Assembly (NCBI RefSeq): GCF_051058965.1 | Contig: NZ_CP183924.1 | Direction: 5' to 3' (one strand) | Source of the DNA: Corallococcus exiguus | Lineage (GTDB): Bacteria > Myxococcota > Myxococcia > Myxococcales > Myxococcaceae | Length of the DNA stretch: 31,688 nucleotides | Part shown: positions 1 through 31,688 of the stretch, one piece after another | Position numbering within the stretch: position 1 is the first letter of the stretch | How the letters are laid out: the number at the start of each line of letters is the position of its first letter | The notes under the pieces: model-generated | What the model was told of the DNA's origin: nothing | The model's input: only the letters and a program-made list of their open reading frames with translations | Databases searched by the model: none | Program-made: the position numbers and the translations under genes

Positions 1-315
1 GGGTACACCGCCCGTGGCATTGGGGTGTCTCACGCCGATCTTTGGAATCCCCTGTGAGTTCGCGTAGCCCAGCTCGTAGTCAATCCATGGGCTGTTGTGC
101 GCTACGTCGCCGACCACGACGATCAACCCCCTGCAGGGTCCCATGATTCGCTGTATTTCTGCTTTGATGGCGGAAGGACCTCCTGCGGAGGCGTCGTTCT
201 CCACGACGGTTGGCGTGGCCTCGACGCGGCCCCCAAGGCCTGCGAAGAGATTGCGCATGTCGTTCTGGTAGCCCTTCTCCTGGAAGTTGAAACTGATGAA
301 GACCCTCTTCGCCAT
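1..315 (-). CDS. TIR-like (DUF1863 / ThsB-type) domain protein, 5' part only; the gene runs off the window start
   Basis: Reverse complement of 1..315 reads from an ATG (complement of 313..315) as MAKRVFISFNFQEKGYQNDMRNLFAG...RGLIVVVGDVAHNSPWIDYELGYANSQGIPKIGV with no stop. The VFISF start strand and the SPW..YELGYA motif are characteristic of the DUF1863/TIR-like flavodoxin fold. It is missing from the ORF track only because it is truncated by the window edge. Confidence 0.7.
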   Translation of the reverse strand, partial: MAKRVFISFNFQEKGYQNDMRNLFAGLGGRVEATPTVVENDASAGGPSAIKAEIQRIMGPCRGLIVVVGDVAHNSPWIDYELGYANSQGIPKIGVRHPNATGGVP

Positions 316-439
316 ATGCGCTCCATGTGGTGACCGTTTGCCCCGCAGTGCACCACTCTATCCAGGTTGGCTTCGCCCCTGGTGACGGCTCCAGGGCTGG
401 CGCATGATTTCCATCAAACCCGTGGCAAGCCGGAGCGCT

Positions 440-1414
440 TCAGTTCCCCAGGGGCCCGATGAGGCGTTGCCAGAGATACTCGGCGGCCTCCTCGGCCGTC
501 AGGTGCGAAGGATCGAGGGAGCGGGTGCCGGCAGGACTCGTGGCCCCCAGATGCATCAACGCCTTCAGATGAAGCCCTTCCGAACTGTCCTCGGCCACGA
601 GCACGTCGTTGTATGCGGAGTCCTGGTCAAAACTGAACCCCAGGTCCGCGTAGTACGCGATCTGTGGATTTCGCCCCAGGTCCCTGGTCAACCAGATCTT
701 GGCCTGGCAACGAAGCTTGCCGTCGACGTACACCTGAGCAATGAACTTCGTCTCGTTGACCTTCTGGAGCTCGGTCTCGATGCGCGCGTCAACTTGACGG
801 AGGCCTTCCATCCATTGCGTGAACCTGAGTTGGATGGTTCCGAAGCTGCCCTTCGTGAACCGCTGCACCTCCAGGTCATTCGCTTTCCTCGGCAGCCTGG
901 GAAGATAGGGCGCCGAAACGGGTGCCTGCTGGCGCGCAGTCCCTGGGAAACTGGGATGGCTCGACCCGCTTCTGGGTGATGCCCTGCCGGGGAATGGTGG
1001 CGGCATCGCCGGCTTCGCACGCTGCACATTCAGCCCGTCAAGCAGGCCCTGCCGCGCCGCACCCTCATCATTTCCGACCAGGTCGATGAAGGTGATGGCC
1101 TTCAACAGGCCCGGCGGCGAACAGGGCTCGACACGCACCGGTACTACCTTGTGCTGGAGCCCTGCCGGGTCCTCCGCGAATACCGCCGCCCACTCAGTGC
1201 TCGCAAAGTCCGAACGCGCGAAGGCCTCCGAGAGGACAAGAAGGATGCGTCGGCACTGCTGAACGGCTTGGTGCATCTTGAGGACGAAGTTCGAACCGGG
1301 CCGGAAGTCCCATGCCTGAAACTCGACGGAGAAGCCAGCCTCCTCGAGCGCCCAGGCCATCCACTCCGCCCAGGCCTTGTCCGTCCCGGTGTAGCTGATG
1401 AAAAAGTCCTTCAT
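440..1414 (-). CDS. TIR domain protein with an uncharacterised C-terminal domain of about 180 aa
   Basis: 324-aa ORF with an ATG start. The N-terminus MKDFFISYTGTDKAWAEWMAWALEEAGFSVEF...ILLVLSEAFARSDFASTEWAAVF is a textbook bacterial TIR (FISY..D..WA.W, LVLSE..S.W). The C-terminal half (EVQRFTKGSFGTIQLRF...DVLVAEDSSEGLHLK) matches no family I recognise. Confidence 0.85.
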   Translation of the reverse strand: MKDFFISYTGTDKAWAEWMAWALEEAGFSVEFQAWDFRPGSNFVLKMHQAVQQCRRILLVLSEAFARSDFASTEWAAVFAEDPAGLQHKVVPVRVEPCSPPGLLKAITFIDLVGNDEGAARQGLLDGLNVQRAKPAMPPPFPGRASPRSGSSHPSFPGTARQQAPVSAPYLPRLPRKANDLEVQRFTKGSFGTIQLRFTQWMEGLRQVDARIETELQKVNETKFIAQVYVDGKLRCQAKIWLTRDLGRNPQIAYYADLGFSFDQDSAYNDVLVAEDSSEGLHLKALMHLGATSPAGTRSLDPSHLTAEEAAEYLWQRLIGPLGN

Positions 1415-1462
1415 GATCCCTTGGTGACCCCTCAGAAAAGCGATTGGCCGGAAACACCCACA

Positions 1463-2407
1463 CTACTTGGACGAGAAGGGGTCCTCGGGGAATGAGCGCC
1501 CCGCCACGGTGACGCTGAAGTCTCCTCCCTGGGCGGGGTCCATCCAGTCATCGAGGTTCGTGTCCACCTCGCATCCCGCCTGCATGAGTTTCTTGCGAAG
1601 CGTGCGCCTTGAGTCGATGCCATTGGTGAGGCGGATGTGGAGGATGCCGTCCAGGTCGGACGGCAGCTCGACATTTCCCACGGTAACCATGATTGTGCCA
1701 TCGCGGTTCAGCCCCATGGCCATCCCTGCCTCGTAGATGACATTGGGCCGTGGCTGCCAACGCCGGATGTTCCGCTCCGACTCGGCGGCTTCACGCCGTT
1801 CGGGGACGAGGCATGCGAATTCGTCCGGGGTCAGCAGGGCGATGACGGCACGGGTCTTCGATACCCCGCGGGCGACAATCTCCACAATGGGGGTGTTGGA
1901 AATCGATTCGTGAAACTCGTCCACGAACGTCCAAGCCTGGAGGCCCAGGCCCTTCAGGAAGTGCCTCAGTTCCTGCAGGGGGGCTCTATCCCTGCCATGA
2001 ATGATGAAGACCTTCTTGCCATCCTTCTGCGGGAGCGCCACCGGAACCACGGGCTCTGGCTTCGACAGGGGCTCCAAGGCGCCGGGGCCCTTCGGCTCCG
2101 GCTCGCTCTCGTCCTCCCCCAGTTCCAGGATCCGCTCGATGAACGGCGCCCTTTCGCGGCCACGATCGTCCAGATCGAGCGCGATGCAGACGGCCTTCAG
2201 TTCGTCGCGAGAGAGCATCTCAAGGACGTCGGCGAAGTCGACCGACCTGGAGCGGACGATGGCGGCGACGTGCTGCTCGTAGATGCGGCGATCTTCCACG
2301 GGCAGGCCGAACTCGTCCGTAATCTCAGAGAGTCGCTCCCGGCTGAGTTCCTGAAGAGCGGCCCTTCGTACTGCTGGAGGAAGCCGGCGTTTACCTTTCA
2401 AGGTCAT
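1463..2407 (-). CDS. CAP12/Pycsar-type TIR-like nucleotide-binding protein (COG4271 / PF10137-like) with an N-terminal helical domain
   Basis: 314-aa ORF with ATG at 2407, preceded by GGAGG. The C-terminal half KKVFIIHGRDRAPLQELRHFLKGLGL...RPNVIYEAGMAMG matches the 'KVFIVHGhD ... RpNVifElGy' signature of the TIR-like nucleotide-binding family. The N-terminal 120 aa end in LSRDELKAVCIALDLDDRGRERAPFIERILEL, which resembles a SAP/Rho_N-type helix-extended-helix motif; that assignment is inference. Confidence 0.75.
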   Translation of the reverse strand: MTLKGKRRLPPAVRRAALQELSRERLSEITDEFGLPVEDRRIYEQHVAAIVRSRSVDFADVLEMLSRDELKAVCIALDLDDRGRERAPFIERILELGEDESEPEPKGPGALEPLSKPEPVVPVALPQKDGKKVFIIHGRDRAPLQELRHFLKGLGLQAWTFVDEFHESISNTPIVEIVARGVSKTRAVIALLTPDEFACLVPERREAAESERNIRRWQPRPNVIYEAGMAMGLNRDGTIMVTVGNVELPSDLDGILHIRLTNGIDSRRTLRKKLMQAGCEVDTNLDDWMDPAQGGDFSVTVAGRSFPEDPFSSK

Positions 2408-2651
2408 TACCTCCGGACGCTACCAGAGGCTTTTGGCGGGGCGCACGTTCTCCACGCGGGGGCAGGGCCGCCCGGGGCGTCCAGGAACGCCGCCTACCCC
2501 GCCGGATTCCGAAGCACGTGACTATGAATCCGTCCTCGCCCGGCGAGTCGCAAGGAACTGGAGGGCGCAGCTGCTATCGGTCCTTCAGCGAGCATGGAAA
2601 CGAGTGGTCGGATAGTCTTCCCGGGCAACCAGGTCGGATGGAGGGGCTGGC
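2408..2651. promoter_or_regulatory. Divergent intergenic region between the minus-strand TIR operon and the plus-strand MBL-CHAT-STAND-TIR operon; presumed bidirectional promoters
   Basis: 244 bp without credible coding, flanked by divergently oriented gene starts, each with a Shine-Dalgarno-like GGAGG. I did not identify specific -35/-10 boxes. Confidence 0.35.
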
Positions 2652-3734
2652 ATGTTTCGAATCGAGATGCTTCCGGCGCACCACGGGGACTGCCTGCTGC
2701 TGAGCTACGGGGAGGAGGCCCGCCCCCGGCGCATCCTCATCGACGGCGGAACCCCGTCCTCCCTGCCCCTGCTGCGCAAGCGCCTCGAGCGGATTCCCGC
2801 TGGCGAGCGGCACTTCGAGCTCCTCGTCATCACCCACATCGACGACGACCACATCGGCGGCGTCCTGAAGCTGCTCCAGCAAACCGACCTGGGCATCACG
2901 TGGGGCGACGTCTGGTTCAATGGGTGGAAGCACCTCATTCCCCAGGCACCGGTCCCCAAGCTGCGAGGCTGGCTCAGTGCCAGGCAGGGCGAGGACCTGT
3001 CCGAGCTGCTCGTGCGGCTGGACCTCCCGTGGAACAAGGCCTTCGATGAGGCCACGATTGTCATCCCCGACAGCGGGCCGCTGCCCGTGCTTGAGCTGCC
3101 CGGCAAGCTCCGGCTGACCCTGCTCTCGCCCACCCGCGAGCGGCTGGAAAAGCTGGACCGGGAGTGGACCGACACCCTCATGCGCCAGGGCATCATCCCG
3201 GGCGAGGCCGCGGCTCAGGCCCGGCCCACGCGGCGCTGGCTGGGCGGCGATATCGAACTGGCGGGGTATGACCTGAAGACGTTCCGCTCGGACACCTCGG
3301 TGGCCAACGGCAGCAGCATCGCGCTGCTGGCGGAGTACGAGGGCCGCCGCTGCCTGCTCACGGGAGATGCCTTCGCCCCCGTCCTGGCCGCGAGCCTCCA
3401 GCGCCACCCCGCTTTCGATGAGCGCACCGGCAAGCTGGCGGTGGACGCCACCAAGCTGCCCCATCATGGCAGCAGCGCGAATATCAGCCCCGACCTGCTC
3501 GGCCTGCTCTCCTGCGGCCGTTACCTCATCTCGACGAATGGTGACGTGTTCGAGCACCCGGACGTCGAGGCCGTGGGGCGAGTCATCACCCAGGGCGGGT
3601 CCTCAGCCGAGCTGTTCTTCAACTACCGCGCTGAGACCACCCGGGTCTGGGAGCGGGCCTCGATGCAGCGCAGGTATGGGTACCGGGCACGCTACCCGGA
3701 CGATGCTGACTCCGGCATCGTGCTCGACCTCTGA
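2652..3734 (+). CDS. MBL-fold metallo-hydrolase (ComEC-type H-x-D-x-D-H variant motif), putative nuclease or hydrolase effector
   Basis: 360-aa ORF with GGAGG 8 nt upstream of the ATG. MLPAHHGDCLLLSY...ILIDGG...LLVITHIDDDHIGGV is the beta-lactamase-fold N-terminal sheet plus metal-binding motif 2. Here that motif reads HIDDDH, not the canonical HxHxDH. Its stop lies 15 nt before the CHAT start. Confidence 0.85.
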   Translation: MFRIEMLPAHHGDCLLLSYGEEARPRRILIDGGTPSSLPLLRKRLERIPAGERHFELLVITHIDDDHIGGVLKLLQQTDLGITWGDVWFNGWKHLIPQAPVPKLRGWLSARQGEDLSELLVRLDLPWNKAFDEATIVIPDSGPLPVLELPGKLRLTLLSPTRERLEKLDREWTDTLMRQGIIPGEAAAQARPTRRWLGGDIELAGYDLKTFRSDTSVANGSSIALLAEYEGRRCLLTGDAFAPVLAASLQRHPAFDERTGKLAVDATKLPHHGSSANISPDLLGLLSCGRYLISTNGDVFEHPDVEAVGRVITQGGSSAELFFNYRAETTRVWERASMQRRYGYRARYPDDADSGIVLDL

Positions 3735-3749
3735 CCCCAGCCGTCCCTG

Positions 3750-5735
3750 GTGAGGCCCATGCGAACCCTGCGCACCATCACGCTCGAGTTGCTCCGGCAC
3801 GGTCCCCCGCACAACCAACTCCTCTCCCCGCTCACACCCTACCTCGCGCTGTGCGGCGGCCACGGCGCGCAGACGCTCTATCTGCCTTTCGAGCACCGGG
3901 AGTTCCAGCTCCGCCTGCGCACGCTTCGCTCCATCGCGGCGACCGCCGACGCGGATGAGTCCCGTCGCGCCTACCTGTGCGAGGTGGGCCAGCGACTCTC
4001 CGAGCTCATGGGGGGCATCCCCGGCCTCATCGCGGGCCTGGGCGTGGAACCCCGGGAGCCGGAGGGGCTGATCCACCTGCAGCTCGTCACCTCCGCGGCG
4101 GAGCTGGCCCTGCTGCCCTTCGAAGCGGTGCTCTCCCCCAAGGGGGCGCCCGGGGAGGGCCAGCCCCTGGCACTGCAGACGGACCTGCCCGTGAGCATCA
4201 CGCGGCAGGTGCGGCGCCCCACTTCCGAGAGCGTGCCCTGGCCCACGCGGCCGCGAATCCTGTTCGCCATCGCCGCGCCGGACGGCCTGGAGGTCCCAGC
4301 GGAGCAGCACGAGAAGGCACTGCGCGAGGCCATCGCCCCCTGGGTGTGGCCTTCCGGGGAGGGCTCCGCCGGGGACAACTCGGGCGAGCTGCTGACAGTG
4401 TTGCGGAACGCGAGCCTGGAAAAGCTGCGCAAGGCGTGCGAGGAGCGGGAGTATACCCACGTGCACCTGCTGGCCCACGGCAAGCCCCTGCCGGGCCTCT
4501 GGAATGAACGCTTCGGCCTCATCCTCCACGACGACGCGCAATCCCAGAACGAGCGCGTCGTCCCAGGAGAGCTGCTGGCCACGGCGCTGCGTGGCCACAC
4601 CCGAGGCGTGAAGGGACGGCTGTCCCACCCCTCGGTTGTCACCATCGCGAGCTGCGACAGCGCGAACCGGGGCTCTGTCATCGAGCCTGCGGGCAGCCTC
4701 GCCCACGCACTGCATGAAGCCGGCATTCCCTTCGTCATCGCCTCGCAGAACCCACTCACCGATAACGGTTCGGTGGTGATGACGAGCGCGCTCTACACCC
4801 AGCTCCTCTGGGGAGCGGACCCCCGCGTCGTGCTACACGACGTCCGGCAGCAACTGCGGTTGCACGACGAGCCCGTGCACGACTGGGCGAGCCTGGTCGC
4901 CTACGCCGCCTTCCCTGCGGACTTCGACGCGCAACTGCGGCGCACGCGCATTCAGAGTGCCATCGACGCAGTGAAGGCCACGCTGAGTCGCGGAGAACGC
5001 AGCCTCTCTGGCGGCGCGGCTTCTCCCGAGGTCCTCCAGCAGGCGCGGGAGGATCTGGAGCAGACCAAGCAGCGGCTCGAAGCCGCAAGCCCCACCGGGA
5101 GCGATGCGAACGCGCACGAGCTCCGGGCGGAAATCCAGGGGCTGTGTGGAAGCATTGACAAGCAGCTCGCCCAATTCCTCGACCGGGGCCTCCCCTCGGA
5201 GCCCGGAGGCTCATCCGAGGCGGAGCGCAAGGCGCTGCTCGCGCGGGCGAAGGCGCATTACTGGCGCGGCCTCCTGGAGAGTCCCAGCTCGCACTGGCAG
5301 GCCACCCAGTACCTCGCCCTCTGCGGGGTGCTGGAGGGCAGCATCCCCAGGGAGCAGTATGCGTATGCCTGCCAGGTGGCGAGGTTTCCGCGAGACACCG
5401 GCACGTTGAACGAACGTATCTGGGCGCTCAGCAGCCTCGCGGAGCTCAAGCTTCTGAGTGCCCTACTGCCCGGAGCGGATCCCCGGAAGGCGGTACGGCG
5501 GGCGAAGCGCTACGTCCGGAAGCTGCTGCGGGCCTCGACGCCGGGCTCCTTCGAGGTGGTCTCCACGCGCCGCCAGTTCGAGCATTACACGACGTGGTGG
5601 AAGTCGTGGTGCCCGCGGCTCGCGGAGCCGGCCATGCAGATCCTGGAGGAGTTCCAGCAAGTCACCGAACCGCCCCCGGCCGCACAGGATGCGGGACCGG
5701 AGGTGCCTCCCGAGGAGCGCAAGCCCCGCACCTGA
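3750..5735 (+). CDS. CHAT domain (caspase-like) protease with a C-terminal helical/TPR-like region
   Basis: 661-aa ORF. ELALLPFEAV, then the histidine block YTHVHLLAHGKP (about 4458..4481), then the cysteine block VVTIASCDSANRG (about 4650..4658). These give the His/Cys dyad in the order and spacing typical of CHAT. The C-terminal 250 aa are helical (AKAHYWRGLLESPSSHWQATQYLALCG). Confidence 0.85.
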   Translation: MRPMRTLRTITLELLRHGPPHNQLLSPLTPYLALCGGHGAQTLYLPFEHREFQLRLRTLRSIAATADADESRRAYLCEVGQRLSELMGGIPGLIAGLGVEPREPEGLIHLQLVTSAAELALLPFEAVLSPKGAPGEGQPLALQTDLPVSITRQVRRPTSESVPWPTRPRILFAIAAPDGLEVPAEQHEKALREAIAPWVWPSGEGSAGDNSGELLTVLRNASLEKLRKACEEREYTHVHLLAHGKPLPGLWNERFGLILHDDAQSQNERVVPGELLATALRGHTRGVKGRLSHPSVVTIASCDSANRGSVIEPAGSLAHALHEAGIPFVIASQNPLTDNGSVVMTSALYTQLLWGADPRVVLHDVRQQLRLHDEPVHDWASLVAYAAFPADFDAQLRRTRIQSAIDAVKATLSRGERSLSGGAASPEVLQQAREDLEQTKQRLEAASPTGSDANAHELRAEIQGLCGSIDKQLAQFLDRGLPSEPGGSSEAERKALLARAKAHYWRGLLESPSSHWQATQYLALCGVLEGSIPREQYAYACQVARFPRDTGTLNERIWALSSLAELKLLSALLPGADPRKAVRRAKRYVRKLLRASTPGSFEVVSTRRQFEHYTTWWKSWCPRLAEPAMQILEEFQQVTEPPPAAQDAGPEVPPEERKPRT

Positions 5736-5832
5736 AGCGGGCACCGCGCGGGGAGCTGGGAAAACTCCGACGTGCCTGCGGCCGGCAGGGCCACGACGAG
5801 GGCCATGAGGGCATCATCCTTCCGCCCCTGGC

Positions 5833-6063
5833 GGACATGAGCGCGTCCATCAGCGCCGTGGGCGAGTGCTCCCCGTCATCCAGGGGGGAGGAGTCGAGGA
5901 AGGCCAGACCCGAATCGCCACCGAGTGCTTGGTGCAGGGCTTCAGCCTGTGGACGGCTCGCATCTCGCGCGTAGGAGATGAAGACGGAATGGAAGCGCGG
6001 AGGGGTCACTTCCGATGGATGTCCCACCTCACTCCTTGAATCCAGCGGAACCTGGGTGGCCAT
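5833..6063 (-). pseudogene. TIR domain remnant (N-terminal ~55 aa of a TIR fold only, degenerate afterwards)
   Basis: Minus-strand ORF 5662..6063 contains RFHSVFISYARDASRPQAEALHQALGGDSGLAFLDSSPLDDGEHSPTALMDALMSAR. This gives the start strand FISYARD, alphaA, and a FLD...L..GE loop of a TIR, but then degenerates into RMMPSWPSSWPCRPQARR and runs into the 3' end of the CHAT gene. I read it as a truncated or frameshifted TIR gene fragment. Confidence 0.4.
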
Positions 6064-6154
6064 ATTGAACCCACCGGCCAGCCAGGTTCAACAAGGCACT
6101 GGCATGCATTCCGCTCGCGGAATGCGCGTCAGCCCCGAAGGATATTCCGCCCCC

Positions 6155-9100
6155 ATGGACACCGACAGAAAGACCCTTTTCCTCAGCGGAACGCGTCGGG
6201 ACCTGAAGCCCTTCTTCCTGGCCGCGAAGCGGGCCTTCGAGGAAGAACTGCCTGGCTATCAGGTGGTGACGATGGAGAGCCTGACTTCGGAGGACATCAC
6301 CAGCGAACGGTGGAGCCACCGCGAGGCCGCCACACGAGACCTGTTCGTCGGGCTCATTGGCCGGTATTTTGGCACCATCCGGGGAGAAGGCCCCTCGCTG
6401 ACAGAGCAGGAGTACGACGCAGCCGGGCGTGCTGGCGTCCACCGGCTGATGTTCCTGACGAATGCAGGCGAACCGGACGTCATCGCAAGCCAGGACGACA
6501 GTGCCCGGCGCCGGCTGGAGGAGTTCCGTGCGCGGATCCAGACCATCGTCTGCAAGGAGATCTCCACTCCCGAAGAGTTCGCCACCTCAGCCGTTCAGGC
6601 GGTCCGGGAGTGGGAACGCCGGACCCTGCACGGGCTGCTGATGTCGGCGAAGGAGTTCGCCAACTCTCCCGAGTTCTCCTCCCCAGACAGCCTGATGAGC
6701 CATGCCCATGCCTACATTGATCCGGGCGCGCCGGGGCGGGCCGTGGAGGAGTTCCTCGCCTCCCAGCAGCGCATCCTGGTGCTGCATGGCGCCTGGGGGC
6801 GCGGCAAGTCGCGAGTGCTGTTCGAGAGCAGCCGACGCGAACTTCCCATGGAGCTGAGATTCTTGAAGCGGGACGAGGAGCTCTCACATCAGCGGCTCAA
6901 GGGAGTGTCTGGCGAGCGCTATGCGCTGGTGGTGGATGATGTGCACCAGCGCTCCAACGACCAACTGAGCGCCCTGCTGCTCTTCCTCCAGAACCGGGCT
7001 CCGGAGGTGAAGCTCATTGTCACGACGCGAACGAACCGGCGGCAGGAGTTCGAGGAACGGCTTCGCGGGCAACGCTTCGCCTCCAGAGTGATCCGCCGTT
7101 TCGAGGTTCCTCTGCTGAGCGACAAGGAACAGCGGCAACTCATCCAGGCCATCCTGGGTCGCAAGGACGAAGAGCTCGCCTACAGGCTGGCGAAGCGCAC
7201 CCGAGGAAACGCGCTGGCCACGGTTCTCGCGGCCCGGAGCATCCGGAATGGGGCAAAAGTCCTCGGTGAGATCGAAGGTGAGGACTTCGAGGATTCCATC
7301 ATCGAAGGCTTCTTCGGCCTCCTGCTTCAGCAGGCTGGAAATAGTGAGGATCGACACCAGCATCTCAAGCAGCTCATGAAGCTGCTCGCCGTCGTGGGAC
7401 CGTTCCGCCCCGGCAACGCGGAGCAGATGGACGCCCTGACCGGGTTCCTGAAAACTCATCCGGATCGCCTGTCCAACGACCTTGATGCACTTGAGGTCGC
7501 AGGGCTCATCTCCCGGCACGGTGGGCTGGTTCGCGTCCCCGTGGATGCCGTCGCCGAGCACCTCGTGGTTGACGCCGCGGTGAACTCACGTGGCGAGTCG
7601 ACGCGCTACATCGAGCGGGTCATGAACGAGCTCGCCCGTCCCTTCCTGGGAAACATCCTCCGCAATCTCGCGGCGGCGGACTGGGACGTGGCGTCCCCCA
7701 AGAGCGTTGCGAGCGTGACGCGTGGGGTGTGGCACGTCCTCCCGACGCTGTTCGAGCGCCTGCCCTACGTGCAGCAGGAAGGCATGCTCGAGGCCGTGGC
7801 GGACATCGCACCGCGGTACCCGCCCGCCGCCCTGAGCTTCGCGGAGTGGGTCGTCGAATCGGGACCGCACCTGATGGCGCGAGAGGGGCCCTACCTGGAC
7901 TTGATGAGGAGCATCGTGCGGCGCCATGTCACCCGGCTGCTCAGAAGCGTGCTCAACGAGCCGTTGTGCGTATCACGGGCGTGCGACCTGCTGTGGAAGT
8001 GGGCGGAGCCCGAGTCCCCCGACAGCAATGGGTGGCCGGAGAACGCGGAGCACATCCTGTCGGAGGCGGGCAAGTACCGGTGGACGAGATCCATTCCGTC
8101 ATATGAGGCATTCGTTACCTGGGCTGCGTCGCGCGGTGACGGCGAGCGGAGGATCCCGACTCCTCGGCTGGCGAAGTACCTGCGACCGCTTCTCCACCAC
8201 GAAGTGGAGCACAGTTGGTCAGACGGTGAGACCTTCACGCTCTCGGAGATGGGCCTGCCGTATGCGCCTTTCTCCGCACTGCGGAAGCGTGTGATCGACC
8301 TGCTCATTCACCTCGCCAGCGAGGGTGGAATCGAGGACACCCATCGAGCACTAGTGGCGCTGGGGGATGCGCTTTCGGAGCCACGGGGCGCCTTCGGCAG
8401 GAAGGTCACAGACGAAGAACGGAGTGCGTGGGCTCCGGAGCAGCAGTACGTTCTGGAACGGTTGAGAACATTCCGTGGCAAACGGCGTAATCGTGTCGTC
8501 GACCTGTGCATCGTGGAGGAGATCGAGTGGTTGGCGAAACATGCCTCGGTGTCCTCCATTCGCGCCCTCGCGTGGGACTTCCTCAATGAACTCCAAGAGG
8601 CACTGACCGGCACGCTCGAACTGGCACTCGTCGCGAGATGGAAGCTGGGCGAAACGCAGGAGGTAGGCGCCAGGAGGATTGAGGGCCTTGTCCGCGCAGC
8701 GGCCCAGCAACTCATTGAACCTCTTGTGCCTCCCCAGGAGGCGCTGGAAGAGCTGAGAAGGGTTTCCCTGGAGCTCGTCCAGGCAGGAAAAAATCCAAGA
8801 GTCGTCAACCTCTTCGAGGCAGTCGCACGGACAAGCCCGGAGCATGGAGGCATCTGGAGCCGAGTGCTGCTGAGCCAGCCCGGGCACCTCCTCCGGCCCT
8901 ACGCTCACGTGCTTGCCCGAGGCCTCCTGCGTCCCTCTCCCGAGGAAGGAAAGGCGCTCTTCGTCAGCATCCTCGATGATGGAAGCGCGGACCTGCTACG
9001 AAACCTCAGCCTTTGGAGGCTCGGTGGCGACGTCTTCGATGAGAAGACCCTCGCCGTCCATCTGAACCGGCTCATGCGTCACCCGGATGCCCGTGTGCGT

Positions 9101-9955
9101 GAGGAGGCTTTCCACCAGATTCGGGGCCTCGATGAGTTGCCCGCTGGCGAGCGGGCCCGACTGCTCCTGGACTATCCGTTGGCTGAATTCCCAGGCTCGA
9201 CCAAGGACTGGGCTGCGGCCGTTGATAACGGCTTCTATGCCCTGTACGGGCATGCCGAGTTGGAGCGGCTCGCAGTCCAGTTGAGAAGCCCGCCCAAGCT
9301 GGAGTACTGGGGGTTGAAGCTCTTGGAGCGGCTCGCCGGGGATGTTCCCGCCGCCGCGGCGGACACCCTCCTCGCGCGAGTCCAGGATCCCGCGGTGGAT
9401 GCACTCGAACCTGGCTCTCACGAATTTCCCGTGCTTGCCAGGCTCCCGGCTGCCGAGCGTCAACGCGCCCTGTACACGCTGGGCGAGCTTTTTGAGCACG
9501 AGAACCCGCACACACGGTTCCACGCCAGGCGTTTCTTCTCCCTGCTCCATCGGAGCGATCCGGCTTCTGCCAGCGTGGTCCGGAGTCGCTGGCTCGAATC
9601 AGGAACGCCTTCCGATGTCGAACGAGCGCTGGGAAGCTTCGATGCCGCCGAACCTGAAGAGCTGTTCGACCATGAGGCTGACGTCACCGCCCTGCTGCGT
9701 GCTGCCGTGAGCCTGGGCCAGGAATCCCTGGAGAACGCCATGGCCATCCTGACCGGTGTCGCGATTCACGGAGAACGGCAGGGCAGCCCGGGCGAGCCCT
9801 TCCCGCGCGACGTCGCCATCCGCGATAGGGCACGCGGGCTTGCGGAGAAGTACGCACAGGGAACGGTGGAGGGGAATTTCTATCGCGAGGTCGCGAAGTC
9901 CATGGACAACGCGATTCAGCGCCGCATGGAGAGGGACGCGGAGGAGCACGTTTGA
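6155..9955 (+). CDS. DUF4062 - STAND (NB-ARC-like) P-loop NTPase - HEAT/ARM repeat protein
   Basis: The ORF is open from ATG 5978 (1325 aa). The recognisable DUF4062 domain begins at ATG 6155: MDTDRKTLFLSGTRRDLKPFFLAAKRAFE...TMESL...LIGRYFGTI...SLTEQEYDAA...LMFLTN. A GAAGGA lies upstream of 6155, while the GGAG before 5978 directly abuts the ATG, so I favour 6155 as the start. Walker A ILVLHGAWGRGKS, Walker B YALVVDDVHQ, and KLIVTTRTN (the hhhTTR of NB-ARC). The remaining 900 aa are helical repeats of HEAT type (LMRHPDARVREEAFHQIRGL, HENPHTRFHARRFFSLL). The stop TGA at 9953..9955 overlaps the TTG that opens the next ORF. Confidence 0.8.
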   Translation: MDTDRKTLFLSGTRRDLKPFFLAAKRAFEEELPGYQVVTMESLTSEDITSERWSHREAATRDLFVGLIGRYFGTIRGEGPSLTEQEYDAAGRAGVHRLMFLTNAGEPDVIASQDDSARRRLEEFRARIQTIVCKEISTPEEFATSAVQAVREWERRTLHGLLMSAKEFANSPEFSSPDSLMSHAHAYIDPGAPGRAVEEFLASQQRILVLHGAWGRGKSRVLFESSRRELPMELRFLKRDEELSHQRLKGVSGERYALVVDDVHQRSNDQLSALLLFLQNRAPEVKLIVTTRTNRRQEFEERLRGQRFASRVIRRFEVPLLSDKEQRQLIQAILGRKDEELAYRLAKRTRGNALATVLAARSIRNGAKVLGEIEGEDFEDSIIEGFFGLLLQQAGNSEDRHQHLKQLMKLLAVVGPFRPGNAEQMDALTGFLKTHPDRLSNDLDALEVAGLISRHGGLVRVPVDAVAEHLVVDAAVNSRGESTRYIERVMNELARPFLGNILRNLAAADWDVASPKSVASVTRGVWHVLPTLFERLPYVQQEGMLEAVADIAPRYPPAALSFAEWVVESGPHLMAREGPYLDLMRSIVRRHVTRLLRSVLNEPLCVSRACDLLWKWAEPESPDSNGWPENAEHILSEAGKYRWTRSIPSYEAFVTWAASRGDGERRIPTPRLAKYLRPLLHHEVEHSWSDGETFTLSEMGLPYAPFSALRKRVIDLLIHLASEGGIEDTHRALVALGDALSEPRGAFGRKVTDEERSAWAPEQQYVLERLRTFRGKRRNRVVDLCIVEEIEWLAKHASVSSIRALAWDFLNELQEALTGTLELALVARWKLGETQEVGARRIEGLVRAAAQQLIEPLVPPQEALEELRRVSLELVQAGKNPRVVNLFEAVARTSPEHGGIWSRVLLSQPGHLLRPYAHVLARGLLRPSPEEGKALFVSILDDGSADLLRNLSLWRLGGDVFDEKTLAVHLNRLMRHPDARVREEAFHQIRGLDELPAGERARLLLDYPLAEFPGSTKDWAAAVDNGFYALYGHAELERLAVQLRSPPKLEYWGLKLLERLAGDVPAAAADTLLARVQDPAVDALEPGSHEFPVLARLPAAERQRALYTLGELFEHENPHTRFHARRFFSLLHRSDPASASVVRSRWLESGTPSDVERALGSFDAAEPEELFDHEADVTALLRAAVSLGQESLENAMAILTGVAIHGERQGSPGEPFPRDVAIRDRARGLAEKYAQGTVEGNFYREVAKSMDNAIQRRMERDAEEHV

Positions 9956-10008
9956 CGCCTGAGCCGGTATCCGCAATACGTTCGCCACGGCGCACGGGAG
10001 GAGCAGCG

Positions 10009-10833
10009 ATGCGGGTGTTCATCAGTTGGTCCGGGGAGAGGAGCAGGGCCGTGGCCACGGCCTTGAAGACGTGGCTGTCGGACGTCTTCCACGATGTGGA
10101 GCCCTGGATGTCCGAGCACGACATCGACGCGGGCATGCAGTGGGGCACCCATCTCAGCCAGCAACTGGAGGCCGCGAACTTCGGCATTCTCTGCCTGACG
10201 CCGGACAACCTCGCCTCGCCGTGGCTGCTCTTCGAGGCCGGCGCGCTCTCCAAGTTCATTAAGTCGGCACGTGTCGTCCCCTACAGGCTGGAGCTCAAGG
10301 CGACGGACGTCAGCTTGCCCCTCGCTCAGTTCCAGGGGGTTGATGCGGATGAGTTGGGGACGCTCAAGCTCCTGCAGAGCCTCAACGGCACCCGTGAGGC
10401 TCTACTCACTGACGAACGACTCAAGAAGCTGTTTGACAAATGGTGGCCCGACCTGAAGCTTGCCCTGCAAGCCGTTCCCCCTTCCAGAGGAGTGCCCGCC
10501 CCCAAACGGACCGACAGGGCCTTGCTGGAAGAGATCCTTCAGTTGGTCCGACAGCAGGCCCAGGCATCCACCGATACGCCAATACACAATGAAGACACGA
10601 TCTACGGCCCTCCTCCGACTGACACCTCAGCCGAGTCCCAAAGAGTGCTGAGTGTGCCCTTGCCGCCGAACGAGCCCGGGAACTTGCGCGGGATGCGCGT
10701 ACGCCACGCGCAGTTTGGCCTTGGGACCATTGCTGACGTGGAAGGAGCGGGAGCCAATGCCAAGGTCACGGTGAGGTTCAGTGGGCCAGTGGGTCTCAAA
10801 AGAGTTATCGCCCAATTCCTTCAGCCCGCCTGA
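10009..10833 (+). CDS. TIR domain protein (TIR_2-like) with a small C-terminal domain
   Basis: The track ORF opens at TTG 9952. The better start is ATG 10009, preceded by GGGAGGAG at -7: MRVFISWSGERSRAVATALKTWL...GILCLTPDNLASPWLLFEAGAL. FISWSGE.S and SPW..FEaGal are TIR_2 signatures, and the conserved Glu sits in FEAG. The C-terminal 90 aa (RGMRVRHAQFGLGTIADVEG...VRFSG) are unassigned. Confidence 0.85.
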   Translation: MRVFISWSGERSRAVATALKTWLSDVFHDVEPWMSEHDIDAGMQWGTHLSQQLEAANFGILCLTPDNLASPWLLFEAGALSKFIKSARVVPYRLELKATDVSLPLAQFQGVDADELGTLKLLQSLNGTREALLTDERLKKLFDKWWPDLKLALQAVPPSRGVPAPKRTDRALLEEILQLVRQQAQASTDTPIHNEDTIYGPPPTDTSAESQRVLSVPLPPNEPGNLRGMRVRHAQFGLGTIADVEGAGANAKVTVRFSGPVGLKRVIAQFLQPA

Positions 10834-10885
10834 GTTATTCGCCATCAGGACTACGGCGCTCTTGTGGCCGACATCCACTGCCAAT

Positions 10886-13800
10886 CTACGAAGCGGCCTT
10901 CTCCTCTGACGGATGCTGGTTCGAAACCACTTCGCGTCTGGCTTGCAGTGCGGTCATCAGCCAGTACAGCTCGTCGACGACCTCAACGCTCCACTCCGAG
11001 GTGCGCTCTGCGATGGCATGGCGCAACACTCCGATGCGTACTGGGCGAACCGCGCTACGTGAACGCATCATCCGGATGAATCGGGCACGATCCTCTCTCG
11101 ACTCGAATCGCTCCAGCCACTGGATGATTTCTTCCGGCTCCAGCGCGTTTGCGCCTATCTGCTCGACCTCTTTCCAGAGCTTGCGTCTGCGAAGACGCGC
11201 CGGAAGGCCACGCTTGAACCACACGAATTTAAGCACACACACGACAGCTATCCACACGCCGGAAACCACTATCGCAAGATCCCATTGGCGTAAAAAGAAC
11301 CACCATGCCAACGATAGCATCAATCCGACACCCGGCAGGACGACAATCAAAATCCGCCCCCAAAGCCGCCATACAGAGTTTTGAACCAACCCAAGCCAAA
11401 ACGGATACAAGAACCAGGCTGTCGTCCACTTCCCCTTGCGGCAGGCGAGATAGACATAGGCATCCCAAGAAGCCACTGCGAATGCCATCGAGATAGCCAA
11501 GGACCCGGGGATTCCAACCAGTGCCGCACTGCACAGAAACGCCATGCCCTCCAGTCCCGCGCGCATTGCAACCATGAAGTCAAAGTTCTCCGGATCTTCC
11601 CCGGGGGCGCTCCCCTTTGCTGATTCTCTGTGCCTGTGCCAAGGCAACTGAACCAACGCCCAGAAGACGGACATGATAAGCCCAAACGGCCTGGTGCTTA
11701 CTCCCGGCACGATCGAGGCAGGAGGCTCGTATTGGAGGGACAGCACCAACGTGACCAGCAACCATCCGATGGACAAGCAGCTCCGCCCCCACGCAGCCCG
11801 TCGGAGCAATTGAACAAGCTGGATGAACCCACCGGAATCCGGCAGACGTGAGACCTCGGCCAACGTGCGGTGCCAGAGCCGCGACAACTGGCCTGACCTT
11901 TCACGCTCCACGAGCATGCCTCTCACCGCATCGGCGATTGGCTCGGGCAGACGCCGAAGCCAGGAGGCCTGCACGTAGGCAACATCTGCCAGCACCTGAC
12001 TCCGGCTGTCGAATGCCGAAATCAGCAAGCCCTCGAGCTCCGGCGCCGGAACGAGCCCTGCCACACTGAGCGCGTCACGCTGATCCACCAAGCTGCCATT
12101 GTTGTATGCGAGGTGGACCAACTCTCCAATCGTATCGCGGAGCGAAGTGGGAACTTCATGGAGGCGCTCGCGCAAGCCTTCCTGGAGAAGCTCGAGTAGA
12201 TGCCGGACGCCATCCGGCCACACTCTGTAGATTCCTCCTTCCAGCGCGTCCTCCTCCTGCGGCTCCGGGGCCGTCGAGGTCTGCTCTTCTGGCCCCTCAT
12301 CATCCGACTGCAAGAGCGCAAGCATATCGTCGAGCGTCGCTTCCGCCTGCGCGATTAGTTCCTCGAAATAGGGGGAACTCGCGGTCTGCAGCAGTACCAC
12401 GCACGTCTCGCGCCAACGGTAATCGGTGAACAACAGCTCCGTGGAGATACGTGCGGGCTCGGCTTGAACCCAGCGAGTGGCGAGGAACTCCTGGAACCGG
12501 CGGTGCACGAAGGCGAACGACGGCTGCCCTTCAGGGGCTGTCCCGCGCTTCGCGAGCCTGAGCTCCCCCAAGACCTCCAGGACGTCGGAGAGCGACTCGG
12601 CTGGCAGAGAACGGCGTCGGAGCGAATCCGCCAGTTCTCCATGTATCGGCTCCATTCCCAGGCCCGTATCCGCCGACATGCAGAAGGCCAGGGCCTCCGC
12701 CGCCTTCCGGACGTCACCCGGCGTGAGCCCGCGTGTCCTGAGCTCTCCCGCGTGATGGGACAGCCGCTGGTCGAGAAATCTGTTGAAGACCTCGTGCTGA
12801 TGGCCGGGAGGCTTGTTCTCCTGCGCGAACCACGCGCAAAGCATCGCCAACAGGAGCGGATTCGTTCCGAAGACCGGCAGCCCCTCCGCCGACGAATCCA
12901 GCCAGCCCAGCAACTGCTCCACCTTCCGGCCATAGTGGAGGTAGCGCTTCGTCAGCCTGGCACGCCGCGCATCATCGAGCGGGAGGATCCGGTATTTTGT
13001 CCACCCGAACCGGGTGGGCCCGCGAAAGTGGCGCGACCCCACCATGGCACTGCACCCAGGGGTCCGGACGATGAAGTCGTTCAGCGCATATGCGTAATCC
13101 CGGACCGCATTGTCGTCTCCGGTCGAGGACAATACGGCCGGTATCTCGTCGAAGGCATCAAAGAGGAAGAGCCACTGCCGGTGACTTGCAGGTCTGCCGA
13201 GCAGGTCACGAAGGAGCGCTCCATCTGCTCCCAACGAATCAAGAACGAACTGTCGGACAGCGTCAGCGTCGGGTCTGGCCTTCGGGCGAAAGCCGCGAAG
13301 TGGGAGATAGAGCACGATCCTGAAGGGTTGACGGCCTCTCTTCCGGACAGTCTCCATCGCCTCCTTGAGGAGTTCCCGCGCGACCTGTCTCAGGACAACG
13401 CTCTTTCCTGCCCCTGGAGCACCTTCGAGGATGATGAACCGCTCCCGAGAGCGGACCAACGCCCGCGCAAGCCGCTGCTCCCTGCGCAGGCGGCGTTCTT
13501 CGAACAGCCGAGGGAGCAGGGTCTTCTGCTCCTCGGACTCCACCTCGGCTTCGAGGTCGGTGAAGTGAGACTCGCGCCAGGACACCTCCACGGGAGCGGA
13601 CCAATTCTCTTCCCAATCCAACCGCCGGATGCGTTCCGCGTGGGATTGGAGGAACTGGAGCATTTCCGGCGGAGACTGCTTCTGGGCCTCCTGCTTGGAC
13701 ACGAGCCCACGGATCCATTGGGTGAGCTCGGCGAGTTTTCCTTGGATTTCCTCCGGACTCCGCCCGCTCCAAAGCGGGCTCCCGCCGTTCGGCCAGAGAT

Positions 13801-14143
13801 TGCGCGCTTCGAGCCCGTCAACCGCCTTCCAGTCGCAAGGTGAGAGTAGCACTGGGACGAGCCGAAGCGCTTCCTGACGGCTGCGCTCCAGCAGTCGTGG
13901 CAGCTCGTACTTCTGGATGAATTCCGAGCCCAAGAAGTTCTCGGAGATGAGCAGGACCGCGATGCTCGCGCACTCGATAGCCTCGCGAATCGCAGGACGC
14001 CAAACGTCGCCTGGATCCATCCGCTGATCGACCCATATCCGCGCGAGGCCCTGACTCTCCAGGACCCGAAGCTGTCTTACGACCTTGTCGAGTGCCTCCG
14101 AGTCCTGGCGTGAGTAGCTGATGAAGATGAGTGGCGAGTCCAC
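10886..14143 (-). CDS. TIR - NACHT NTPase - C-terminal 6-helix transmembrane domain protein (membrane-anchored NLR-like)
   Basis: The ORF is open to 14614, but its first 157 codons are low-complexity and antisense to an IS3 orfA. The TIR begins at a GTG (complement of 14141..14143): VDSPLIFISYSRQDSEALDKVV...VLLISENFLGSEFIQKYELP. NACHT motifs follow: ILEGAPGAGKSVV (Walker A), LFLFDAFDEI (Walker B), AMVGSRHF, GTNPLLLAML, and FAFVHRRFQEFLATRWV (the F.H...QEFLAA box). The last 300 aa carry six hydrophobic segments (CLSIGWLLVTLVLSL, FGLIMSVFWALVQL, MAFLCSAALVGIPGSLAISMAFAV, TTAWFLYPFWLGLV, ILIVVLPGVGLMLSLAWWFF, LAIVVSGVWIAVVCVLKFVWF) and a basic tail. The start codon is uncertain. Confidence 0.8.
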   Translation of the reverse strand: MDSPLIFISYSRQDSEALDKVVRQLRVLESQGLARIWVDQRMDPGDVWRPAIREAIECASIAVLLISENFLGSEFIQKYELPRLLERSRQEALRLVPVLLSPCDWKAVDGLEARNLWPNGGSPLWSGRSPEEIQGKLAELTQWIRGLVSKQEAQKQSPPEMLQFLQSHAERIRRLDWEENWSAPVEVSWRESHFTDLEAEVESEEQKTLLPRLFEERRLRREQRLARALVRSRERFIILEGAPGAGKSVVLRQVARELLKEAMETVRKRGRQPFRIVLYLPLRGFRPKARPDADAVRQFVLDSLGADGALLRDLLGRPASHRQWLFLFDAFDEIPAVLSSTGDDNAVRDYAYALNDFIVRTPGCSAMVGSRHFRGPTRFGWTKYRILPLDDARRARLTKRYLHYGRKVEQLLGWLDSSAEGLPVFGTNPLLLAMLCAWFAQENKPPGHQHEVFNRFLDQRLSHHAGELRTRGLTPGDVRKAAEALAFCMSADTGLGMEPIHGELADSLRRRSLPAESLSDVLEVLGELRLAKRGTAPEGQPSFAFVHRRFQEFLATRWVQAEPARISTELLFTDYRWRETCVVLLQTASSPYFEELIAQAEATLDDMLALLQSDDEGPEEQTSTAPEPQEEDALEGGIYRVWPDGVRHLLELLQEGLRERLHEVPTSLRDTIGELVHLAYNNGSLVDQRDALSVAGLVPAPELEGLLISAFDSRSQVLADVAYVQASWLRRLPEPIADAVRGMLVERERSGQLSRLWHRTLAEVSRLPDSGGFIQLVQLLRRAAWGRSCLSIGWLLVTLVLSLQYEPPASIVPGVSTRPFGLIMSVFWALVQLPWHRHRESAKGSAPGEDPENFDFMVAMRAGLEGMAFLCSAALVGIPGSLAISMAFAVASWDAYVYLACRKGKWTTAWFLYPFWLGLVQNSVWRLWGRILIVVLPGVGLMLSLAWWFFLRQWDLAIVVSGVWIAVVCVLKFVWFKRGLPARLRRRKLWKEVEQIGANALEPEEIIQWLERFESREDRARFIRMMRSRSAVRPVRIGVLRHAIAERTSEWSVEVVDELYWLMTALQARREVVSNQHPSEEKAAS

Positions 14144-14285
14144 GGTGCCGCACAGCGTACATTGTTCCGCGGCCTTCGGTGCACGCCAGCGCCGGGAACG
14201 GTGGAGGGGAGCTTCTATCGCTGGGTCGCGAAGTTTAGCGTCACCCACTTCTGTGGACGCCCCCGATGTGATGGAAGGGTGTTCG

Positions 14286-14597
14286 ATGTCGGAGCGCGAG
14301 AAGAAGAGGCGGCCGCGACGTAGCTTCAGCCCGGAGTTCAAGTCCGGGCCGGTGAAGTTGGTGCTGGAGGAGAGCAAGTCCGTTGCGGAGGTGGCGAGGG
14401 ACTTGGACCTGACGGAGACGGCCTTCCGTCGGTGGGTGGAGCAGGTCCGAACGGACCGGGGCCAGGGCAAGCCAGGCGCCCGCACCAGCGAGGACCGGGT
14501 GGAACACTCCCAGTTGCGCAAGCGCGTGCGGCAGCTGGAAATGGAGAAGGAGCGCCTAAAAACTGCGGCGGCCTTCTTCGCGAAGGAGATGAAGTGA
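14286..14597 (+). CDS. IS3-family transposase OrfA (HTH + leucine-zipper)
   Basis: [53 protein letters not shown]...[28 protein letters not shown] is the conserved IS3/IS911 OrfA pattern (R..YS.EFK...V.......VA.......L..WV). GGAAGGG lies 7 nt upstream of the ATG at 14286. The track ORF extends upstream to 14121 with no domain support. Confidence 0.75.
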
Positions 14598-14893
14598 AGT
14601 TCCGCTTCATCCACGTGGAGAATGCATCCCTGTCAGCCGCCTTCCTTTGTCGCCAACTGGGTGTCTCCCGTTCGGACTACTACGCCTGGGCGAAGCGGCC
14701 CGAGTCTCAGCGGCGTCAGCGCGACCGCGAGCTGTCCGAGGAAGTGGCGGCTATTCACCGGCAAAGCCGAGGTACCTACGGCAGCCCCCGTGTCCATGCC
14801 GAGCTGCGCGCGCGGGGCCGCCGCGGCTCGTCATCCACCTGGCTCCGTCGCGAACCAGTTCTTCTCGACACTCGCCTCGGACGTCGAGGCTGA
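14432..14893 (+). pseudogene. IS3-family transposase OrfB, N-terminal fragment (HTH_21 plus the start of the integrase core, then degenerate)
   Basis: In the -1 frame relative to orfA: [75 protein letters not shown] matches the OrfB N-terminus. After ARG it reads [13 protein letters not shown], not the expected V.HKRV.RLM motif, and no DDE core follows. Confidence 0.6.
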
Positions 14894-14937
14894 TATCGCC
14901 GCACACCTCCGCTTGGATTCGGAGCAAGAGGTCTGAG

Positions 14938-17900
14938 TCAGTCGAGCGCGGCCCGCACGTCCCAGATACGCACGACGTGGTCTCCTCCTGCCGTGAGGAT
15001 GCGTCCGCCATCTGGACTGAATCCAACCGAGGTCACCCCACCGGACCGACTGGAAAGGCCCACACGAAGCTCGCGCGCCGCGAGGTCCCTGATGAGCGTT
15101 GTCCCGTCCTCCTGCCCCACCACACAGTGCCGCCCGTCCGGGCTGAAGCTGGCCGCTGTCAACGCCCTCGTCGTTCGAGACGACATGACGATCCCCCCGG
15201 TGTCGGCATTCCAGATGTTCAGGTTGCCATCCGCACCTGCTGTCACAATGCGTGTTCCGTCCGGACTGAAGCTGGCCGCATGGACCCGGCCTTGGTGTCC
15301 CGAGAGGCGGGCCAGATTCCTCCCCGAGCGGACCTCCCAGAGAAGCACGCTGCCACCGTCGCCTCCGGTGACGAGGCGCTGGCCGTCAGGACGGAAACCC
15401 GCCGTGAACACCGCCTCGGTGTGTCCCGCGAACTCCCCGACGTGCTGTCCGGAGGTCGCGTCCCAAAGATGCACCCCGCCATCACCACTCGCGGTGATGA
15501 TGCGCATCCCATCTGGGCTGAAGCTGGCGGCGTAGACCGTATCCAGAGGACCGTGCAGGCGACCTACAGCTTTCCCAGAGGCGACGTCATAGAGCCAGGC
15601 CCACCCAGTCAGGCCCGCCGCGATGATGCGCTGGCCGTTGGGACTGAAGCTGACAGCGAATACTCCACCCGCCGGCTCTCCGGTCATGAGTACCAGGGAG
15701 GCACCGGTCCCCGCATCCCAGAGTTCCACGGAGTTACCATCGTTCCCGGTGACGACCCGCCCACCATCCGGGCTAAAGCTCGCAACGAGGGCATCAGTCG
15801 CCAGCTCAGTGACGAGCCTGGGCTGGCCCCCTCGCTTCCAGGTACGAAGCGCAGAAAGTGAGCCCAGCAACCGCTCCATCTGCTGCGCTGTTTCCTCCGC
15901 CTGGGCATGGCCGATGGAGCGTCGATATTTGACGAGGACTTCCAGCAGTTTCCTCACGCCCTCCGGAATGCCTTGCATTGCTCGCATCTGGCCGAGCCCC
16001 CATGAAGCCAGCGCGATGCCTCGGTCGTCACGCCATGAGCGAGCGACCTCAAGCGCTTCCTCATAGTGCGCCGCAGCCAGACGCGGTCCGTGTTGCTCCT
16101 CCGCGAGCGAGGCAGAGGCAAGCAGGGCATCCACTTCGAGTTGGATGTCCCCTTCGATTGCTGCCTTCGCTCGGGCGCTCCGAAAACCCTCGGCAGCCGC
16201 ATCCTTCCTGCCATCCTGCCGGTCGAGACGAGCAATCATGTAGTCGGCCTCGGCGCTCACCTCCCCATGGGCAAGCTCTTGCTCGGCGATCCTTAGTAGC
16301 AGCGAGTGGGCCTCATCCCAGTCGCCCTGTTCCGACAGGAACCGCACCAGCTTGACGCCCCCCCCTGCCGACGACCCGGGTTTGAAACCCACCCCCATAA
16401 AGGCCTCGCGGCACGACTTCACCGCCTCCTTCCCTTGTCCGAGCTGTGACTGAGCGACGGCTAATTCGAGAAGGAAGAACGCTTGTTCCAAACCGTACAC
16501 ACGGGTGTGCGATGATTCCACCAGAGGCTTGAGCAATTGCTCCCTCTCGCGTGGCGTCCAGCGCAGGCGGAATAGCCACGGGACTTGCATCACCGGAGCG
16601 CGGAGGAGCGACGGCACTCTGTCGGGAGGTCCATGTTGAATCCACCATCTGAGCGCCCTGTCGATGTTCAGGCGCTCCTCGTCGAGCGCCATGATAGCCG
16701 CAGCTCGCTCCTGCCCCTGGGGCTTATATCTTTCAGTAAGGCCGGTGAAGAACTCCAGGAAGTATGTGGCATGCCGCAGGGCCGCCTTCTTCAGGTCAGG
16801 AAACTCCTGCTCAGGCTCCGTAATCAGCCGCACCGGCCACCACAACGTATAGCGACCCGCTCCAGCGACACGAATCAGGCCCGCCTCTAGCATTCGCTGG
16901 GCTGTCAGCGGCCCCCAGTACCCTTCACTCGGCTCCTTTGCAGGAGGGCTCGTCTTGTCGAGTACCACCACATCGGCGGCTCGCAGGTCAAAGCTCTCCG
17001 GAAACACGGCGAGCCAGCGGGCACGATTCAACAGTGCGGCATAGAGCCCGATTCGAGTTCCCGATCTCACCCTGGCCAGCACCGCGCCAATTTCGCGCAG
17101 AGGTGTGGCGAGAAAATGGCAAATTTCGGCGAGCTCAACTGCCACGTCACCCACCCCTGGTGCGACTTCGGTCAGCAGGTGTACCGCGGCGAGGGGCGTA
17201 AGCGGCGCGAGCCTTATTGACTCGAACCTTTCTTTGATGAGGAGCGGCGCACGGGAAGTCACCATGAGGAACCCGGAGCCCCCCTGAGGGCGCAGCTGGG
17301 CGATTTCCTCCGAGATGTCACTGGAGCCCCAGCGCCACGTATCTACGTCTTCCAAGACGAGCGCCAGCCGTCGCTCGGACAGCAGATAGTGGAAGTGCGA
17401 GAGCCAGTCCCTCCGAGAACCGACCTGCTCTGGCGCAATCGCCTCAACCACCCTCCGTGCCACAACCTCTGCAGACATCACCGGACCGTTCGGAAGTCTT
17501 TCGATCTGAAAGCACCCATAGGGAAAATCGTGAGCTATCCGTGCGAGCACCTGCCGGGCCCATTGCGTCTTGCCGACGCCGGGCTCGCCCGTGACGTTGA
17601 TAAAAACAACTCCACCGCGAATCAACCTCCCGAGCAAATCGGCCTGCTGCTCGTGCAGCATGGGGCCATCCTCAGGCGGTGGAAGCAGGAGCAACGCAGC
17701 CGGCTCGGCGGGGGCGATGAGGTACTCATCTCCCTGCAACGTGCGCAGGCGCAGAAAGCCGGACACGAAGGGAAGCTGGAGGTGCTCTTGCGGGCGGAAC
17801 TCGAGTCTTCGCCATCGCGTCTCGTGGAGGGGAAACTCGTTCAGCAGCACAAGCAGGTGCTGAATAGTGAGTTGCTCGTTCTCGGGCCTGGCCGTGAGCC

Positions 17901-19053
17901 ATTGCCTCGCGGGCACCAGCGAGATCATCCGCTCCCAGGGAGGCTCTTTGGACGCTCGCTCCGGGAGTACGTACACCGGAATGAAGAGGACTTCCGAGCG
18001 CCGCGTCTTTAGCTGTTCCTCAATGGAGGAGACCTCGTCGGCGAAAGCGCGGGATTCGAGCGCACTTTCGGAGACCAGCAGGACGAAGACATCCGCCTGG
18101 ACGAGCCAGCCCTCGATTTGTGCCCGCCACGAAGCCCCCGGCTTGAATTGCAGCGCTTCGAGCCCCGGGAAGACCTGGTGTTGCGTCCGCTGCAGCCCTT
18201 CCCGGATGGCATGGGCCAACTGCGGCACGGGGCCCCCCGAGGCCACGTAGCTGATGAAGATGCTCCGTGGATGCGGTGACGCCGCCTCCCCCTCTCCGCC
18301 ATCCGCCATGTCCAGCACCAGCGGCTCGGTTCGGGGGACCTCGATGGTGGTCTCCGCTCGGCCGGCCACCGGGCCCAACTCCACGAAGCCAGGGAACAGC
18401 CTCACGCCCACCTGGACTCGCTCCAGCCCCTGTGTGGCCATTCCCGCCATCCACTCGGGCACGGCCCCTGATGGAGGTGAAGCTGGCAGCAGATCTCCCC
18501 GGAGACGCGCCCGTGCCGCGACCGCCAGCAGACGCCCCTCGTCCAGCTCTCGCAGCTCGGAAGGAATGCGAGCACTGGCGCCCGCGGCCCAGTGCGCCAG
18601 GCTCGTCTTCTCGTTGCCGAAGAGCTCCGCCACCGCCGAACGCAGAAGCCAGCGCGCTCGCACAGGAGCGTTGGCGTCACCGCTGAACTGAAGGTAGTTG
18701 AGTTCTTCTTCCAGGCGCAGCGCCGGTGAGAGCCCCACATGGGCCTCCCTGGTGATGCGCCAGGCCTCGTCGTAGCGCTCACCTCCCCGCGCCACGAGCC
18801 TTTCGCGCAGGATTGCCCCCACGCCCTGTACGAACACGAAGCCTTCGGGGCCGCGGAAAGCGACGAGGCGGCCCAGCCACAGGTCGGCCTCGACGGACGG
18901 CTTCGCTCCAGGCAGCAACTCCAGGCGCAGCCGACGCAGCAGCAGGGAATCCACCCGGACCGCGAACGAGGCCAAGCATGCCAGCTCGAAGGCCTGGGGC
19001 TGCTCCTGAGCGGTCTCCTCGACCAGCAGACGCGCGGCCATGAGCGTCGTCAT
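14938..19053 (-). CDS. Third component of a MoxR-vWA-beta-propeller ternary system: N-terminal ~110-aa adaptor-like domain - TIR - NB-ARC/STAND NTPase - TPR - 7-bladed WD40 propeller
   Basis: 1371-aa ORF with ATG at 19053 and GGAGGAGG 8 nt upstream, inside the end of the vWA gene. TIR: RSIFISYVASGG...VFVLLVSESALESRAFADEV. NTPase: VVFINVTGEPGVGKTQWARQV (Walker A), LALVLEDVD (Walker B), LMVTSRAPLL. A helical TPR-like middle follows. The C-terminus has seven SFSPDG...W(D/N) WD40 units (FSPDGGRVVTGNDGNSVELWD ... FSPDGGRILTAGGDHVVRIWD). The N-terminal MTTLMAARLLVEETAQE...LWLGRLVAFRGPEGFVFVQGV region is unassigned. Confidence 0.85.
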   Translation of the reverse strand: MTTLMAARLLVEETAQEQPQAFELACLASFAVRVDSLLLRRLRLELLPGAKPSVEADLWLGRLVAFRGPEGFVFVQGVGAILRERLVARGGERYDEAWRITREAHVGLSPALRLEEELNYLQFSGDANAPVRARWLLRSAVAELFGNEKTSLAHWAAGASARIPSELRELDEGRLLAVAARARLRGDLLPASPPSGAVPEWMAGMATQGLERVQVGVRLFPGFVELGPVAGRAETTIEVPRTEPLVLDMADGGEGEAASPHPRSIFISYVASGGPVPQLAHAIREGLQRTQHQVFPGLEALQFKPGASWRAQIEGWLVQADVFVLLVSESALESRAFADEVSSIEEQLKTRRSEVLFIPVYVLPERASKEPPWERMISLVPARQWLTARPENEQLTIQHLLVLLNEFPLHETRWRRLEFRPQEHLQLPFVSGFLRLRTLQGDEYLIAPAEPAALLLLPPPEDGPMLHEQQADLLGRLIRGGVVFINVTGEPGVGKTQWARQVLARIAHDFPYGCFQIERLPNGPVMSAEVVARRVVEAIAPEQVGSRRDWLSHFHYLLSERRLALVLEDVDTWRWGSSDISEEIAQLRPQGGSGFLMVTSRAPLLIKERFESIRLAPLTPLAAVHLLTEVAPGVGDVAVELAEICHFLATPLREIGAVLARVRSGTRIGLYAALLNRARWLAVFPESFDLRAADVVVLDKTSPPAKEPSEGYWGPLTAQRMLEAGLIRVAGAGRYTLWWPVRLITEPEQEFPDLKKAALRHATYFLEFFTGLTERYKPQGQERAAAIMALDEERLNIDRALRWWIQHGPPDRVPSLLRAPVMQVPWLFRLRWTPREREQLLKPLVESSHTRVYGLEQAFFLLELAVAQSQLGQGKEAVKSCREAFMGVGFKPGSSAGGGVKLVRFLSEQGDWDEAHSLLLRIAEQELAHGEVSAEADYMIARLDRQDGRKDAAAEGFRSARAKAAIEGDIQLEVDALLASASLAEEQHGPRLAAAHYEEALEVARSWRDDRGIALASWGLGQMRAMQGIPEGVRKLLEVLVKYRRSIGHAQAEETAQQMERLLGSLSALRTWKRGGQPRLVTELATDALVASFSPDGGRVVTGNDGNSVELWDAGTGASLVLMTGEPAGGVFAVSFSPNGQRIIAAGLTGWAWLYDVASGKAVGRLHGPLDTVYAASFSPDGMRIITASGDGGVHLWDATSGQHVGEFAGHTEAVFTAGFRPDGQRLVTGGDGGSVLLWEVRSGRNLARLSGHQGRVHAASFSPDGTRIVTAGADGNLNIWNADTGGIVMSSRTTRALTAASFSPDGRHCVVGQEDGTTLIRDLAARELRVGLSSRSGGVTSVGFSPDGGRILTAGGDHVVRIWDVRAALD

Positions 19054-19057
19054 GCGC

Positions 19058-20023
19058 TCACCTCCTCCGGGACATCCCGCGCGCGGCCCGTACCATTGTC
19101 AGCGTCCAGTCCCATTCGAACACCTGCATCGCCGGCTCCAGTCCATGAGGCCAGCGCTCGGATGGGTAGGGAACCAGCGCCGCCACGGCCCCTCCCGCGC
19201 GGCGCACCCTCCCAATGAACTCCGCCCACTCCTCCAGCAGGGCGGGCGCATCACCAGGCGGCGGCATGCCAATCCCCAGGTCCGTCACGCACAGCACCCG
19301 CGTCCCCGGACGCGGCAGCCGCTCGGAACCGTAGGGCTTCCACCTGCGCCGCCCCCCACGGCCGCACCCACGGGTCGGACATGCGACGAAGTGCAGGACC
19401 TCGGTTCCTGCCCCCACGAGTTGGGAAATCTCCTCCTCCAGGCTGGCCACATCCCGCAGGAAGGGCAGCATGGCATCGCTGCGGTCCAGCAGAAGCTGTA
19501 CGCCATGTGCCAGCGTGGGGCGCAACCGGCGAGGAAGGCTCACCAGGACCTGCCCCCGTGCAATGGTCCGGACGATGGCTTCCAGGTCAGCACCGCCCTC
19601 CCCCGGGGTCGCGAGCAGCGCGCTTAGAAGTGCCCGGGAGCGCTGAGGTGCCAGGAGCGTATCCAGCACTGGAGCCGGGGCTGCCGGACGCGGCAGCGAC
19701 GAGAGACGACGCTCCGCCTGCAACCAGGACGGCGGAGGAGGAGGTGACCGCTTGAGGCGAGAAATGACCACTGGGAGAGCGCGCTCTTCGGATGCCGTCG
19801 AAACCTCGGGAGCGCGCCCTGATGGAGCCGATGGCACGGGACGCGGTGGCAAGGCCAGAAGTGGCTGCGGAAGCGACGTACTGGCGGGCTCGACCATGGC
19901 CATGGCGGACCTGCCGCCCAGTACGAGCGTGGCCATGGCTTTGCGCGTCGCTTCATCCGCGGGCATCAAGCAATCGAATGCACGCGCCAAGTCGCTCAGG
20001 GGGGAGGCGAAGCCGCGACTCAT
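19058..20023 (-). CDS. vWA-like (VMAP-type) protein with a Pro-rich N-terminal linker; MIDAS motif partly degenerate
   Basis: The ORF is open to a GTG at 20053. However, the ATG at 20021..20023 (MSRGFASPL) forms a classic ATGA overlap with the MoxR stop (20020..20022), so I favour it. The C-terminal half has a vWA-like strand and loop pattern: VQLLLDRSDAM (DxSxS-like, with the last Ser replaced by Ala) and VLCVTDLGIG (the hhhhTDG strand). Its position immediately after a MoxR ATPase is the canonical MoxR-vWA pairing. The fold assignment is inference. Confidence 0.55.
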   Translation of the reverse strand: MSRGFASPLSDLARAFDCLMPADEATRKAMATLVLGGRSAMAMVEPASTSLPQPLLALPPRPVPSAPSGRAPEVSTASEERALPVVISRLKRSPPPPPSWLQAERRLSSLPRPAAPAPVLDTLLAPQRSRALLSALLATPGEGGADLEAIVRTIARGQVLVSLPRRLRPTLAHGVQLLLDRSDAMLPFLRDVASLEEEISQLVGAGTEVLHFVACPTRGCGRGGRRRWKPYGSERLPRPGTRVLCVTDLGIGMPPPGDAPALLEEWAEFIGRVRRAGGAVAALVPYPSERWPHGLEPAMQVFEWDWTLTMVRAARGMSRRR

Positions 20024-20970
20024 CTTCCCGGCTCCTTCCGCCCATGCTTCCACACAGCGGCTTCCAGCACCTTCTGGAACGCGGCACTGTCGGGTGACAT
20101 CCTCAGCGCCACACAGCCGCGCAGGACATCCACGTACTCGGCGGGGCTGACCGAGGGCGGCTCGCCGTCTGGCAACATGGCCGTGGCCACGGCGACGAGA
20201 AGCGCGTCATCCAGCCCCGTGAATTGCGCCCGTCCCACCTCGATCAGTCGTTCCCGACTGGGGTACTCCAGCTTGAGCTCGATGCAGCGACGCAGGAACG
20301 CACCCGGCAGTTCGCGCTCGTCATTCGTCGTGACGAAGATGAGCGGGGGCCCACGGGAGGAGACCTCCACGAGCTGCCCGGTCTCCTCCACCTGGAACTG
20401 AAGGGAGCCCAGGGGGACGAGGAGGTTGTTGGGCGTGTCGGGGTCGGCCTTGTCTATCTCGTCAATGAGGACGACGGCACGTGGGCACGTGTCGTCCTGG
20501 CCGGACTCCTGAGCGCGCATGACGCGTCCAGCGGAGCTGCTGGCATGCTGCTTCCTGGCGCTCGCCTCATCGAACGCCCACCACAGGGGACCTGGCACCA
20601 CGTAGGGGCCGTAGCCCGGGTCGAACCTGCGCTTCGGGCTCTGTGCATCGTGGAGGCGGCGCAGATGGTCCACCTGCCAGAGCATGTCCCTCGCCTGGGT
20701 CCGAGAGGTGACGACCTGCTCGTAGTAGCGAAAGCCGAGGACCTTCGCCGCGCTCCGGGCCAGTGAGCTTTTGCCAGTCCCGGACGGCCCCCGCACCAGG
20801 AGCGGGCGTCCGGTTGCCAGCGCTATGTTGACCGCGAGGATGATCTGGTCGGTATACACATACGTCACCACGCGACGCTGGTCGCCTGCGGCAGGGGGCA
20901 GCTCGGCCGCATGCTCGACTGGCTTCGGGTCGAAAAGCTTGTGGTACGTGAGCGCGGTGATTTCGGACAT
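20020..20970 (-). CDS. MoxR-family AAA+ ATPase (AAA_5 / CbbQ-NorQ-like)
   Basis: 316 aa with ATG at 20970. LLVRGPSGTGKSSLARSAAKVLG (Walker A), AVVLIDEIDKADPDTPNNLLVPL (Walker B, DE), and FVTTNDERELPGAFLRRC (sensor and Arg finger). Its size and motifs are typical of single-domain MoxR ATPases. Confidence 0.85.
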   Translation of the reverse strand: MSEITALTYHKLFDPKPVEHAAELPPAAGDQRRVVTYVYTDQIILAVNIALATGRPLLVRGPSGTGKSSLARSAAKVLGFRYYEQVVTSRTQARDMLWQVDHLRRLHDAQSPKRRFDPGYGPYVVPGPLWWAFDEASARKQHASSSAGRVMRAQESGQDDTCPRAVVLIDEIDKADPDTPNNLLVPLGSLQFQVEETGQLVEVSSRGPPLIFVTTNDERELPGAFLRRCIELKLEYPSRERLIEVGRAQFTGLDDALLVAVATAMLPDGEPPSVSPAEYVDVLRGCVALRMSPDSAAFQKVLEAAVWKHGRKEPGR

Positions 20971-20983
20971 GACTTGACGATCC

Positions 20984-22201
20984 TCACTTCATCAGCTTCA
21001 GGTACTTGAGCTTCTTCTCGTAGAGCGTCCAGAAGGGCTGCTCTATCTCTGGCGCCAGCAACGGCTGCAGCAGCACGATTCCCGCCTCTTCCACCTGGTC
21101 CTTCGGAGGAATATCGCTCCCTGTCAGGAAGAAGAAGGTGACTCCCCTGAACTCCGCGCGAAGGGCATCCATCGCCGCCTTGTCCACTCCGCAGAGTGGT
21201 AGAGCCACGAAGACGGGCTCCGCTTCACTCCTCAGGAGTTCGAGGAGCTCGGGTACGTCGTCAGGAGAAACCTTGAGCTCGTAGGCCAGGGCCGTGCGCA
21301 CCATGCCCTTCAGCTCATCGATGCCCCCGCTCCCCACCACCCCATCGACCTTCGCGACGCGCCAGGAGTCATTCGCGGGGAGATCGCACGCGCCAACCAC
21401 GTACAGCCACGCCGTCCGCGGGTCGTCGCCATTCAGCGCAAGCACTCCGGGCTGCTTTTCGACCTTGCGAATCTCCGCCACCGAGCGGAAGTCCACCCAG
21501 GAGGTCGCGATGAGGGTCATGACCTCCTCGAGGGTGGCAACGCTTGGGAGCCGTGAGCGGAAGGCCCGAACGCCCTGGGTGGCCTGCTCCAGCCCCACCG
21601 CCATCAAGCCCAGTGCGACCTTCATCGGCAGGTCCGTGTCGAGAACCCAGGGGGCCAGGAGCGCGCCGACCTTGTCGGCAGCTGCTTCCAGGTCAGCGGA
21701 ATTCACGTCCTTGAGCAAGCCGCACAGCCGTCGTGCGTGGCGCTCGGCGGCGGAATCCGAGGACACGTGCGATTCCAGGTAGTCAATGATGCGCTGGATG
21801 GCCTCGTCTCGTGGGACATCTCCGCGGATGGCCTGGACGTCGGCGATCCGCGCGGGCTCCAGCGGACTCTCCTCGACCTGCTTCTCCGTCACCGGCGCGA
21901 GGTAGACGGGGATGAGGATGAAGCGGCCCCGCTCGTTCCCATGCCGGTAGGCCAGCACGCTGGCCTCATACGCGACGTAGCGTGACTGCAAGGCCGCTGA
22001 CGACACCAGCAGCACCGCGGCATCACACCCGCCAATCCAGGCATTGAGCGTGGAGCGCCAATCCTGGCTCAACTCGAACTCGTCCTTGTCGAGGAGCACC
22101 CTGTAGCCTTCATCGCGCAGACGCTGCGCAAGCTCGTCGCGAAACTGCTCACCCGCCGGCTCCTTCGACGAGTGGCTGATGAAGATCCGTGGGCGCGGCA
22201 T
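20984..22201 (-). CDS. TIR domain protein with a C-terminal domain of about 270 aa and unknown function; first gene of the MoxR-vWA operon
   Basis: 405 aa with ATG at 22201. MPRPRIFISHSSKEPAGEQFRDELAQRLRDEGYRVLLDKDEF...AVLLVSSAALQSRYVAYEASVLAY...FILIPVYL is a clear TIR with the conserved Glu in AYEAS. The remainder is alpha/beta and unassigned. Its stop lies 11 nt before the MoxR start. Confidence 0.85.
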   Translation of the reverse strand: MPRPRIFISHSSKEPAGEQFRDELAQRLRDEGYRVLLDKDEFELSQDWRSTLNAWIGGCDAAVLLVSSAALQSRYVAYEASVLAYRHGNERGRFILIPVYLAPVTEKQVEESPLEPARIADVQAIRGDVPRDEAIQRIIDYLESHVSSDSAAERHARRLCGLLKDVNSADLEAAADKVGALLAPWVLDTDLPMKVALGLMAVGLEQATQGVRAFRSRLPSVATLEEVMTLIATSWVDFRSVAEIRKVEKQPGVLALNGDDPRTAWLYVVGACDLPANDSWRVAKVDGVVGSGGIDELKGMVRTALAYELKVSPDDVPELLELLRSEAEPVFVALPLCGVDKAAMDALRAEFRGVTFFFLTGSDIPPKDQVEEAGIVLLQPLLAPEIEQPFWTLYEKKLKYLKLMK

Positions 22202-22916
22202 GGCTAGGGCAGGAGGATGCAGCCCCCTGTCGGAGGGAGTCTACGCGAAGGCCCTACCCCTGGGGACTCCCGTTCTCGGAAGCGTCCCCCGGACGAGCGT
22301 ATCGGGGCTCGGGACGGACCGGATTCCCGCCCCGAGTTCCCGACGGCGCAAGCCCTCCGCGGCAACTGCCGTATCAACCCCGTCGGCACCGACGCAGGGC
22401 CATCACGGTCCCCACCAGCATGCGGCCCCAGAGAGGCGCGCTGCCAGCTGCGGCGCAGCCTCCGCGCTGTCCACGACGATGTCCGTACCGCCTGTTTCCG
22501 CCGGACCGCCACGGTTGCTCAGCGAGTACTGCCCCGTGGCTCCAGAAGCGCCAGCCTCGTACCCAAGCTGGACGGACGCGGGTGGACCTCCATGGACGCT
22601 CCACCCGCCCTGCCCCAGAGTGGATCCGGCCGACCCTCAATCCCTCCGGGCACCTCGCGGATCGGGGTGGCGGGGCTTCAAAACCGGTGAGGGGCTGCGA
22701 GAGCAGTCCCTTGCGAGTTCGATTCCCGTGCCCTACCGCCACCTTCCAGCCCTTGACCCACCCGCGGCCCGCTCTGGACTTTCCAGAACGGGCCGTGGTG
22801 CTTCAACGTCATGTCATGGCTCAACAGGAGCAGTCATGGAGCAGCTGTAGCCATGGCTGGTCATGTGGAGTGGGTGGGAAAGGCGCGTTGAAGACAGCCG
22901 GCGTTGAATGCTGGCG

Positions 22917-24776
22917 TCATCCCTCCGCGTGGCGTAATCCCTTCGCGCTCTCCTGCACGCATGCTCGGTTCACGAAGACGCGGAATCCCCCGCGTGCGCC
23001 CTCCGGCAACTCCGCGCTCAAGTCCAAGGCCTGCAGCGCGATGTCCCGCTCCATTTGCACGAGCCGGGGGTCTTCACGCTCCTCCGGGCCGAAGACGAAG
23101 GCGCAGTACTCGCCGGACGCGATGCTCGCCACGAGCGTCTCCGGCCGGAGCTCCGTGTAGAAGGACTGCCAGTAGCGACCATTGCGAAACAGGTAGAGCT
23201 GAAGAACCTTGTACCGGGGCGAGATGAAGCTCTCATGCCCGGGCGGCAGTGGTTCCAAATAGGGGCGAAGGATCTCCGCGATCTCCTTGTACGGGGGTTG
23301 AGGCGCAGTGAGCTCGTACGCCCCGAAACCAGCCAGTGACAGCGCGGAGAGGCCACCGATGAGCGCCGTCGCTCGCGCGCGCTCGATGCGAGCCGCCGCA
23401 TACGCCAGGAGCCAGGCGCCCCCCACCCCGAGCGCGTGCGCGCCAACATAGACAGGCGTGATGTCATCGCGCTTCAGCCCCCGAGCATGAGCCGCCCCGA
23501 TGAGGAGCACTGCCGCGGCCGAGAAGTAGCCCGCGACCCTGAGGGCTCGACGGGCCGGTGCCCTCCGTGGATTGAGGGTGCCCTCCCTGGCAAAGAGCGC
23601 CGAAGCACCAAGCCCGGCCAGGCCATAGAGGAATGGCAAGACGCCCAGGATGTAGAGCGACTCCTTGATGGCGGGGAGCGAGAGGGGAACCAGGCTTGCG
23701 AGCCCGAAGCCGATGGCGCCGAAGAGCCCGGCCGCGGTCGGCGCACGCCGCTTCAAGGCGGGGAGCGCAGCCAGAAGGAGGGGGCAGAGGAAGAAATGCT
23801 CCCGGTAGAGGATCGCCGGGTAGTACCAGGAGGGATGACTCCATTCCGTGGGCACGCCCGCCCCAGCCAGCTTCGACCCTCCGATGCTCTGCCCCAGGAA
23901 GGGTGCGAAGTAGACCTGGGTGAGCCAGAGGGCGACATCCGTGGGTGACCGCAGAGCAACGAGGGCGAGGTGGAGGGACGCCGTGGCAAGAAAGCCGACG
24001 GTGATGCAGGCGACAGGAACCAGCGCCAATTGACGCCGCTGGAGACGCACGATGGCAAGGAGCCCTAGCGAAGCCAGCACGAAGGGGGTGACGAGCCACA
24101 GCTTCGTCAAGAAGCCAAGGCCGAGGCATGCGCCACCCAGCAGGGAGTGCCAATTCCTCCCGGTGAGCTCTCCTCGCGCAATCCAGTACGTGCCCGCCAT
24201 GCCCCACGCCACGAGGACAGGCTCGGCCTCCATCAGCCGGAATTGCCACAGGACGGCAGGAGAGAGCGCGAGCAGGAGCGTCGTCAGGAGCGCCGCACGA
24301 CGCTCCCACAGGGCGACGAGCCGATAGGTGAAGCAGAGGGTGGCGGCCAGCGCCGCGAATGAGACGAGCCCCATGGCTTCGGGCCGGCCGCCCAGGGGAC
24401 AGCCTCCGAGTGCGAGGAGCACCGAGTGAAATGGAGTGTTGCCGATGCCTGGCAGATCGAAGCCGACCCAATCCTCCGAGCCGCCAGGGATGTACGAGGG
24501 CCGCACCACGAGCGCCAGCGAACGGCACATGTTGAGGGCCATCGTGCCATTGACGCCCTCGTCACCTGTTTCGATACGCTTGAAGACGACGCCGCGCGCG
24601 AAGGCCAGGGCAAGGGAGGCAATGACCACCACACGGACGACGAAGCGCAGGCGATTGTCGTCATCACGCCGCGGCCCAAGCAGCTGGACGGGGGGAAACC
24701 ACGAGCCTGGCCAGAGAAGTCTCATTTCCGCCAGGCCCGGGGCAGGTGGGCACGAGAGTGGAGCCATTCCTTGCAC
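22917..24776 (-). CDS. GT39 / ArnT-family (PMT_2-like) membrane glycosyltransferase
   Basis: Polytopic membrane ORF. RLRFVVRVVVIASLALAFARGVV...DEGVNGTMALNMCRS...YIPGGSEDW...GLGFLTKLW matches the N-terminal loop (DE...nM..sgdw) and the GxxxLTKG region of dolichyl-phosphate-mannose/ArnT-type transferases. The first ATG is at 24776; an alternative ATG at 24725 (MRLLWPG) is also plausible. Confidence 0.7.
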   Translation of the reverse strand: MQGMAPLSCPPAPGLAEMRLLWPGSWFPPVQLLGPRRDDDNRLRFVVRVVVIASLALAFARGVVFKRIETGDEGVNGTMALNMCRSLALVVRPSYIPGGSEDWVGFDLPGIGNTPFHSVLLALGGCPLGGRPEAMGLVSFAALAATLCFTYRLVALWERRAALLTTLLLALSPAVLWQFRLMEAEPVLVAWGMAGTYWIARGELTGRNWHSLLGGACLGLGFLTKLWLVTPFVLASLGLLAIVRLQRRQLALVPVACITVGFLATASLHLALVALRSPTDVALWLTQVYFAPFLGQSIGGSKLAGAGVPTEWSHPSWYYPAILYREHFFLCPLLLAALPALKRRAPTAAGLFGAIGFGLASLVPLSLPAIKESLYILGVLPFLYGLAGLGASALFAREGTLNPRRAPARRALRVAGYFSAAAVLLIGAAHARGLKRDDITPVYVGAHALGVGGAWLLAYAAARIERARATALIGGLSALSLAGFGAYELTAPQPPYKEIAEILRPYLEPLPPGHESFISPRYKVLQLYLFRNGRYWQSFYTELRPETLVASIASGEYCAFVFGPEEREDPRLVQMERDIALQALDLSAELPEGARGGFRVFVNRACVQESAKGLRHAEG

Positions 24777-25352
24777 CCCCCTACCCTCGCGGTCGGACTG
24801 AGCTGAGCCTTCAGAATCCTGCCGAGCAGCCTCAGCGTCCGCAGCAGCGGCTCCTTCGACTTGTCCTGGTGCGTCTTCTGAGCGGGCGGGCGCTTCCGGG
24901 TCGCGTCAACCGGCTCCTCCAGGCCCACGTAGGCGCACGCGAAGCGCTCCGGTGAGAGGAGCTCGCCCAGCCACCGTCGCTCCTCGCGCGGAAACCAGGC
25001 GGCGAAGAGGACCCGCATCTTCACGGGCTCCCTCGCTCCATCCTTGAAGGGACTCATGAAAGAAGGCACGAGCCTGACCGAGCAATTGCCGTTCCAGCCA
25101 GCGGCAGCTCAATCCGGGCCTTCGAGTCCTGCTCGTCCGTTTCGGGGACGGCCCCTCATATCGACCCTGGACAGCCGAGACGGGCGACCCTCTCGAGGGA
25201 GCGAGCCATCCTCGATGGACTCTCAATCCGAGACAGCCTGACGTCCCAGCATGAGACAGCAGGGACAATCAGCCGACGGTGAGGCCGTGAAGCATGGAGC
25301 ACGATACCTGCATGGAGGCACAGGCAGCAGGAAGCACGTGGGACACATGTGA

Positions 25353-26543
25353 ATGCGCAAGCCGGTGATTCGCAAGACACTCTCCGAGGAACTGTTCTTC
25401 GTCCGCGGCATGAGCCTGATGCTCGTGGTGCTGGTCCATGTGATCGGCGTGGAGCCCTTCCAGGGGGTGCGCAAGCTCTTCTCCCCGGAGCGAGCGGAGC
25501 TCCGGTTCGCCTCGGAGTTCATCCACAGCTTCAACATGGCGGTGATGATCATCGGTTCGGGCGTGGCTGTGTCACTCTTCGGCGCGCCGGACAGGTCCTT
25601 CCGGGAGTTCGCGCACAAGAAGCTGCGCAAGCTCGTCGTCCCGATGTTGGTGTGGGCGCCCGTCTTCCTCTTTGCCCATGAGTTCACCCAGGCGCGCCCG
25701 CGAACACCTGGCGGATGGCTGGCGCTGCTGGGCCGGTTCCCTGCCGCCTGGTTCCCTCCATACGCCATCTTCTGGTTCATTCACGCCCTGGTGGGCTGTA
25801 CCTGTCTGGCGTGGGTGTATCAGCGCATCGTGCCCGCCCGGTACAATTGGAACGGACTGAGCTACCTGGCACTGTCCTGGGTGTCGTATGCCGCTGTCGA
25901 GTTCCTGGAATCTCCGATGTCTGACATTGGGATGAGATACCTCCGCTTCATCCTCTTCTGGAACTGCCTCTTCGGTCTGGGAATGAGCCTGTCCCCCTGG
26001 CTGGCGCTGGCGCGCACCCGGCTGTCCCAGTTGCCTCTGGCGCTCCAGGGACTGGTGCCCTCGGGGTTCCTGGGGCTGCTGGTCTCTTTCCATGTCTCGG
26101 GGCTCGCGGAGGGGCATCTGGATCCGCGCCTGATCACGGGGCCGCTGGGCTTCTGCCTGCAATTCACCCTGGCCTTCTTCCTCCTGGGTGTTGCCCGGAG
26201 CCTGGGTGCGACGTGGAAGGGGTTGGCGAGCTGGATTGTCTACCTGGGCTCGATCAGCATGCCGCTCTACCTCTTCCACATCTATTTCGTGTCCGGGGTG
26301 AGGCTGGCTTTGGAGAAGGTGCTGCCAGGAGCGCCGCTCACGCTGCACCTGGCGCTGGGCGTGTTCGGAGGGCTGATGGGGCCCCTGGGCCTCTACCTCC
26401 TCCTGGAGAGGAATCGGGCCTTCCGCTGGAGCACCGGCCTGCGTGGTGTCCCTTTGGACACGCCCGAACTCGGCGCGAATGAGTCCCCTGGCACCCGGCC
26501 ACCTCGGGTGGAGGCATCGACCATGAAAGGGGCCGACGTATGA
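25353..26543 (+). CDS. Acyltransferase family 3 (OafA/NolL-like) integral membrane protein
   Basis: 396 aa and about 10 hydrophobic segments. The N-terminal LFFVRGMSLMLVVLVHVIGV fits the R/lRg.a.l.VvlhH pattern of PF01757 acyltransferases. It is divergent from the GT39-like gene. Confidence 0.65.
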   Translation: MRKPVIRKTLSEELFFVRGMSLMLVVLVHVIGVEPFQGVRKLFSPERAELRFASEFIHSFNMAVMIIGSGVAVSLFGAPDRSFREFAHKKLRKLVVPMLVWAPVFLFAHEFTQARPRTPGGWLALLGRFPAAWFPPYAIFWFIHALVGCTCLAWVYQRIVPARYNWNGLSYLALSWVSYAAVEFLESPMSDIGMRYLRFILFWNCLFGLGMSLSPWLALARTRLSQLPLALQGLVPSGFLGLLVSFHVSGLAEGHLDPRLITGPLGFCLQFTLAFFLLGVARSLGATWKGLASWIVYLGSISMPLYLFHIYFVSGVRLALEKVLPGAPLTLHLALGVFGGLMGPLGLYLLLERNRAFRWSTGLRGVPLDTPELGANESPGTRPPRVEASTMKGADV

Positions 26544-26599
26544 ACCCAAATGAAGTGTTGACCAGTCGCCAAAATGTTTGTGTTTCAGAGCGGGGCGGC

Positions 26600-27536
26600 C
26601 ATGCTGGCTGGCTACACCAAAATTCATGGAGGCCCCCTCTGAGCGCCTCCATTCCCTGGAGTTGTCATGGACGTGATGAGAGCCAGCAGGGTCCTGCTGC
26701 TGGGACTGGTCTTTGTCGCAGCAGGCTGTAGCAGCAAGCCACCGGAAGAGAAGACACCGGCCCAGAGCGCTTCGCCGTTGGTGGTGGAGGGGTGGACCGA
26801 GACCGCGCCCATGGCGGAGGCTCGCAAGTACCACGCGGGCGTGATGCTGCCTTCCGGCAAGGTGCTGGTGACGGGCGGCTACAACGCCAGCGGGTATCTG
26901 TCCTCCTCCACCCTCTTCGACCCCTCGACTGGCGCGTGGACAGCGGCAGCCTCCATGCCGGAGCCTCGGCAGATCCACACCGCGGCACTGCTGCCTTCGG
27001 GCAAGGTGCTGGTGGTTGGCGGAGAGAACGCGACGGGCCGCCTGGCTTCCACGGTGGTGTATTCCCCGGACACCAATACCTGGGCCTCCGCTGGGAGCTT
27101 TGCCTCGGGCGTGGCACGGGCTTCCCTGACGGCGACGCTGTTGCCTTCGGGCAAGGTGCTGGTGGCGGGCGGAGGCAACTCCGGCGGCCCCAAATTCACT
27201 GTGGATGTGTATGAGCCAGTGGCGGGAACCTGGAGCGTGGGTCCGAATCTGGGAGTGGCGCGGCGCGACCATACGGCGACGCTGCTGACGACCGGGCAGG
27301 TGCTGGTGGCGGGCGGCGTCGGGGGCGCGAGCCTGGCGACGGCGGAAGTGTATGACTCGACGAGCAATACGTGGGCTGCGACGGGAAGCCTGGCGACGGC
27401 GCGCTACAACCACACGGCGACGCGGCTGCCTTCGGGCAAGGTGCTGGTGGTGGGTGGCCGTAACAGCAGCGGGCTGCTGGCGACAGCGGAGGAGTACGAC
27501 CCGAGCACCGGGCAGTGGAGCGCGACGGACGCGCTG
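26600..27536 (+). repeat. Copy A of a tandem segmental duplication of about 940 bp (5' UTR + signal peptide + Kelch blades 1-6), about 95% identical to copy B at 30752..31688
   Basis: Direct alignment by eye: catgctggc(t/c)ggc...ggaggcccc(c)tctgagcgcctccattccctggagtt(g/a)tcatg(g/a)a..., then long identical runs (gaagagaagacaccggcccagagcgcttcgccgttggtggtggaggggtggaccgagaccgcgcc). Differences are scattered and cluster in the signal-peptide codons. Confidence 0.85.
26628..26650 (+). promoter_or_regulatory. Conserved 5'-UTR hairpin (GGAGGC - 11 nt loop - GCCTCC) 17 nt upstream of the lipoprotein start; repeated at 30779..30800
   Basis: A perfect 6-bp GC-rich inverted repeat is preserved in both duplicated copies, although the loop differs by one C. 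It is followed by CTGGAG (an SD-like sequence) and then the ATG. The function is unknown. Confidence 0.35.
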
Positions 27537-30182
27537 GGCACGGCCAGGGAGCTGCACTCGGCAACCCTGCTGAGCACCGGGAAGGTGCTGGTGACGGGCG
27601 GCATGTATGGCAGCGCAGCGACGGCCGCGCTGGCGAGCTCGGAGGTGTACGACCCGGCCACCCGGCAGTGGAGCGCGGCGACGCCGATGGCCGGTGCGCG
27701 GTACTCACATGTGGCGGTGTCGCTGGGGACGCAGGCCAAGGTGTTGGTGGTGGGCGGTATTGGCGCCACCGGCGCGAGCCTGAAGACGGCGGAGGTGTAC
27801 GGGTACGACGCGTGCGCTGGGGTGACGTGCAACAGCGCCCCGGGGGCCTGCTACGAGGCGGCGGGAACGTGCAGCAATGGCGTGTGCAGCTACGCGCTGA
27901 AGGCGGCTGGGACCACCTGCGATGACGGGGATGCGTGCACCGGGACGGACGTATGCAACGGCGCGGGCGTGTGCGCGGGAAGCGCCACCCAGTGCGACAG
28001 TCCTCCGGGGCAGTGCTACGCGGCGGCGGGCACGTGCAGCGACGGGACGTGCTCCTATTCGTACAAGGCGGCCGGTGACGCGTGTGATGACGGGGATGCG
28101 TGCACGGTGGATGAGACGTGCAACGGGGCGGGCGGGTGCGCGGGCACGCCGGTGACTTGCAGCAGCCCTCCGAGCCAGTGCTTCGAGGCAGCGGGGACGT
28201 GCAGTGAGGGCGCGTGCTCCTATGCGCCGAAGGCCGCAGGCACCGCGTGTGATGACGGCAATGGCGGTACCATCAACGATGTGTGCAGCGGAGCGGGCGT
28301 CTGCGCGGGCGTCCCGGCCTGCACGACGCCGCCGGATGCCTGCCACGGCTCACCTGGCACCTACTCCAACGGAGCGTGCACCTACCCGCCGAAGGCCGCG
28401 GGCACCCTTTGCGATGATGGCAACGCCTGCACGACGGGCGATGTCTGCAACGGTGCTGGCACGTGCGGTGGTGCGGCGCTGAGCTGCAACAGCCCTCCCA
28501 GCCAGTGCCACCAGGCCGCCGGCACCTGCTCCAACGGCACTTGTAGCTATGCGCCGAAGTCCTCGGGTGCGAGCTGTGATGACGGCAATGCGTGCACGAC
28601 GGGCGACGTCTGCAACGGCTTCGGCACCTGTGGCGGCTCGGCGCTGAGCTGCACCAGCCCTCCCAGCCAGTGCTACGAAGCGACAGGCACCTGCTCCAAC
28701 GGCACCTGCAGCTACGTGCCGAAGGCTTCGGGTGCCAGCTGTAATGACGGCAACGCGTGCACGAGCGGTGATGTGTGCAACGGTGCCGGCACCTGCGGCG
28801 GCTCGGCGCTGAGCTGCAACAGCCCGCCCAATCAGTGCTACCAGTCCGCCGGCACTTGCTCCAACGGCACCTGTTCCTACGTGCCGAAGTCCTCGGGTGC
28901 GAGCTGCGATGACAGCAACGCGTGCACGACGGGTGACGTGTGCAACGGCTCCGGCACCTGCGGCGGCACGGCGCTGAGTTGCAGCACCGCGAGCACCAAT
29001 TACTGCAGCGGAAATGACGTCCGGAAGACCACCGGCACCGGCACCTGCAGCGGTGGCTCCTGCCAGTCCACCGATGTCCTCGTGCAGTCGTGCCAGACCG
29101 GCACCAGCGGCCCCTTCTGCAGCGGCAATGGTGCCTACGAGACCGTCTACGGCGGCTGCTCCAACGGTGCCTGCACGTCCACCCAGCAGCTCATCGAGTC
29201 GTGCTCCACCTCCAGCAGCAACTACTGCAGCGGCAACACCGTCCGGAAGCTGACCGGCACCGGTTGCAGCGGCGGCTCCTGCGGCTCCACCGACACCCTG
29301 GTCCAGACGTGCTCCACCGCGAGCACCAACTACTGCAGCGGCAATGACTTGCGGCGCACCAGTGGCACGGGCACCTGCAGCGGCGGTTCCTGCGGCTCCA
29401 CGGACACCCTCGTGCAGACGTGCCAGACCGGCACCAGTGGCCCCTTCTGCAGTGGCAACGGTGCCTACCGGACCGTCTATGGCGGCTGCTCCAGCGGTGC
29501 CTGCACGTCCTCCCAGCAGCTCATTGAGTCGTGCTCTACCTCCAGCAGCAACTACTGCAGCGGCAACACCGTCCGGAAGGTTACCGGCACCGGATGCAGC
29601 GGCGGCTCCTGCGGCTCCACCGACACCATCGTCCAGAATTGCGCCACCGGGAGCAGCAACTACTGCAGCGGCAACACCGTCCGGAAGACCTCCTACACCG
29701 GTTGCAGCGGTGGTTCCTGTGGCGTCACCGACACGCTCGTCCAGACGTGCGCGACCGGCACCAGCAGCCCCTTCTGCAGCGGCAACAGCGTCTACCAGAC
29801 CGTCAATGGCGGCTGCAGCGGAGGTTCCTGCTCATCCAGCCAGCAGCTCGTCCAGACGTGCTCCACCGCGAGCACGACCTACTGCAGCGGCAACACCGTC
29901 CGCAGGACGACCGGCACCGGTTGCAGCGGCAGCGGCACCTGCGGCTCCACCGACACCCTGGTCCAGACGTGCAACAGCCAATTTGAGATGTGCAGCGATG
30001 GCGCCTGCGTCTCCAACGATGGGCTCTGGCAGTTGGTGGGTTCGTGCAGCACGAGGTGCCCATCCAATGAATGCTGGCCCCCCGTCAACCCGGACGGTCA
30101 GGACTGCAGGCCGGTGGGTTCTACCTGCTTCGCTTACGGCGGTCCCACCGGTCGTAACGAATGGAAGTGCGCGCCGTACTGA
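26667..30182 (+). CDS. Lipoprotein: 7-bladed Kelch propeller + 7 Cys-rich repeats (Myxococcus cysteine-rich repeat type) + about 9 Cys/Ser/Thr/Gly-rich repeats + Cys-rich C-terminal knot
   Basis: 1171 aa. Signal peptide with lipobox MDVMRASRVLLLGLVFVAAGCSS. Seven units of LPSGKVLVxGG...YDP.T..W (Kelch/galactose-oxidase propeller). Then 55-aa repeats C.SPP.QCy.AAGTCSNGTCSY.PK..G..CDDGNACTTGDVCNGAGTCGG, which are TIGR02232-like. Then 36-37-aa repeats CSTASTNYCSGNtVRKtTGTGCSGGSCGSTDTLVQTC. It ends EWKCAPY. Confidence 0.85.
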   Translation: MDVMRASRVLLLGLVFVAAGCSSKPPEEKTPAQSASPLVVEGWTETAPMAEARKYHAGVMLPSGKVLVTGGYNASGYLSSSTLFDPSTGAWTAAASMPEPRQIHTAALLPSGKVLVVGGENATGRLASTVVYSPDTNTWASAGSFASGVARASLTATLLPSGKVLVAGGGNSGGPKFTVDVYEPVAGTWSVGPNLGVARRDHTATLLTTGQVLVAGGVGGASLATAEVYDSTSNTWAATGSLATARYNHTATRLPSGKVLVVGGRNSSGLLATAEEYDPSTGQWSATDALGTARELHSATLLSTGKVLVTGGMYGSAATAALASSEVYDPATRQWSAATPMAGARYSHVAVSLGTQAKVLVVGGIGATGASLKTAEVYGYDACAGVTCNSAPGACYEAAGTCSNGVCSYALKAAGTTCDDGDACTGTDVCNGAGVCAGSATQCDSPPGQCYAAAGTCSDGTCSYSYKAAGDACDDGDACTVDETCNGAGGCAGTPVTCSSPPSQCFEAAGTCSEGACSYAPKAAGTACDDGNGGTINDVCSGAGVCAGVPACTTPPDACHGSPGTYSNGACTYPPKAAGTLCDDGNACTTGDVCNGAGTCGGAALSCNSPPSQCHQAAGTCSNGTCSYAPKSSGASCDDGNACTTGDVCNGFGTCGGSALSCTSPPSQCYEATGTCSNGTCSYVPKASGASCNDGNACTSGDVCNGAGTCGGSALSCNSPPNQCYQSAGTCSNGTCSYVPKSSGASCDDSNACTTGDVCNGSGTCGGTALSCSTASTNYCSGNDVRKTTGTGTCSGGSCQSTDVLVQSCQTGTSGPFCSGNGAYETVYGGCSNGACTSTQQLIESCSTSSSNYCSGNTVRKLTGTGCSGGSCGSTDTLVQTCSTASTNYCSGNDLRRTSGTGTCSGGSCGSTDTLVQTCQTGTSGPFCSGNGAYRTVYGGCSSGACTSSQQLIESCSTSSSNYCSGNTVRKVTGTGCSGGSCGSTDTIVQNCATGSSNYCSGNTVRKTSYTGCSGGSCGVTDTLVQTCATGTSSPFCSGNSVYQTVNGGCSGGSCSSSQQLVQTCSTASTTYCSGNTVRRTTGTGCSGSGTCGSTDTLVQTCNSQFEMCSDGACVSNDGLWQLVGSCSTRCPSNECWPPVNPDGQDCRPVGSTCFAYGGPTGRNEWKCAPY
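27810..28985 (+). repeat. In-frame tandem array, period 165 nt (55 aa), 7 copies: myxobacterial Cys-rich repeat units inside the lipoprotein gene
   Basis: A recurring block such as gctgagctgcaacagccctcccagccagtgc...tgcgatgacggcaacgcgtgcacgacgggcgacgtctgcaacggc appears at 28481 and 28646 (offset 165) and onward. The protein-level repeat is conserved at every Cys. Confidence 0.8.
28986..29972 (+). repeat. In-frame tandem array, period about 108-111 nt (36-37 aa), about 9 copies: NYCSGN..VRK.TGTGCSGGSCGSTDTLVQTC units
   Basis: The nucleotide blocks actgcagcggcaa(c/t)(a/g)ccgtccggaag and gcggctcctgcggctccaccgacaccctggtccagacgtgc recur at 29223, 29329, 29551, 29661, 29881 and elsewhere. Confidence 0.8.
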
Positions 30183-30234
30183 GTCGAAGTGTGAGTAGGA
30201 AACAACCCAGTCACACCCGTTGAATTCAGCGTCG

Positions 30235-30266
30235 AAGCCTCCGTGCGTCCCAACGCACGGAGGCTT
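30235..30266 (+). terminator. GC-rich stem-loop about 50 nt after the lipoprotein stop; a weak intrinsic-terminator candidate
   Basis: aagcctccgtgcg-tcccaa-cgcacggaggctt forms a 13-bp perfect stem with a 6-nt loop. Only a short TTT follows, part of it inside the stem, so a Rho-independent terminator assignment is tentative. Confidence 0.35.
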
Positions 30267-30778
30267 TGGCTCGACGGGGTGTACACCCGGAAAACCCAAG
30301 GGCGAAGGCGCCAGCAGGCCGAAGAAGACATCCGTCAGCCTGTCTCATCGCGTGATGCGTTACCGGTATTGCTCCGCGCGTCATGGATCCAGCAGCCAGC
30401 CCAAGCGCATACATTGACGGGGCTCGCTCGTGGGGTCGGTGGGACCCTCAGGCCTCTATCTCCTCCTCGAAGACATCCAGCCTTCCGATGGAACATGGGT
30501 CGATCCGGTGTCCGTATCGACACGCCCAGACCCTCGCCGGAAACGAATGCTCGGGCACGCCGTCGGCCAGACCGAGTTGCTGGCTCTCGACGCGAATGAG
30601 TCAGTCAACACCCCCGGGCGCTCAATAAATACTCACGGGGGAGCTGTCCCGCGGCCACGAACGGGGCTGCCGTATGAACTCAAACAGAGCGCCATCCCAT
30701 GAATCATTGATCATGCCCCAGGGGGCGTAGGCATGCGGGTTCTCTGTCTGGCATGCTGGCCGGCCAAAGCAAACCCTT

Positions 30779-30800
30779 GGAGGCCCCTCTGAGCGCCTCC
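30779..30800 (+). promoter_or_regulatory. Second copy of the conserved 5'-UTR hairpin, upstream of the Kelch lipoprotein paralog
   Basis: ggaggcccctctgagcgcctcc. This has the same stem as 26628..26650 and a loop shorter by one C. Confidence 0.35.
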
Positions 30801-30816
30801 ATTCCCTGGAGTTATC

Positions 30817-31688
30817 ATGAATGTGTTGAGAGCCAGCAGGGCTCTGCTGTTGGGATTTGTCTGCGTACTCGTAGGCTGTAGCAGCAAACCACCGGAAGAG
30901 AAGACACCGGCCCAGAGCGCTTCGCCGTTGGTGGTGGAGGGGTGGACCGAGACCGCGCCGATGGCGGAGGCCCGCAAGTACCAAGCGGGCGTGGTGCTGC
31001 CTTCCGGCAAGGTGCTGGTGACGGGCGGCTACAACGCCAGCGGGTATCTGTCCTCCTCCACCCTCTTCGACCCCGCGACTGGCGCGTGGACAGCGGCCGC
31101 ATCCATGCCGGAGCCCCGGCAGATCCACACCGCGGCGCTGCTGCCTTCGGGCAAGGTGCTGGTGGTTGGCGGAGAGAACGCGACGGGCCGCCTGGCTTCC
31201 ACTGCGGTCTATGACCCCGCCACCAATACCTGGGCCTCCGCGGGGAGCTTTGCCTCGGGCGTGGCACGGGCCTCCCTGACGGCGACGCTGTTGCCTTCGG
31301 GCAAGGTGCTGGTGGCGGGCGGTGGCAACTCCGGCGGCCCCAAGTTCAATGTGGATGTGTATGAGCCAGTGGCGGGAACCTGGAGTGTCGGCCCGAGTCT
31401 GGGAGTGGCGCGGCGCGACCATACGGCGACGCTGCTGACGACCGGGCAGGTGCTGGTGGCGGGCGGCGTCGGGGGCGCGAGCCTGGCGACGGCGGAAGTG
31501 TATGACTCGACGAGCAATACCTGGACGGCGACGGGAAGCCTGGCGGCGGCGCGCTACAACCACACGGCGACGCGGCTGCCCTCGGGCAAGGTGCTGGTGG
31601 TGGGTGGCCGTAACAGCACCGGGCTGCTCGCGACAGCGGAGGAATACGACCCGAGCACCGGGCAGTGGAGCGCGACGGGCGCGCTGAG
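30817..31688 (+). CDS. Kelch-propeller lipoprotein paralog, 5' part only; runs off the window end
   Basis: ATG at 30817. MNVLRASRALLLGFVCVLVGCSSKPPEEKTPAQSASPLVVEGWTETAPMAEARKYQAGVVLPSGKVLVTGG... stays open to the last base. It is over 90% identical in protein sequence to residues 1-330 of the 26667 gene. It is missing from the ORF track because no stop falls inside the window. Confidence 0.85.
   Translation, partial: MNVLRASRALLLGFVCVLVGCSSKPPEEKTPAQSASPLVVEGWTETAPMAEARKYQAGVVLPSGKVLVTGGYNASGYLSSSTLFDPATGAWTAAASMPEPRQIHTAALLPSGKVLVVGGENATGRLASTAVYDPATNTWASAGSFASGVARASLTATLLPSGKVLVAGGGNSGGPKFNVDVYEPVAGTWSVGPSLGVARRDHTATLLTTGQVLVAGGVGGASLATAEVYDSTSNTWTATGSLAAARYNHTATRLPSGKVLVVGGRNSTGLLATAEEYDPSTGQWSATGAL

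Follow-up and report, generated by a model that had tools for sequence, protein, structure and literature searches.

A TIR-dense region of Corallococcus exiguus is probably the distal part of a mosaic defence island downstream of tRNA-Sec

Background

Islands linked to the tRNA-Sec gene (selC) include LEE, PAI-I and SHI-2 in Enterobacteriaceae. Among Thoeris systems, rare islands with 6–7 ThsB genes and several effectors have been documented (Yirmiya et al. 2025 preprint, 10.64898/2025.12.03.692087). The TERNS3 family of ternary systems is known from computation alone (Kaur, Iyer, Burroughs & Aravind, eLife 2021, PMC8195603), in a study whose source data also list actinobacterial operons ending in 'vWA-L+STAND+TPRs'. 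DUF4062 (NIR) is a TIR-like NADase, with biochemistry described in two preprints (10.64898/2026.05.01.722283 and 10.64898/2026.09.04.749371).

We analysed a 31,688-nt stretch of Corallococcus exiguus DNA (the window), in which eight intact TIR-type genes and one TIR fragment lie within 22 kb. We consider it likely that positions 1 to about 22560 form the distal portion of a mosaic defence island specific to this strain, situated in a variable region downstream of tRNA-Sec and made of about six independent modules, and that the TIR density reflects module accumulation and not duplication or an island-wide complex. Most of the modules belong to defence types that are already catalogued.

TIR content and density

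A sequence-only reading had listed seven intact TIR or TIR-like ORFs and one remnant, with the caveat that TIR folds might fail to be assigned to most of them. The assignments held for 7/7 ORFs, each matching a TIR-family Pfam model above gathering score, and every item listed was confirmed, but the count was too low, the DUF4062 gene at 6155..9955 being the eighth. Four Pfam TIR-type families are present (ThsB_TIR, TIR_2, CAP12-PCTIR_TIR and DUF4062). The remnant, read earlier as 5833..6063, is a true N-terminal piece of a TIR gene (a pseudogene or remnant; 5827..6063, minus strand, TIR part about 5827..5985) between the CHAT-TPR-S and DUF4062-STAND genes; tblastn matched it to TIR_2 genes in M. 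landrumensis and M. fulvus (E 4e-6) and to a P. parkwayensis stretch (E 1e-7), although its Pfam TIR_2 score (16.3 bits, E 0.015) is below threshold and covers only model positions 1–52 of 122. In the TIR sequence comparison, the catalytic Glu region was absent from this fragment.

The window was compared with a non-myxobacterial background of 49 loci, each 15 kb or longer (~20 kb), from species-representative genomes, anchored on relatives of the TIR_2-Y4lF-type TIR and scored with identical jackhmmer profiles, which do not detect every CAP12-type TIR (locus L018 has one that escaped them). Background loci held one TIR ORF in 44/49 cases, two in 2/49, three in 1/49 and four in 2/49, and the same profiles found eight TIR genes in the window. 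At the background rate, the Poisson probability of at least seven extra TIR genes in 22.2 kb is ~5e-9; CAP12 and DUF4062 matches in the window came only from own-sequence profiles, and counting only the six TIRs found by cross-family profiles gives P = 4e-6. The concentration thus exceeds the background measured here, in line with the earlier claim, with eight genes against a maximum of four. Myxococcaceae loci are also TIR-rich (six TIR genes in L017, five in L001 and four in L003), and the density is extreme, yet not unique within this family. This repeated side-by-side placement of TIR modules in Myxococcaceae loci may stem from functional coupling rather than from co-location alone.

All-against-all sequence comparison found no TIR pair more than 35% identical. 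E < 1e-3 was reached by three pairs only, including the two TIRs of the ternary system (32% identity, E 2e-13), which are each other's closest relatives in the island, and the NACHT-TIR with the TERNS3-TIR (E 4e-6). These matches speak for a paralogue array formed by local duplication and divergence, but the remaining pairs are no more similar than expected by chance, the TIRs fall into four different Pfam families and each gene has much closer relatives in other genomes (59–87% identity) than within the island; we regard such an array as highly improbable. The earlier question of local paralogues or independent acquisitions is accordingly answered against local paralogy. A Glu at the catalytic position is retained in 7/7 canonical TIRs and invariant in 30 TERNS3-TIR homologues. 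The suggestion that TIRs act as decoys is therefore disfavoured for dead decoys, because all seven canonical TIRs keep this residue.

Composition of the modules

The left operon, on the minus strand, begins with a CAP12/Pycsar-type TIR-like protein (1463..2407, 314 aa; Pfam CAP12-PCTIR_TIR 73.6 bits, E 2e-20; PADLOC PDC-S35) with a helical (SAP-like) N-terminal region and 87% identity to its C. exercitus counterpart. It is accompanied by a TIR_2 + Y4lF (PF27176) protein (440..1414, minus strand, 324 aa; Pfam TIR_2 114 bits, E 8e-33; NCBI XWU93707), matched along its full length by the PADLOC ThsB1 model PDLC00420. The third gene encodes a ThsB-type TIR (1..315, minus strand; Pfam ThsB_TIR 39.4 bits against a cut-off of 21.2, E 8e-10; PADLOC ThsB models), which is incomplete only because the window ends within it (105 of some 128 codons are present) and shares 86% amino acid identity with a 128-aa ThsB_TIR orthologue in C. 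exercitus locus L017. The trio is 88% DNA-identical to a C. exercitus locus at another site, beside NRPS genes, with identity stopping at 2481, the module border. The partner gene in the C. exercitus copy encodes a MAP3K_TRAF_bd/TPR-S protein, and the left operon probably continues past the window edge with such a protein and a second ThsB.

Two plus-strand genes without a TIR follow: a metallo-beta-lactamase-fold protein (2652..3734; Pfam Lactamase_B; PADLOC LmuA-like E 1e-69, also Avs1a and RTasMBL) paired with a CHAT (caspase-fold protease) + TPR-S protein (3759..5735; Pfam CHAT E 3e-29, TPR-S E 1e-6; NCBI XWU93710), the latter sharing 60% identity with the N-terminus of a P. parkwayensis CHAT+TPR-S gene near a TIR_2-Y4lF gene. 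GC3 is heterogeneous, at 0.71–0.83 in TIR-domain genes, including the remnant, versus 0.87–0.90 in the MBL/CHAT pair (0.90 in 2652..3734). Beyond the remnant lies the 1266-aa NLR/Avs-like protein with DUF4062 (NIR), a STAND NTPase and long helical repeats (6155..9955, plus strand; Pfam DUF4062 31.7 bits against a cut-off of 24.7, E 2e-7; nSTAND5 weak), named 'DUF4062 domain-containing protein' at NCBI (XWU93711); the PADLOC search matched it to no model and to no named Avs family.

The next gene (10009..10833, plus strand, 274 aa) combines a TIR (Pfam TIR_2 48.9 bits, E 1e-12; PADLOC 'TIR-TM' E 1e-59) with a PcrA/UvrD-type tudor domain (E 4e-9). Its 2255 homologues have a TIR core 55–64% identical across phyla and variable C-termini (tudor, ricin, CSD or HTH), and its relatives are single, stand-alone genes in the other genomes examined. 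Two other genes, 440..1414 and 20984..22201, had been read as interchangeable sensor-TIR cassettes, an idea that neither bears out: the former has a fixed TIR_2+Y4lF architecture in 120/120 of those listed among 541 homologues, nearly all full-length matches, and the latter provides the TIR+TERNS3 component in a MoxR-vWA ternary system. Judged from its homologues, the gene that would fit the cassette idea is the TIR-tudor gene, because its TIR core is conserved while its C-terminal domains vary.

The TIR-NACHT protein (10886..14143, minus strand; Pfam TIR_2 55.7 bits, E 9e-15; NACHT E 9e-9) has a multi-helix hydrophobic C-terminus, its TM segments read straight from the translation, and was not matched by PADLOC bNACHT and Avs models. 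Its start is probably the GTG at 14143, because the sequence and an upstream IS remnant point there. The latter is a truncated IS3-family element (14286..14830, plus strand; Pfam HTH_Tnp_1 E 2.5e-14, HTH_21 E 6e-9) with orfA intact and only the start of orfB, which lacks the DDE domain.

The ternary system, all on the minus strand, has the gene order TIR-TERNS3, MoxR, vWA and vWA-L-TIR-STAND-TPR-WD40. Its first gene encodes a 405-aa TIR + TERNS3-N + TERNS3 protein (20984..22201), followed by a 316-aa MoxR-type AAA+ ATPase (20020..20970; Pfam AAA_5 E 5e-12, bpMoxR E 7e-8), a 321-aa stand-alone divergent protein with a vWA fold (19058..20023; start overlapping the MoxR stop as ATGA) and a 1371-aa vWA-L + TIR + STAND (NB-ARC-like) + TPR + WD40 effector (14938..19053; Pfam TIR_2 40.8 bits, E 4e-10; WD40). 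Residues 15–254 of the effector are assigned to vWA-L because they share homology (E to 4e-35) with the stretch after vWA in fused homologues of 1578–1901 aa. Effector orthologues in three other species are 39–43% identical, the M. fulvus one with an NB-ARC match, and MoxR orthologues are 65% identical, with equal gene order in three species. The operon is conserved in three species (M. landrumensis, P. parkwayensis, M. fulvus), where it occupies different, transposase-flanked sites; in two species besides C. exiguus it sits near a ThsB/TIR_2/SLOG cluster, and its two TIRs are jointly conserved across four species. The PMC8195603 source data include an M. fulvus protein with 59% identity, for which length, species and assembly all match.

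Strain specificity and the tRNA-Sec border

Eight island proteins were tested and all were singletons at 90% identity, from a single C. exiguus genome and one with a single metagenome twin, a status that depends on the genome content of the database; the acyltransferase in the flank, by contrast, falls in a cluster of 13 members spread over many C. exiguus strains. In comparisons with four other strains (98% identity), synteny breaks off at 22736, or at 22559 if a weaker stretch (87–90%) is included. An att-like direct repeat, a 69-nt 3' fragment of tRNA-Sec (22673..22741, plus strand; Rfam tRNA-Sec 32.9 bits and E 9.5e-5, under the gathering score), marks where the variable region ends on the right; ARAGORN called no tRNA gene in the window. 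In sister strains L012 and L013, an intact tRNA-Sec and the same 3' fragment bracket different cargo, a 450-aa/DUF2019/Imm11 cassette, in one strain also with GmrSD and an IS66 fragment. No TIR genes were detected at this hotspot in four other strains, three of which carry an Imm11 toxin-immunity cassette and one of the four GmrSD, and no integrase was found in the window or the sister-strain loci. The window does not reach the island's left end, the intact tRNA-Sec or any integrase, so support for the island model comes from the sister strains and one att-like repeat.

Cross-genome comparison thus places the island in one strain and other conflict cargo in its sisters. This supports the variable-hotspot part of the earlier proposal that a hotspot repeatedly captures TIR modules, and not the part that makes it TIR-specific. 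An integron-like recombination site that specifically captures TIR cassettes would agree with the att-like border repeat, the truncated TIR and IS remnant within the island, and a 45-nt repeat with copies at 9853–9899 and 14188–14234. We nevertheless consider it very unlikely, since the same hotspot lacks detectable TIR genes in the four other strains, no further tRNA-Sec or cassette-flanking repeats were found between the TIR genes, and the modules are multi-gene, with two genes that carry no TIR.

Proposed function

Under the accumulation model, the six modules would be the left three-TIR operon, MBL + CHAT-TPR-S, DUF4062(NIR)-STAND, TIR-tudor, TIR-NACHT-TM and the TERNS3-type ternary system. 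Recombination and transposition at an integration hotspot, of which the IS3 remnant and truncated TIR are mobile-element scars, probably gathered modules with the same effector or signalling chemistry, in which a TIR or TIR-like domain activated by oligomerisation cleaves NAD+, and so raised TIR density. From family knowledge, each module would sense the invader through its own sensor (STAND/WD40/TPR/helical repeats, tudor, Y4lF, TPR-S or a MoxR-vWA threshold device) and activate its own TIR, leading to NAD+ depletion (abortive infection) or an ADPR-derived signal.

Combinatorial TIR action, for example as hetero-oligomers or decoys, had been proposed as an alternative. In a network of this kind, the island's TIR proteins would act together through hetero-oligomers, several sensor TIRs feeding one effector (as in Thoeris with many ThsB) or shared, cross-activating ADPR-derived signals. 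TIR modules do recur adjacent to one another in Myxococcaceae, the ternary-operon TIRs are mutually closest and co-conserved, the left operon joins three TIR sub-families and has a conserved counterpart in C. exercitus, and multi-ThsB islands with several effectors are described (10.64898/2025.12.03.692087). Against this, five modules out of six (or the core families of these) occur separately in other genomes, 44/49 anchored background loci contain just one TIR gene, modules are found on either strand with an IS remnant and a pseudogene between them, and Pfam and PADLOC searches found no known Thoeris effectors (SIR2-SLOG, Macro, others) or cyclases in the window. An island-wide network is unlikely on this evidence, and joint TIR action is plausible only inside the two conserved multi-TIR operons.

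Comparison with known systems

We favour the mosaic island, which resembles selC-linked islands in its variable cargo downstream of tRNA-Sec, bounded by a tRNA 3'-end direct repeat and strain-dependent in content; it differs from those of Enterobacteriaceae in its myxobacterial host, its immune rather than virulence cargo and the lack of a visible integrase. Like NIR/DUF4062 effectors (Avs/NLR-like proteins, Swarozyc, Vulcan, Vesta), 6155..9955 joins an N-terminal DUF4062 to a STAND NTPase and C-terminal repeats, the repeats here being a long helical stretch. The 10886..14143 protein shares the TIR effector followed by a NACHT NTPase with bNACHT/Avs-like TIR proteins, but has a multi-pass membrane C-terminus where a soluble repeat sensor is expected.

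The ternary system follows the described TERNS3 layout of TIR+TERNS3, MoxR, a separate vWA and vWA-L fused to effector domains, but its effector has an additional TIR, placed ahead of the STAND module, and a terminal WD40 propeller that is absent from its three myxobacterial orthologues. As in multi-ThsB Thoeris systems, ThsB-type and TIR_2 proteins share one operon and 440..1414 fits the ThsB1 model, whereas the left operon has no recognised Thoeris effector next to it within the window, and neither does its C. exercitus copy. Compared with multi-Thoeris islands, the window holds more TIR-superfamily genes (eight), drawn from several system types.

TIR-superfamily genes of the island

The part of the island that lies in the window (positions 1..~22560; window G+C ~65%) holds eight intact TIR-superfamily genes and one fragment; 1..22201 has 12 intact genes in all. 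Seven had been recognized in the sequence-only reading, and all seven exceed curated Pfam cut-offs, in an HMM check that could have gone against them: a ThsB_TIR gene (<1..315, - strand), a TIR_2 + Y4lF gene (440..1414, -) and a CAP12-PCTIR_TIR gene (1463..2407, -), which form the left operon; a TIR-tudor gene (10009..10833, +); a TIR-NACHT-TM gene (10886..14143, -); a gene for a 1371-aa vWA-L-TIR-STAND-TPR-WD40 protein (14938..19053, -); and a gene for a 405-aa TIR-TERNS3 protein (20984..22201, -). The last four and 440..1414 match TIR_2, and the first two genes also match PADLOC ThsB models. The eighth, overlooked at that stage, encodes a 1266-aa DUF4062-STAND-helical-repeat protein (6155..9955, +) that begins with DUF4062 (above the Pfam gathering score); work in two preprints establishes DUF4062 as a TIR-like NADase, the effector of Avs/NLR-like proteins and of other systems (10.64898/2026.05.01.722283, 10.64898/2026.09.04.749371). 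The superfamily members share a flavodoxin-like TIR fold and fall into four Pfam families (ThsB_TIR, TIR_2, CAP12-PCTIR_TIR, DUF4062). Genes without TIR encode an MBL protein (2652..3734, +), a CHAT-TPR-S protein (3759..5735, +), a 321-aa vWA protein (19058..20023, -) and a MoxR AAA+ protein (20020..20970, -). The product of 20984..22201 is 100% identical to an NCBI Corallococcus exiguus protein, and seven other window proteins have exact NCBI matches in the XWU937xx series.

The suspected TIR remnant, a small ORF fragment at ~5827..6063 (-), is a real N-terminal TIR fragment. It matches model positions 1-52 of TIR_2 below threshold (16.3 bits), and tblastn finds TIR genes in Myxococcus landrumensis and M. 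fulvus (E 4e-6) and, in P. parkwayensis, a TIR-like stretch that lacks annotation and is truncated in a similar way (E 1e-7). This P. parkwayensis fragment lies at 13752-13943 (-) of its locus, upstream of a MAP3K_TRAF_bd/TPR-S gene, and does not resemble the window remnant at the DNA level; such short fragments of TIR genes may recur as scars, or are possibly small genes.

The catalytic-position Glu, which follows an 'S..W/F' motif, is aligned in all seven canonical TIRs and missing in the remnant. In the TERNS3 TIR it is E79, invariant among 30 homologues. The DUF4062 domain has an 'SLTEQEY' motif, a presumed counterpart of the catalytic Glu. Retention of this residue in seven of seven canonical domains argues against inactive decoys, a role that had been suggested as one example of combinatorial action and that our data do not support.

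Density and origin of the TIR genes

As background for TIR density, we sampled 80 loci around TIR_2-Y4lF-type TIR relatives in species-representative genomes and scanned every stop-to-stop ORF using jackhmmer profiles started from the window's own TIR domains. Of these loci, 49 were at least 15 kb long; 44 of them had a single TIR ORF, two had 2, one had 3 and two had 4, against eight in the window, so the concentration exceeds this background. The extra-TIR background rate, measured on non-myxobacterial loci with profiles that miss some CAP12-type domains, is 0.0103 per kb, giving a Poisson P of ~5e-9 for seven or more extras in 22.2 kb, or 4e-6 when only the six TIRs found by cross-family profiles are counted. 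Other Myxococcaceae loci, fetched for purposes other than the density background, carry six (C. exercitus), five (M. landrumensis) and four (M. fulvus) TIR genes, and the window is the extreme end of a tendency of its family. Islands carrying seven or six ThsB genes were rare cases in a systematic study (10.64898/2025.12.03.692087). With eight intact genes of four families in 22 kb, the window is among the densest natural TIR-superfamily immune gene sets documentable here.

In an all-against-all BLASTP comparison, no two of the nine TIR segments exceed 35% identity. One pair alone is clearly related: the TIR of the 1371-aa protein aligns with that of the 405-aa protein at 32% over 117 aa (E 2e-13), and the NACHT TIR against that of the 405-aa protein ranks next (E 4e-6). 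Far closer relatives lie in other genomes: the left three genes reach 85-87%, the 405-aa protein 58-65% and the TIR core of the tudor protein 55-64%. We therefore reject local duplication as the source of the set.

A probable strain-variable island at tRNA-Sec

At 90% identity, eight island proteins cluster with no other sequence, save for one metagenome twin of the CHAT protein, and a flanking acyltransferase (25353..26543) falls in a cluster common to 12 other sequences, drawn from many C. exiguus and other Corallococcus strains. Four other strains align from 22736 rightwards at 98%, three of them align at 87-90% over 22559..22741, and none of the four aligns left of 22559. Rfam places the 69 nt at 22673-22741, within this border, in the 3' part of tRNA-Sec (32.9 bits, E 9.5e-5), and intact tRNA-SeC genes of the sister strains share 94-98% identity with them at their 3' end. 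The fragment was revealed only by strain comparison and a lenient Rfam search; at default thresholds ARAGORN found no complete tRNA in the window and an Rfam scan gave no hit.

Two sister loci (L012 and L013) have a CMAS methyltransferase gene, then the intact tRNA-SeC, and the 69-nt fragment again 3.3-4.9 kb downstream (repeats at 833-931 and 5676-5858 in L012 and at 2421-2519 and 5688-5870 in L013, corresponding to window 22559-22741). Between the repeats lies a 450-aa/DUF2019/Imm11 cassette, likely a polymorphic toxin-immunity set (cargo at 1016-5644 in L012 and 3335-5656 in L013), to which L012 adds a GmrSD-type restriction gene and an IS66 fragment. A third strain (L014) has the same cassette (487-2808) and fragment on a contig that stops short of the tRNA position, and the fourth (L016) has a different neighbour. 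A HEAT-repeat gene of those strains is missing from the window; a PMT-like glycosyltransferase flank gene is carried by the sister strains at 98% identity.

A distal direct repeat of the tRNA 3' end, with content that varies between strains inside conserved flanks, is what classically marks tRNA-linked islands; no integrase is found within the window, and the proximal border lies outside it. The selC gene is a well-known insertion site in enterobacteria. The left 114 nt of the border, at only 87-90% against the 98% flank, suggest that an old island end was retained while the interior was swapped. Of the idea of a hotspot that repeatedly captures TIR modules, the variable hotspot is thus supported, by its tRNA-Sec border and strain-specific cargo, and TIR-specific capture is not: no TIR genes are detectable at the hotspot in the other strains, whose cargo points to a site generic for conflict genes.

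On the right flank, 26667-30182 and 30784-31688 (+) are tandem paralogues that encode secreted Kelch-propeller proteins, each with long arrays of Cys-rich repeats of 55 aa and 110 aa; their orthologues range from 941 to 1408 aa between strains, which indicates rapid change in repeat number.

Central modules and mobile-element scars

The MBL and CHAT-TPR-S pair (2652..5735) has a GC3 of 0.87-0.90, above its neighbours, and the MBL protein resembles the MBL partners of PADLOC LmuA/Avs1a-type systems. The DUF4062-STAND-helical-repeat protein is an NLR-like single protein. Its neighbour TIR-tudor has >2000 family members, in which a TIR-plus-helical core is conserved and the C-terminus differs (tudor, ricin lectin, CSD, HTH). 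The two genes are not paired in the neighbourhoods of two relatives, and TIR-tudor relatives stand alone in both neighbourhoods examined. The TIR-tudor core (10009-10833; homologues P0034-P0153) is unusually conserved, at 55-64% across Myxococcota, Acidobacteriota, Chloroflexota and others, with C-terminal swaps among tudor, ricin lectin, cold-shock, HTH_8 and HEAT domains.

TIR-NACHT-TM probably starts at GTG 14143, 143 nt from the start of a truncated IS3-family element (14286-14830, +) that separates it from the TIR-STAND-WD40 gene; orfA (14286..14597) is intact, and orfB runs from its start to ~14830 without a DDE domain. The upstream extension of the reading frame (ORF 10886..14614) is partly antisense to this element and hence probably not coding. 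A ~45-nt repeat of ~90% identity, at 9853-9899 (inside the 3' end of DUF4062-STAND) and 14188-14234 (just upstream of IS3 orfA), might represent the end of an IS or a scar of recombination.

A TERNS3 MoxR-vWA ternary system

Orthologues of the four genes running from 22201 to 14938 stand in the same order in M. landrumensis, P. parkwayensis and M. fulvus, where transposase genes flank them at unrelated sites. They correspond to the TERNS3 system, defined as TIR (or other) + TERNS3, then MoxR, then a separate vWA, then vWA-L fused to effectors (Kaur et al. 2021, PMC8195603). The 5' gene (20984..22201) encodes an alpha+beta TERNS3 module behind an N-terminal TIR. No TERNS3 profile from Pfam matched it, and this assignment comes from homologue identity and the predicted model: the M. 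fulvus homologue P0011, 59% identical to the 405-aa protein, agrees in length, species and assembly with WP_074954915.1, listed as 'TIR+TERNS3-N+TERNS3 -> MoxR' in the source data of Kaur et al. 2021 (PMC8195603), and the predicted model has TIR, helical and alpha/beta parts. Directly downstream follows the MoxR AAA+ gene (20020..20970; AAA_5, bpMoxR), in the same order in four species, and then the separate vWA gene (19058..20023), whose identity was revealed by fold comparison alone, as neither Pfam (run on the protein and on 44 relatives) nor searches of PDB with phmmer and with profiles gave a match.

The last gene fuses vWA-L to effector domains, with residues 15-254 followed by TIR-STAND-TPR-WD40. 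In four fused homologues of 1578-1901 aa, the stretch right after vWA is homologous to residues 15-254 of the 1371-aa protein (E to 4e-35), which identifies the N-terminus of that protein as vWA-L; at least three of these homologues go on with STAND and WD40. The TIR attached to STAND can be aligned in all four species, its catalytic-position Glu included, and the myxobacterial orthologues differ from the window version in having no C-terminal WD40 propeller. The bpMoxR match raised two other ternary systems (Kaur 2020), both ruled out: the VMAP type because VMAP-C is absent from 30 of 30 family members, and the beta-propeller type because the vWA protein has 321 aa and no propeller.

The divergent vWA family counts 1633 representatives at 50% clustering, and no member tested matches the Pfam vWA model. 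Its fused members (P0302, P0311, P0387, P0425, P0361) include single-chain vWA + vWA-L + STAND + WD40 proteins and a TIR + vWA fusion.

The left operon and its relatives

Over window 1..2481, the DNA matches a C. exercitus locus next to NRPS-type genes at 87-88% identity, and the match ends immediately upstream of the CAP12-type gene. The C. exercitus operon encodes CAP12-TIR (278 aa as called), TIR_2+Y4lF (324 aa), ThsB_TIR (128 aa), MAP3K_TRAF_bd+TPR-S (453 aa) and ThsB_TIR (138 aa), with a TIR-nSTAND1-WD40 protein and another TIR_2 protein beyond. Within 8 kb, P. parkwayensis has TIR_2-Y4lF, a CAP12-TIR protein and two TPR-S proteins, one of them 85% identical to that of C. exercitus. A literature search for 'TPR-S' found no description of a TPR-S/TIR operon.

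The stand-alone TIR of 440..1414 had looked like an interchangeable sensor-TIR cassette. Its 541 homologues (E <= 0.001) speak against this: TIR_2-Y4lF keeps one fixed architecture, with both domains in 120 of the 120 homologues listed, nearly all full-length. Outside Myxococcaceae it is usually the sole TIR gene of its neighbourhood. The CHAT protease gene lies 1.3 kb from the left operon on the opposite strand and is possibly its caspase-like output.

In Bradyrhizobium sp. 143 (4128-10954 of its locus), three ThsB-type TIR genes alternate with two caspase (Peptidase_C14) genes next to TIR_2-Y4lF, and a cyclase-domain gene is also present; this cluster resembles type IV Thoeris, a hint that proteases with a caspase fold, among them the window's CHAT protein, can partner such TIR clusters. 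M. landrumensis (6344-9378) and M. fulvus (19381-21233) each have a ThsB_TIR (130 aa)-TIR_2 (390-400 aa)-LD_cluster3 (SLOG-like) cluster a few kb from the TERNS3 operon, a possible Thoeris-like system; its 130-aa ThsB is 30-33% identical to the window's edge ThsB.

Proposed mechanism and comparison with known systems

TIR domains cleave NAD+ upon oligomerisation, leading to NAD+ depletion or ADPR-derived signals, and on this established biology each module would couple its own sensor to its own TIR; combinatorial TIR action across the island, as once proposed, is not supported. For TERNS3, the MoxR-vWA pair has been proposed to set an ATP-dependent threshold, the TERNS3-borne TIR to give an NAD+-derived signal and the vWA-L-linked module to execute the response (Kaur et al. 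2021, PMC8195603). As the executing module is here itself a TIR-STAND-WD40 NLR, one may speculate that the two related TIRs pair homotypically. We consider it unlikely, though worth stating, that the left operon with its C. exercitus extension is an undescribed multi-TIR signalling system, its several distinct TIR enzymes acting in series or as a hetero-oligomer under one TPR-S sensor with CHAT possibly as output, and that in parallel the TERNS3 TIRs pair homotypically, the signal-generating one recruiting or activating the NLR-borne one; if true, bacteria would have a counterpart to the paired TIR-NLRs of plants.

The island could serve as a compact natural test bed for the coexistence of many NAD+-consuming or ADPR-signalling systems without cross-activation, in a social and multicellular host and with a clearly defined insertion border. 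It may support experimental study of the TERNS3 MoxR-vWA system, for which we found only computational description in the literature, and of the conserved, uncharacterised multi-TIR operon, and it locates a Corallococcus hotspot of strain-variable immune genes at the selC region.

Like Thoeris, the left operon has ThsB-type TIRs (<1..315 and 440..1414; ThsB_TIR, PADLOC ThsB models); no Thoeris effector (ThsA SIR2-SLOG, Macro-TM, caspase-like or others) lies beside it within the window, past whose edge the operon continues. Unlike Pycsar or CBASS, the CAP12/PycTIR-type gene has no neighbouring cyclase or CD-NTase, domains found in none of the window ORFs scanned. No island component falls outside the described families, several of which are known only from computation or from 2025-2026 preprints, and such loci are expected from earlier comparative genomics of conflict systems in multicellular bacteria, so the island extends known biology and does not overturn it.

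Follow-up and report, generated by a model that had tools for sequence, protein, structure and literature searches.

The four genes at positions 2652 to 10833 of the Corallococcus exiguus window (the whole 31,688-nt stretch of contig NZ_CP183924.1 that was analysed) probably represent three independent conflict modules standing side by side: a pair, g1 and g2, in which a protease would gate a nuclease, and two single genes, g3 and g4. The three are ordinary representatives of known kinds, and g1 and g2, of a kind described in 2025, are the only cooperating pair among the four genes. The original prediction had joined all four in one multi-effector system of unfamiliar composition, unfamiliar because the relevant papers date from 2025–2026. 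The window, which holds six TIR genes and a DUF4062 gene, with MoxR conflict genes also near g1 and g2, lies in a TIR-rich defence island of C. exiguus. The features of the region are as follows.

2652..3734, + strand: g1, MBL-fold hydrolase of the ComEC type (360 aa), predicted to be a gated, latent DNA nuclease
3759..5735, + strand: g2, CHAT (caspase-like, clan CD) protease with C-terminal helical TPR-S, 658 aa
5736..6154, no strand: non-coding gap of 419 nt dividing the g1–g2 module from g3
6155..9955, + strand: g3, single-gene NLR-like protein, DUF4062-STAND, 1266 aa
10009..10833, + strand: g4, single-gene TIR protein with C-terminal UvrD/PcrA-type Tudor domain, 274 aa

Gene arrangement and co-occurrence

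The names originally given to the four genes are correct (ComEC-type MBL; CHAT, here with an added TPR-S; DUF4062-STAND; TIR, here with an added Tudor domain), and four co-oriented open reading frames are indeed present, all on the + strand (2652–3734, 3750/3759–5735, 5978/6155–9955 and 9952/10009–10833, the second of two starts being that of the database protein). We took the starts of g2, g3 and g4 from database proteins identical to the window sequence, which begin at ATG 3759 (658 aa), at nt 6155 (1266 aa, with the same start in all 14 homologues) and at ATG 10009 (274 aa, the TIR profile starting at that Met). By these starts the intergenic gaps are 24 nt (g1–g2), 419 nt (g2–g3) and 53 nt (g3–g4), and the spacing is looser than the tight packing first described: the MBL stop lies 24 nt and not 15 nt before the CHAT start, and the supposed overlap of the ATPase stop with the next gene disappears, having arisen because the g4 reading frame was extended back to an upstream TTG. 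Rfam and tRNA searches gave no match in 5736..6154, and a scan for consensus promoters and terminators, a weak one in DNA of 65% GC, matched none between the four genes. Since the genes share a strand and no promoter or terminator was found between them, co-transcription and local cross-talk may occur in this C. exiguus strain.

Conservation was assessed in 84 other CHAT loci, four g3-family loci and three g4-family contexts. This co-occurrence check, which the original prediction had itself named as a possible refutation, splits the cluster. A g3-family or close g4-family gene adjoins the CHAT module in none of the 84 CHAT loci (in one, L043, a weak g3-profile match, E 2e-9, lies about 4 kb upstream), MBL, CHAT and TIR-Tudor genes are absent from all four g3-family loci, and relatives of g4 stand alone in the three contexts read. 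The MBL–CHAT pair is kept in four other myxobacterial loci. Among close relatives, L081–L083 keep MBL and CHAT alone of the four genes, while L084, L089 and L090 have CHAT with a calcineurin-like phosphoesterase (MPE); in L030 the MBL gene is divergent from the CHAT gene, so that the two are not in one operon. Directly upstream of the CHAT gene in 80 CHAT-TPR-S genome loci there is an MPE in 76, an MBL in one and neither in three.

The MBL–CHAT pair

Three further features belong to g1.

2835..2852, + strand: metal-binding motif H62-I-D64-D-D66-H67, invariant in the family alignment
2967..2978, + strand: predicted cleavage site 1, G106-W-L108|S109, closing the disordered loop 98–109
3234..3245, + strand: predicted cleavage site 2, R195-W-L197|G198, directly past the disordered loop 180–193

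The g1 product matches Pfam Lactamase_B (4e-10), the PADLOC profiles LmuA (1e-69), Avs1a (3e-45) and RTasMBL (2e-43), and NCBIfam Avs1a (3.8e-65), although in this last case its 220 bits fall below the 420-bit cut-off. The best PDB fold match of its AF2 model (pLDDT 88.5) is the ComEC beta-lactamase-like domain 9ic4, and the model is confident save for residues 98–109 and 180–193 (pLDDT<50). The HxDxDH motif noted earlier is present as H62-x-D64-x-D66-H67, and H62, D64, D66, H67, N219, D239, H271 and H272 do not vary across 43 members of the family; the metal ligands are intact. Both insertions end in a common Leu-Gly/Ser motif. At site 1 the family motif is [DE]-x-[LF]-G (L in 33/43 and F in 7/43; G in 40/43 and S in 2/43), and at site 2 it is [DE]-x-[LMF] (L in 32/43, M in 4/43 and F in 4/43), mostly followed by G where the alignment is gappy. 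The two sites co-vary, being GWLS/RWLG in g1 and ESLG/ESLG in Sinorhizobium, and Trp precedes Leu at both sites only in g1 and its 72% relative P0256. This two-insertion anatomy matches that of published protease-gated pro-nucleases: MBL zymogens are cleaved at two sites, and CanC is activated by a caspase (PMC12642450, PMC12799240).

The g2 product matches Pfam CHAT (2.7e-29) and TPR-S (1e-6). Its AF2 model (pLDDT 87.9) is alpha/beta to about aa 385 and all-helical over 389–633, with PDB fold matches to SAVED-CHAT (8tl0), separase and the Craspase TPR-CHAT, and H240 (nt 4476–4478) and C299 (nt 4653–4655) are invariant in 54 sequences. No SAVED, SLOG, Macro or other nucleotide-binding domain was detected in g2. 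Relatives of the CHAT-TPR-S module number 391 among species-representative genomes. The usual partner of the module is an MPE of about 500 aa encoded a median of 8 nt upstream, in which a poorly conserved insert of 49–82 aa lies between two invariant Leu residues (53/53 and 52/53). Because the same lineage normally pairs with an MPE carrying two invariant sites of the Leu-Gly/Ser type, the MBL at g1–g2 is an effector swap for MPE. Proteins of CHAT-(TPR-S)-MBL layout also exist that unite the MBL and CHAT families in one chain; one of them (P0267) has 38% identity to the whole of g2 and 50% to g1.

The cascade first proposed, in which a STAND protein senses and activates CHAT, which acts in turn on MBL and/or TIR, is supported in its CHAT-to-MBL step, because the pair is conserved, the families are fused and g1 has the two-insertion anatomy; its other steps are not supported, as the 84 CHAT loci and the four g3-family loci show no such co-occurrence. 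Taken together, sequences, models and published homologues suggest that g2 most likely switches on a latent g1 nuclease, and we infer cleavage of g1 by g2, Leu at P1, nuclease activity and an anti-phage role. The cell would produce g1 as a ComEC-type MBL nuclease in inactive form, its active site probably blocked by the two disordered insertions, to judge by the model and the published homologues. The TPR-S domain of g2 would presumably detect an invader-derived or stress signal, active g2 would probably cut g1 after Leu108 and Leu197, and the freed nuclease, by homology with HamM, Avs1a, VcMBL and CanC, would degrade DNA and stop the infected cell.

Canu, with the prototype Klebsiella aerogenes CanABC (Tuck et al., Science 2025, PMC12799240), likewise pairs a cysteine protease of clan CD with a gated ComEC-like MBL pro-nuclease that bears two disordered insertions; the link runs through the 41% identity (E 2e-96) of g1 to the MBL of Peptidase_C14 (caspase)-hypothetical-MBL loci of CanABC-like layout, not through the KaeCanABC sequences themselves. 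The CanABC protease is a MALT1-like Peptidase_C14 with an Ig fold, whereas g2 is CHAT with TPR-S; g1–g2 have no CanB-like middle gene, and the nuclease gene lies upstream of the protease gene here but downstream in CanABC. Published canu loci are variable, some being TPR-containing (PMC12799240). The g1 MBL is also homologous to the protease-associated MBL zymogens of AVAST (Avs1a, Avs2, Avs4), Hachiman HamMAB, Lamassu and DRT (Tuck 2025; Evans et al. bioRxiv 2025, PMC12642450), which share the two-insertion layout (candidate sites at 108 and 197 in g1, 133 and 232 in VcMBL) and whose MBL gene, as here, is immediately upstream of its protease. Those proteases, unlike g2, are of the trypsin type and form one protein with their sensor (STAND, Hachiman, ABC or RT), and P1 is Ile before Ser, against a predicted Leu before Gly/Ser in g1. 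Evans et al. (2025, PMC12642450) list MPE-protease pairs among protease-associated effectors, as a class still uncharacterised, which may include the CHAT-linked family of the usually MPE-paired g2 lineage; in the window and a few myxobacterial relatives MPE is replaced by MBL. In the type III-E CRISPR Craspase (TPR-CHAT/Csx29) and SAVED-CHAT, structural neighbours of the g2 model, CHAT is controlled by an attached sensing domain, but g1–g2 have no CRISPR, gRAMP or SAVED component, the TPR-type domain of g2 is C-terminal and identity is 10–18%.

The single-gene modules g3 and g4

The g3 protein comprises DUF4062 (aa 9–90), a STAND NTPase, a winged helix (about 397–456) and a C-terminal region of about 800 aa. 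The NTPase carries Walker A G217-K218-S219 (GRGKS), Walker B VVDDV and K286-LIVTT-R292; the NB-ARC-like hhhTTR motif reported earlier is thus there, as KLIVTTR. The family consists of 14 full-length homologues, mostly myxobacterial, and the four loci read have unrelated contexts. DUF4062 occurs in 14/14 members and nSTAND_NTPase5 (Pfam), the weak STAND match of g3, in 10/14; E84, E86, G215–K218 and R292 are invariant. The roughly 900 aa of HEAT repeats once assigned to g3 were not recovered, Pfam giving no HEAT, ARM or TPR match even at E<=10, and weak HEAT matches occur in one of the 14 family members. One HEAT-like unit of g3, near aa 940–995, matches the designed protein 4rzp, which we take to be a helical-repeat design.

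DUF4062 is described as a TIR-like NADase that serves as effector of Avs and NLR-like proteins (2026 preprints 10.64898/2026.09.04.749371 and 10.64898/2026.05.01.722283). By analogy the N-terminal DUF4062 of g3 may be such an effector, and g3 could act as a single-gene NLR-like sensor, with its C-terminal region as the presumed sensor and the STAND NTPase as the switch. PsAvs2 and other DUF4062 (NIR)-STAND NLR-like proteins (bioRxiv 10.64898/2026.09.04.749371) and Swarozyc (bioRxiv 10.64898/2026.05.01.722283) share with g3 the single-gene form, the N-terminal DUF4062 with its Glu motif (invariant in the g3 family), the STAND NTPase in the centre and the long C-terminal region; g3 differs in its small clade, its weak nSTAND5 match and a C-terminal region that matched no known sensor.

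The g4 protein matches TIR_2 (1e-12) and PcrA_UvrD_tudor (3.5e-9), the latter domain spanning aa 228–270 (nt 10690–10818) and matching the C-terminal domain of UvrD in structures 6yi2 and 7egs (E 9e-9); it is a Tudor domain of the RNA-polymerase-binding type. There are 2255 related proteins at E<=0.001, and the relatives listed (55–64% identity) align to the N-terminal two-thirds only, some having other C-terminal domains. The g4 product is a single-gene TIR protein of a large family with a variable C-terminal domain.

Possible relationships between the modules

A single four-gene system, in which the g3 STAND protein would sense the invader and turn on g2, and the g2 CHAT protease would then process the g1 MBL as well as the g4 TIR effector, is in our view very improbable. 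The genes adjoin one another on the same strand, the weak scan at 65% GC matched no terminator between them, and published MBL-protease modules are often tied to STAND sensors (PMC12642450), but in those the protease forms part of the STAND protein, and here it is joined to TPR-S. Association was found in 0/84 CHAT loci and 0/4 g3-family loci, the 419-nt gap separates g2 from g3, and g4 belongs to a family of conserved TIR proteins with swapped C-terminal domains that stands alone. Because g2 has its own TPR-S and g3 its own DUF4062 effector domain, the two are independent of each other. Hardly more probable than the four-gene system is a coupling of the type IV Thoeris kind, in which NAD-derived products of g3, g4 or flanking TIR proteins would bind g2, turn the protease on and license g1. 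Activation of a caspase-like protease by TIR signalling is reported by Rousset et al. (2025). All the myxobacterial MBL/MPE-CHAT loci examined have TIR genes a few genes away at most, which may reflect more than clustering in islands; in L082 and L083 one of them, of ThsB type, follows 130 nt downstream. However, myxobacterial islands are TIR-rich in general, as the TIR and DUF4062 genes of the window illustrate; all-against-all clustering found no conserved TIR neighbour in 76 MPE-CHAT loci of other phyla, where the g4-type TIR profile gave a single weak neighbour match (L010), and g2 showed none of the nucleotide-binding domains sought.

Myxobacteria show developmental lysis, and g1–g2 might be a regulated self-destruction or DNA-turnover module for development or kin conflict and not for anti-phage defence, a reading that we judge unlikely, if less so than the two preceding ones. 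Such lysis, with no phage trigger known, would agree with it, as would a weaker structural neighbour of g2, the transmembrane anti-sigma factor DdvA (8rot, rank 46). Independent conflict modules, with g1–g2 as a defensive pair, nevertheless remain our preferred reading: CHAT-TPR-S occurs in many non-developmental phyla, g1–g2 sit amid TIR, NLR-like and MoxR conflict genes, and defence against phage has been shown in experiments with homologous MBL-protease pairs (PMC12799240, PMC12642450).

Gene layout and co-occurrence of the four genes

The four + strand open reading frames that had been predicted across 2652-10833 were borne out by an ORF scan, and have the following Pfam matches.

2652-3734, +, ComEC-type MBL protein (g1), 360 aa: Lactamase_B
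3759-5735, +, CHAT-TPR-S protease (g2), 658 aa: CHAT (2.7e-29) and TPR-S
6155-9955, +, DUF4062-STAND protein (g3), 1266 aa: DUF4062 and a weak STAND NTPase match (nSTAND_NTPase5)
10009-10833, +, TIR-Tudor protein (g4), 274 aa: TIR_2 and PcrA/UvrD Tudor
10690-10818, +, UvrD/PcrA-type Tudor domain of g4 (aa 228-270)

The g2, g3 and g4 products are each 100% identical to Corallococcus exiguus database proteins, and an exact-sequence look-up of g1 returned no record. In the identical database proteins, g2 starts at ATG 3759, g3 at nt 6155 (the same Met at which the alignment of all 14 homologues begins) and g4 at ATG 10009, where the TIR profile also begins; the gaps between the genes are therefore 24 nt (g1-g2), 419 nt (g2-g3) and 53 nt (g3-g4). 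The reported overlap of g3 and g4 was an artefact of an ORF stretched back to an upstream TTG. A consensus promoter and terminator scan was uninformative (no promoters and two irrelevant hairpins), and neither Rfam nor tRNA searches across the window gave a match.

The original prediction had joined the four genes in a cascade in which the STAND protein activates the CHAT protease, and the protease in turn the MBL and/or TIR protein, with co-occurrence in other genomes as its refutation criterion. The g2 family has 391 relatives in a one-genome-per-species collection, and each of its 80 best loci was scanned with one profile per gene of the four. A calcineurin-like metallophosphoesterase (MPE) of about 500 aa is encoded immediately upstream of the CHAT gene, on the same strand, at 76 of these 80 loci; a g1-like MBL gene occurs at one (L030 of Archangium, in divergent orientation), and neither MPE nor MBL is found upstream at the remaining three. 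At none of the 80 does a g3-family or close g4-family gene adjoin the CHAT module, and one locus, L043, matches the g3 profile weakly (E 2e-9), some 4 kb upstream of the module. The nearest relatives of g2 (71-75% identity) retain the MBL+CHAT pair, with unrelated genes after it, and relatives at 48-52% identity have the MPE as partner, i.e. MPE+CHAT; the MBL+CHAT pair recurs in L030 and in three further loci (L081-L083). We found no conserved small third gene (CATASP- or CanB-like) flanking the MPE/MBL-CHAT modules. The g3 family is tiny, with 14 full-length homologues that are mostly myxobacterial; none of four g3-homologue loci shares neighbours with the window, and in one of them the gene lies directly 3' of the ATP synthase operon. 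Relatives of g4 stand alone in all three contexts examined.

From this pattern the conserved unit is g1+g2, with g3 and g4 separate. An immune cascade of four components would have been a notable novelty, yet the evidence does not support one. The step from CHAT to MBL is supported, the pair being conserved and fusions of the two existing, but those from STAND to CHAT and from CHAT to TIR are not. Adjacency of genes in a defence island is not evidence that they form one system.

A probable protease-gated pro-nuclease and its partners

With 923 clusters (50% identity, E<1e-30), the g1 family is a large one. The predicted H62-x-D-x-D-H67 motif of g1 is present, and the metal-binding residues are intact, H62, D64, D66, H67, N219, D239, H271 and H272 being invariant. 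The AF2 model of g1 (pLDDT 88.5) has as its best solved neighbour the ComEC nuclease domain 9ic4 (E 4e-12), relative to which g1 has about 75 additional residues between conserved blocks. Only two segments of the model, 98-109 and 180-193, are of low confidence (disordered), with the family motif [DE]-x-[LFM]-G/S at the end of each.

Residues at the two motif copies among 43 aligned g1-family members
[DE] position: site 1, D 24, E 10; site 2, D 24, E 10
Hydrophobic position, putative P1: site 1, L 33, F 7; site 2, L 32, M 4, F 4
Residue after the hydrophobic: site 1, G 40, S 2; site 2, usually G (gappy alignment)

The two sites co-vary by lineage: g1 and its 72% relative have GWL|S at the first and RWL|G at the second, and Sinorhizobium has ESL|G at both. 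The VcMBL zymogen is cut at two sites (Ile133|Ser134 and Ile232|Ser233), and MBL zymogens become Zn-dependent dsDNA nucleases after cleavage (PMC12642450); two insertions that contain conserved glycines gate CanC, whose activator is the CanAB caspase complex (PMC12799240). By analogy, the predicted two-site anatomy of g1 matches this published biochemistry.

A functional link between g1 and g2 is indicated by Rosetta-stone evidence, in that the closest g1 relatives include single-polypeptide CHAT(-TPR-S) and MBL fusions. One such fusion (database protein P0267) shares 38% identity with g2 (over aa 4-614) and 50% with g1, and both domain orders occur. In the g2 model (pLDDT 87.9) an alpha/beta CHAT domain precedes an all-helical one (389-633); H240 and C299 are invariant across the family, and the fold is that of clan CD. 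Comparison of the g2-family profile with solved structures gave no match by sequence, and it was fold comparison alone that identified structural neighbours, namely SAVED-CHAT, separase and the Craspase TPR-CHAT. We hypothesize that the TPR-S domain of g2 senses a trigger, that the protease would then cut g1 after L108 and L197, and that the nuclease so freed would degrade DNA.

Conservation across the CHAT-TPR-S family is highest in an N-terminal stretch, where E10, R13, G15, N19, L21, L22, S23, Y28 and H46 are invariant. This stretch includes, at aa 20-23 of g2 (3816-3827), the residues Q-L-L-S, of which L-L-S resembles the predicted substrate motif of a hydrophobic residue, Leu and Gly/Ser; that this might be a pseudo-substrate or autoprocessing site is pure speculation.

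With its ComEC-like fold, intact metal residues, two motif-bearing insertions and adjacent protease gene, g1-g2 is assigned to the protease-gated MBL pro-nuclease class (Tuck 2025; Evans 2025), in its caspase-like branch. The placing of this myxobacterial pair in a class described in 2025 is mainly of annotation value. Among published systems the caspase-nuclease system canu (CanABC) invites comparison. The best plasmid-borne g1 relative (41% identity, E 2e-96) and others lie in three-gene loci of Peptidase_C14 caspase, hypothetical protein and MBL, a layout shared with CanABC. However, CanA is a Peptidase_C14 protein with an Ig-like fold, whereas g2 is a CHAT (PF12770)-TPR-S protein of clan CD with H240/C299; CanB lies between caspase and nuclease, whereas g1 and g2 have no CanB and are only 24 nt apart; and the nuclease gene is downstream of the caspase in canu but upstream in g1-g2.

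AVAST type 1 was rejected: the score of g1 is 220 bits where Avs1a requires 420, the protease is a CHAT protein unfused to STAND rather than trypsin-like, and g3 has no PADLOC match. Nor does the region show the Thoeris pairing of a TIR (ThsB) gene with a ThsA-type effector (SIR2/SLOG, Macro, or caspase in type IV): neither Pfam nor PADLOC matched SIR2, SLOG or Macro there, the score of g4 is 22 bits where ThcB4 requires 220, and the g4 relatives examined lack a conserved partner.

The widespread MPE partner has two invariant Leu (53/53 and 52/53), each followed by Gly or Ser, and between them lies a poorly conserved insert (49-82 aa) where mean column identity is 31%, compared with 55% elsewhere. 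Its sequence suggests that the MPE may also be a zymogen, and the paired Leu-Gly/Ser sites common to MPE and MBL predict the same protease specificity. An MPE-like enzyme appears, uncharacterized, among the protease-associated effectors given by Evans et al. (PMC12642450), and our literature search found no report tying CHAT plus a metallophosphoesterase to an anti-phage role. The MPE-linked CHATs are closer to g2 (50-52% identity) than are the other MBL-linked CHATs (38-42%), which suggests, from sequence comparison, that MPE and MBL were swapped in the CHAT-TPR-S lineage more than once. Our working hypothesis, to which we give about even chances, is that two unrelated metallo-hydrolase zymogens, the MPE and the MBL, are both gated by this lineage (at least 391 species), each at a pair of Leu-Gly/Ser sites. 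If so, the MPE would be a latent effector that is still uncharacterized.

Co-transcription and strain-specific cross-talk of the four genes are formally possible, because the consensus scan mapped no transcript boundaries. In such a wiring, the CHAT-TPR-S protease would be licensed by NAD-derived products of g3 or g4, or by contact with g3, and would go on to unmask the MBL nuclease, giving a cascade from sensor to NADase to caspase-like protease to DNase. We think this highly improbable; the gating of two zymogens by one protease lineage is a more modest and more probable proposal than a wired NADase-to-DNase cascade.

The DUF4062-STAND and TIR-Tudor proteins

DUF4062 is present in all 14 g3-family members (best E 1e-12), and nSTAND_NTPase5 in 10 of the 14, below the Pfam cut-off. 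The g3 motifs noted originally were confirmed (Walker A GRGKS, VVDDV and KLIVTTR), G215-R-G-K218 and R292 being invariant; of the proposed 'about 900 aa of HEAT repeats', one HEAT-like unit near aa 940-995 was recovered, with no Pfam repeat match in g3, and a C-terminal repeat sensor is a candidate only. E84 and E86 in S-L-T-E-Q-E are invariant, and either is a candidate catalytic Glu. When a profile of the g3 DUF4062 region was compared with one of the g4 TIR family, no similarity emerged (probability 0.4%), and the TIR-like nature of DUF4062 therefore rests on 2026 preprints. Three of these deal with DUF4062, of which at least two describe it as a TIR-like NADase (bioRxiv 10.64898/2026.09.04.749371; 10.64898/2026.05.01.722283); where it serves Avs and other NLR-like proteins as effector it goes by the name NIR, and the stand-alone system is called Swarozyc. 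With NIR-STAND NLR-like proteins g3 shares the N-terminal DUF4062, the conserved Glu and the central STAND NTPase. It is a member of a known single-gene family, its single-gene action being read from locus context.

The same holds for family membership of g4, which matches the PADLOC 'TIR-TM' model at 1e-59 and is a member of a known single-gene family; a literature search found no publication on 'TIR-TM'. It has 2255 relatives at E<=0.001, and among the matches listed (55-64% identity) the alignment covers only the N-terminal two-thirds of g4. Some relatives end in other C-terminal domains (ricin lectin, cold-shock, HTH, LamG, HEAT or Tudor), and the TIR+Tudor architecture occurs at 42% identity in two loci (L091, L092), beside ParA/HTH/HEPN genes. 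Homology to the UvrD/PcrA Tudor domain is clear for the last 60 aa of g4, which match solved UvrD C-terminal domains at E 9e-9. Tudor domains of this type bind RNA polymerase, and the architecture suggests that the TIR effector is tethered to the polymerase or monitors it.

Surroundings of the cluster

The window holds an unusually TIR-dense island, with six TIR-domain genes and a DUF4062 gene. Around the cluster lie the following genes, the last three beyond the island.

440-1414, -, ThsB-like TIR_2 protein
1463-2407, -, CAP12/Pycsar-type TIR protein (PADLOC PDC-S35 match)
10886-14614, -, 1242-aa TIR-NACHT NLR-like protein, convergent on g4
14938-19053, -, 1371-aa TIR...WD40 beta-propeller protein
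19058-20053, -, 331-aa protein with no Pfam match
20020-20970, -, MoxR-type AAA ATPase (Pfam bpMoxR match)
20984-22201, -, TIR_2 protein
22917-24776, -, PMT-family glycosyltransferase
25353-26543, +, acyltransferase_3
26667-30182, +, 1171-aa Kelch-repeat protein

The four genes in one orientation at 14938-22201 (-) look like a putative MoxR-vWA-beta-propeller ternary conflict system, in which the vWA gene is a candidate only; the Pfam bpMoxR entry is named after this type of system. Elsewhere, a gene for a 128-aa ThsB-type TIR protein follows MBL+CHAT in L082 (12099-12485) and L083. In L088 (5842-7197), a gene of this kind and, after it, one for a Peptidase_C14 caspase are found upstream of a g3 homologue; going by the title of Rousset et al. 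2025, the pair presumably resembles type IV Thoeris. Proteins of about 450-525 aa with MAP3K_TRAF_bd and TPR-S domains are encoded near CHAT-TPR-S modules at 9 of the 80 loci, mostly downstream (for example L077 6957-8468), and in Pyxidicoccus trucidator one directly follows a g3 homologue. Such proteins are also encoded in L084 (1785-5120) and L086 (11934-13388); they may be another TPR-S-bearing component of such islands. The closest MBL+CHAT relative (L082) is likewise set among glycosyltransferase and acyltransferase genes, and the module may therefore adjoin a polysaccharide locus in both genomes.

Follow-up and report, generated by a model that had tools for sequence, protein, structure and literature searches.

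The 1085-aa protein encoded at positions 10886-14143 of the window, the 31,688-nt stretch of Corallococcus exiguus DNA analysed here, appears from its sequence to be a rare TIR-carrying variant of a catalogued family of membrane-bound bacterial NACHT proteins. We propose, with a rough probability of 0.45, that it is a stand-alone inner-membrane STAND (NLR-type) immune protein in which the C-terminal module receives the signal and the TIR domain is a swapped-in effector. In the NLR/STAND immune receptors characterised from bacteria, plants and animals, ligand sensing is the task of soluble domains, either repeats or globular. The domain order given in the preliminary description, TIR - NACHT - multi-TM - basic tail, proved real, with the membrane block occupying the position of the LRR, WD40 or TPR sensor.

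Gene start and domain architecture

In the ORF list, the mechanical ORF spans 10886-14614 (-) and encodes 1242 aa. The true start is assigned to the GTG at 14143, giving 1085 aa, because the first 157 aa of the longer ORF lie antisense to an IS3-type transposase orfA (HTH_Tnp_1, E 2.5e-14), the 1085-aa product is 100% identical over its full length to an NCBI Corallococcus exiguus 'TIR domain-containing protein' (P0002), and the start agrees with that of the closest relative, P0003 ('MAPPLIFISY'). The preliminary coordinates, 10886-14143, imply this same start; the 'residues 900-1242' mentioned there follow the numbering of the long ORF and become 743-1085 once the true start is used. Translation of the 3255-nt frame shows no interruption and all catalytic motifs, and an intact full-length relative exists, so the gene is not a pseudogene, a possibility that had been raised earlier. 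The features of the locus are as follows.

10886..14143 (-), whole gene of the TIR-NACHT-6TM-tail protein, 1085 aa; GTG start 14143, stop codon 10886-10888, coordinates checked by translation
13724..14131 (-), TIR domain, aa 5-140 (Pfam TIR_2 and PADLOC ThsB-type TIR)
13904-13906 (-), codon of the putative catalytic Glu80, which aligns with the Glu of PdTIR and TIR-STING
13457..13723 (-), linker helix and family-specific pre-NACHT motif W..HFTDLEAEVESE, aa 141-229 (nearly invariant columns)
12464..13456 (-), NACHT module from NBD to winged helix, aa 230-560 (Pfam, motifs, Foldseek)
13400-13423 (-), Walker A GAPGAGKS, aa 241-248, verified by translation
13145-13174 (-), Walker B WLFLFDAFDE, aa 324-333, verified by translation
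12476-12517 (-), WHD His box FAFVHRRFQEFLAT (H547), verified by translation
11804..12463 (-), helical domain between NACHT and membrane region, aa 561-780 (AF2 and phmmer alignment)
11741..11797 (-), TM1, aa 783-801; Kyte-Doolittle 1.5, Wimley-White -8.0 kcal/mol, family hydropathy peak, AF2 helix 770-804
11639..11695 (-), TM2, aa 817-835; Wimley-White -9.0 kcal/mol, family hydropathy peak, AF2 helix 817-842
11516..11572 (-), TM3, aa 858-876; Kyte-Doolittle 1.5-1.9, family hydropathy peak, AF2 helix 851-876
11444..11503 (-), TM4, aa 881-900; Kyte-Doolittle 1.9, conserved W893, AF2 helix 880-902
11354..11443 (-), loop or interfacial segment between TM4 and TM5, aa 901-930; conserved G904/W910/P914 motif, 5 Lys/Arg
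11294..11353 (-), TM5, aa 931-950; Kyte-Doolittle 2.2, Wimley-White -13.6 kcal/mol, AF2 helix 924-950
11216..11278 (-), TM6, aa 956-976; Kyte-Doolittle 2.6, Wimley-White -9.4 kcal/mol, AF2 helix 954-994
10889..11209 (-), basic juxtamembrane stretch and conserved four-helix tail, aa 979-1085 (K/R count, AF2, conservation)

The TIR domain matches Pfam TIR_2 at 55.7 bits (cut-off 28, E 8.6e-15) and the ThsB-type TIR among the PADLOC models at 9e-18. Its E80, in SEFIQKYEL, aligns with the Glu residues of PdTIR (3H16) and oyster TIR-STING (6WT6), which we take to be catalytic; the domain thus seems to retain the putative catalytic Glu and to belong to the NAD-cleaving type. The NACHT module recognised earlier from its motifs is borne out by Walker A and B, by a Pfam match (PF05729, 35.8 bits against a cut-off of 26.7) covering profile positions 1-164 of 167, and by the best Foldseek matches of the AF2 model in the PDB, namely NLRC4 (4kxf), NLRP3 (8swk) and NOD2 (5irm), with E-values of 2e-9 to 4e-8. 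Among 96 family members, G241, P243, G244, G246, K247, D329, D332, E333 and the sensor Arg R371 are invariant and H547 is nearly so, as are the pre-NACHT columns F194, L197, E198, A199, E200 and E202. With all nucleotide-binding motifs in place and an NBD-HD1-WHD fold like that of animal NLRs modelled at pLDDT 75-92, the NACHT ATPase is predicted to be intact. The box formerly written as 'F.H..QEFLAA' does contain the His box, which in that rendering had one spacer residue and the last letter wrong. The domain that follows is all-helical in AF2 (pLDDT 80-93 outside an acidic loop at 615-639) and ends in a conserved junction, A.L.RL, with R766 and L767 conserved; phmmer aligns all family members up to about aa 780-800.

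The membrane region and its protein family

Six C-terminal segments reach Kyte-Doolittle values of 1.5-2.6 in 19-aa windows, and favourable windows on the Wimley-White octanol scale number 124 in aa 761-1000 versus 9 in aa 1-760. AF2 builds the C-terminus as six long helices plus four tail helices with moderate confidence (pLDDT 65), the TM region itself lying at pLDDT 40-79, i.e., low to moderate. The hydrophobic pattern is the same in homologues, six is the modal segment count in 161 family members, and the six hydrophobic helices named in the preliminary description are accordingly upheld. Since the positive-inside rule holds in the query (18 Lys+Arg inside versus 1 outside) and in 91% of 64 six-segment homologues, the block behaves as a membrane domain; it is predicted to be one rather than the buried repeat of a soluble protein, an alternative that had been named for checking, and its topology is probably N-in/C-in. 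W893 is kept in 87% of 197 family sequences, and the segment aa 901-930 carries G904, W910 and P914 (conserved in 83%, 86% and 74% of family sequences, respectively). This segment scores -13.2 kcal/mol on the Wimley-White scale and is modelled by AF2 as non-helical with low confidence; it is probably a cytoplasmic loop and could instead be a seventh membrane segment, making the count six or possibly seven. Within the membrane, the family sequences contain no conserved charged or polar residues that might form a ligand site or pore, the conserved residues being W, G, P and A.

Past TM6, the tail begins with KRGLPARLRRRK, and 8 Lys/Arg fall within the 25 residues directly after TM6 (aa 977-1001). 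The tail is modelled at pLDDT 70-87, its residues R1027, E1046, D1057 and E1058 are conserved in 70-88% of 197 sequences, and no family in Pfam covers aa 979-1085. This conserved helical tail of ~100 aa sits where Table S1 of Kibby et al. places NCH3 in clade-8 proteins of similar length (about aa 930-1017; bioRxiv 10.1101/2022.07.19.500537), and by position it is probably that domain.

The family was defined by a profile of aa 762-1085, searched against 1.84 billion proteins clustered at 50% identity. The search returned 312 cluster representatives at E<=1e-3 and 150 at E<=1e-10, more than expected by chance; the family thus comprises at least 312 clusters (50% identity) from many phyla, with at least 210 loci in species-representative genomes of Chloroflexota, Cyanobacteria, Acidobacteriota, Actinomycetota, Myxococcota and Pseudomonadota. 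Almost all of its proteins are about 1000-1100 aa long, with the TM+tail module at the C-terminus behind the same NACHT type as in the query, with which the module is paired almost exclusively. Most of the 96 full-length representatives start with a single N-terminal TM helix. The database check suggested earlier, for TIR-NACHT proteins with C-terminal TM segments, did yield such proteins: a TIR is found in only ~5 of roughly 200 members examined, as TIR_2 in the query, P0003, P0013 and L077 and as an insertion into the NACHT domain in P0062, while P0011 has an N-terminal DUF4062. The TIR therefore looks like a rare swap for the usual N-terminal TM helix, a point that the preliminary description missed; the TM+tail part would be constant and family-defining, and the N-terminus swappable. 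The canonical members have no recognisable soluble effector, which is also compatible with a membrane-acting effector role for their TM parts. Between the query and P0003, which is 59% identical overall and has the same full architecture, identity is 72% in the TIR, 78% in the NACHT, 59% in the helical domain, 32% in the TM region and 43% in the tail, making the C-terminal module the fastest-evolving part in this pair.

'TM regions' are a listed sensor class of bNACHT proteins (Kibby et al., Cell 2023; bioRxiv 10.1101/2022.07.19.500537), and by pairwise identity and motif the query family appears to match clade 8 of that work. The architecture class, presented earlier as uncharacterised, is hence already catalogued. 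A clade 8 member cloned by Kibby et al., bNACHT13 (WP_087776413.1, Klebsiella quasipneumoniae), shares 34% identity with the query over 289 aa (E 9e-43) together with the clade-specific pre-NACHT motif; the only family member cloned, it has no phage defence listed in Table S2 (bioRxiv 10.1101/2022.07.19.500537). Duganella and Pseudomonas homologues were also found, and clade 8 lists proteins of this kind. The clade 8 proteins and the query have in common the NACHT subtype with the motifs W..FTDLEAEVE.EG and WLFLFD(S/A)FDEIP, a length of about 1000-1100 aa, a C-terminal multi-TM block with a short helical domain after it, and a single-gene organisation. They differ at the N-terminus, where the listed proteins have no annotated domain and bNACHT13 starts with one TM helix, whereas the query has no TM helix there but a TIR of 140 aa; the query also lacks the Asp residues conserved in the family at 787 and 986. 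We treat the missing helix as an effector swap within clade 8 and not as exclusion from it.

Proposed signal reception and effector, and competing explanations

In STAND proteins, the part that is constant within a clade is usually the sensor and the swapped part the effector (Kibby et al., bioRxiv 10.1101/2022.07.19.500537). The TM+tail module is read as the sensor and the TIR as the effector because the constant C-terminus and variable N-terminus carry this signature. From the position and constancy of the TM bundle we infer that it may be the sensor; a membrane perturbation would be the signal. By analogy with characterised STAND/NLR and TIR systems, the resting protein would be an ADP-bound, autoinhibited monomer in the membrane, with the C-terminal TM bundle and tail receiving the signal at the repeat-sensor position. 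Autoinhibition would be lifted by a trigger within or at the inner membrane, candidates being a membrane-inserted phage protein or a membrane change; nucleotide exchange in the NACHT would lead to oligomerisation in the membrane plane, and the gathered TIR domains would act as NAD+ hydrolases or as makers of an NAD-derived product, ending in arrest or death of the infected cell (abortive infection). A bolder form, possible if doubtful, is that the six-helix bundle and tail are a genuine intramembrane sensor, which would make these proteins the first NLR-type receptors to survey the membrane itself, oligomerising in two dimensions and, in the rare TIR versions, depleting NAD+. Targets could then be phage holins, injection or superinfection-exclusion proteins, or changes in the bilayer or its potential. 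If true, this would extend the NLR paradigm to membrane surveillance; if not, a single-gene membrane system this widespread would still merit a defence screen. Most members have no enzymatic effector and thus offer no assay handle; the very few TIR-bearing variants, the query among them, provide a simple readout, NAD+ loss, by which one could search for the trigger and distinguish between sensor, effector and anchor roles of the TM bundle.

The membrane bundle might instead be the ancestral effector of the family, the NACHT oligomer assembling TM helices into a pore or ion pathway through which the cell collapses; we regard this as rather unlikely. The pore would be built from the C-terminal bundle, the N-terminal helix of canonical members or both. 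In the query, the TIR would then serve as an additional or substitute effector, with the cytosolic helical domain (aa 561-780), the tail or both as the sensor. That canonical members have TM segments and no soluble effector, and that the charged residues best conserved in the C-terminal module belong to the cytoplasmic tail and not to the membrane part, fits such a role, for which Tmn offers a precedent as a membrane-integrated NTPase that combines sensor and effector and senses through cytosolic arms (PMC13001434). The query, however, is unrelated to Tmn/KAP NTPases, with no such PADLOC match; TIR and DUF4062 replace the N-terminal helix and not the C-terminal bundle, which points to the helix as the effector-equivalent part; and TM segments without a conserved polar lining that diverge fastest (32% versus 78% identity in the NACHT) would be unusual for a channel. 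The same weak constraint, with few conserved columns in the TM helices, would suit a bundle that merely anchors NACHT-TIR at the inner membrane while the helical domain and tail bind a cytoplasmic phage or host protein, as in Avs/bNACHT, and both of these parts are indeed better conserved and modelled at higher confidence. We consider mere anchoring unlikely as well, since the conserved W...G.....WP..P motif and the three-hairpin layout fixed across phyla exceed what anchoring needs, and the TM+tail module is essentially confined to one NACHT type.

Two further explanations concern the role and the state of the gene. A function in myxobacterial social conflict or developmental cell death, e.g., kin discrimination or a response to toxins that enter through the envelope on contact, is suggested by the Corallococcus host and by an island full of the 'conflict systems of multicellular prokaryotes' of Kaur et al. 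(2020, PMC7159879); it would fit the enrichment of STAND, TIR and CHAT systems in multicellular bacteria. Members are common among lineages with filamentous or multicellular habits (Actinomycetota, Cyanobacteria, Chloroflexota and Myxococcota), but unicellular Pseudomonas, Duganella, Klebsiella and Stenotrophomonas have them too. To our knowledge, the TIR-STAND proteins tested to date (bNACHT/Avs literature) act in phage defence, and we judge a purely social role improbable. Decay of the copy is less probable still. An IS3 remnant (14286-14893) lies about 140 bp upstream of the start and could have removed the promoter, the departures from the family consensus at D787, Y889, P911, D986 and E1064 could reflect relaxed constraint, and P0001, a related copy from a metagenome, breaks off exactly where the TM region would begin; yet the frame and catalytic motifs are complete, P0003 shares the architecture and the R787 deviation, and the IS fragment is itself truncated, hence old, and outside the coding sequence.

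Genomic setting and comparison with other systems

The gene is part of a 22-kb island in which there are five further TIR genes as well as CHAT, DUF4062-STAND and MoxR genes; its neighbour at 14938-19053 is of the classical TIR-STAND-TPR-WD40 type. No conserved neighbour gene was found across about 65 family loci, and synteny with the P0003 locus stops at the gene borders; judged from these loci, the gene is most likely a single-gene, stand-alone system. TIR STAND/NLR proteins with soluble repeats (TIR-NACHT or TIR-NB-ARC types bearing TPR/WD40/HEAT; plant TNLs, bNACHT09-type and Avs-type proteins) share with it an N-terminal TIR with catalytic Glu ahead of a STAND ATPase and the expected oligomerisation-driven activation of the TIR. 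They differ in the sensor position, which in the query holds an integral membrane domain and a short tail and no solenoid or propeller; because of this, its oligomerisation would take place in two dimensions in the membrane. The PADLOC Avs models gave no match for the query at E<=0.01.

Tmn (YobI/KAP; PMC13001434) is a membrane P-loop NTPase in which binding of a phage protein by the cytosolic arms sets off Mg2+ export. Like the query, it is a membrane-integrated single-protein P-loop NTPase coupling recognition to an abortive-type response, a functional analogy only. Tmn, however, is KAP/YobI and not NACHT, Mg2+ export by the TM part is its effector function, sensing falls to cytosolic repeat arms, and it has no TIR, whereas the query has a NACHT NTPase and C-terminal TM segments. 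Membership of the query in the Tmn/KAP family was rejected, with no match in PADLOC or Pfam at the thresholds used. Thoeris ThsB, PADLOC 'TIR-TM' and the TIR and TM effectors of Pycsar/CBASS resemble the query in the TIR_2/ThsB-type TIR alone, which in the query is fused to its own NTPase switch. Neither a ThsA partner (SIR2/Macro-SLOG) nor a cyclase was found among the window ORFs scanned; with only the TIR matching ThsB and no SIR2 or SLOG gene in those ORFs, assignment to Thoeris was likewise dismissed.

The gene was described earlier as lower in GC than its flanks; its GC is 61.8% versus 65.4% for the window. The low GC3 is nevertheless common to the adjacent immune genes (0.74-0.77 in the STAND and TIR genes from 5978 to 19053 versus 0.80-0.87 further out), and the difference is partly a composition effect, the TM part having 57% GC because of its hydrophobic codons, mostly through codon position 1.

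Gene model and soluble domains

Mechanical translation of the minus strand gives an open reading frame at 10886-14614 that would encode 1242 aa from a GTG at 14614. This longer version was rejected because its codons 1-157 lie antisense to orfA of an IS3-family transposase (14286-14597; Pfam HTH_Tnp_1, E 2.5e-14) and the extra 157 aa are absent from both the NCBI protein and P0003, the nearest relative; the spurious extension arises because the antisense strand of the IS3 remnant stays open. Translation from the GTG at 14143 yields 1085 aa, identical in sequence and length to the NCBI protein P0002 ('TIR domain-containing protein [Corallococcus exiguus]', encoded on a 10.49-Mb chromosome), and P0003 starts at the equivalent position ('MAPPLIFISY'). 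The preliminary description had thus placed the start at the real GTG, 14143, and because of this start its residues 900-1242 correspond to aa 743-1085 of the real protein. The IS3-family remnant (14286-14893, plus strand) sits between two STAND genes, about 140 bp upstream of the target start codon, and comprises a complete orfA (HTH_Tnp_1) and just the first ~100 codons of orfB (HTH_21).

With only Pfam domains above their gathering scores counted (28 for TIR_2, 26.7 for NACHT), the protein contains TIR_2 (E 8.6e-15, 55.7 bits) and NACHT (E 8.9e-9, 35.8 bits). The full NACHT motif set was found by translation, and the NACHT call made from the sequence alone holds.

Nucleotide-binding motifs of the target protein, checked by translation
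Walker A, GAPGAGKS, aa 241-248
Walker B, WLFLFDAFDE, aa 324-333
Sensor Arg, R371
Winged-helix box, FAFVHRRFQEFLAT, containing H547

Across an alignment of 96 family members, i.e., NACHT proteins sharing the C-terminal transmembrane (TM) and tail module of the query (aa 762-1085), most of the motif positions (the Walker A and B residues and R371) are invariant and H547 nearly so. The AF2 model of the full protein has a mean pLDDT of 70, with 75-92 in the NACHT and helical domain, and its best PDB matches are NLRC4, NLRP3 and NOD2 (E about 1e-9). Glu80 of the TIR domain (SEFIQKYEL) is matched in alignment by a glutamate in PdTIR (3H16) and in oyster TIR-STING (6WT6), the residue responsible for catalysis in TIR NADases. 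The domain composition is thereby established, and the catalytic and nucleotide-binding motifs are intact.

The C-terminal membrane module and its family

Kyte-Doolittle averages over 19-residue windows reach 1.5-2.6 near aa 783-801, 858-876, 873-891, 931-949 and 956-974, and the Wimley-White octanol scale gives -4 to -14 kcal/mol at 785-803, 820-838, 875-893, 910-928, 933-951 and 958-976, with 124 favourable windows in aa 761-1000 vs 9 in aa 1-760; the two scales agree that the C-terminal region is membrane-like. AF2 modeling of aa 762-1085 alone, from a 9-row alignment and at moderate confidence (pLDDT 65), produced six long helices (770-804, 817-842, 851-876, 880-902, 924-950 and 954-994) followed by four shorter tail helices. 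Lys and Arg residues number 2, 3, 5 and 8 in the inside loops and 0, 0 and 1 in the outside loops, a distribution that obeys the positive-inside rule if six TM helices run from N-in to C-in, the likely topology. The same bias is seen in the family: six is the commonest count of C-terminal hydrophobic peaks among 161 proteins, and the 64 six-peak sequences have K+R sums of 14.7 inside vs 5.7 outside, with inside exceeding outside in 91%. Hydropathy, predicted helices and charge pattern therefore confirm that, as had been proposed, the position of a repeat sensor is taken by six hydrophobic helices with a basic tail behind them. The TM helices are clearly more than two, homologues retain the signature of a membrane protein rather than of a buried soluble repeat, and a related genome carries the gene with an uninterrupted frame, which argues against a pseudogene.

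An aromatic segment, WFLYPFWLGLVQNSVWRLW (WFLYPFWLGL...; aa 910-928, window 11360-11416), holds the family motif W910/P914. It is strongly membrane-favourable by Wimley-White and forms a low-confidence loop in the AF2 model. We tentatively read it as interfacial and cytoplasmic (six TM helices, tail inside) rather than spanning (seven TM helices, tail outside), because with a seventh span the tail, which is very basic, would end up on the outside. Comparison of the C-terminal model with PDB folds returned no significant match (best E 0.7), and no Pfam family consistently matched 32 C-terminal modules.

A word-indexed search identified one full-length relative of equal architecture, P0003, which is 59% identical and derives from a 5.5-kb metagenomic contig, together with a dozen NACHT proteins of ~1000 aa at 27-37% identity. 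The latter align by phmmer to query aa ~165-800, and in every one a cluster of hydrophobic segments directly follows the aligned part. Word-indexed searching with the C-terminal half alone gave a single fragment, and with the family alignment one weak match (P0026) and zero new family members. The profile A2, built from aa 762-1085 and eight homologues, was used in an exhaustive search of 1.84 billion cluster representatives. It matched 312 proteins at E<=1e-3, of which 150 also pass E<=1e-10; almost every full-length match is 1000-1100 aa long, with the module C-terminal from residue ~650-700. The family became visible because this exhaustive profile search, unlike the word-indexed ones, reached it. 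The protein is thus no orphan, and its class of architecture is not new.

An alignment-based scan of one genome per species detected at least 210 family loci. Phyla among the matches listed are Chloroflexota, Cyanobacteria, Acidobacteriota, Actinomycetota (Micromonospora, Lentzea, Actinoplanes), Myxococcota (including Archangium gephyra with three copies) and Pseudomonadota (Pseudomonas fluorescens, Duganella). These relatives are distant ones; a single-protein scan of the species-representative genomes found no close relative of the query, and the plasmid collection gave TIR-domain matches only and no family member. Conservation within the module was computed over 197 non-identical sequences.

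Conserved positions of the C-terminal module (197 sequences; query numbering)
Junction A.L.RL, before the TM region
Asp at the start of TM1, aa 787, in 68% of sequences
W893, in TM4
G904, W910 and P914, in the loop after TM4
Asp just past TM6, aa 986, in 75% of sequences
R1027, E1046, D1057 and E1058, in the tail

The two conserved Asp positions mark the ends of TM1 and TM6 on the cytoplasmic side (window 11783-11785 for aa 787 and 11186-11188 for aa 986). The query has Arg at both, and P0003 has Arg at the first and Ser at the second; these are the two members that have no N-terminal TM helix. This pattern, seen in two related sequences only, may hint that the Asp pair contacts the basic flank of the N-terminal helix in canonical members; with so few sequences, we do not claim such a pairing.

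The canonical layout is strikingly uniform: in the majority of the 96 full-length representatives, and in some 65 genomic loci with an intact gene, it consists of one TM helix at ~20-50, Walker A at ~140-160 and then 5-7 C-terminal hydrophobic segments. The stretch from helix to NACHT is common to the query and the family, including the motif 'W.D.RF(A/T)(E/D)LEAEVE.EG', and TIR stands in the query where canonical members have the N-terminal TM helix. An N-terminal TIR_2 is also present in P0003, in P0013 and in the locus L077 (7926-11354). In another retrieved protein, P0062, TIR is inserted after Walker A (aa 218-314) and the N-terminal TM helix is retained; P0011 has DUF4062 in place of TIR. 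TIR is rare in the family, with about 5 carriers in roughly 200 members examined, and, as these layouts show, it came in by more than one route. The C-terminal module is uniform and the N-termini differ; the family therefore combines a constant membrane module with a swappable N-terminus. P0013 bears an extra C-terminal extension of ~450 aa with further hydrophobic segments. The metagenomic P0001 (L001, 24-944) is 65% identical to the query over aa 489-771, its frame stops 23 residues past the soluble/TM junction, and no downstream frame resembles the TM region; in this copy a truncation or rearrangement thus falls precisely on the border between the domains.

Members of this class have been reported before. 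bNACHT13 of Klebsiella quasipneumoniae (1021 aa; Table S2 of Kibby et al., Cell 2023; bioRxiv 10.1101/2022.07.19.500537) begins its printed sequence with a TM helix and includes AENWNDQYFTDLEAEVETEG, GEPGSGKSVALRHLA and WLFLFDSFDEIP; its first 399 residues are 34% identical to the query over 289 aa (BLASTP, E 9e-43). Table S1 groups it in clade 8 with 'NACHT+NCH3' and 'NACHT+DUF2070+NCH3' proteins from Duganella, Pseudomonas, Clostridium, Pedobacter and Vibrio, and for these locates NCH3 (NACHT C-terminal helical domain 3) at about 930-1017, the position of the conserved tail in the query family. DUF2070, annotated by Kibby et al. in one clade-8 protein, has no Pfam match in the query. From sequence identity, motif and layout, rather than from a tree, we conclude that the family probably corresponds to clade 8. 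The class of bNACHT proteins with C-terminal TM regions, and the sensor hypothesis, are thus already in the literature. The TIR-NACHT-6TM-tail combination is rare, and no TIR-bearing protein occurs among the clade-8 rows retrieved from Table S1. Table S2 gives no phage defence for bNACHT13. Apart from Kibby et al. and surveys by the Aravind group, literature searches yielded no characterised TM-NACHT, NCH3 or EruA-type protein, nor a characterisation of any other membrane-bound NACHT; function is uncharacterised across the whole family.

Proposed signal reception and alternative readings

The architecture itself would not surprise a specialist, but the TIR-bearing form gives practical access to the question of how, or whether, control of an NLR-type switch comes from inside a membrane. 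We propose a mechanism modelled on how STAND/NLR proteins and TIR effectors generally behave. At rest, the protein would be an ADP-bound, autoinhibited monomer within the membrane. A signal received via the C-terminal TM and tail module would release autoinhibition, allowing nucleotide exchange and then oligomerisation in the membrane plane, and the TIR domains, activated by proximity, would cause NAD+ loss and growth arrest. We assign this complete chain a probability of about 0.45, and hold the architectural identification alone with high confidence. The C-terminal module is favoured as the signal-receiving part because it occupies the sensor position, because it is clade-defining and constant while the N-terminus is swapped, and because no other part has diverged as fast between the two closest relatives (query vs P0003 identity: TM 32%, tail 43%, NACHT 78%, TIR 72%). 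A constant sensor and a swapped effector are the usual pattern according to Kibby et al. Since TIR and DUF4062 take the place of the N-terminal helix, it is probably this helix, and not the C-terminal bundle, that corresponds to the effector in canonical members.

The membrane parts might instead be the effector, a pore or ion pathway resembling Tmn, where recognition of a phage protein falls to the cytosolic arms (PMC13001434). Such a role would account for the absence of any soluble effector from canonical members; however, the helices are weakly conserved and without polar lining, and the exchanged element is the N-terminal helix, so we consider it possible but unlikely. It is also rather unlikely that the bundle is an anchor only and that the soluble parts sense. 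A role in myxobacterial social conflict or development instead of phage defence, which overlaps mechanistically with signal reception by the membrane module, seems improbable, and a copy silenced or decaying through the upstream IS element very much so, given that frame and motifs are intact.

The surrounding island

Clustering of flanking ORFs around about 65 family loci revealed no conserved partner gene; the most frequent neighbour occurs in 5 loci, which are closely related to one another. The window and the contig of P0003 resemble each other no further than the gene borders, and the target appears to be a single-gene unit. It lies in a conflict-system island of roughly 22 kb (window 440-22201) with six TIR-domain genes.

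Main features of the island
440-1414, TIR gene
1463-2407, TIR gene
3750-5735, CHAT plus TPR-S
5978-9955, DUF4062-nSTAND5
9952-10833, plus strand, TIR plus UvrD-type Tudor domain
10886-14143, minus strand, target TIR-NACHT-6TM-tail gene
14286-14893, plus strand, IS3 remnant
14938-19053, TIR-STAND-TPR-WD40
20020-20970, MoxR ATPase
20984-22201, TIR gene

The product of 9952-10833 is a 293-aa fusion of TIR_2 and a PcrA/UvrD-type Tudor domain; it matches PADLOC 'TIR-TM' at 1e-59 over its TIR part, yet it is free of TM segments. The gene begins 4 nt inside the end of the DUF4062-STAND gene upstream, an overlap suggestive of an operon of these two genes. The MoxR ATPase beside TIR-STAND-TPR-WD40 recalls the arrangement of MoxR-vWA-beta-propeller ternary systems.

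GC content is 61.8% in the target, with a GC3 of 0.735, and averages 65.4% over the window. GC3 is 0.74-0.77 throughout the block 5978-19053 and 0.80-0.87 in genes outside it; the lower GC noted for the gene in the preliminary description thus holds in part, but is a property of the island more than of the gene. The TM part has 57% GC, chiefly from codon position 1 (0.54), owing to hydrophobic codons. Further along, a gene for a 1171-aa Kelch-repeat protein (26667-30182, plus strand; unusual GC values of 0.52, 0.67 and 0.85 at codon positions 1, 2 and 3) lies downstream of membrane glycosyltransferase-like (PMT) and acyltransferase genes and appears unrelated to the island.

Follow-up and report, generated by a model that had tools for sequence, protein, structure and literature searches.

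Four genes in the window analysed here, a 31,688-nucleotide stretch of the Corallococcus exiguus contig NZ_CP183924.1, form a cassette that is probably (at roughly 0.7) a mobile immunity or programmed-cell-death system centred on a MoxR-clade AAA+ ATPase and its vWA-fold partner. The cassette is widespread and belongs to a predicted bacterial conflict class, and its most likely function is that of an ATP-gated switch that couples a sensor to TIR enzymes in immunity or cell death. The initial annotation had assigned it to the MoxR-vWA-beta-propeller ternary conflict systems. The MoxR-vWA conflict class was retained, but the beta-propeller sub-type was not, because there the vWA protein must bear a propeller of its own and conventional effectors must be lacking, and this cassette departs on both points. 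No experiments on the cassette were found in the literature searched, and PADLOC models matched only generic TIR or P-loop segments in it.

The four minus-strand ORFs are co-directional and tightly coupled, as initially described (Table 1). A 13-nt spacer with GAGGA lies between the 405-aa gene and the ATPase gene, the ATPase and vWA genes overlap in an ATGA stop/start, and the vWA gene is separated from the 1371-aa gene by a 4-nt spacer, with GGAGGAGG before it. The mechanical ORF of the 321-aa protein reaches a GTG at 20053; homologues begin at the ATG used here. The ORFs inside the gap upstream of the cassette are Arg/Pro/Gly-rich. None of them is conserved, the regions ahead of the TIR genes in 12 related loci hold no counterparts, and the gap gave neither a sigma-70 consensus match nor an Rfam match.

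Table 1. Features of the cassette and its upstream gap (positions in the window)
Feature	Position	Strand	Remarks
TIR + C-domain protein	20984..22201	-	405 aa
TIR domain, residues 1-140	21782..22201	-	Pfam TIR_2, residues 6-123, E 9e-17
C-domain, residues 141-405	20984..21781 (stop codon included)	-	conserved in 27 homologues
MoxR-clade AAA+ ATPase	20020..20970	-	316 aa
vWA-fold protein	19058..20023	-	321 aa, counted from ATG
Helical hairpin of vWA protein, residues 8-34	19919..20023	-	N-terminal
Pro-rich linker of vWA protein, residues 36-124		-	low-confidence in model
vWA-like domain, residues about 125-305	19109..19651	-	in the 321-aa protein
N-domain/TIR/STAND/TPR/WD40 protein	14938..19053	-	1371 aa
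N-domain, residues 1-262	18268..19053	-	conserved in every locus examined
Second TIR, residues 263-400	17854..18267	-	Pfam TIR_2 at 265-389, E 3.7e-10
STAND NTPase, NB-ARC-like, residues about 465-850	16504..17661	-	AAA_16 E 7.7e-6
TPR-like helical repeats, residues about 855-1035	15949..16491	-	weak TPR matches
Seven-bladed WD40 propeller, residues about 1085-1371	14938..15801	-	WD40 E 4.7e-42
Upstream gap	22202..22916	-	715 nt; presumed operon promoter and leader

The order of TIR-C-domain protein, MoxR ATPase, vWA protein and N-domain followed by a variable module was kept in all 13 loci compared, which were drawn from Myxococcota, Acidobacteriota, Planctomycetota, Gemmatimonadota and metagenomes, and two Streptomyces plasmids carry the identical module order. 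The N-domain always comes after the vWA module: either it opens the following gene, or the two are directly fused, as in four proteins (P0014, P0016, P0143 and P0147). In fusion proteins STAND and WD40 come next. What follows the N-domain varies: TIR-STAND(NB-ARC)-TPR with or without WD40, wHTH-STAND (with the WD40 on a separate gene), CHAT or Metallophos. Conflict systems typically exchange their output modules in this way. In some variants wHTH (Trans_reg_C) or sigma-70-like modules follow the N-domain, which suggests a signalling or transcriptional response rather than cell death. Genes for SLATT membrane effectors lie immediately upstream in two variants, which fits nucleotide signalling by TIR products. 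The cassette also bears signs of mobility: its genomic site differs, transposases flank it, and it occurs on mobilizable plasmids.

The stand-alone TIR protein annotated at the head of the operon was borne out by its TIR_2 match, and its family profile matches the AbTir-type chain 7uxr_A (E 3.5e-11), the nearest solved sequence to the cassette TIR. Its putative catalytic Glu, E79 (codon 21965..21967), is invariant across 27 homologues and corresponds in the alignment to the Glu within 'WTEYE' of AbTir. That of the second TIR, E340 (codon 18034..18036), aligns with AbTir E208. An aligned Glu is also present in three other TIRs of the window, in agreement with the earlier remark that the four island TIRs alignable by eye keep this residue. 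Both cassette TIRs are bacterial TIR_2 domains that have the catalytic Glu, a feature shared with Thoeris ThsB, AbTir-type NADases, TIR-SAVED and SPARTA. In contrast to Thoeris, TIR-SAVED and SPARTA, the cassette has no ThsA-like, SAVED or Argonaute partner, and its TIR is fused to a C-domain found only in the cassette, unlike in TIR defence systems. The C-domain has conserved motifs in the 27 homologues (SWVD, W280, EPVFVALP, FPxVTFFxLTG and E387) and neither a Pfam nor a PDB sequence match. Its homologues all have a Pfam TIR domain except P0175 (249 aa), which is probably a fragment. No significant match to the STAND, vWA or N-domain profiles emerged with hhalign. The C-domain and N-domain share no sequence similarity, so EAD-style homotypic pairing of the two is unsupported. 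Because the gene order is kept in 13 of 13 loci, the 405-aa protein is the constant third component of the cassette and its probable constant effector, not the extra protein that the initial annotation took it for.

The identification of the second gene as a MoxR ATPase stood up. The protein matches AAA_5 (E 4.5e-12) and scores 32.3 bits with bpMoxR (cut-off, 27), in a match confined to model positions 13-85 of 205, under half of the model; its orthologues also exceed the bpMoxR cut-off. There was no match to the canonical MoxR family model AAA_3. Walker A (GPSGTGKS, 61-68) and Walker B (VVLIDE, 166-171) are present, and Walker A/B, sensor-1 and Arg residues are kept in the alignment together with a conserved TTNxERELPxAFLRRC motif. 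The nearest PDB sequences are AAA modules of midasin and dynein, and the Streptomyces plasmid orthologues are named 'MoxR family ATPase' by NCBI's pipeline.

The 321-aa protein has no sequence-family match in Pfam, NCBIfam, PADLOC or PHROGs. Its AlphaFold model shows the vWA fold that had been proposed for it, and the top structural matches are NorD and midasin MIDAS domains. Both vWA aspartates are kept. The serines of the MIDAS motif vary (D-x-S/G-x-A/G), and ligand capture through a bound metal may therefore not work here. The vWA-like family comprises about 2,700 clusters at 50% identity in at least five phyla, is present on two Streptomyces mobilizable plasmids, and is covered by no Pfam, NCBIfam or PADLOC model.

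The domain order proposed for the 1371-aa protein was upheld by the TIR_2, Walker A/B and WD40 evidence, with weaker matches for NB-ARC and TPR. Its N-domain has neither a Pfam nor a PDB sequence match, and the place of the second TIR is taken in relatives by a TIR, a wHTH, another module or none. The STAND module has Walker A (GEPGVGKT) at 489 and Walker B (LVLED) at 565; its NB-ARC score is weak at 21.9 bits (cut-off, 23.5), and orthologues exceed the cut-off (M. fulvus, 35.1 bits; Hyalangium, 28.2; L017, 41.2). Matches to TPR_12, TPR_16 and other TPR models are all below their cut-offs in the window and clearer in orthologues. The WD40 region also matches many propeller models and the PDB chain 2ymu_A (E 9e-101). 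Its repeats are about 42 aa apart, with five exact SFSP[DN]G motifs found by pattern search and the variants GFRPDG and GFSPDG read from the translation. The TIR/STAND/TPR-WD40 order with intact Walker motifs gives the protein the effector/NTPase/sensor layout of Avs, bNACHT and eukaryotic TNL/Apaf-1 proteins; the initial annotation had noted the likeness to plant TNL or Apaf-1. The known bacterial NLR-like defence proteins (Avs, bNACHT) work as single genes or with small partners; in contrast, the cassette protein begins with an additional conserved N-domain, and its linkage to MoxR/vWA and a second TIR protein is obligatory.

We propose a mechanism that follows the general model for MoxR-vWA ternary conflict systems (Kaur et al. 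2020, PMC7159879) and the variant in which a sensor acts through MoxR on an effector (Dore et al. 2024, PMC10907252). The core has four modules in fixed order: a TIR + C-domain protein as the proposed effector, an AAA+ ATPase, a hairpin/linker vWA protein, and a variable sensor/output protein headed by the N-domain, which in the Corallococcus copy is NLR-like (N-domain, TIR, NB-ARC-type STAND, TPR and WD40). The TPR/WD40 array may detect a ligand from an invader or danger, upon which the STAND NTPase would switch and oligomerise. The N-domain may be held by the vWA protein, the two being a single polypeptide in some relatives, and the MoxR ring would remodel this complex with ATP and so license the TIRs of the sensor (E340) and of the constant protein (E79). 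The licensed TIRs would cleave NAD+ or make a nucleotide signal, and the infected cell would arrest growth or die. The contacts proposed for the N-domain and the C-domain are guesses.

The cassette shares with the MoxR-vWA ternary class (PMC7159879) the MoxR-clade AAA+ and vWA core with both aspartates kept, a third component with an N-terminal TIR, the order third component/MoxR/vWA, variable and often replaced domains downstream of vWA, and occurrence in multicellular myxobacteria and Streptomyces. It could be a divergent VMAP or iSTAND ternary system, although this is rather unlikely. Its gene order equals the one that VMAP systems strictly keep, an N-terminal TIR can occur in VMAP and iSTAND proteins, some relatives fuse vWA to variable downstream domains, and the helical extension and unstructured linker of the vWA protein are as described for VMAP systems. 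iSTAND systems, whose MoxR has no extensions, reportedly predominate in proteobacteria, and in the alignment the C-domain segments LALNGxxxxTA, EPVFVALP and VTFFFLTG read like P-loop remnants. However, the bpX, VMAP and EAD searches proposed earlier gave, besides the partial bpMoxR match, no bpX or VMAP match and, for VMAP-C, VMAP-M and EAD models against 27 TIR-C-domain proteins, a single chance-level EAD8 match (E 0.14). The MoxR N-terminus has no Trp, so that the VMAP-system motifs WxhapG and PsWRxa are missing, the C-domain matched the STAND profile of the fourth proteins with P 0.12, and the vWA N-terminus has two helices rather than the four-helix CoxE-like domain of iSTAND systems. The cassette vWA protein also mostly has a small gene of its own instead of leading a multidomain giant, and the N-domain of about 255 aa that always follows it is not described in the Kaur et al. 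text consulted (PMC7159879). A canonical beta-propeller system (subsystem 4 of Kaur et al. 2020) that gained TIR effectors is improbable. The bpMoxR matches and the fourth protein, with a variable N-terminus followed by TPR and propeller like the third component of that class, point towards it. In that class, however, a propeller of about four blades is a strict part of the vWA protein and conventional effectors are absent (PMC7159879), whereas the 321-aa protein has no propeller, TIR effectors are constant, the bpMoxR match is partial, and the P-loop is a standard GPSGTGKS and not GXXXTAKS. WD40 is missing from the fourth protein in the closest relatives and in five related myxobacterial loci, and most relatives have no propeller.

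A non-lethal threat-sensing pathway, in which a sensor and MoxR-vWA relay lead through a TIR second messenger to altered expression or activation of other defences, is unlikely, but less so than the beta-propeller assignment. Esr of oral Actinomycetes (bioRxiv 10.64898/2026.09.08.750141), an experimentally studied pathway, likewise connects a diversified propeller sensor with MoxR and vWA proteins that are conserved, and that work ties such modules to transcriptional and secretion responses. The wHTH and sigma-70-like variants are in line with this, and the SLATT and SLOG-like partners that some variants have imply signalling by nucleotides. The window copy, however, carries two TIRs, each with the NADase Glu, and lacks a DNA-binding output, and the CHAT protease or Metallophos effectors of other variants are typical of suicide/abortive systems. 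In Esr itself the sensor is a secreted propeller protein with Ig repeats, which works with a kinase/phosphatase pair and with FHA outputs tied to Esx secretion; TIR and STAND NTPase are lacking. Independent stand-alone TIR-STAND and NACHT proteins exist in bacteria, yet chance adjacency of an NLR-like TIR-STAND-WD40 protein to a TIR/MoxR/vWA trio is very improbable given the 4-nt spacer, the N-domain after vWA in 13 of 13 loci and both plasmids, and the four vWA/N-domain fusions. Least probable of all, and already contradicted by gene context, is a housekeeping chaperone pair maturing a metalloenzyme (RavA-ViaA, NorQD or CbbQO type). NorD within NorQD complexes provides the closest solved folds for the vWA protein, and NorQ-NorD, midasin, RavA-ViaA and CbbQ-CbbO likewise pair a MoxR/midasin-clade AAA+ with a vWA/MIDAS domain. 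Those systems mature metalloenzymes or ribosomes, whereas here TIR and STAND proteins encoded on mobile DNA are the constant partners. The neighbourhood has no conserved metalloenzyme partner, and the flanks vary among genomes and include transposases and plasmid backbones. The ATPase has no AAA_3 match, and the MIDAS serines are unconserved.

A stand-alone TIR-STAND/NACHT-type protein is encoded immediately downstream of the cassette (10886..14614). The window as a whole is a cluster of conflict genes, with CHAT/TPR-S, DUF4062-nSTAND5, TIR-tudor, TIR-NACHT and CAP12-type TIR proteins.

The four genes of the cassette are co-directional and coupled on the minus strand, as the initial annotation had described them, and ORF calling returned them at exactly the coordinates claimed there (see the table). 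The mechanical ORF of gene 3 reaches a GTG at 20053. We set its start at the ATG at 20023 because the homologues all begin at a matching 'MS..'. Genes 1 and 2 are separated by a 13-nt spacer containing GAGGA, the stop of gene 2 overlaps the start of gene 3 in an ATGA with AAGGAG ahead, and genes 3 and 4 are separated by a 4-nt spacer with GGAGGAGG ahead. These are the junctions of a tightly coupled operon, and its four genes occupy 7.3 kb. No intrinsic terminator-like site was found on the coding strand within the operon. The 715-nt gap upstream (22202..22916) was searched for conserved ORFs and small ORFs, conserved RNAs and promoters, and none was found; it also had no sigma-70 consensus match and no Rfam match. 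It contained short imperfect repeats only, including a 17-nt GGCG.A.CCCT.CGCG present three times.

Genes of the cassette, domains of its fourth protein and neighbouring conflict-type genes in the window
Feature	Position	Strand	Basis or remark
Gene 1, TIR plus C-domain (TIR-Cdom), 405 aa	20984..22201	-	ORF calling
Gene 2, MoxR-clade AAA+ ATPase, 316 aa	20020..20970	-	ORF calling
Gene 3, predicted vWA-fold protein, 321 aa	19058..20023	-	ATG start at 20023
Gene 4, fourth protein, 1371 aa	14938..19053	-	ORF calling
N-domain, Pfam-unassigned	gene 4 residues 1-262
TIR_2	gene 4 residues 265-389		E 3.7e-10
STAND NTPase	gene 4, GEPGVGKT at 489, LVLED at 565		pattern search
TPRs, weak	gene 4		Pfam
WD40 propeller, strong, seven repeats	gene 4
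CAP12/Pycsar-type TIR protein	1463..2407	-
CHAT protease with TPR-S	3750..5735	+
DUF4062-nSTAND5, 1325 aa	5978..9955	+	end overlaps start of TIR-tudor gene
TIR with C-terminal PcrA/UvrD tudor, 293 aa	9952..10833	+
TIR-NACHT, 1242 aa	10886..14614	-

Gene 3 had no match in Pfam, NCBIfam, PADLOC or PHROGs and none in phage genomes, and its 136-sequence profile had no match among PDB sequences. Because no Pfam, NCBIfam or PADLOC model covers it, the vWA component is left unnamed by current annotation, whereas the TIR and MoxR genes do get names. The family is nevertheless far bigger than a word-indexed search implied: a profile search of 1.84 billion representatives returned 2,733 at E <=1e-3 and 1,182 at E <=1e-30, and the family comprises about 2,700 clusters at 50% identity. 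An AF2 model built from 136 sequences (pLDDT, 87.6; pTM, 0.71) consists of an N-terminal hairpin (helices 8-19 and 24-34), a Pro-rich low-confidence linker to about residue 124 and one vWA-like domain, with no propeller. In a Foldseek search of the PDB, the best four matches to this model were all NorD vWA domains within NorQ-NorD complexes (E 4e-6 to 2e-4; probability, 0.91 to 1.0). NorD pairs with a MoxR-class ATPase as its vWA partner. The vWA fold is a six-stranded Rossmannoid with defining Asp residues at the ends of strands 1 and 4 (Kaur et al. 2020, PMC7159879). In the gene 3 family, D180 is present in 136 of 136 sequences and D248 in 133 of 136. The complete DxSxS metal-binding motif is missing, and the MIDAS serines vary (D-x-[S77/G52]-x-[A67/G49/S12] in the 136 sequences). 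The predicted structure, the NorD matches and the two aspartates support gene 3 as a vWA protein by its fold, which sequence methods miss. The initial annotation had made a vWA fold for 19058..20023 a test of its own reading, and the model bears that prediction out.

The best general match of gene 2 was to AAA_5 (Pfam; E 4.5e-12), and the canonical AAA_3 model of Pfam did not match. The bpMoxR model (PF20030) scored 32.3 bits against a cut-off of 27, covering model positions 13-85 of 205 only. Gene 2 is placed in the MoxR/midasin clade because midasin and dynein AAA modules are its nearest sequences in the PDB. The orthologues share conserved Walker A (GPSGTGKS) and Walker B (VVLIDE) motifs, a sensor-1 Asn, an RR pair and, between the two Walker motifs, an insert about 60 residues long; those from Streptomyces are named 'MoxR family ATPase' by the NCBI pipeline. 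With an AAA+ core, intact motifs, the insert and a vWA partner gene, gene 2 has the features of a MoxR-clade ATPase. Its best named match, 'MadB family AAA-type ATPase' (NCBIfam NF047784), reached 74 bits against a cut-off of 475 and was taken as a distant relative only; the meaning of MadB was not found in the literature searched.

Gene 1 begins with a TIR_2 domain (Pfam; E 9e-17), and its residual 265 residues had no Pfam match even at E 10. The TIR aligns with AbTir-type TIRs (7uxr_A; profile E 3.5e-11). In the alignment, E79 of gene 1, which is invariant among 27 homologues, and E340 of gene 4 fall in the same column as the Glu of the AbTir 'WTEYE' motif, which we take to be the catalytic E208. 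We regarded a TIR as a competent NADase-type domain if it carried Glu at the position of AbTir E208 and SARM1 E642. Both cassette TIRs retain this presumed catalytic Glu, and NAD+ cleavage is predicted for them. The TIRs of the 1242-aa NACHT, 293-aa TIR-tudor and 314-aa CAP12-type proteins in the window also have Glu in that column. A putative catalytic Glu in the TIRs of the island had been claimed by eye, and the alignment confirms it, since E340 and the three further TIRs share the column of E79. An EAD-style homotypic pairing of the gene 1 C-domain with the gene 4 N-domain was rejected at the sequence level, as BLASTP and hhalign were both empty.

The architecture of gene 4 likewise agrees with what had been proposed: Pfam and motif scans together give an N-domain, a TIR, a STAND module, TPRs and a seven-repeat WD40 propeller. 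The weak points are the TPRs and NB-ARC, which scored 21.9 bits in gene 4, just under the cut-off of 23.5, and 28 to 41 bits in the orthologues; NACHT was also a weak match. The N-domain had no match in either a profile search of the PDB or a Pfam scan. Layouts of TIR, NB-ARC and repeats are well known in bacteria. Across the cassette, the predicted catalytic residues are kept in the ATPase and both TIRs, and the Walker motifs are kept in the STAND module.

Related loci (L numbers) were gathered by looking up exact proteins, scanning species-representative genomes and searching plasmids, and their gene order was read by a six-frame scan with HMMs from our own alignments. The order TIR, C-domain, MoxR, vWA, N-domain was found in all 13 loci having enough upstream sequence, which come from Corallococcus, Myxococcus fulvus, M. 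landrumensis, Pyxidicoccus, Hyalangium, Thermoanaerobaculia, Planctomycetota, Longimicrobium and metagenome contigs. Two mobilizable linear plasmids of Streptomyces carry TIR-Cdom, MoxR, vWA and N-domain in the identical order. The four modules are thus co-inherited in a fixed order. The N-domain, about 255 aa long, always follows the vWA module, and the two are sometimes one chain. Four proteins (P0014, P0016, P0143, and P0147) are such fusions, three of which continue with STAND and WD40, and locus L013 is a true three-gene system of TIR-Cdom, MoxR and vWA-Ndom-STAND-WD40.

What follows the N-domain is swapped among lineages. It is TIR-NB-ARC-TPR without WD40 in M. fulvus, C. interemptor and Hyalangium, and a degenerate TIR-like or sigma-like region and then STAND-TPR in M. 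landrumensis and Pyxidicoccus. Two loci (L004/L008) have a wHTH and then STAND, with WD40 as a separate gene, and another (L007) has two propellers and no inserted module. Elsewhere the N-domain is followed by Metallophos with a weak SLOG match (L015), by NB-ARC-TPR (L017, a plasmid of Streptomyces europaeiscabiei), by a CHAT protease (L018) or by a sigma-70 region-4-like domain (L010). Because the fourth protein has no WD40 in five related myxobacterial loci (M. fulvus, C. interemptor, Hyalangium, M. landrumensis, and P. parkwayensis), the propeller is a lineage-specific sensor accessory and not a feature of the family. The constant parts are TIR-Cdom, MoxR, vWA and the N-domain; the sensor and the second effector are replaceable. 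The sites occupied by the cassette differ among species, and transposases flank it in M. fulvus, M. landrumensis and one plasmid. A housekeeping MoxR cluster is therefore ruled out.

Several variants carry further modules. In two distant variants, a gene for a DUF4231/SLATT two-TM effector lies directly upstream of the TIR-Cdom gene (L016, 2734..3726; L018, 4465..5352), overlapping the TIR gene start by 4 nt in L018. The arrangement points to an optional membrane effector that a TIR product would drive. The TIR-Cdom protein of the S. europaeiscabiei plasmid (L017, 4408..6480) has an extra N-terminal DpdA-like domain ahead of the TIR (Pfam DpdA; E 1.2e-47; residues 7-151). A TIR also stands ahead of the vWA in the same protein in P0133, P0154, P0048 and P0079 (L015, 8001..9905; L016, 6079..7494), and such cassettes have up to three TIRs. 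Directly downstream of the C. interemptor cassette (L003, 14306..15835) is a gene for a 509-aa protein that combines RTX calcium-binding repeats with a Peptidase_M91 effector domain.

Systems of this kind were predicted in 2020 (Kaur et al., PMC7159879), and the cassette was compared with the classes described there. The initial annotation had assigned it to the beta-propeller ternary systems. In that class, the N-terminus of the third component varies and TPR and beta-propeller regions come after it, conventional effector modules are absent, and the MoxR often has a GXXXTAKS P-loop (PMC7159879). Gene 4 of the window matches the third-component layout, but the propeller is missing in five relatives. 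The class puts its propeller in the vWA protein, whereas the 321-aa gene 3 product has none. The cassette carries two TIRs with Glu, and CHAT or Metallophos in relatives, where beta-propeller systems are without conventional effectors. The P-loop of gene 2 is the standard GPSGTGKS, and its bpMoxR match is partial. What stands of the earlier assignment is a TIR-armed conflict system centered on MoxR and vWA; membership in the beta-propeller class falls on the vWA protein without a propeller, the constant TIRs and the standard P-loop. VMAP systems have a strictly preserved order of VMAP, MoxR and vWA (PMC7159879), and the cassette shares this order, with TIR-Cdom, MoxR and vWA in 13 of 13 loci. 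The 405-aa TIR protein, constant in these loci, sits where the third core component belongs and is not, as had been supposed, an extra protein opening the operon. The vWA features of VMAP systems are also shared, namely an N-terminal helical extension, an unstructured linker and variable domains after the vWA, here either on the following gene or in the same chain; gene 3 showed no evident [D/E]xxx[D/E]xxxa motif. However, the third protein of VMAP systems ends in VMAP-C, and the Pfam check for VMAP domains came back empty for the gene 1 family, with no match to VMAP-C or VMAP-M at E <=10 for the window protein or at E <=1 for 27 homologues. Furthermore, the MoxR of VMAP systems has WxhapG and PsWRxa at its N-terminus, whereas the first 60 residues of gene 2 lack Trp and have motifs of their own (YxKxFxP and GDxRR..YVY).

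The cassette could be a divergent iSTAND-type system. In iSTAND systems, which are dominant in proteobacteria, a TIR is often fused to an inactive STAND, the MoxR has no extensions, and the vWA protein has a four-helix CoxE-like N-terminal domain (PMC7159879). The 405-aa protein has an N-terminal TIR. The AF2 model of gene 3 has only two N-terminal helices before the linker. The comparisons gave no sign that the C-domain is an iSTAND: hhalign against a STAND profile was not significant (P 0.12), the family profile matched the PDB in the TIR part only, and a Pfam scan of the 27 gene 1 homologues gave TIR only. No iSTAND match appeared in the Pfam scans, a set that may hold no such model. Because the propeller, VMAP-C and MoxR-motif tests failed and the C-domain/STAND comparison was negative, the cassette is filed as a MoxR-vWA ternary-type system with no clean fit to any of the four sub-classes described. 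PADLOC-DB v2 gave no full-length system-specific match, with generic TIR or P-loop segments only and no match for gene 3. One supplementary text file of Kaur et al. 2020 (PMC7159879) gave no match to Corallococcus, M. fulvus or iSTAND accessions. By comparison with the descriptions of the 2020 classes, the definition of the cassette and the gene 3 family without a curated model appear to be new, as do the family-specific C-domain and N-domain and the way in which an NLR-like sensor is obligatorily tied to both an AAA+/vWA pair and a separate TIR enzyme.

We infer all that is said here of function, and the mechanism follows the chaperone logic of NorQD, midasin and RavA-ViaA and the proposals of Kaur et al. 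2020 (PMC7159879) and Dore et al. 2024 (PMC10907252). By this analogy, the fourth protein would act as the sensor; in this cassette it is an NLR-like STAND whose TPR/WD40 repeats would bind the ligand, and it may also carry a second effector. Its N-domain would be gripped by the vWA protein. Once the sensor fires, the MoxR ring would spend ATP on remodelling the vWA/N-domain complex, which may license TIR-Cdom, and here also the gene 4 TIR, for NAD+ consumption or a nucleotide signal. The SLATT and SLOG-like partners of some variants fit a nucleotide-signal output, and a suicide or abortive output would suit the variants with CHAT or Metallophos. The wHTH and sigma-like variants would also allow a role in signalling or transcription. 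Such a role was shown by experiment for the Esr pathway, the architecture of which differs from that of the cassette (bioRxiv 10.64898/2026.09.08.750141).

A more far-reaching reading has a probability of roughly 0.3: the cassette would represent a distinct, unnamed MoxR-vWA class, defined by a small vWA protein with a degenerate MIDAS, a sensor-docking N-domain and the C-domain of a constant TIR effector, in which the AAA+ ATPase would mechanically gate an NLR-like STAND sensor and hand the activation on to a separate TIR enzyme. If so, it would provide the first example in which NLR/TIR immunity uses ATP-driven remodelling for licensing. Licensing of an NLR-like sensor and a TIR effector by an AAA+/vWA pair would be a new regulatory principle for such immunity and a bacterial parallel to the chaperone-dependent activation of NLRs in eukaryotes. 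MoxR-vWA 'ternary' systems make up a large, computationally predicted share of bacterial immunity, and one related experimental study, that of Esr, was found in the literature searched. The cassette is a compact, testable example of this long-predicted class, with two TIR Glu residues, two Walker sets and two vWA Asp residues as handles, and the split between constant and replaceable parts is what expression and chimera designs need.

The cassette sits in a dense cluster of other conflict-type genes (1463..14614). One of these, the TIR-tudor gene, is linked in translation to the DUF4062-STAND gene ahead of it, and its pairing of TIR and tudor is unusual. In helicases, the PcrA/UvrD tudor domain binds RNA polymerase. 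On the other side, a gene for a PMT-family glycosyltransferase adjoins the cassette upstream on the same strand (22917..24776). A PMT-family gene also adjoins the cassette in an unrelated metagenome contig, where it lies downstream on the opposite strand (L013, 8991..10619), and this double occurrence may be a coincidence. Within the TIR-NACHT gene, the segment 11001..12000 has a G+C content of 0.59, compared to 0.62 to 0.70 elsewhere in the window, and its GC skew is strongly negative and its AT skew positive. This composition is compatible with a foreign origin of that part of the island.
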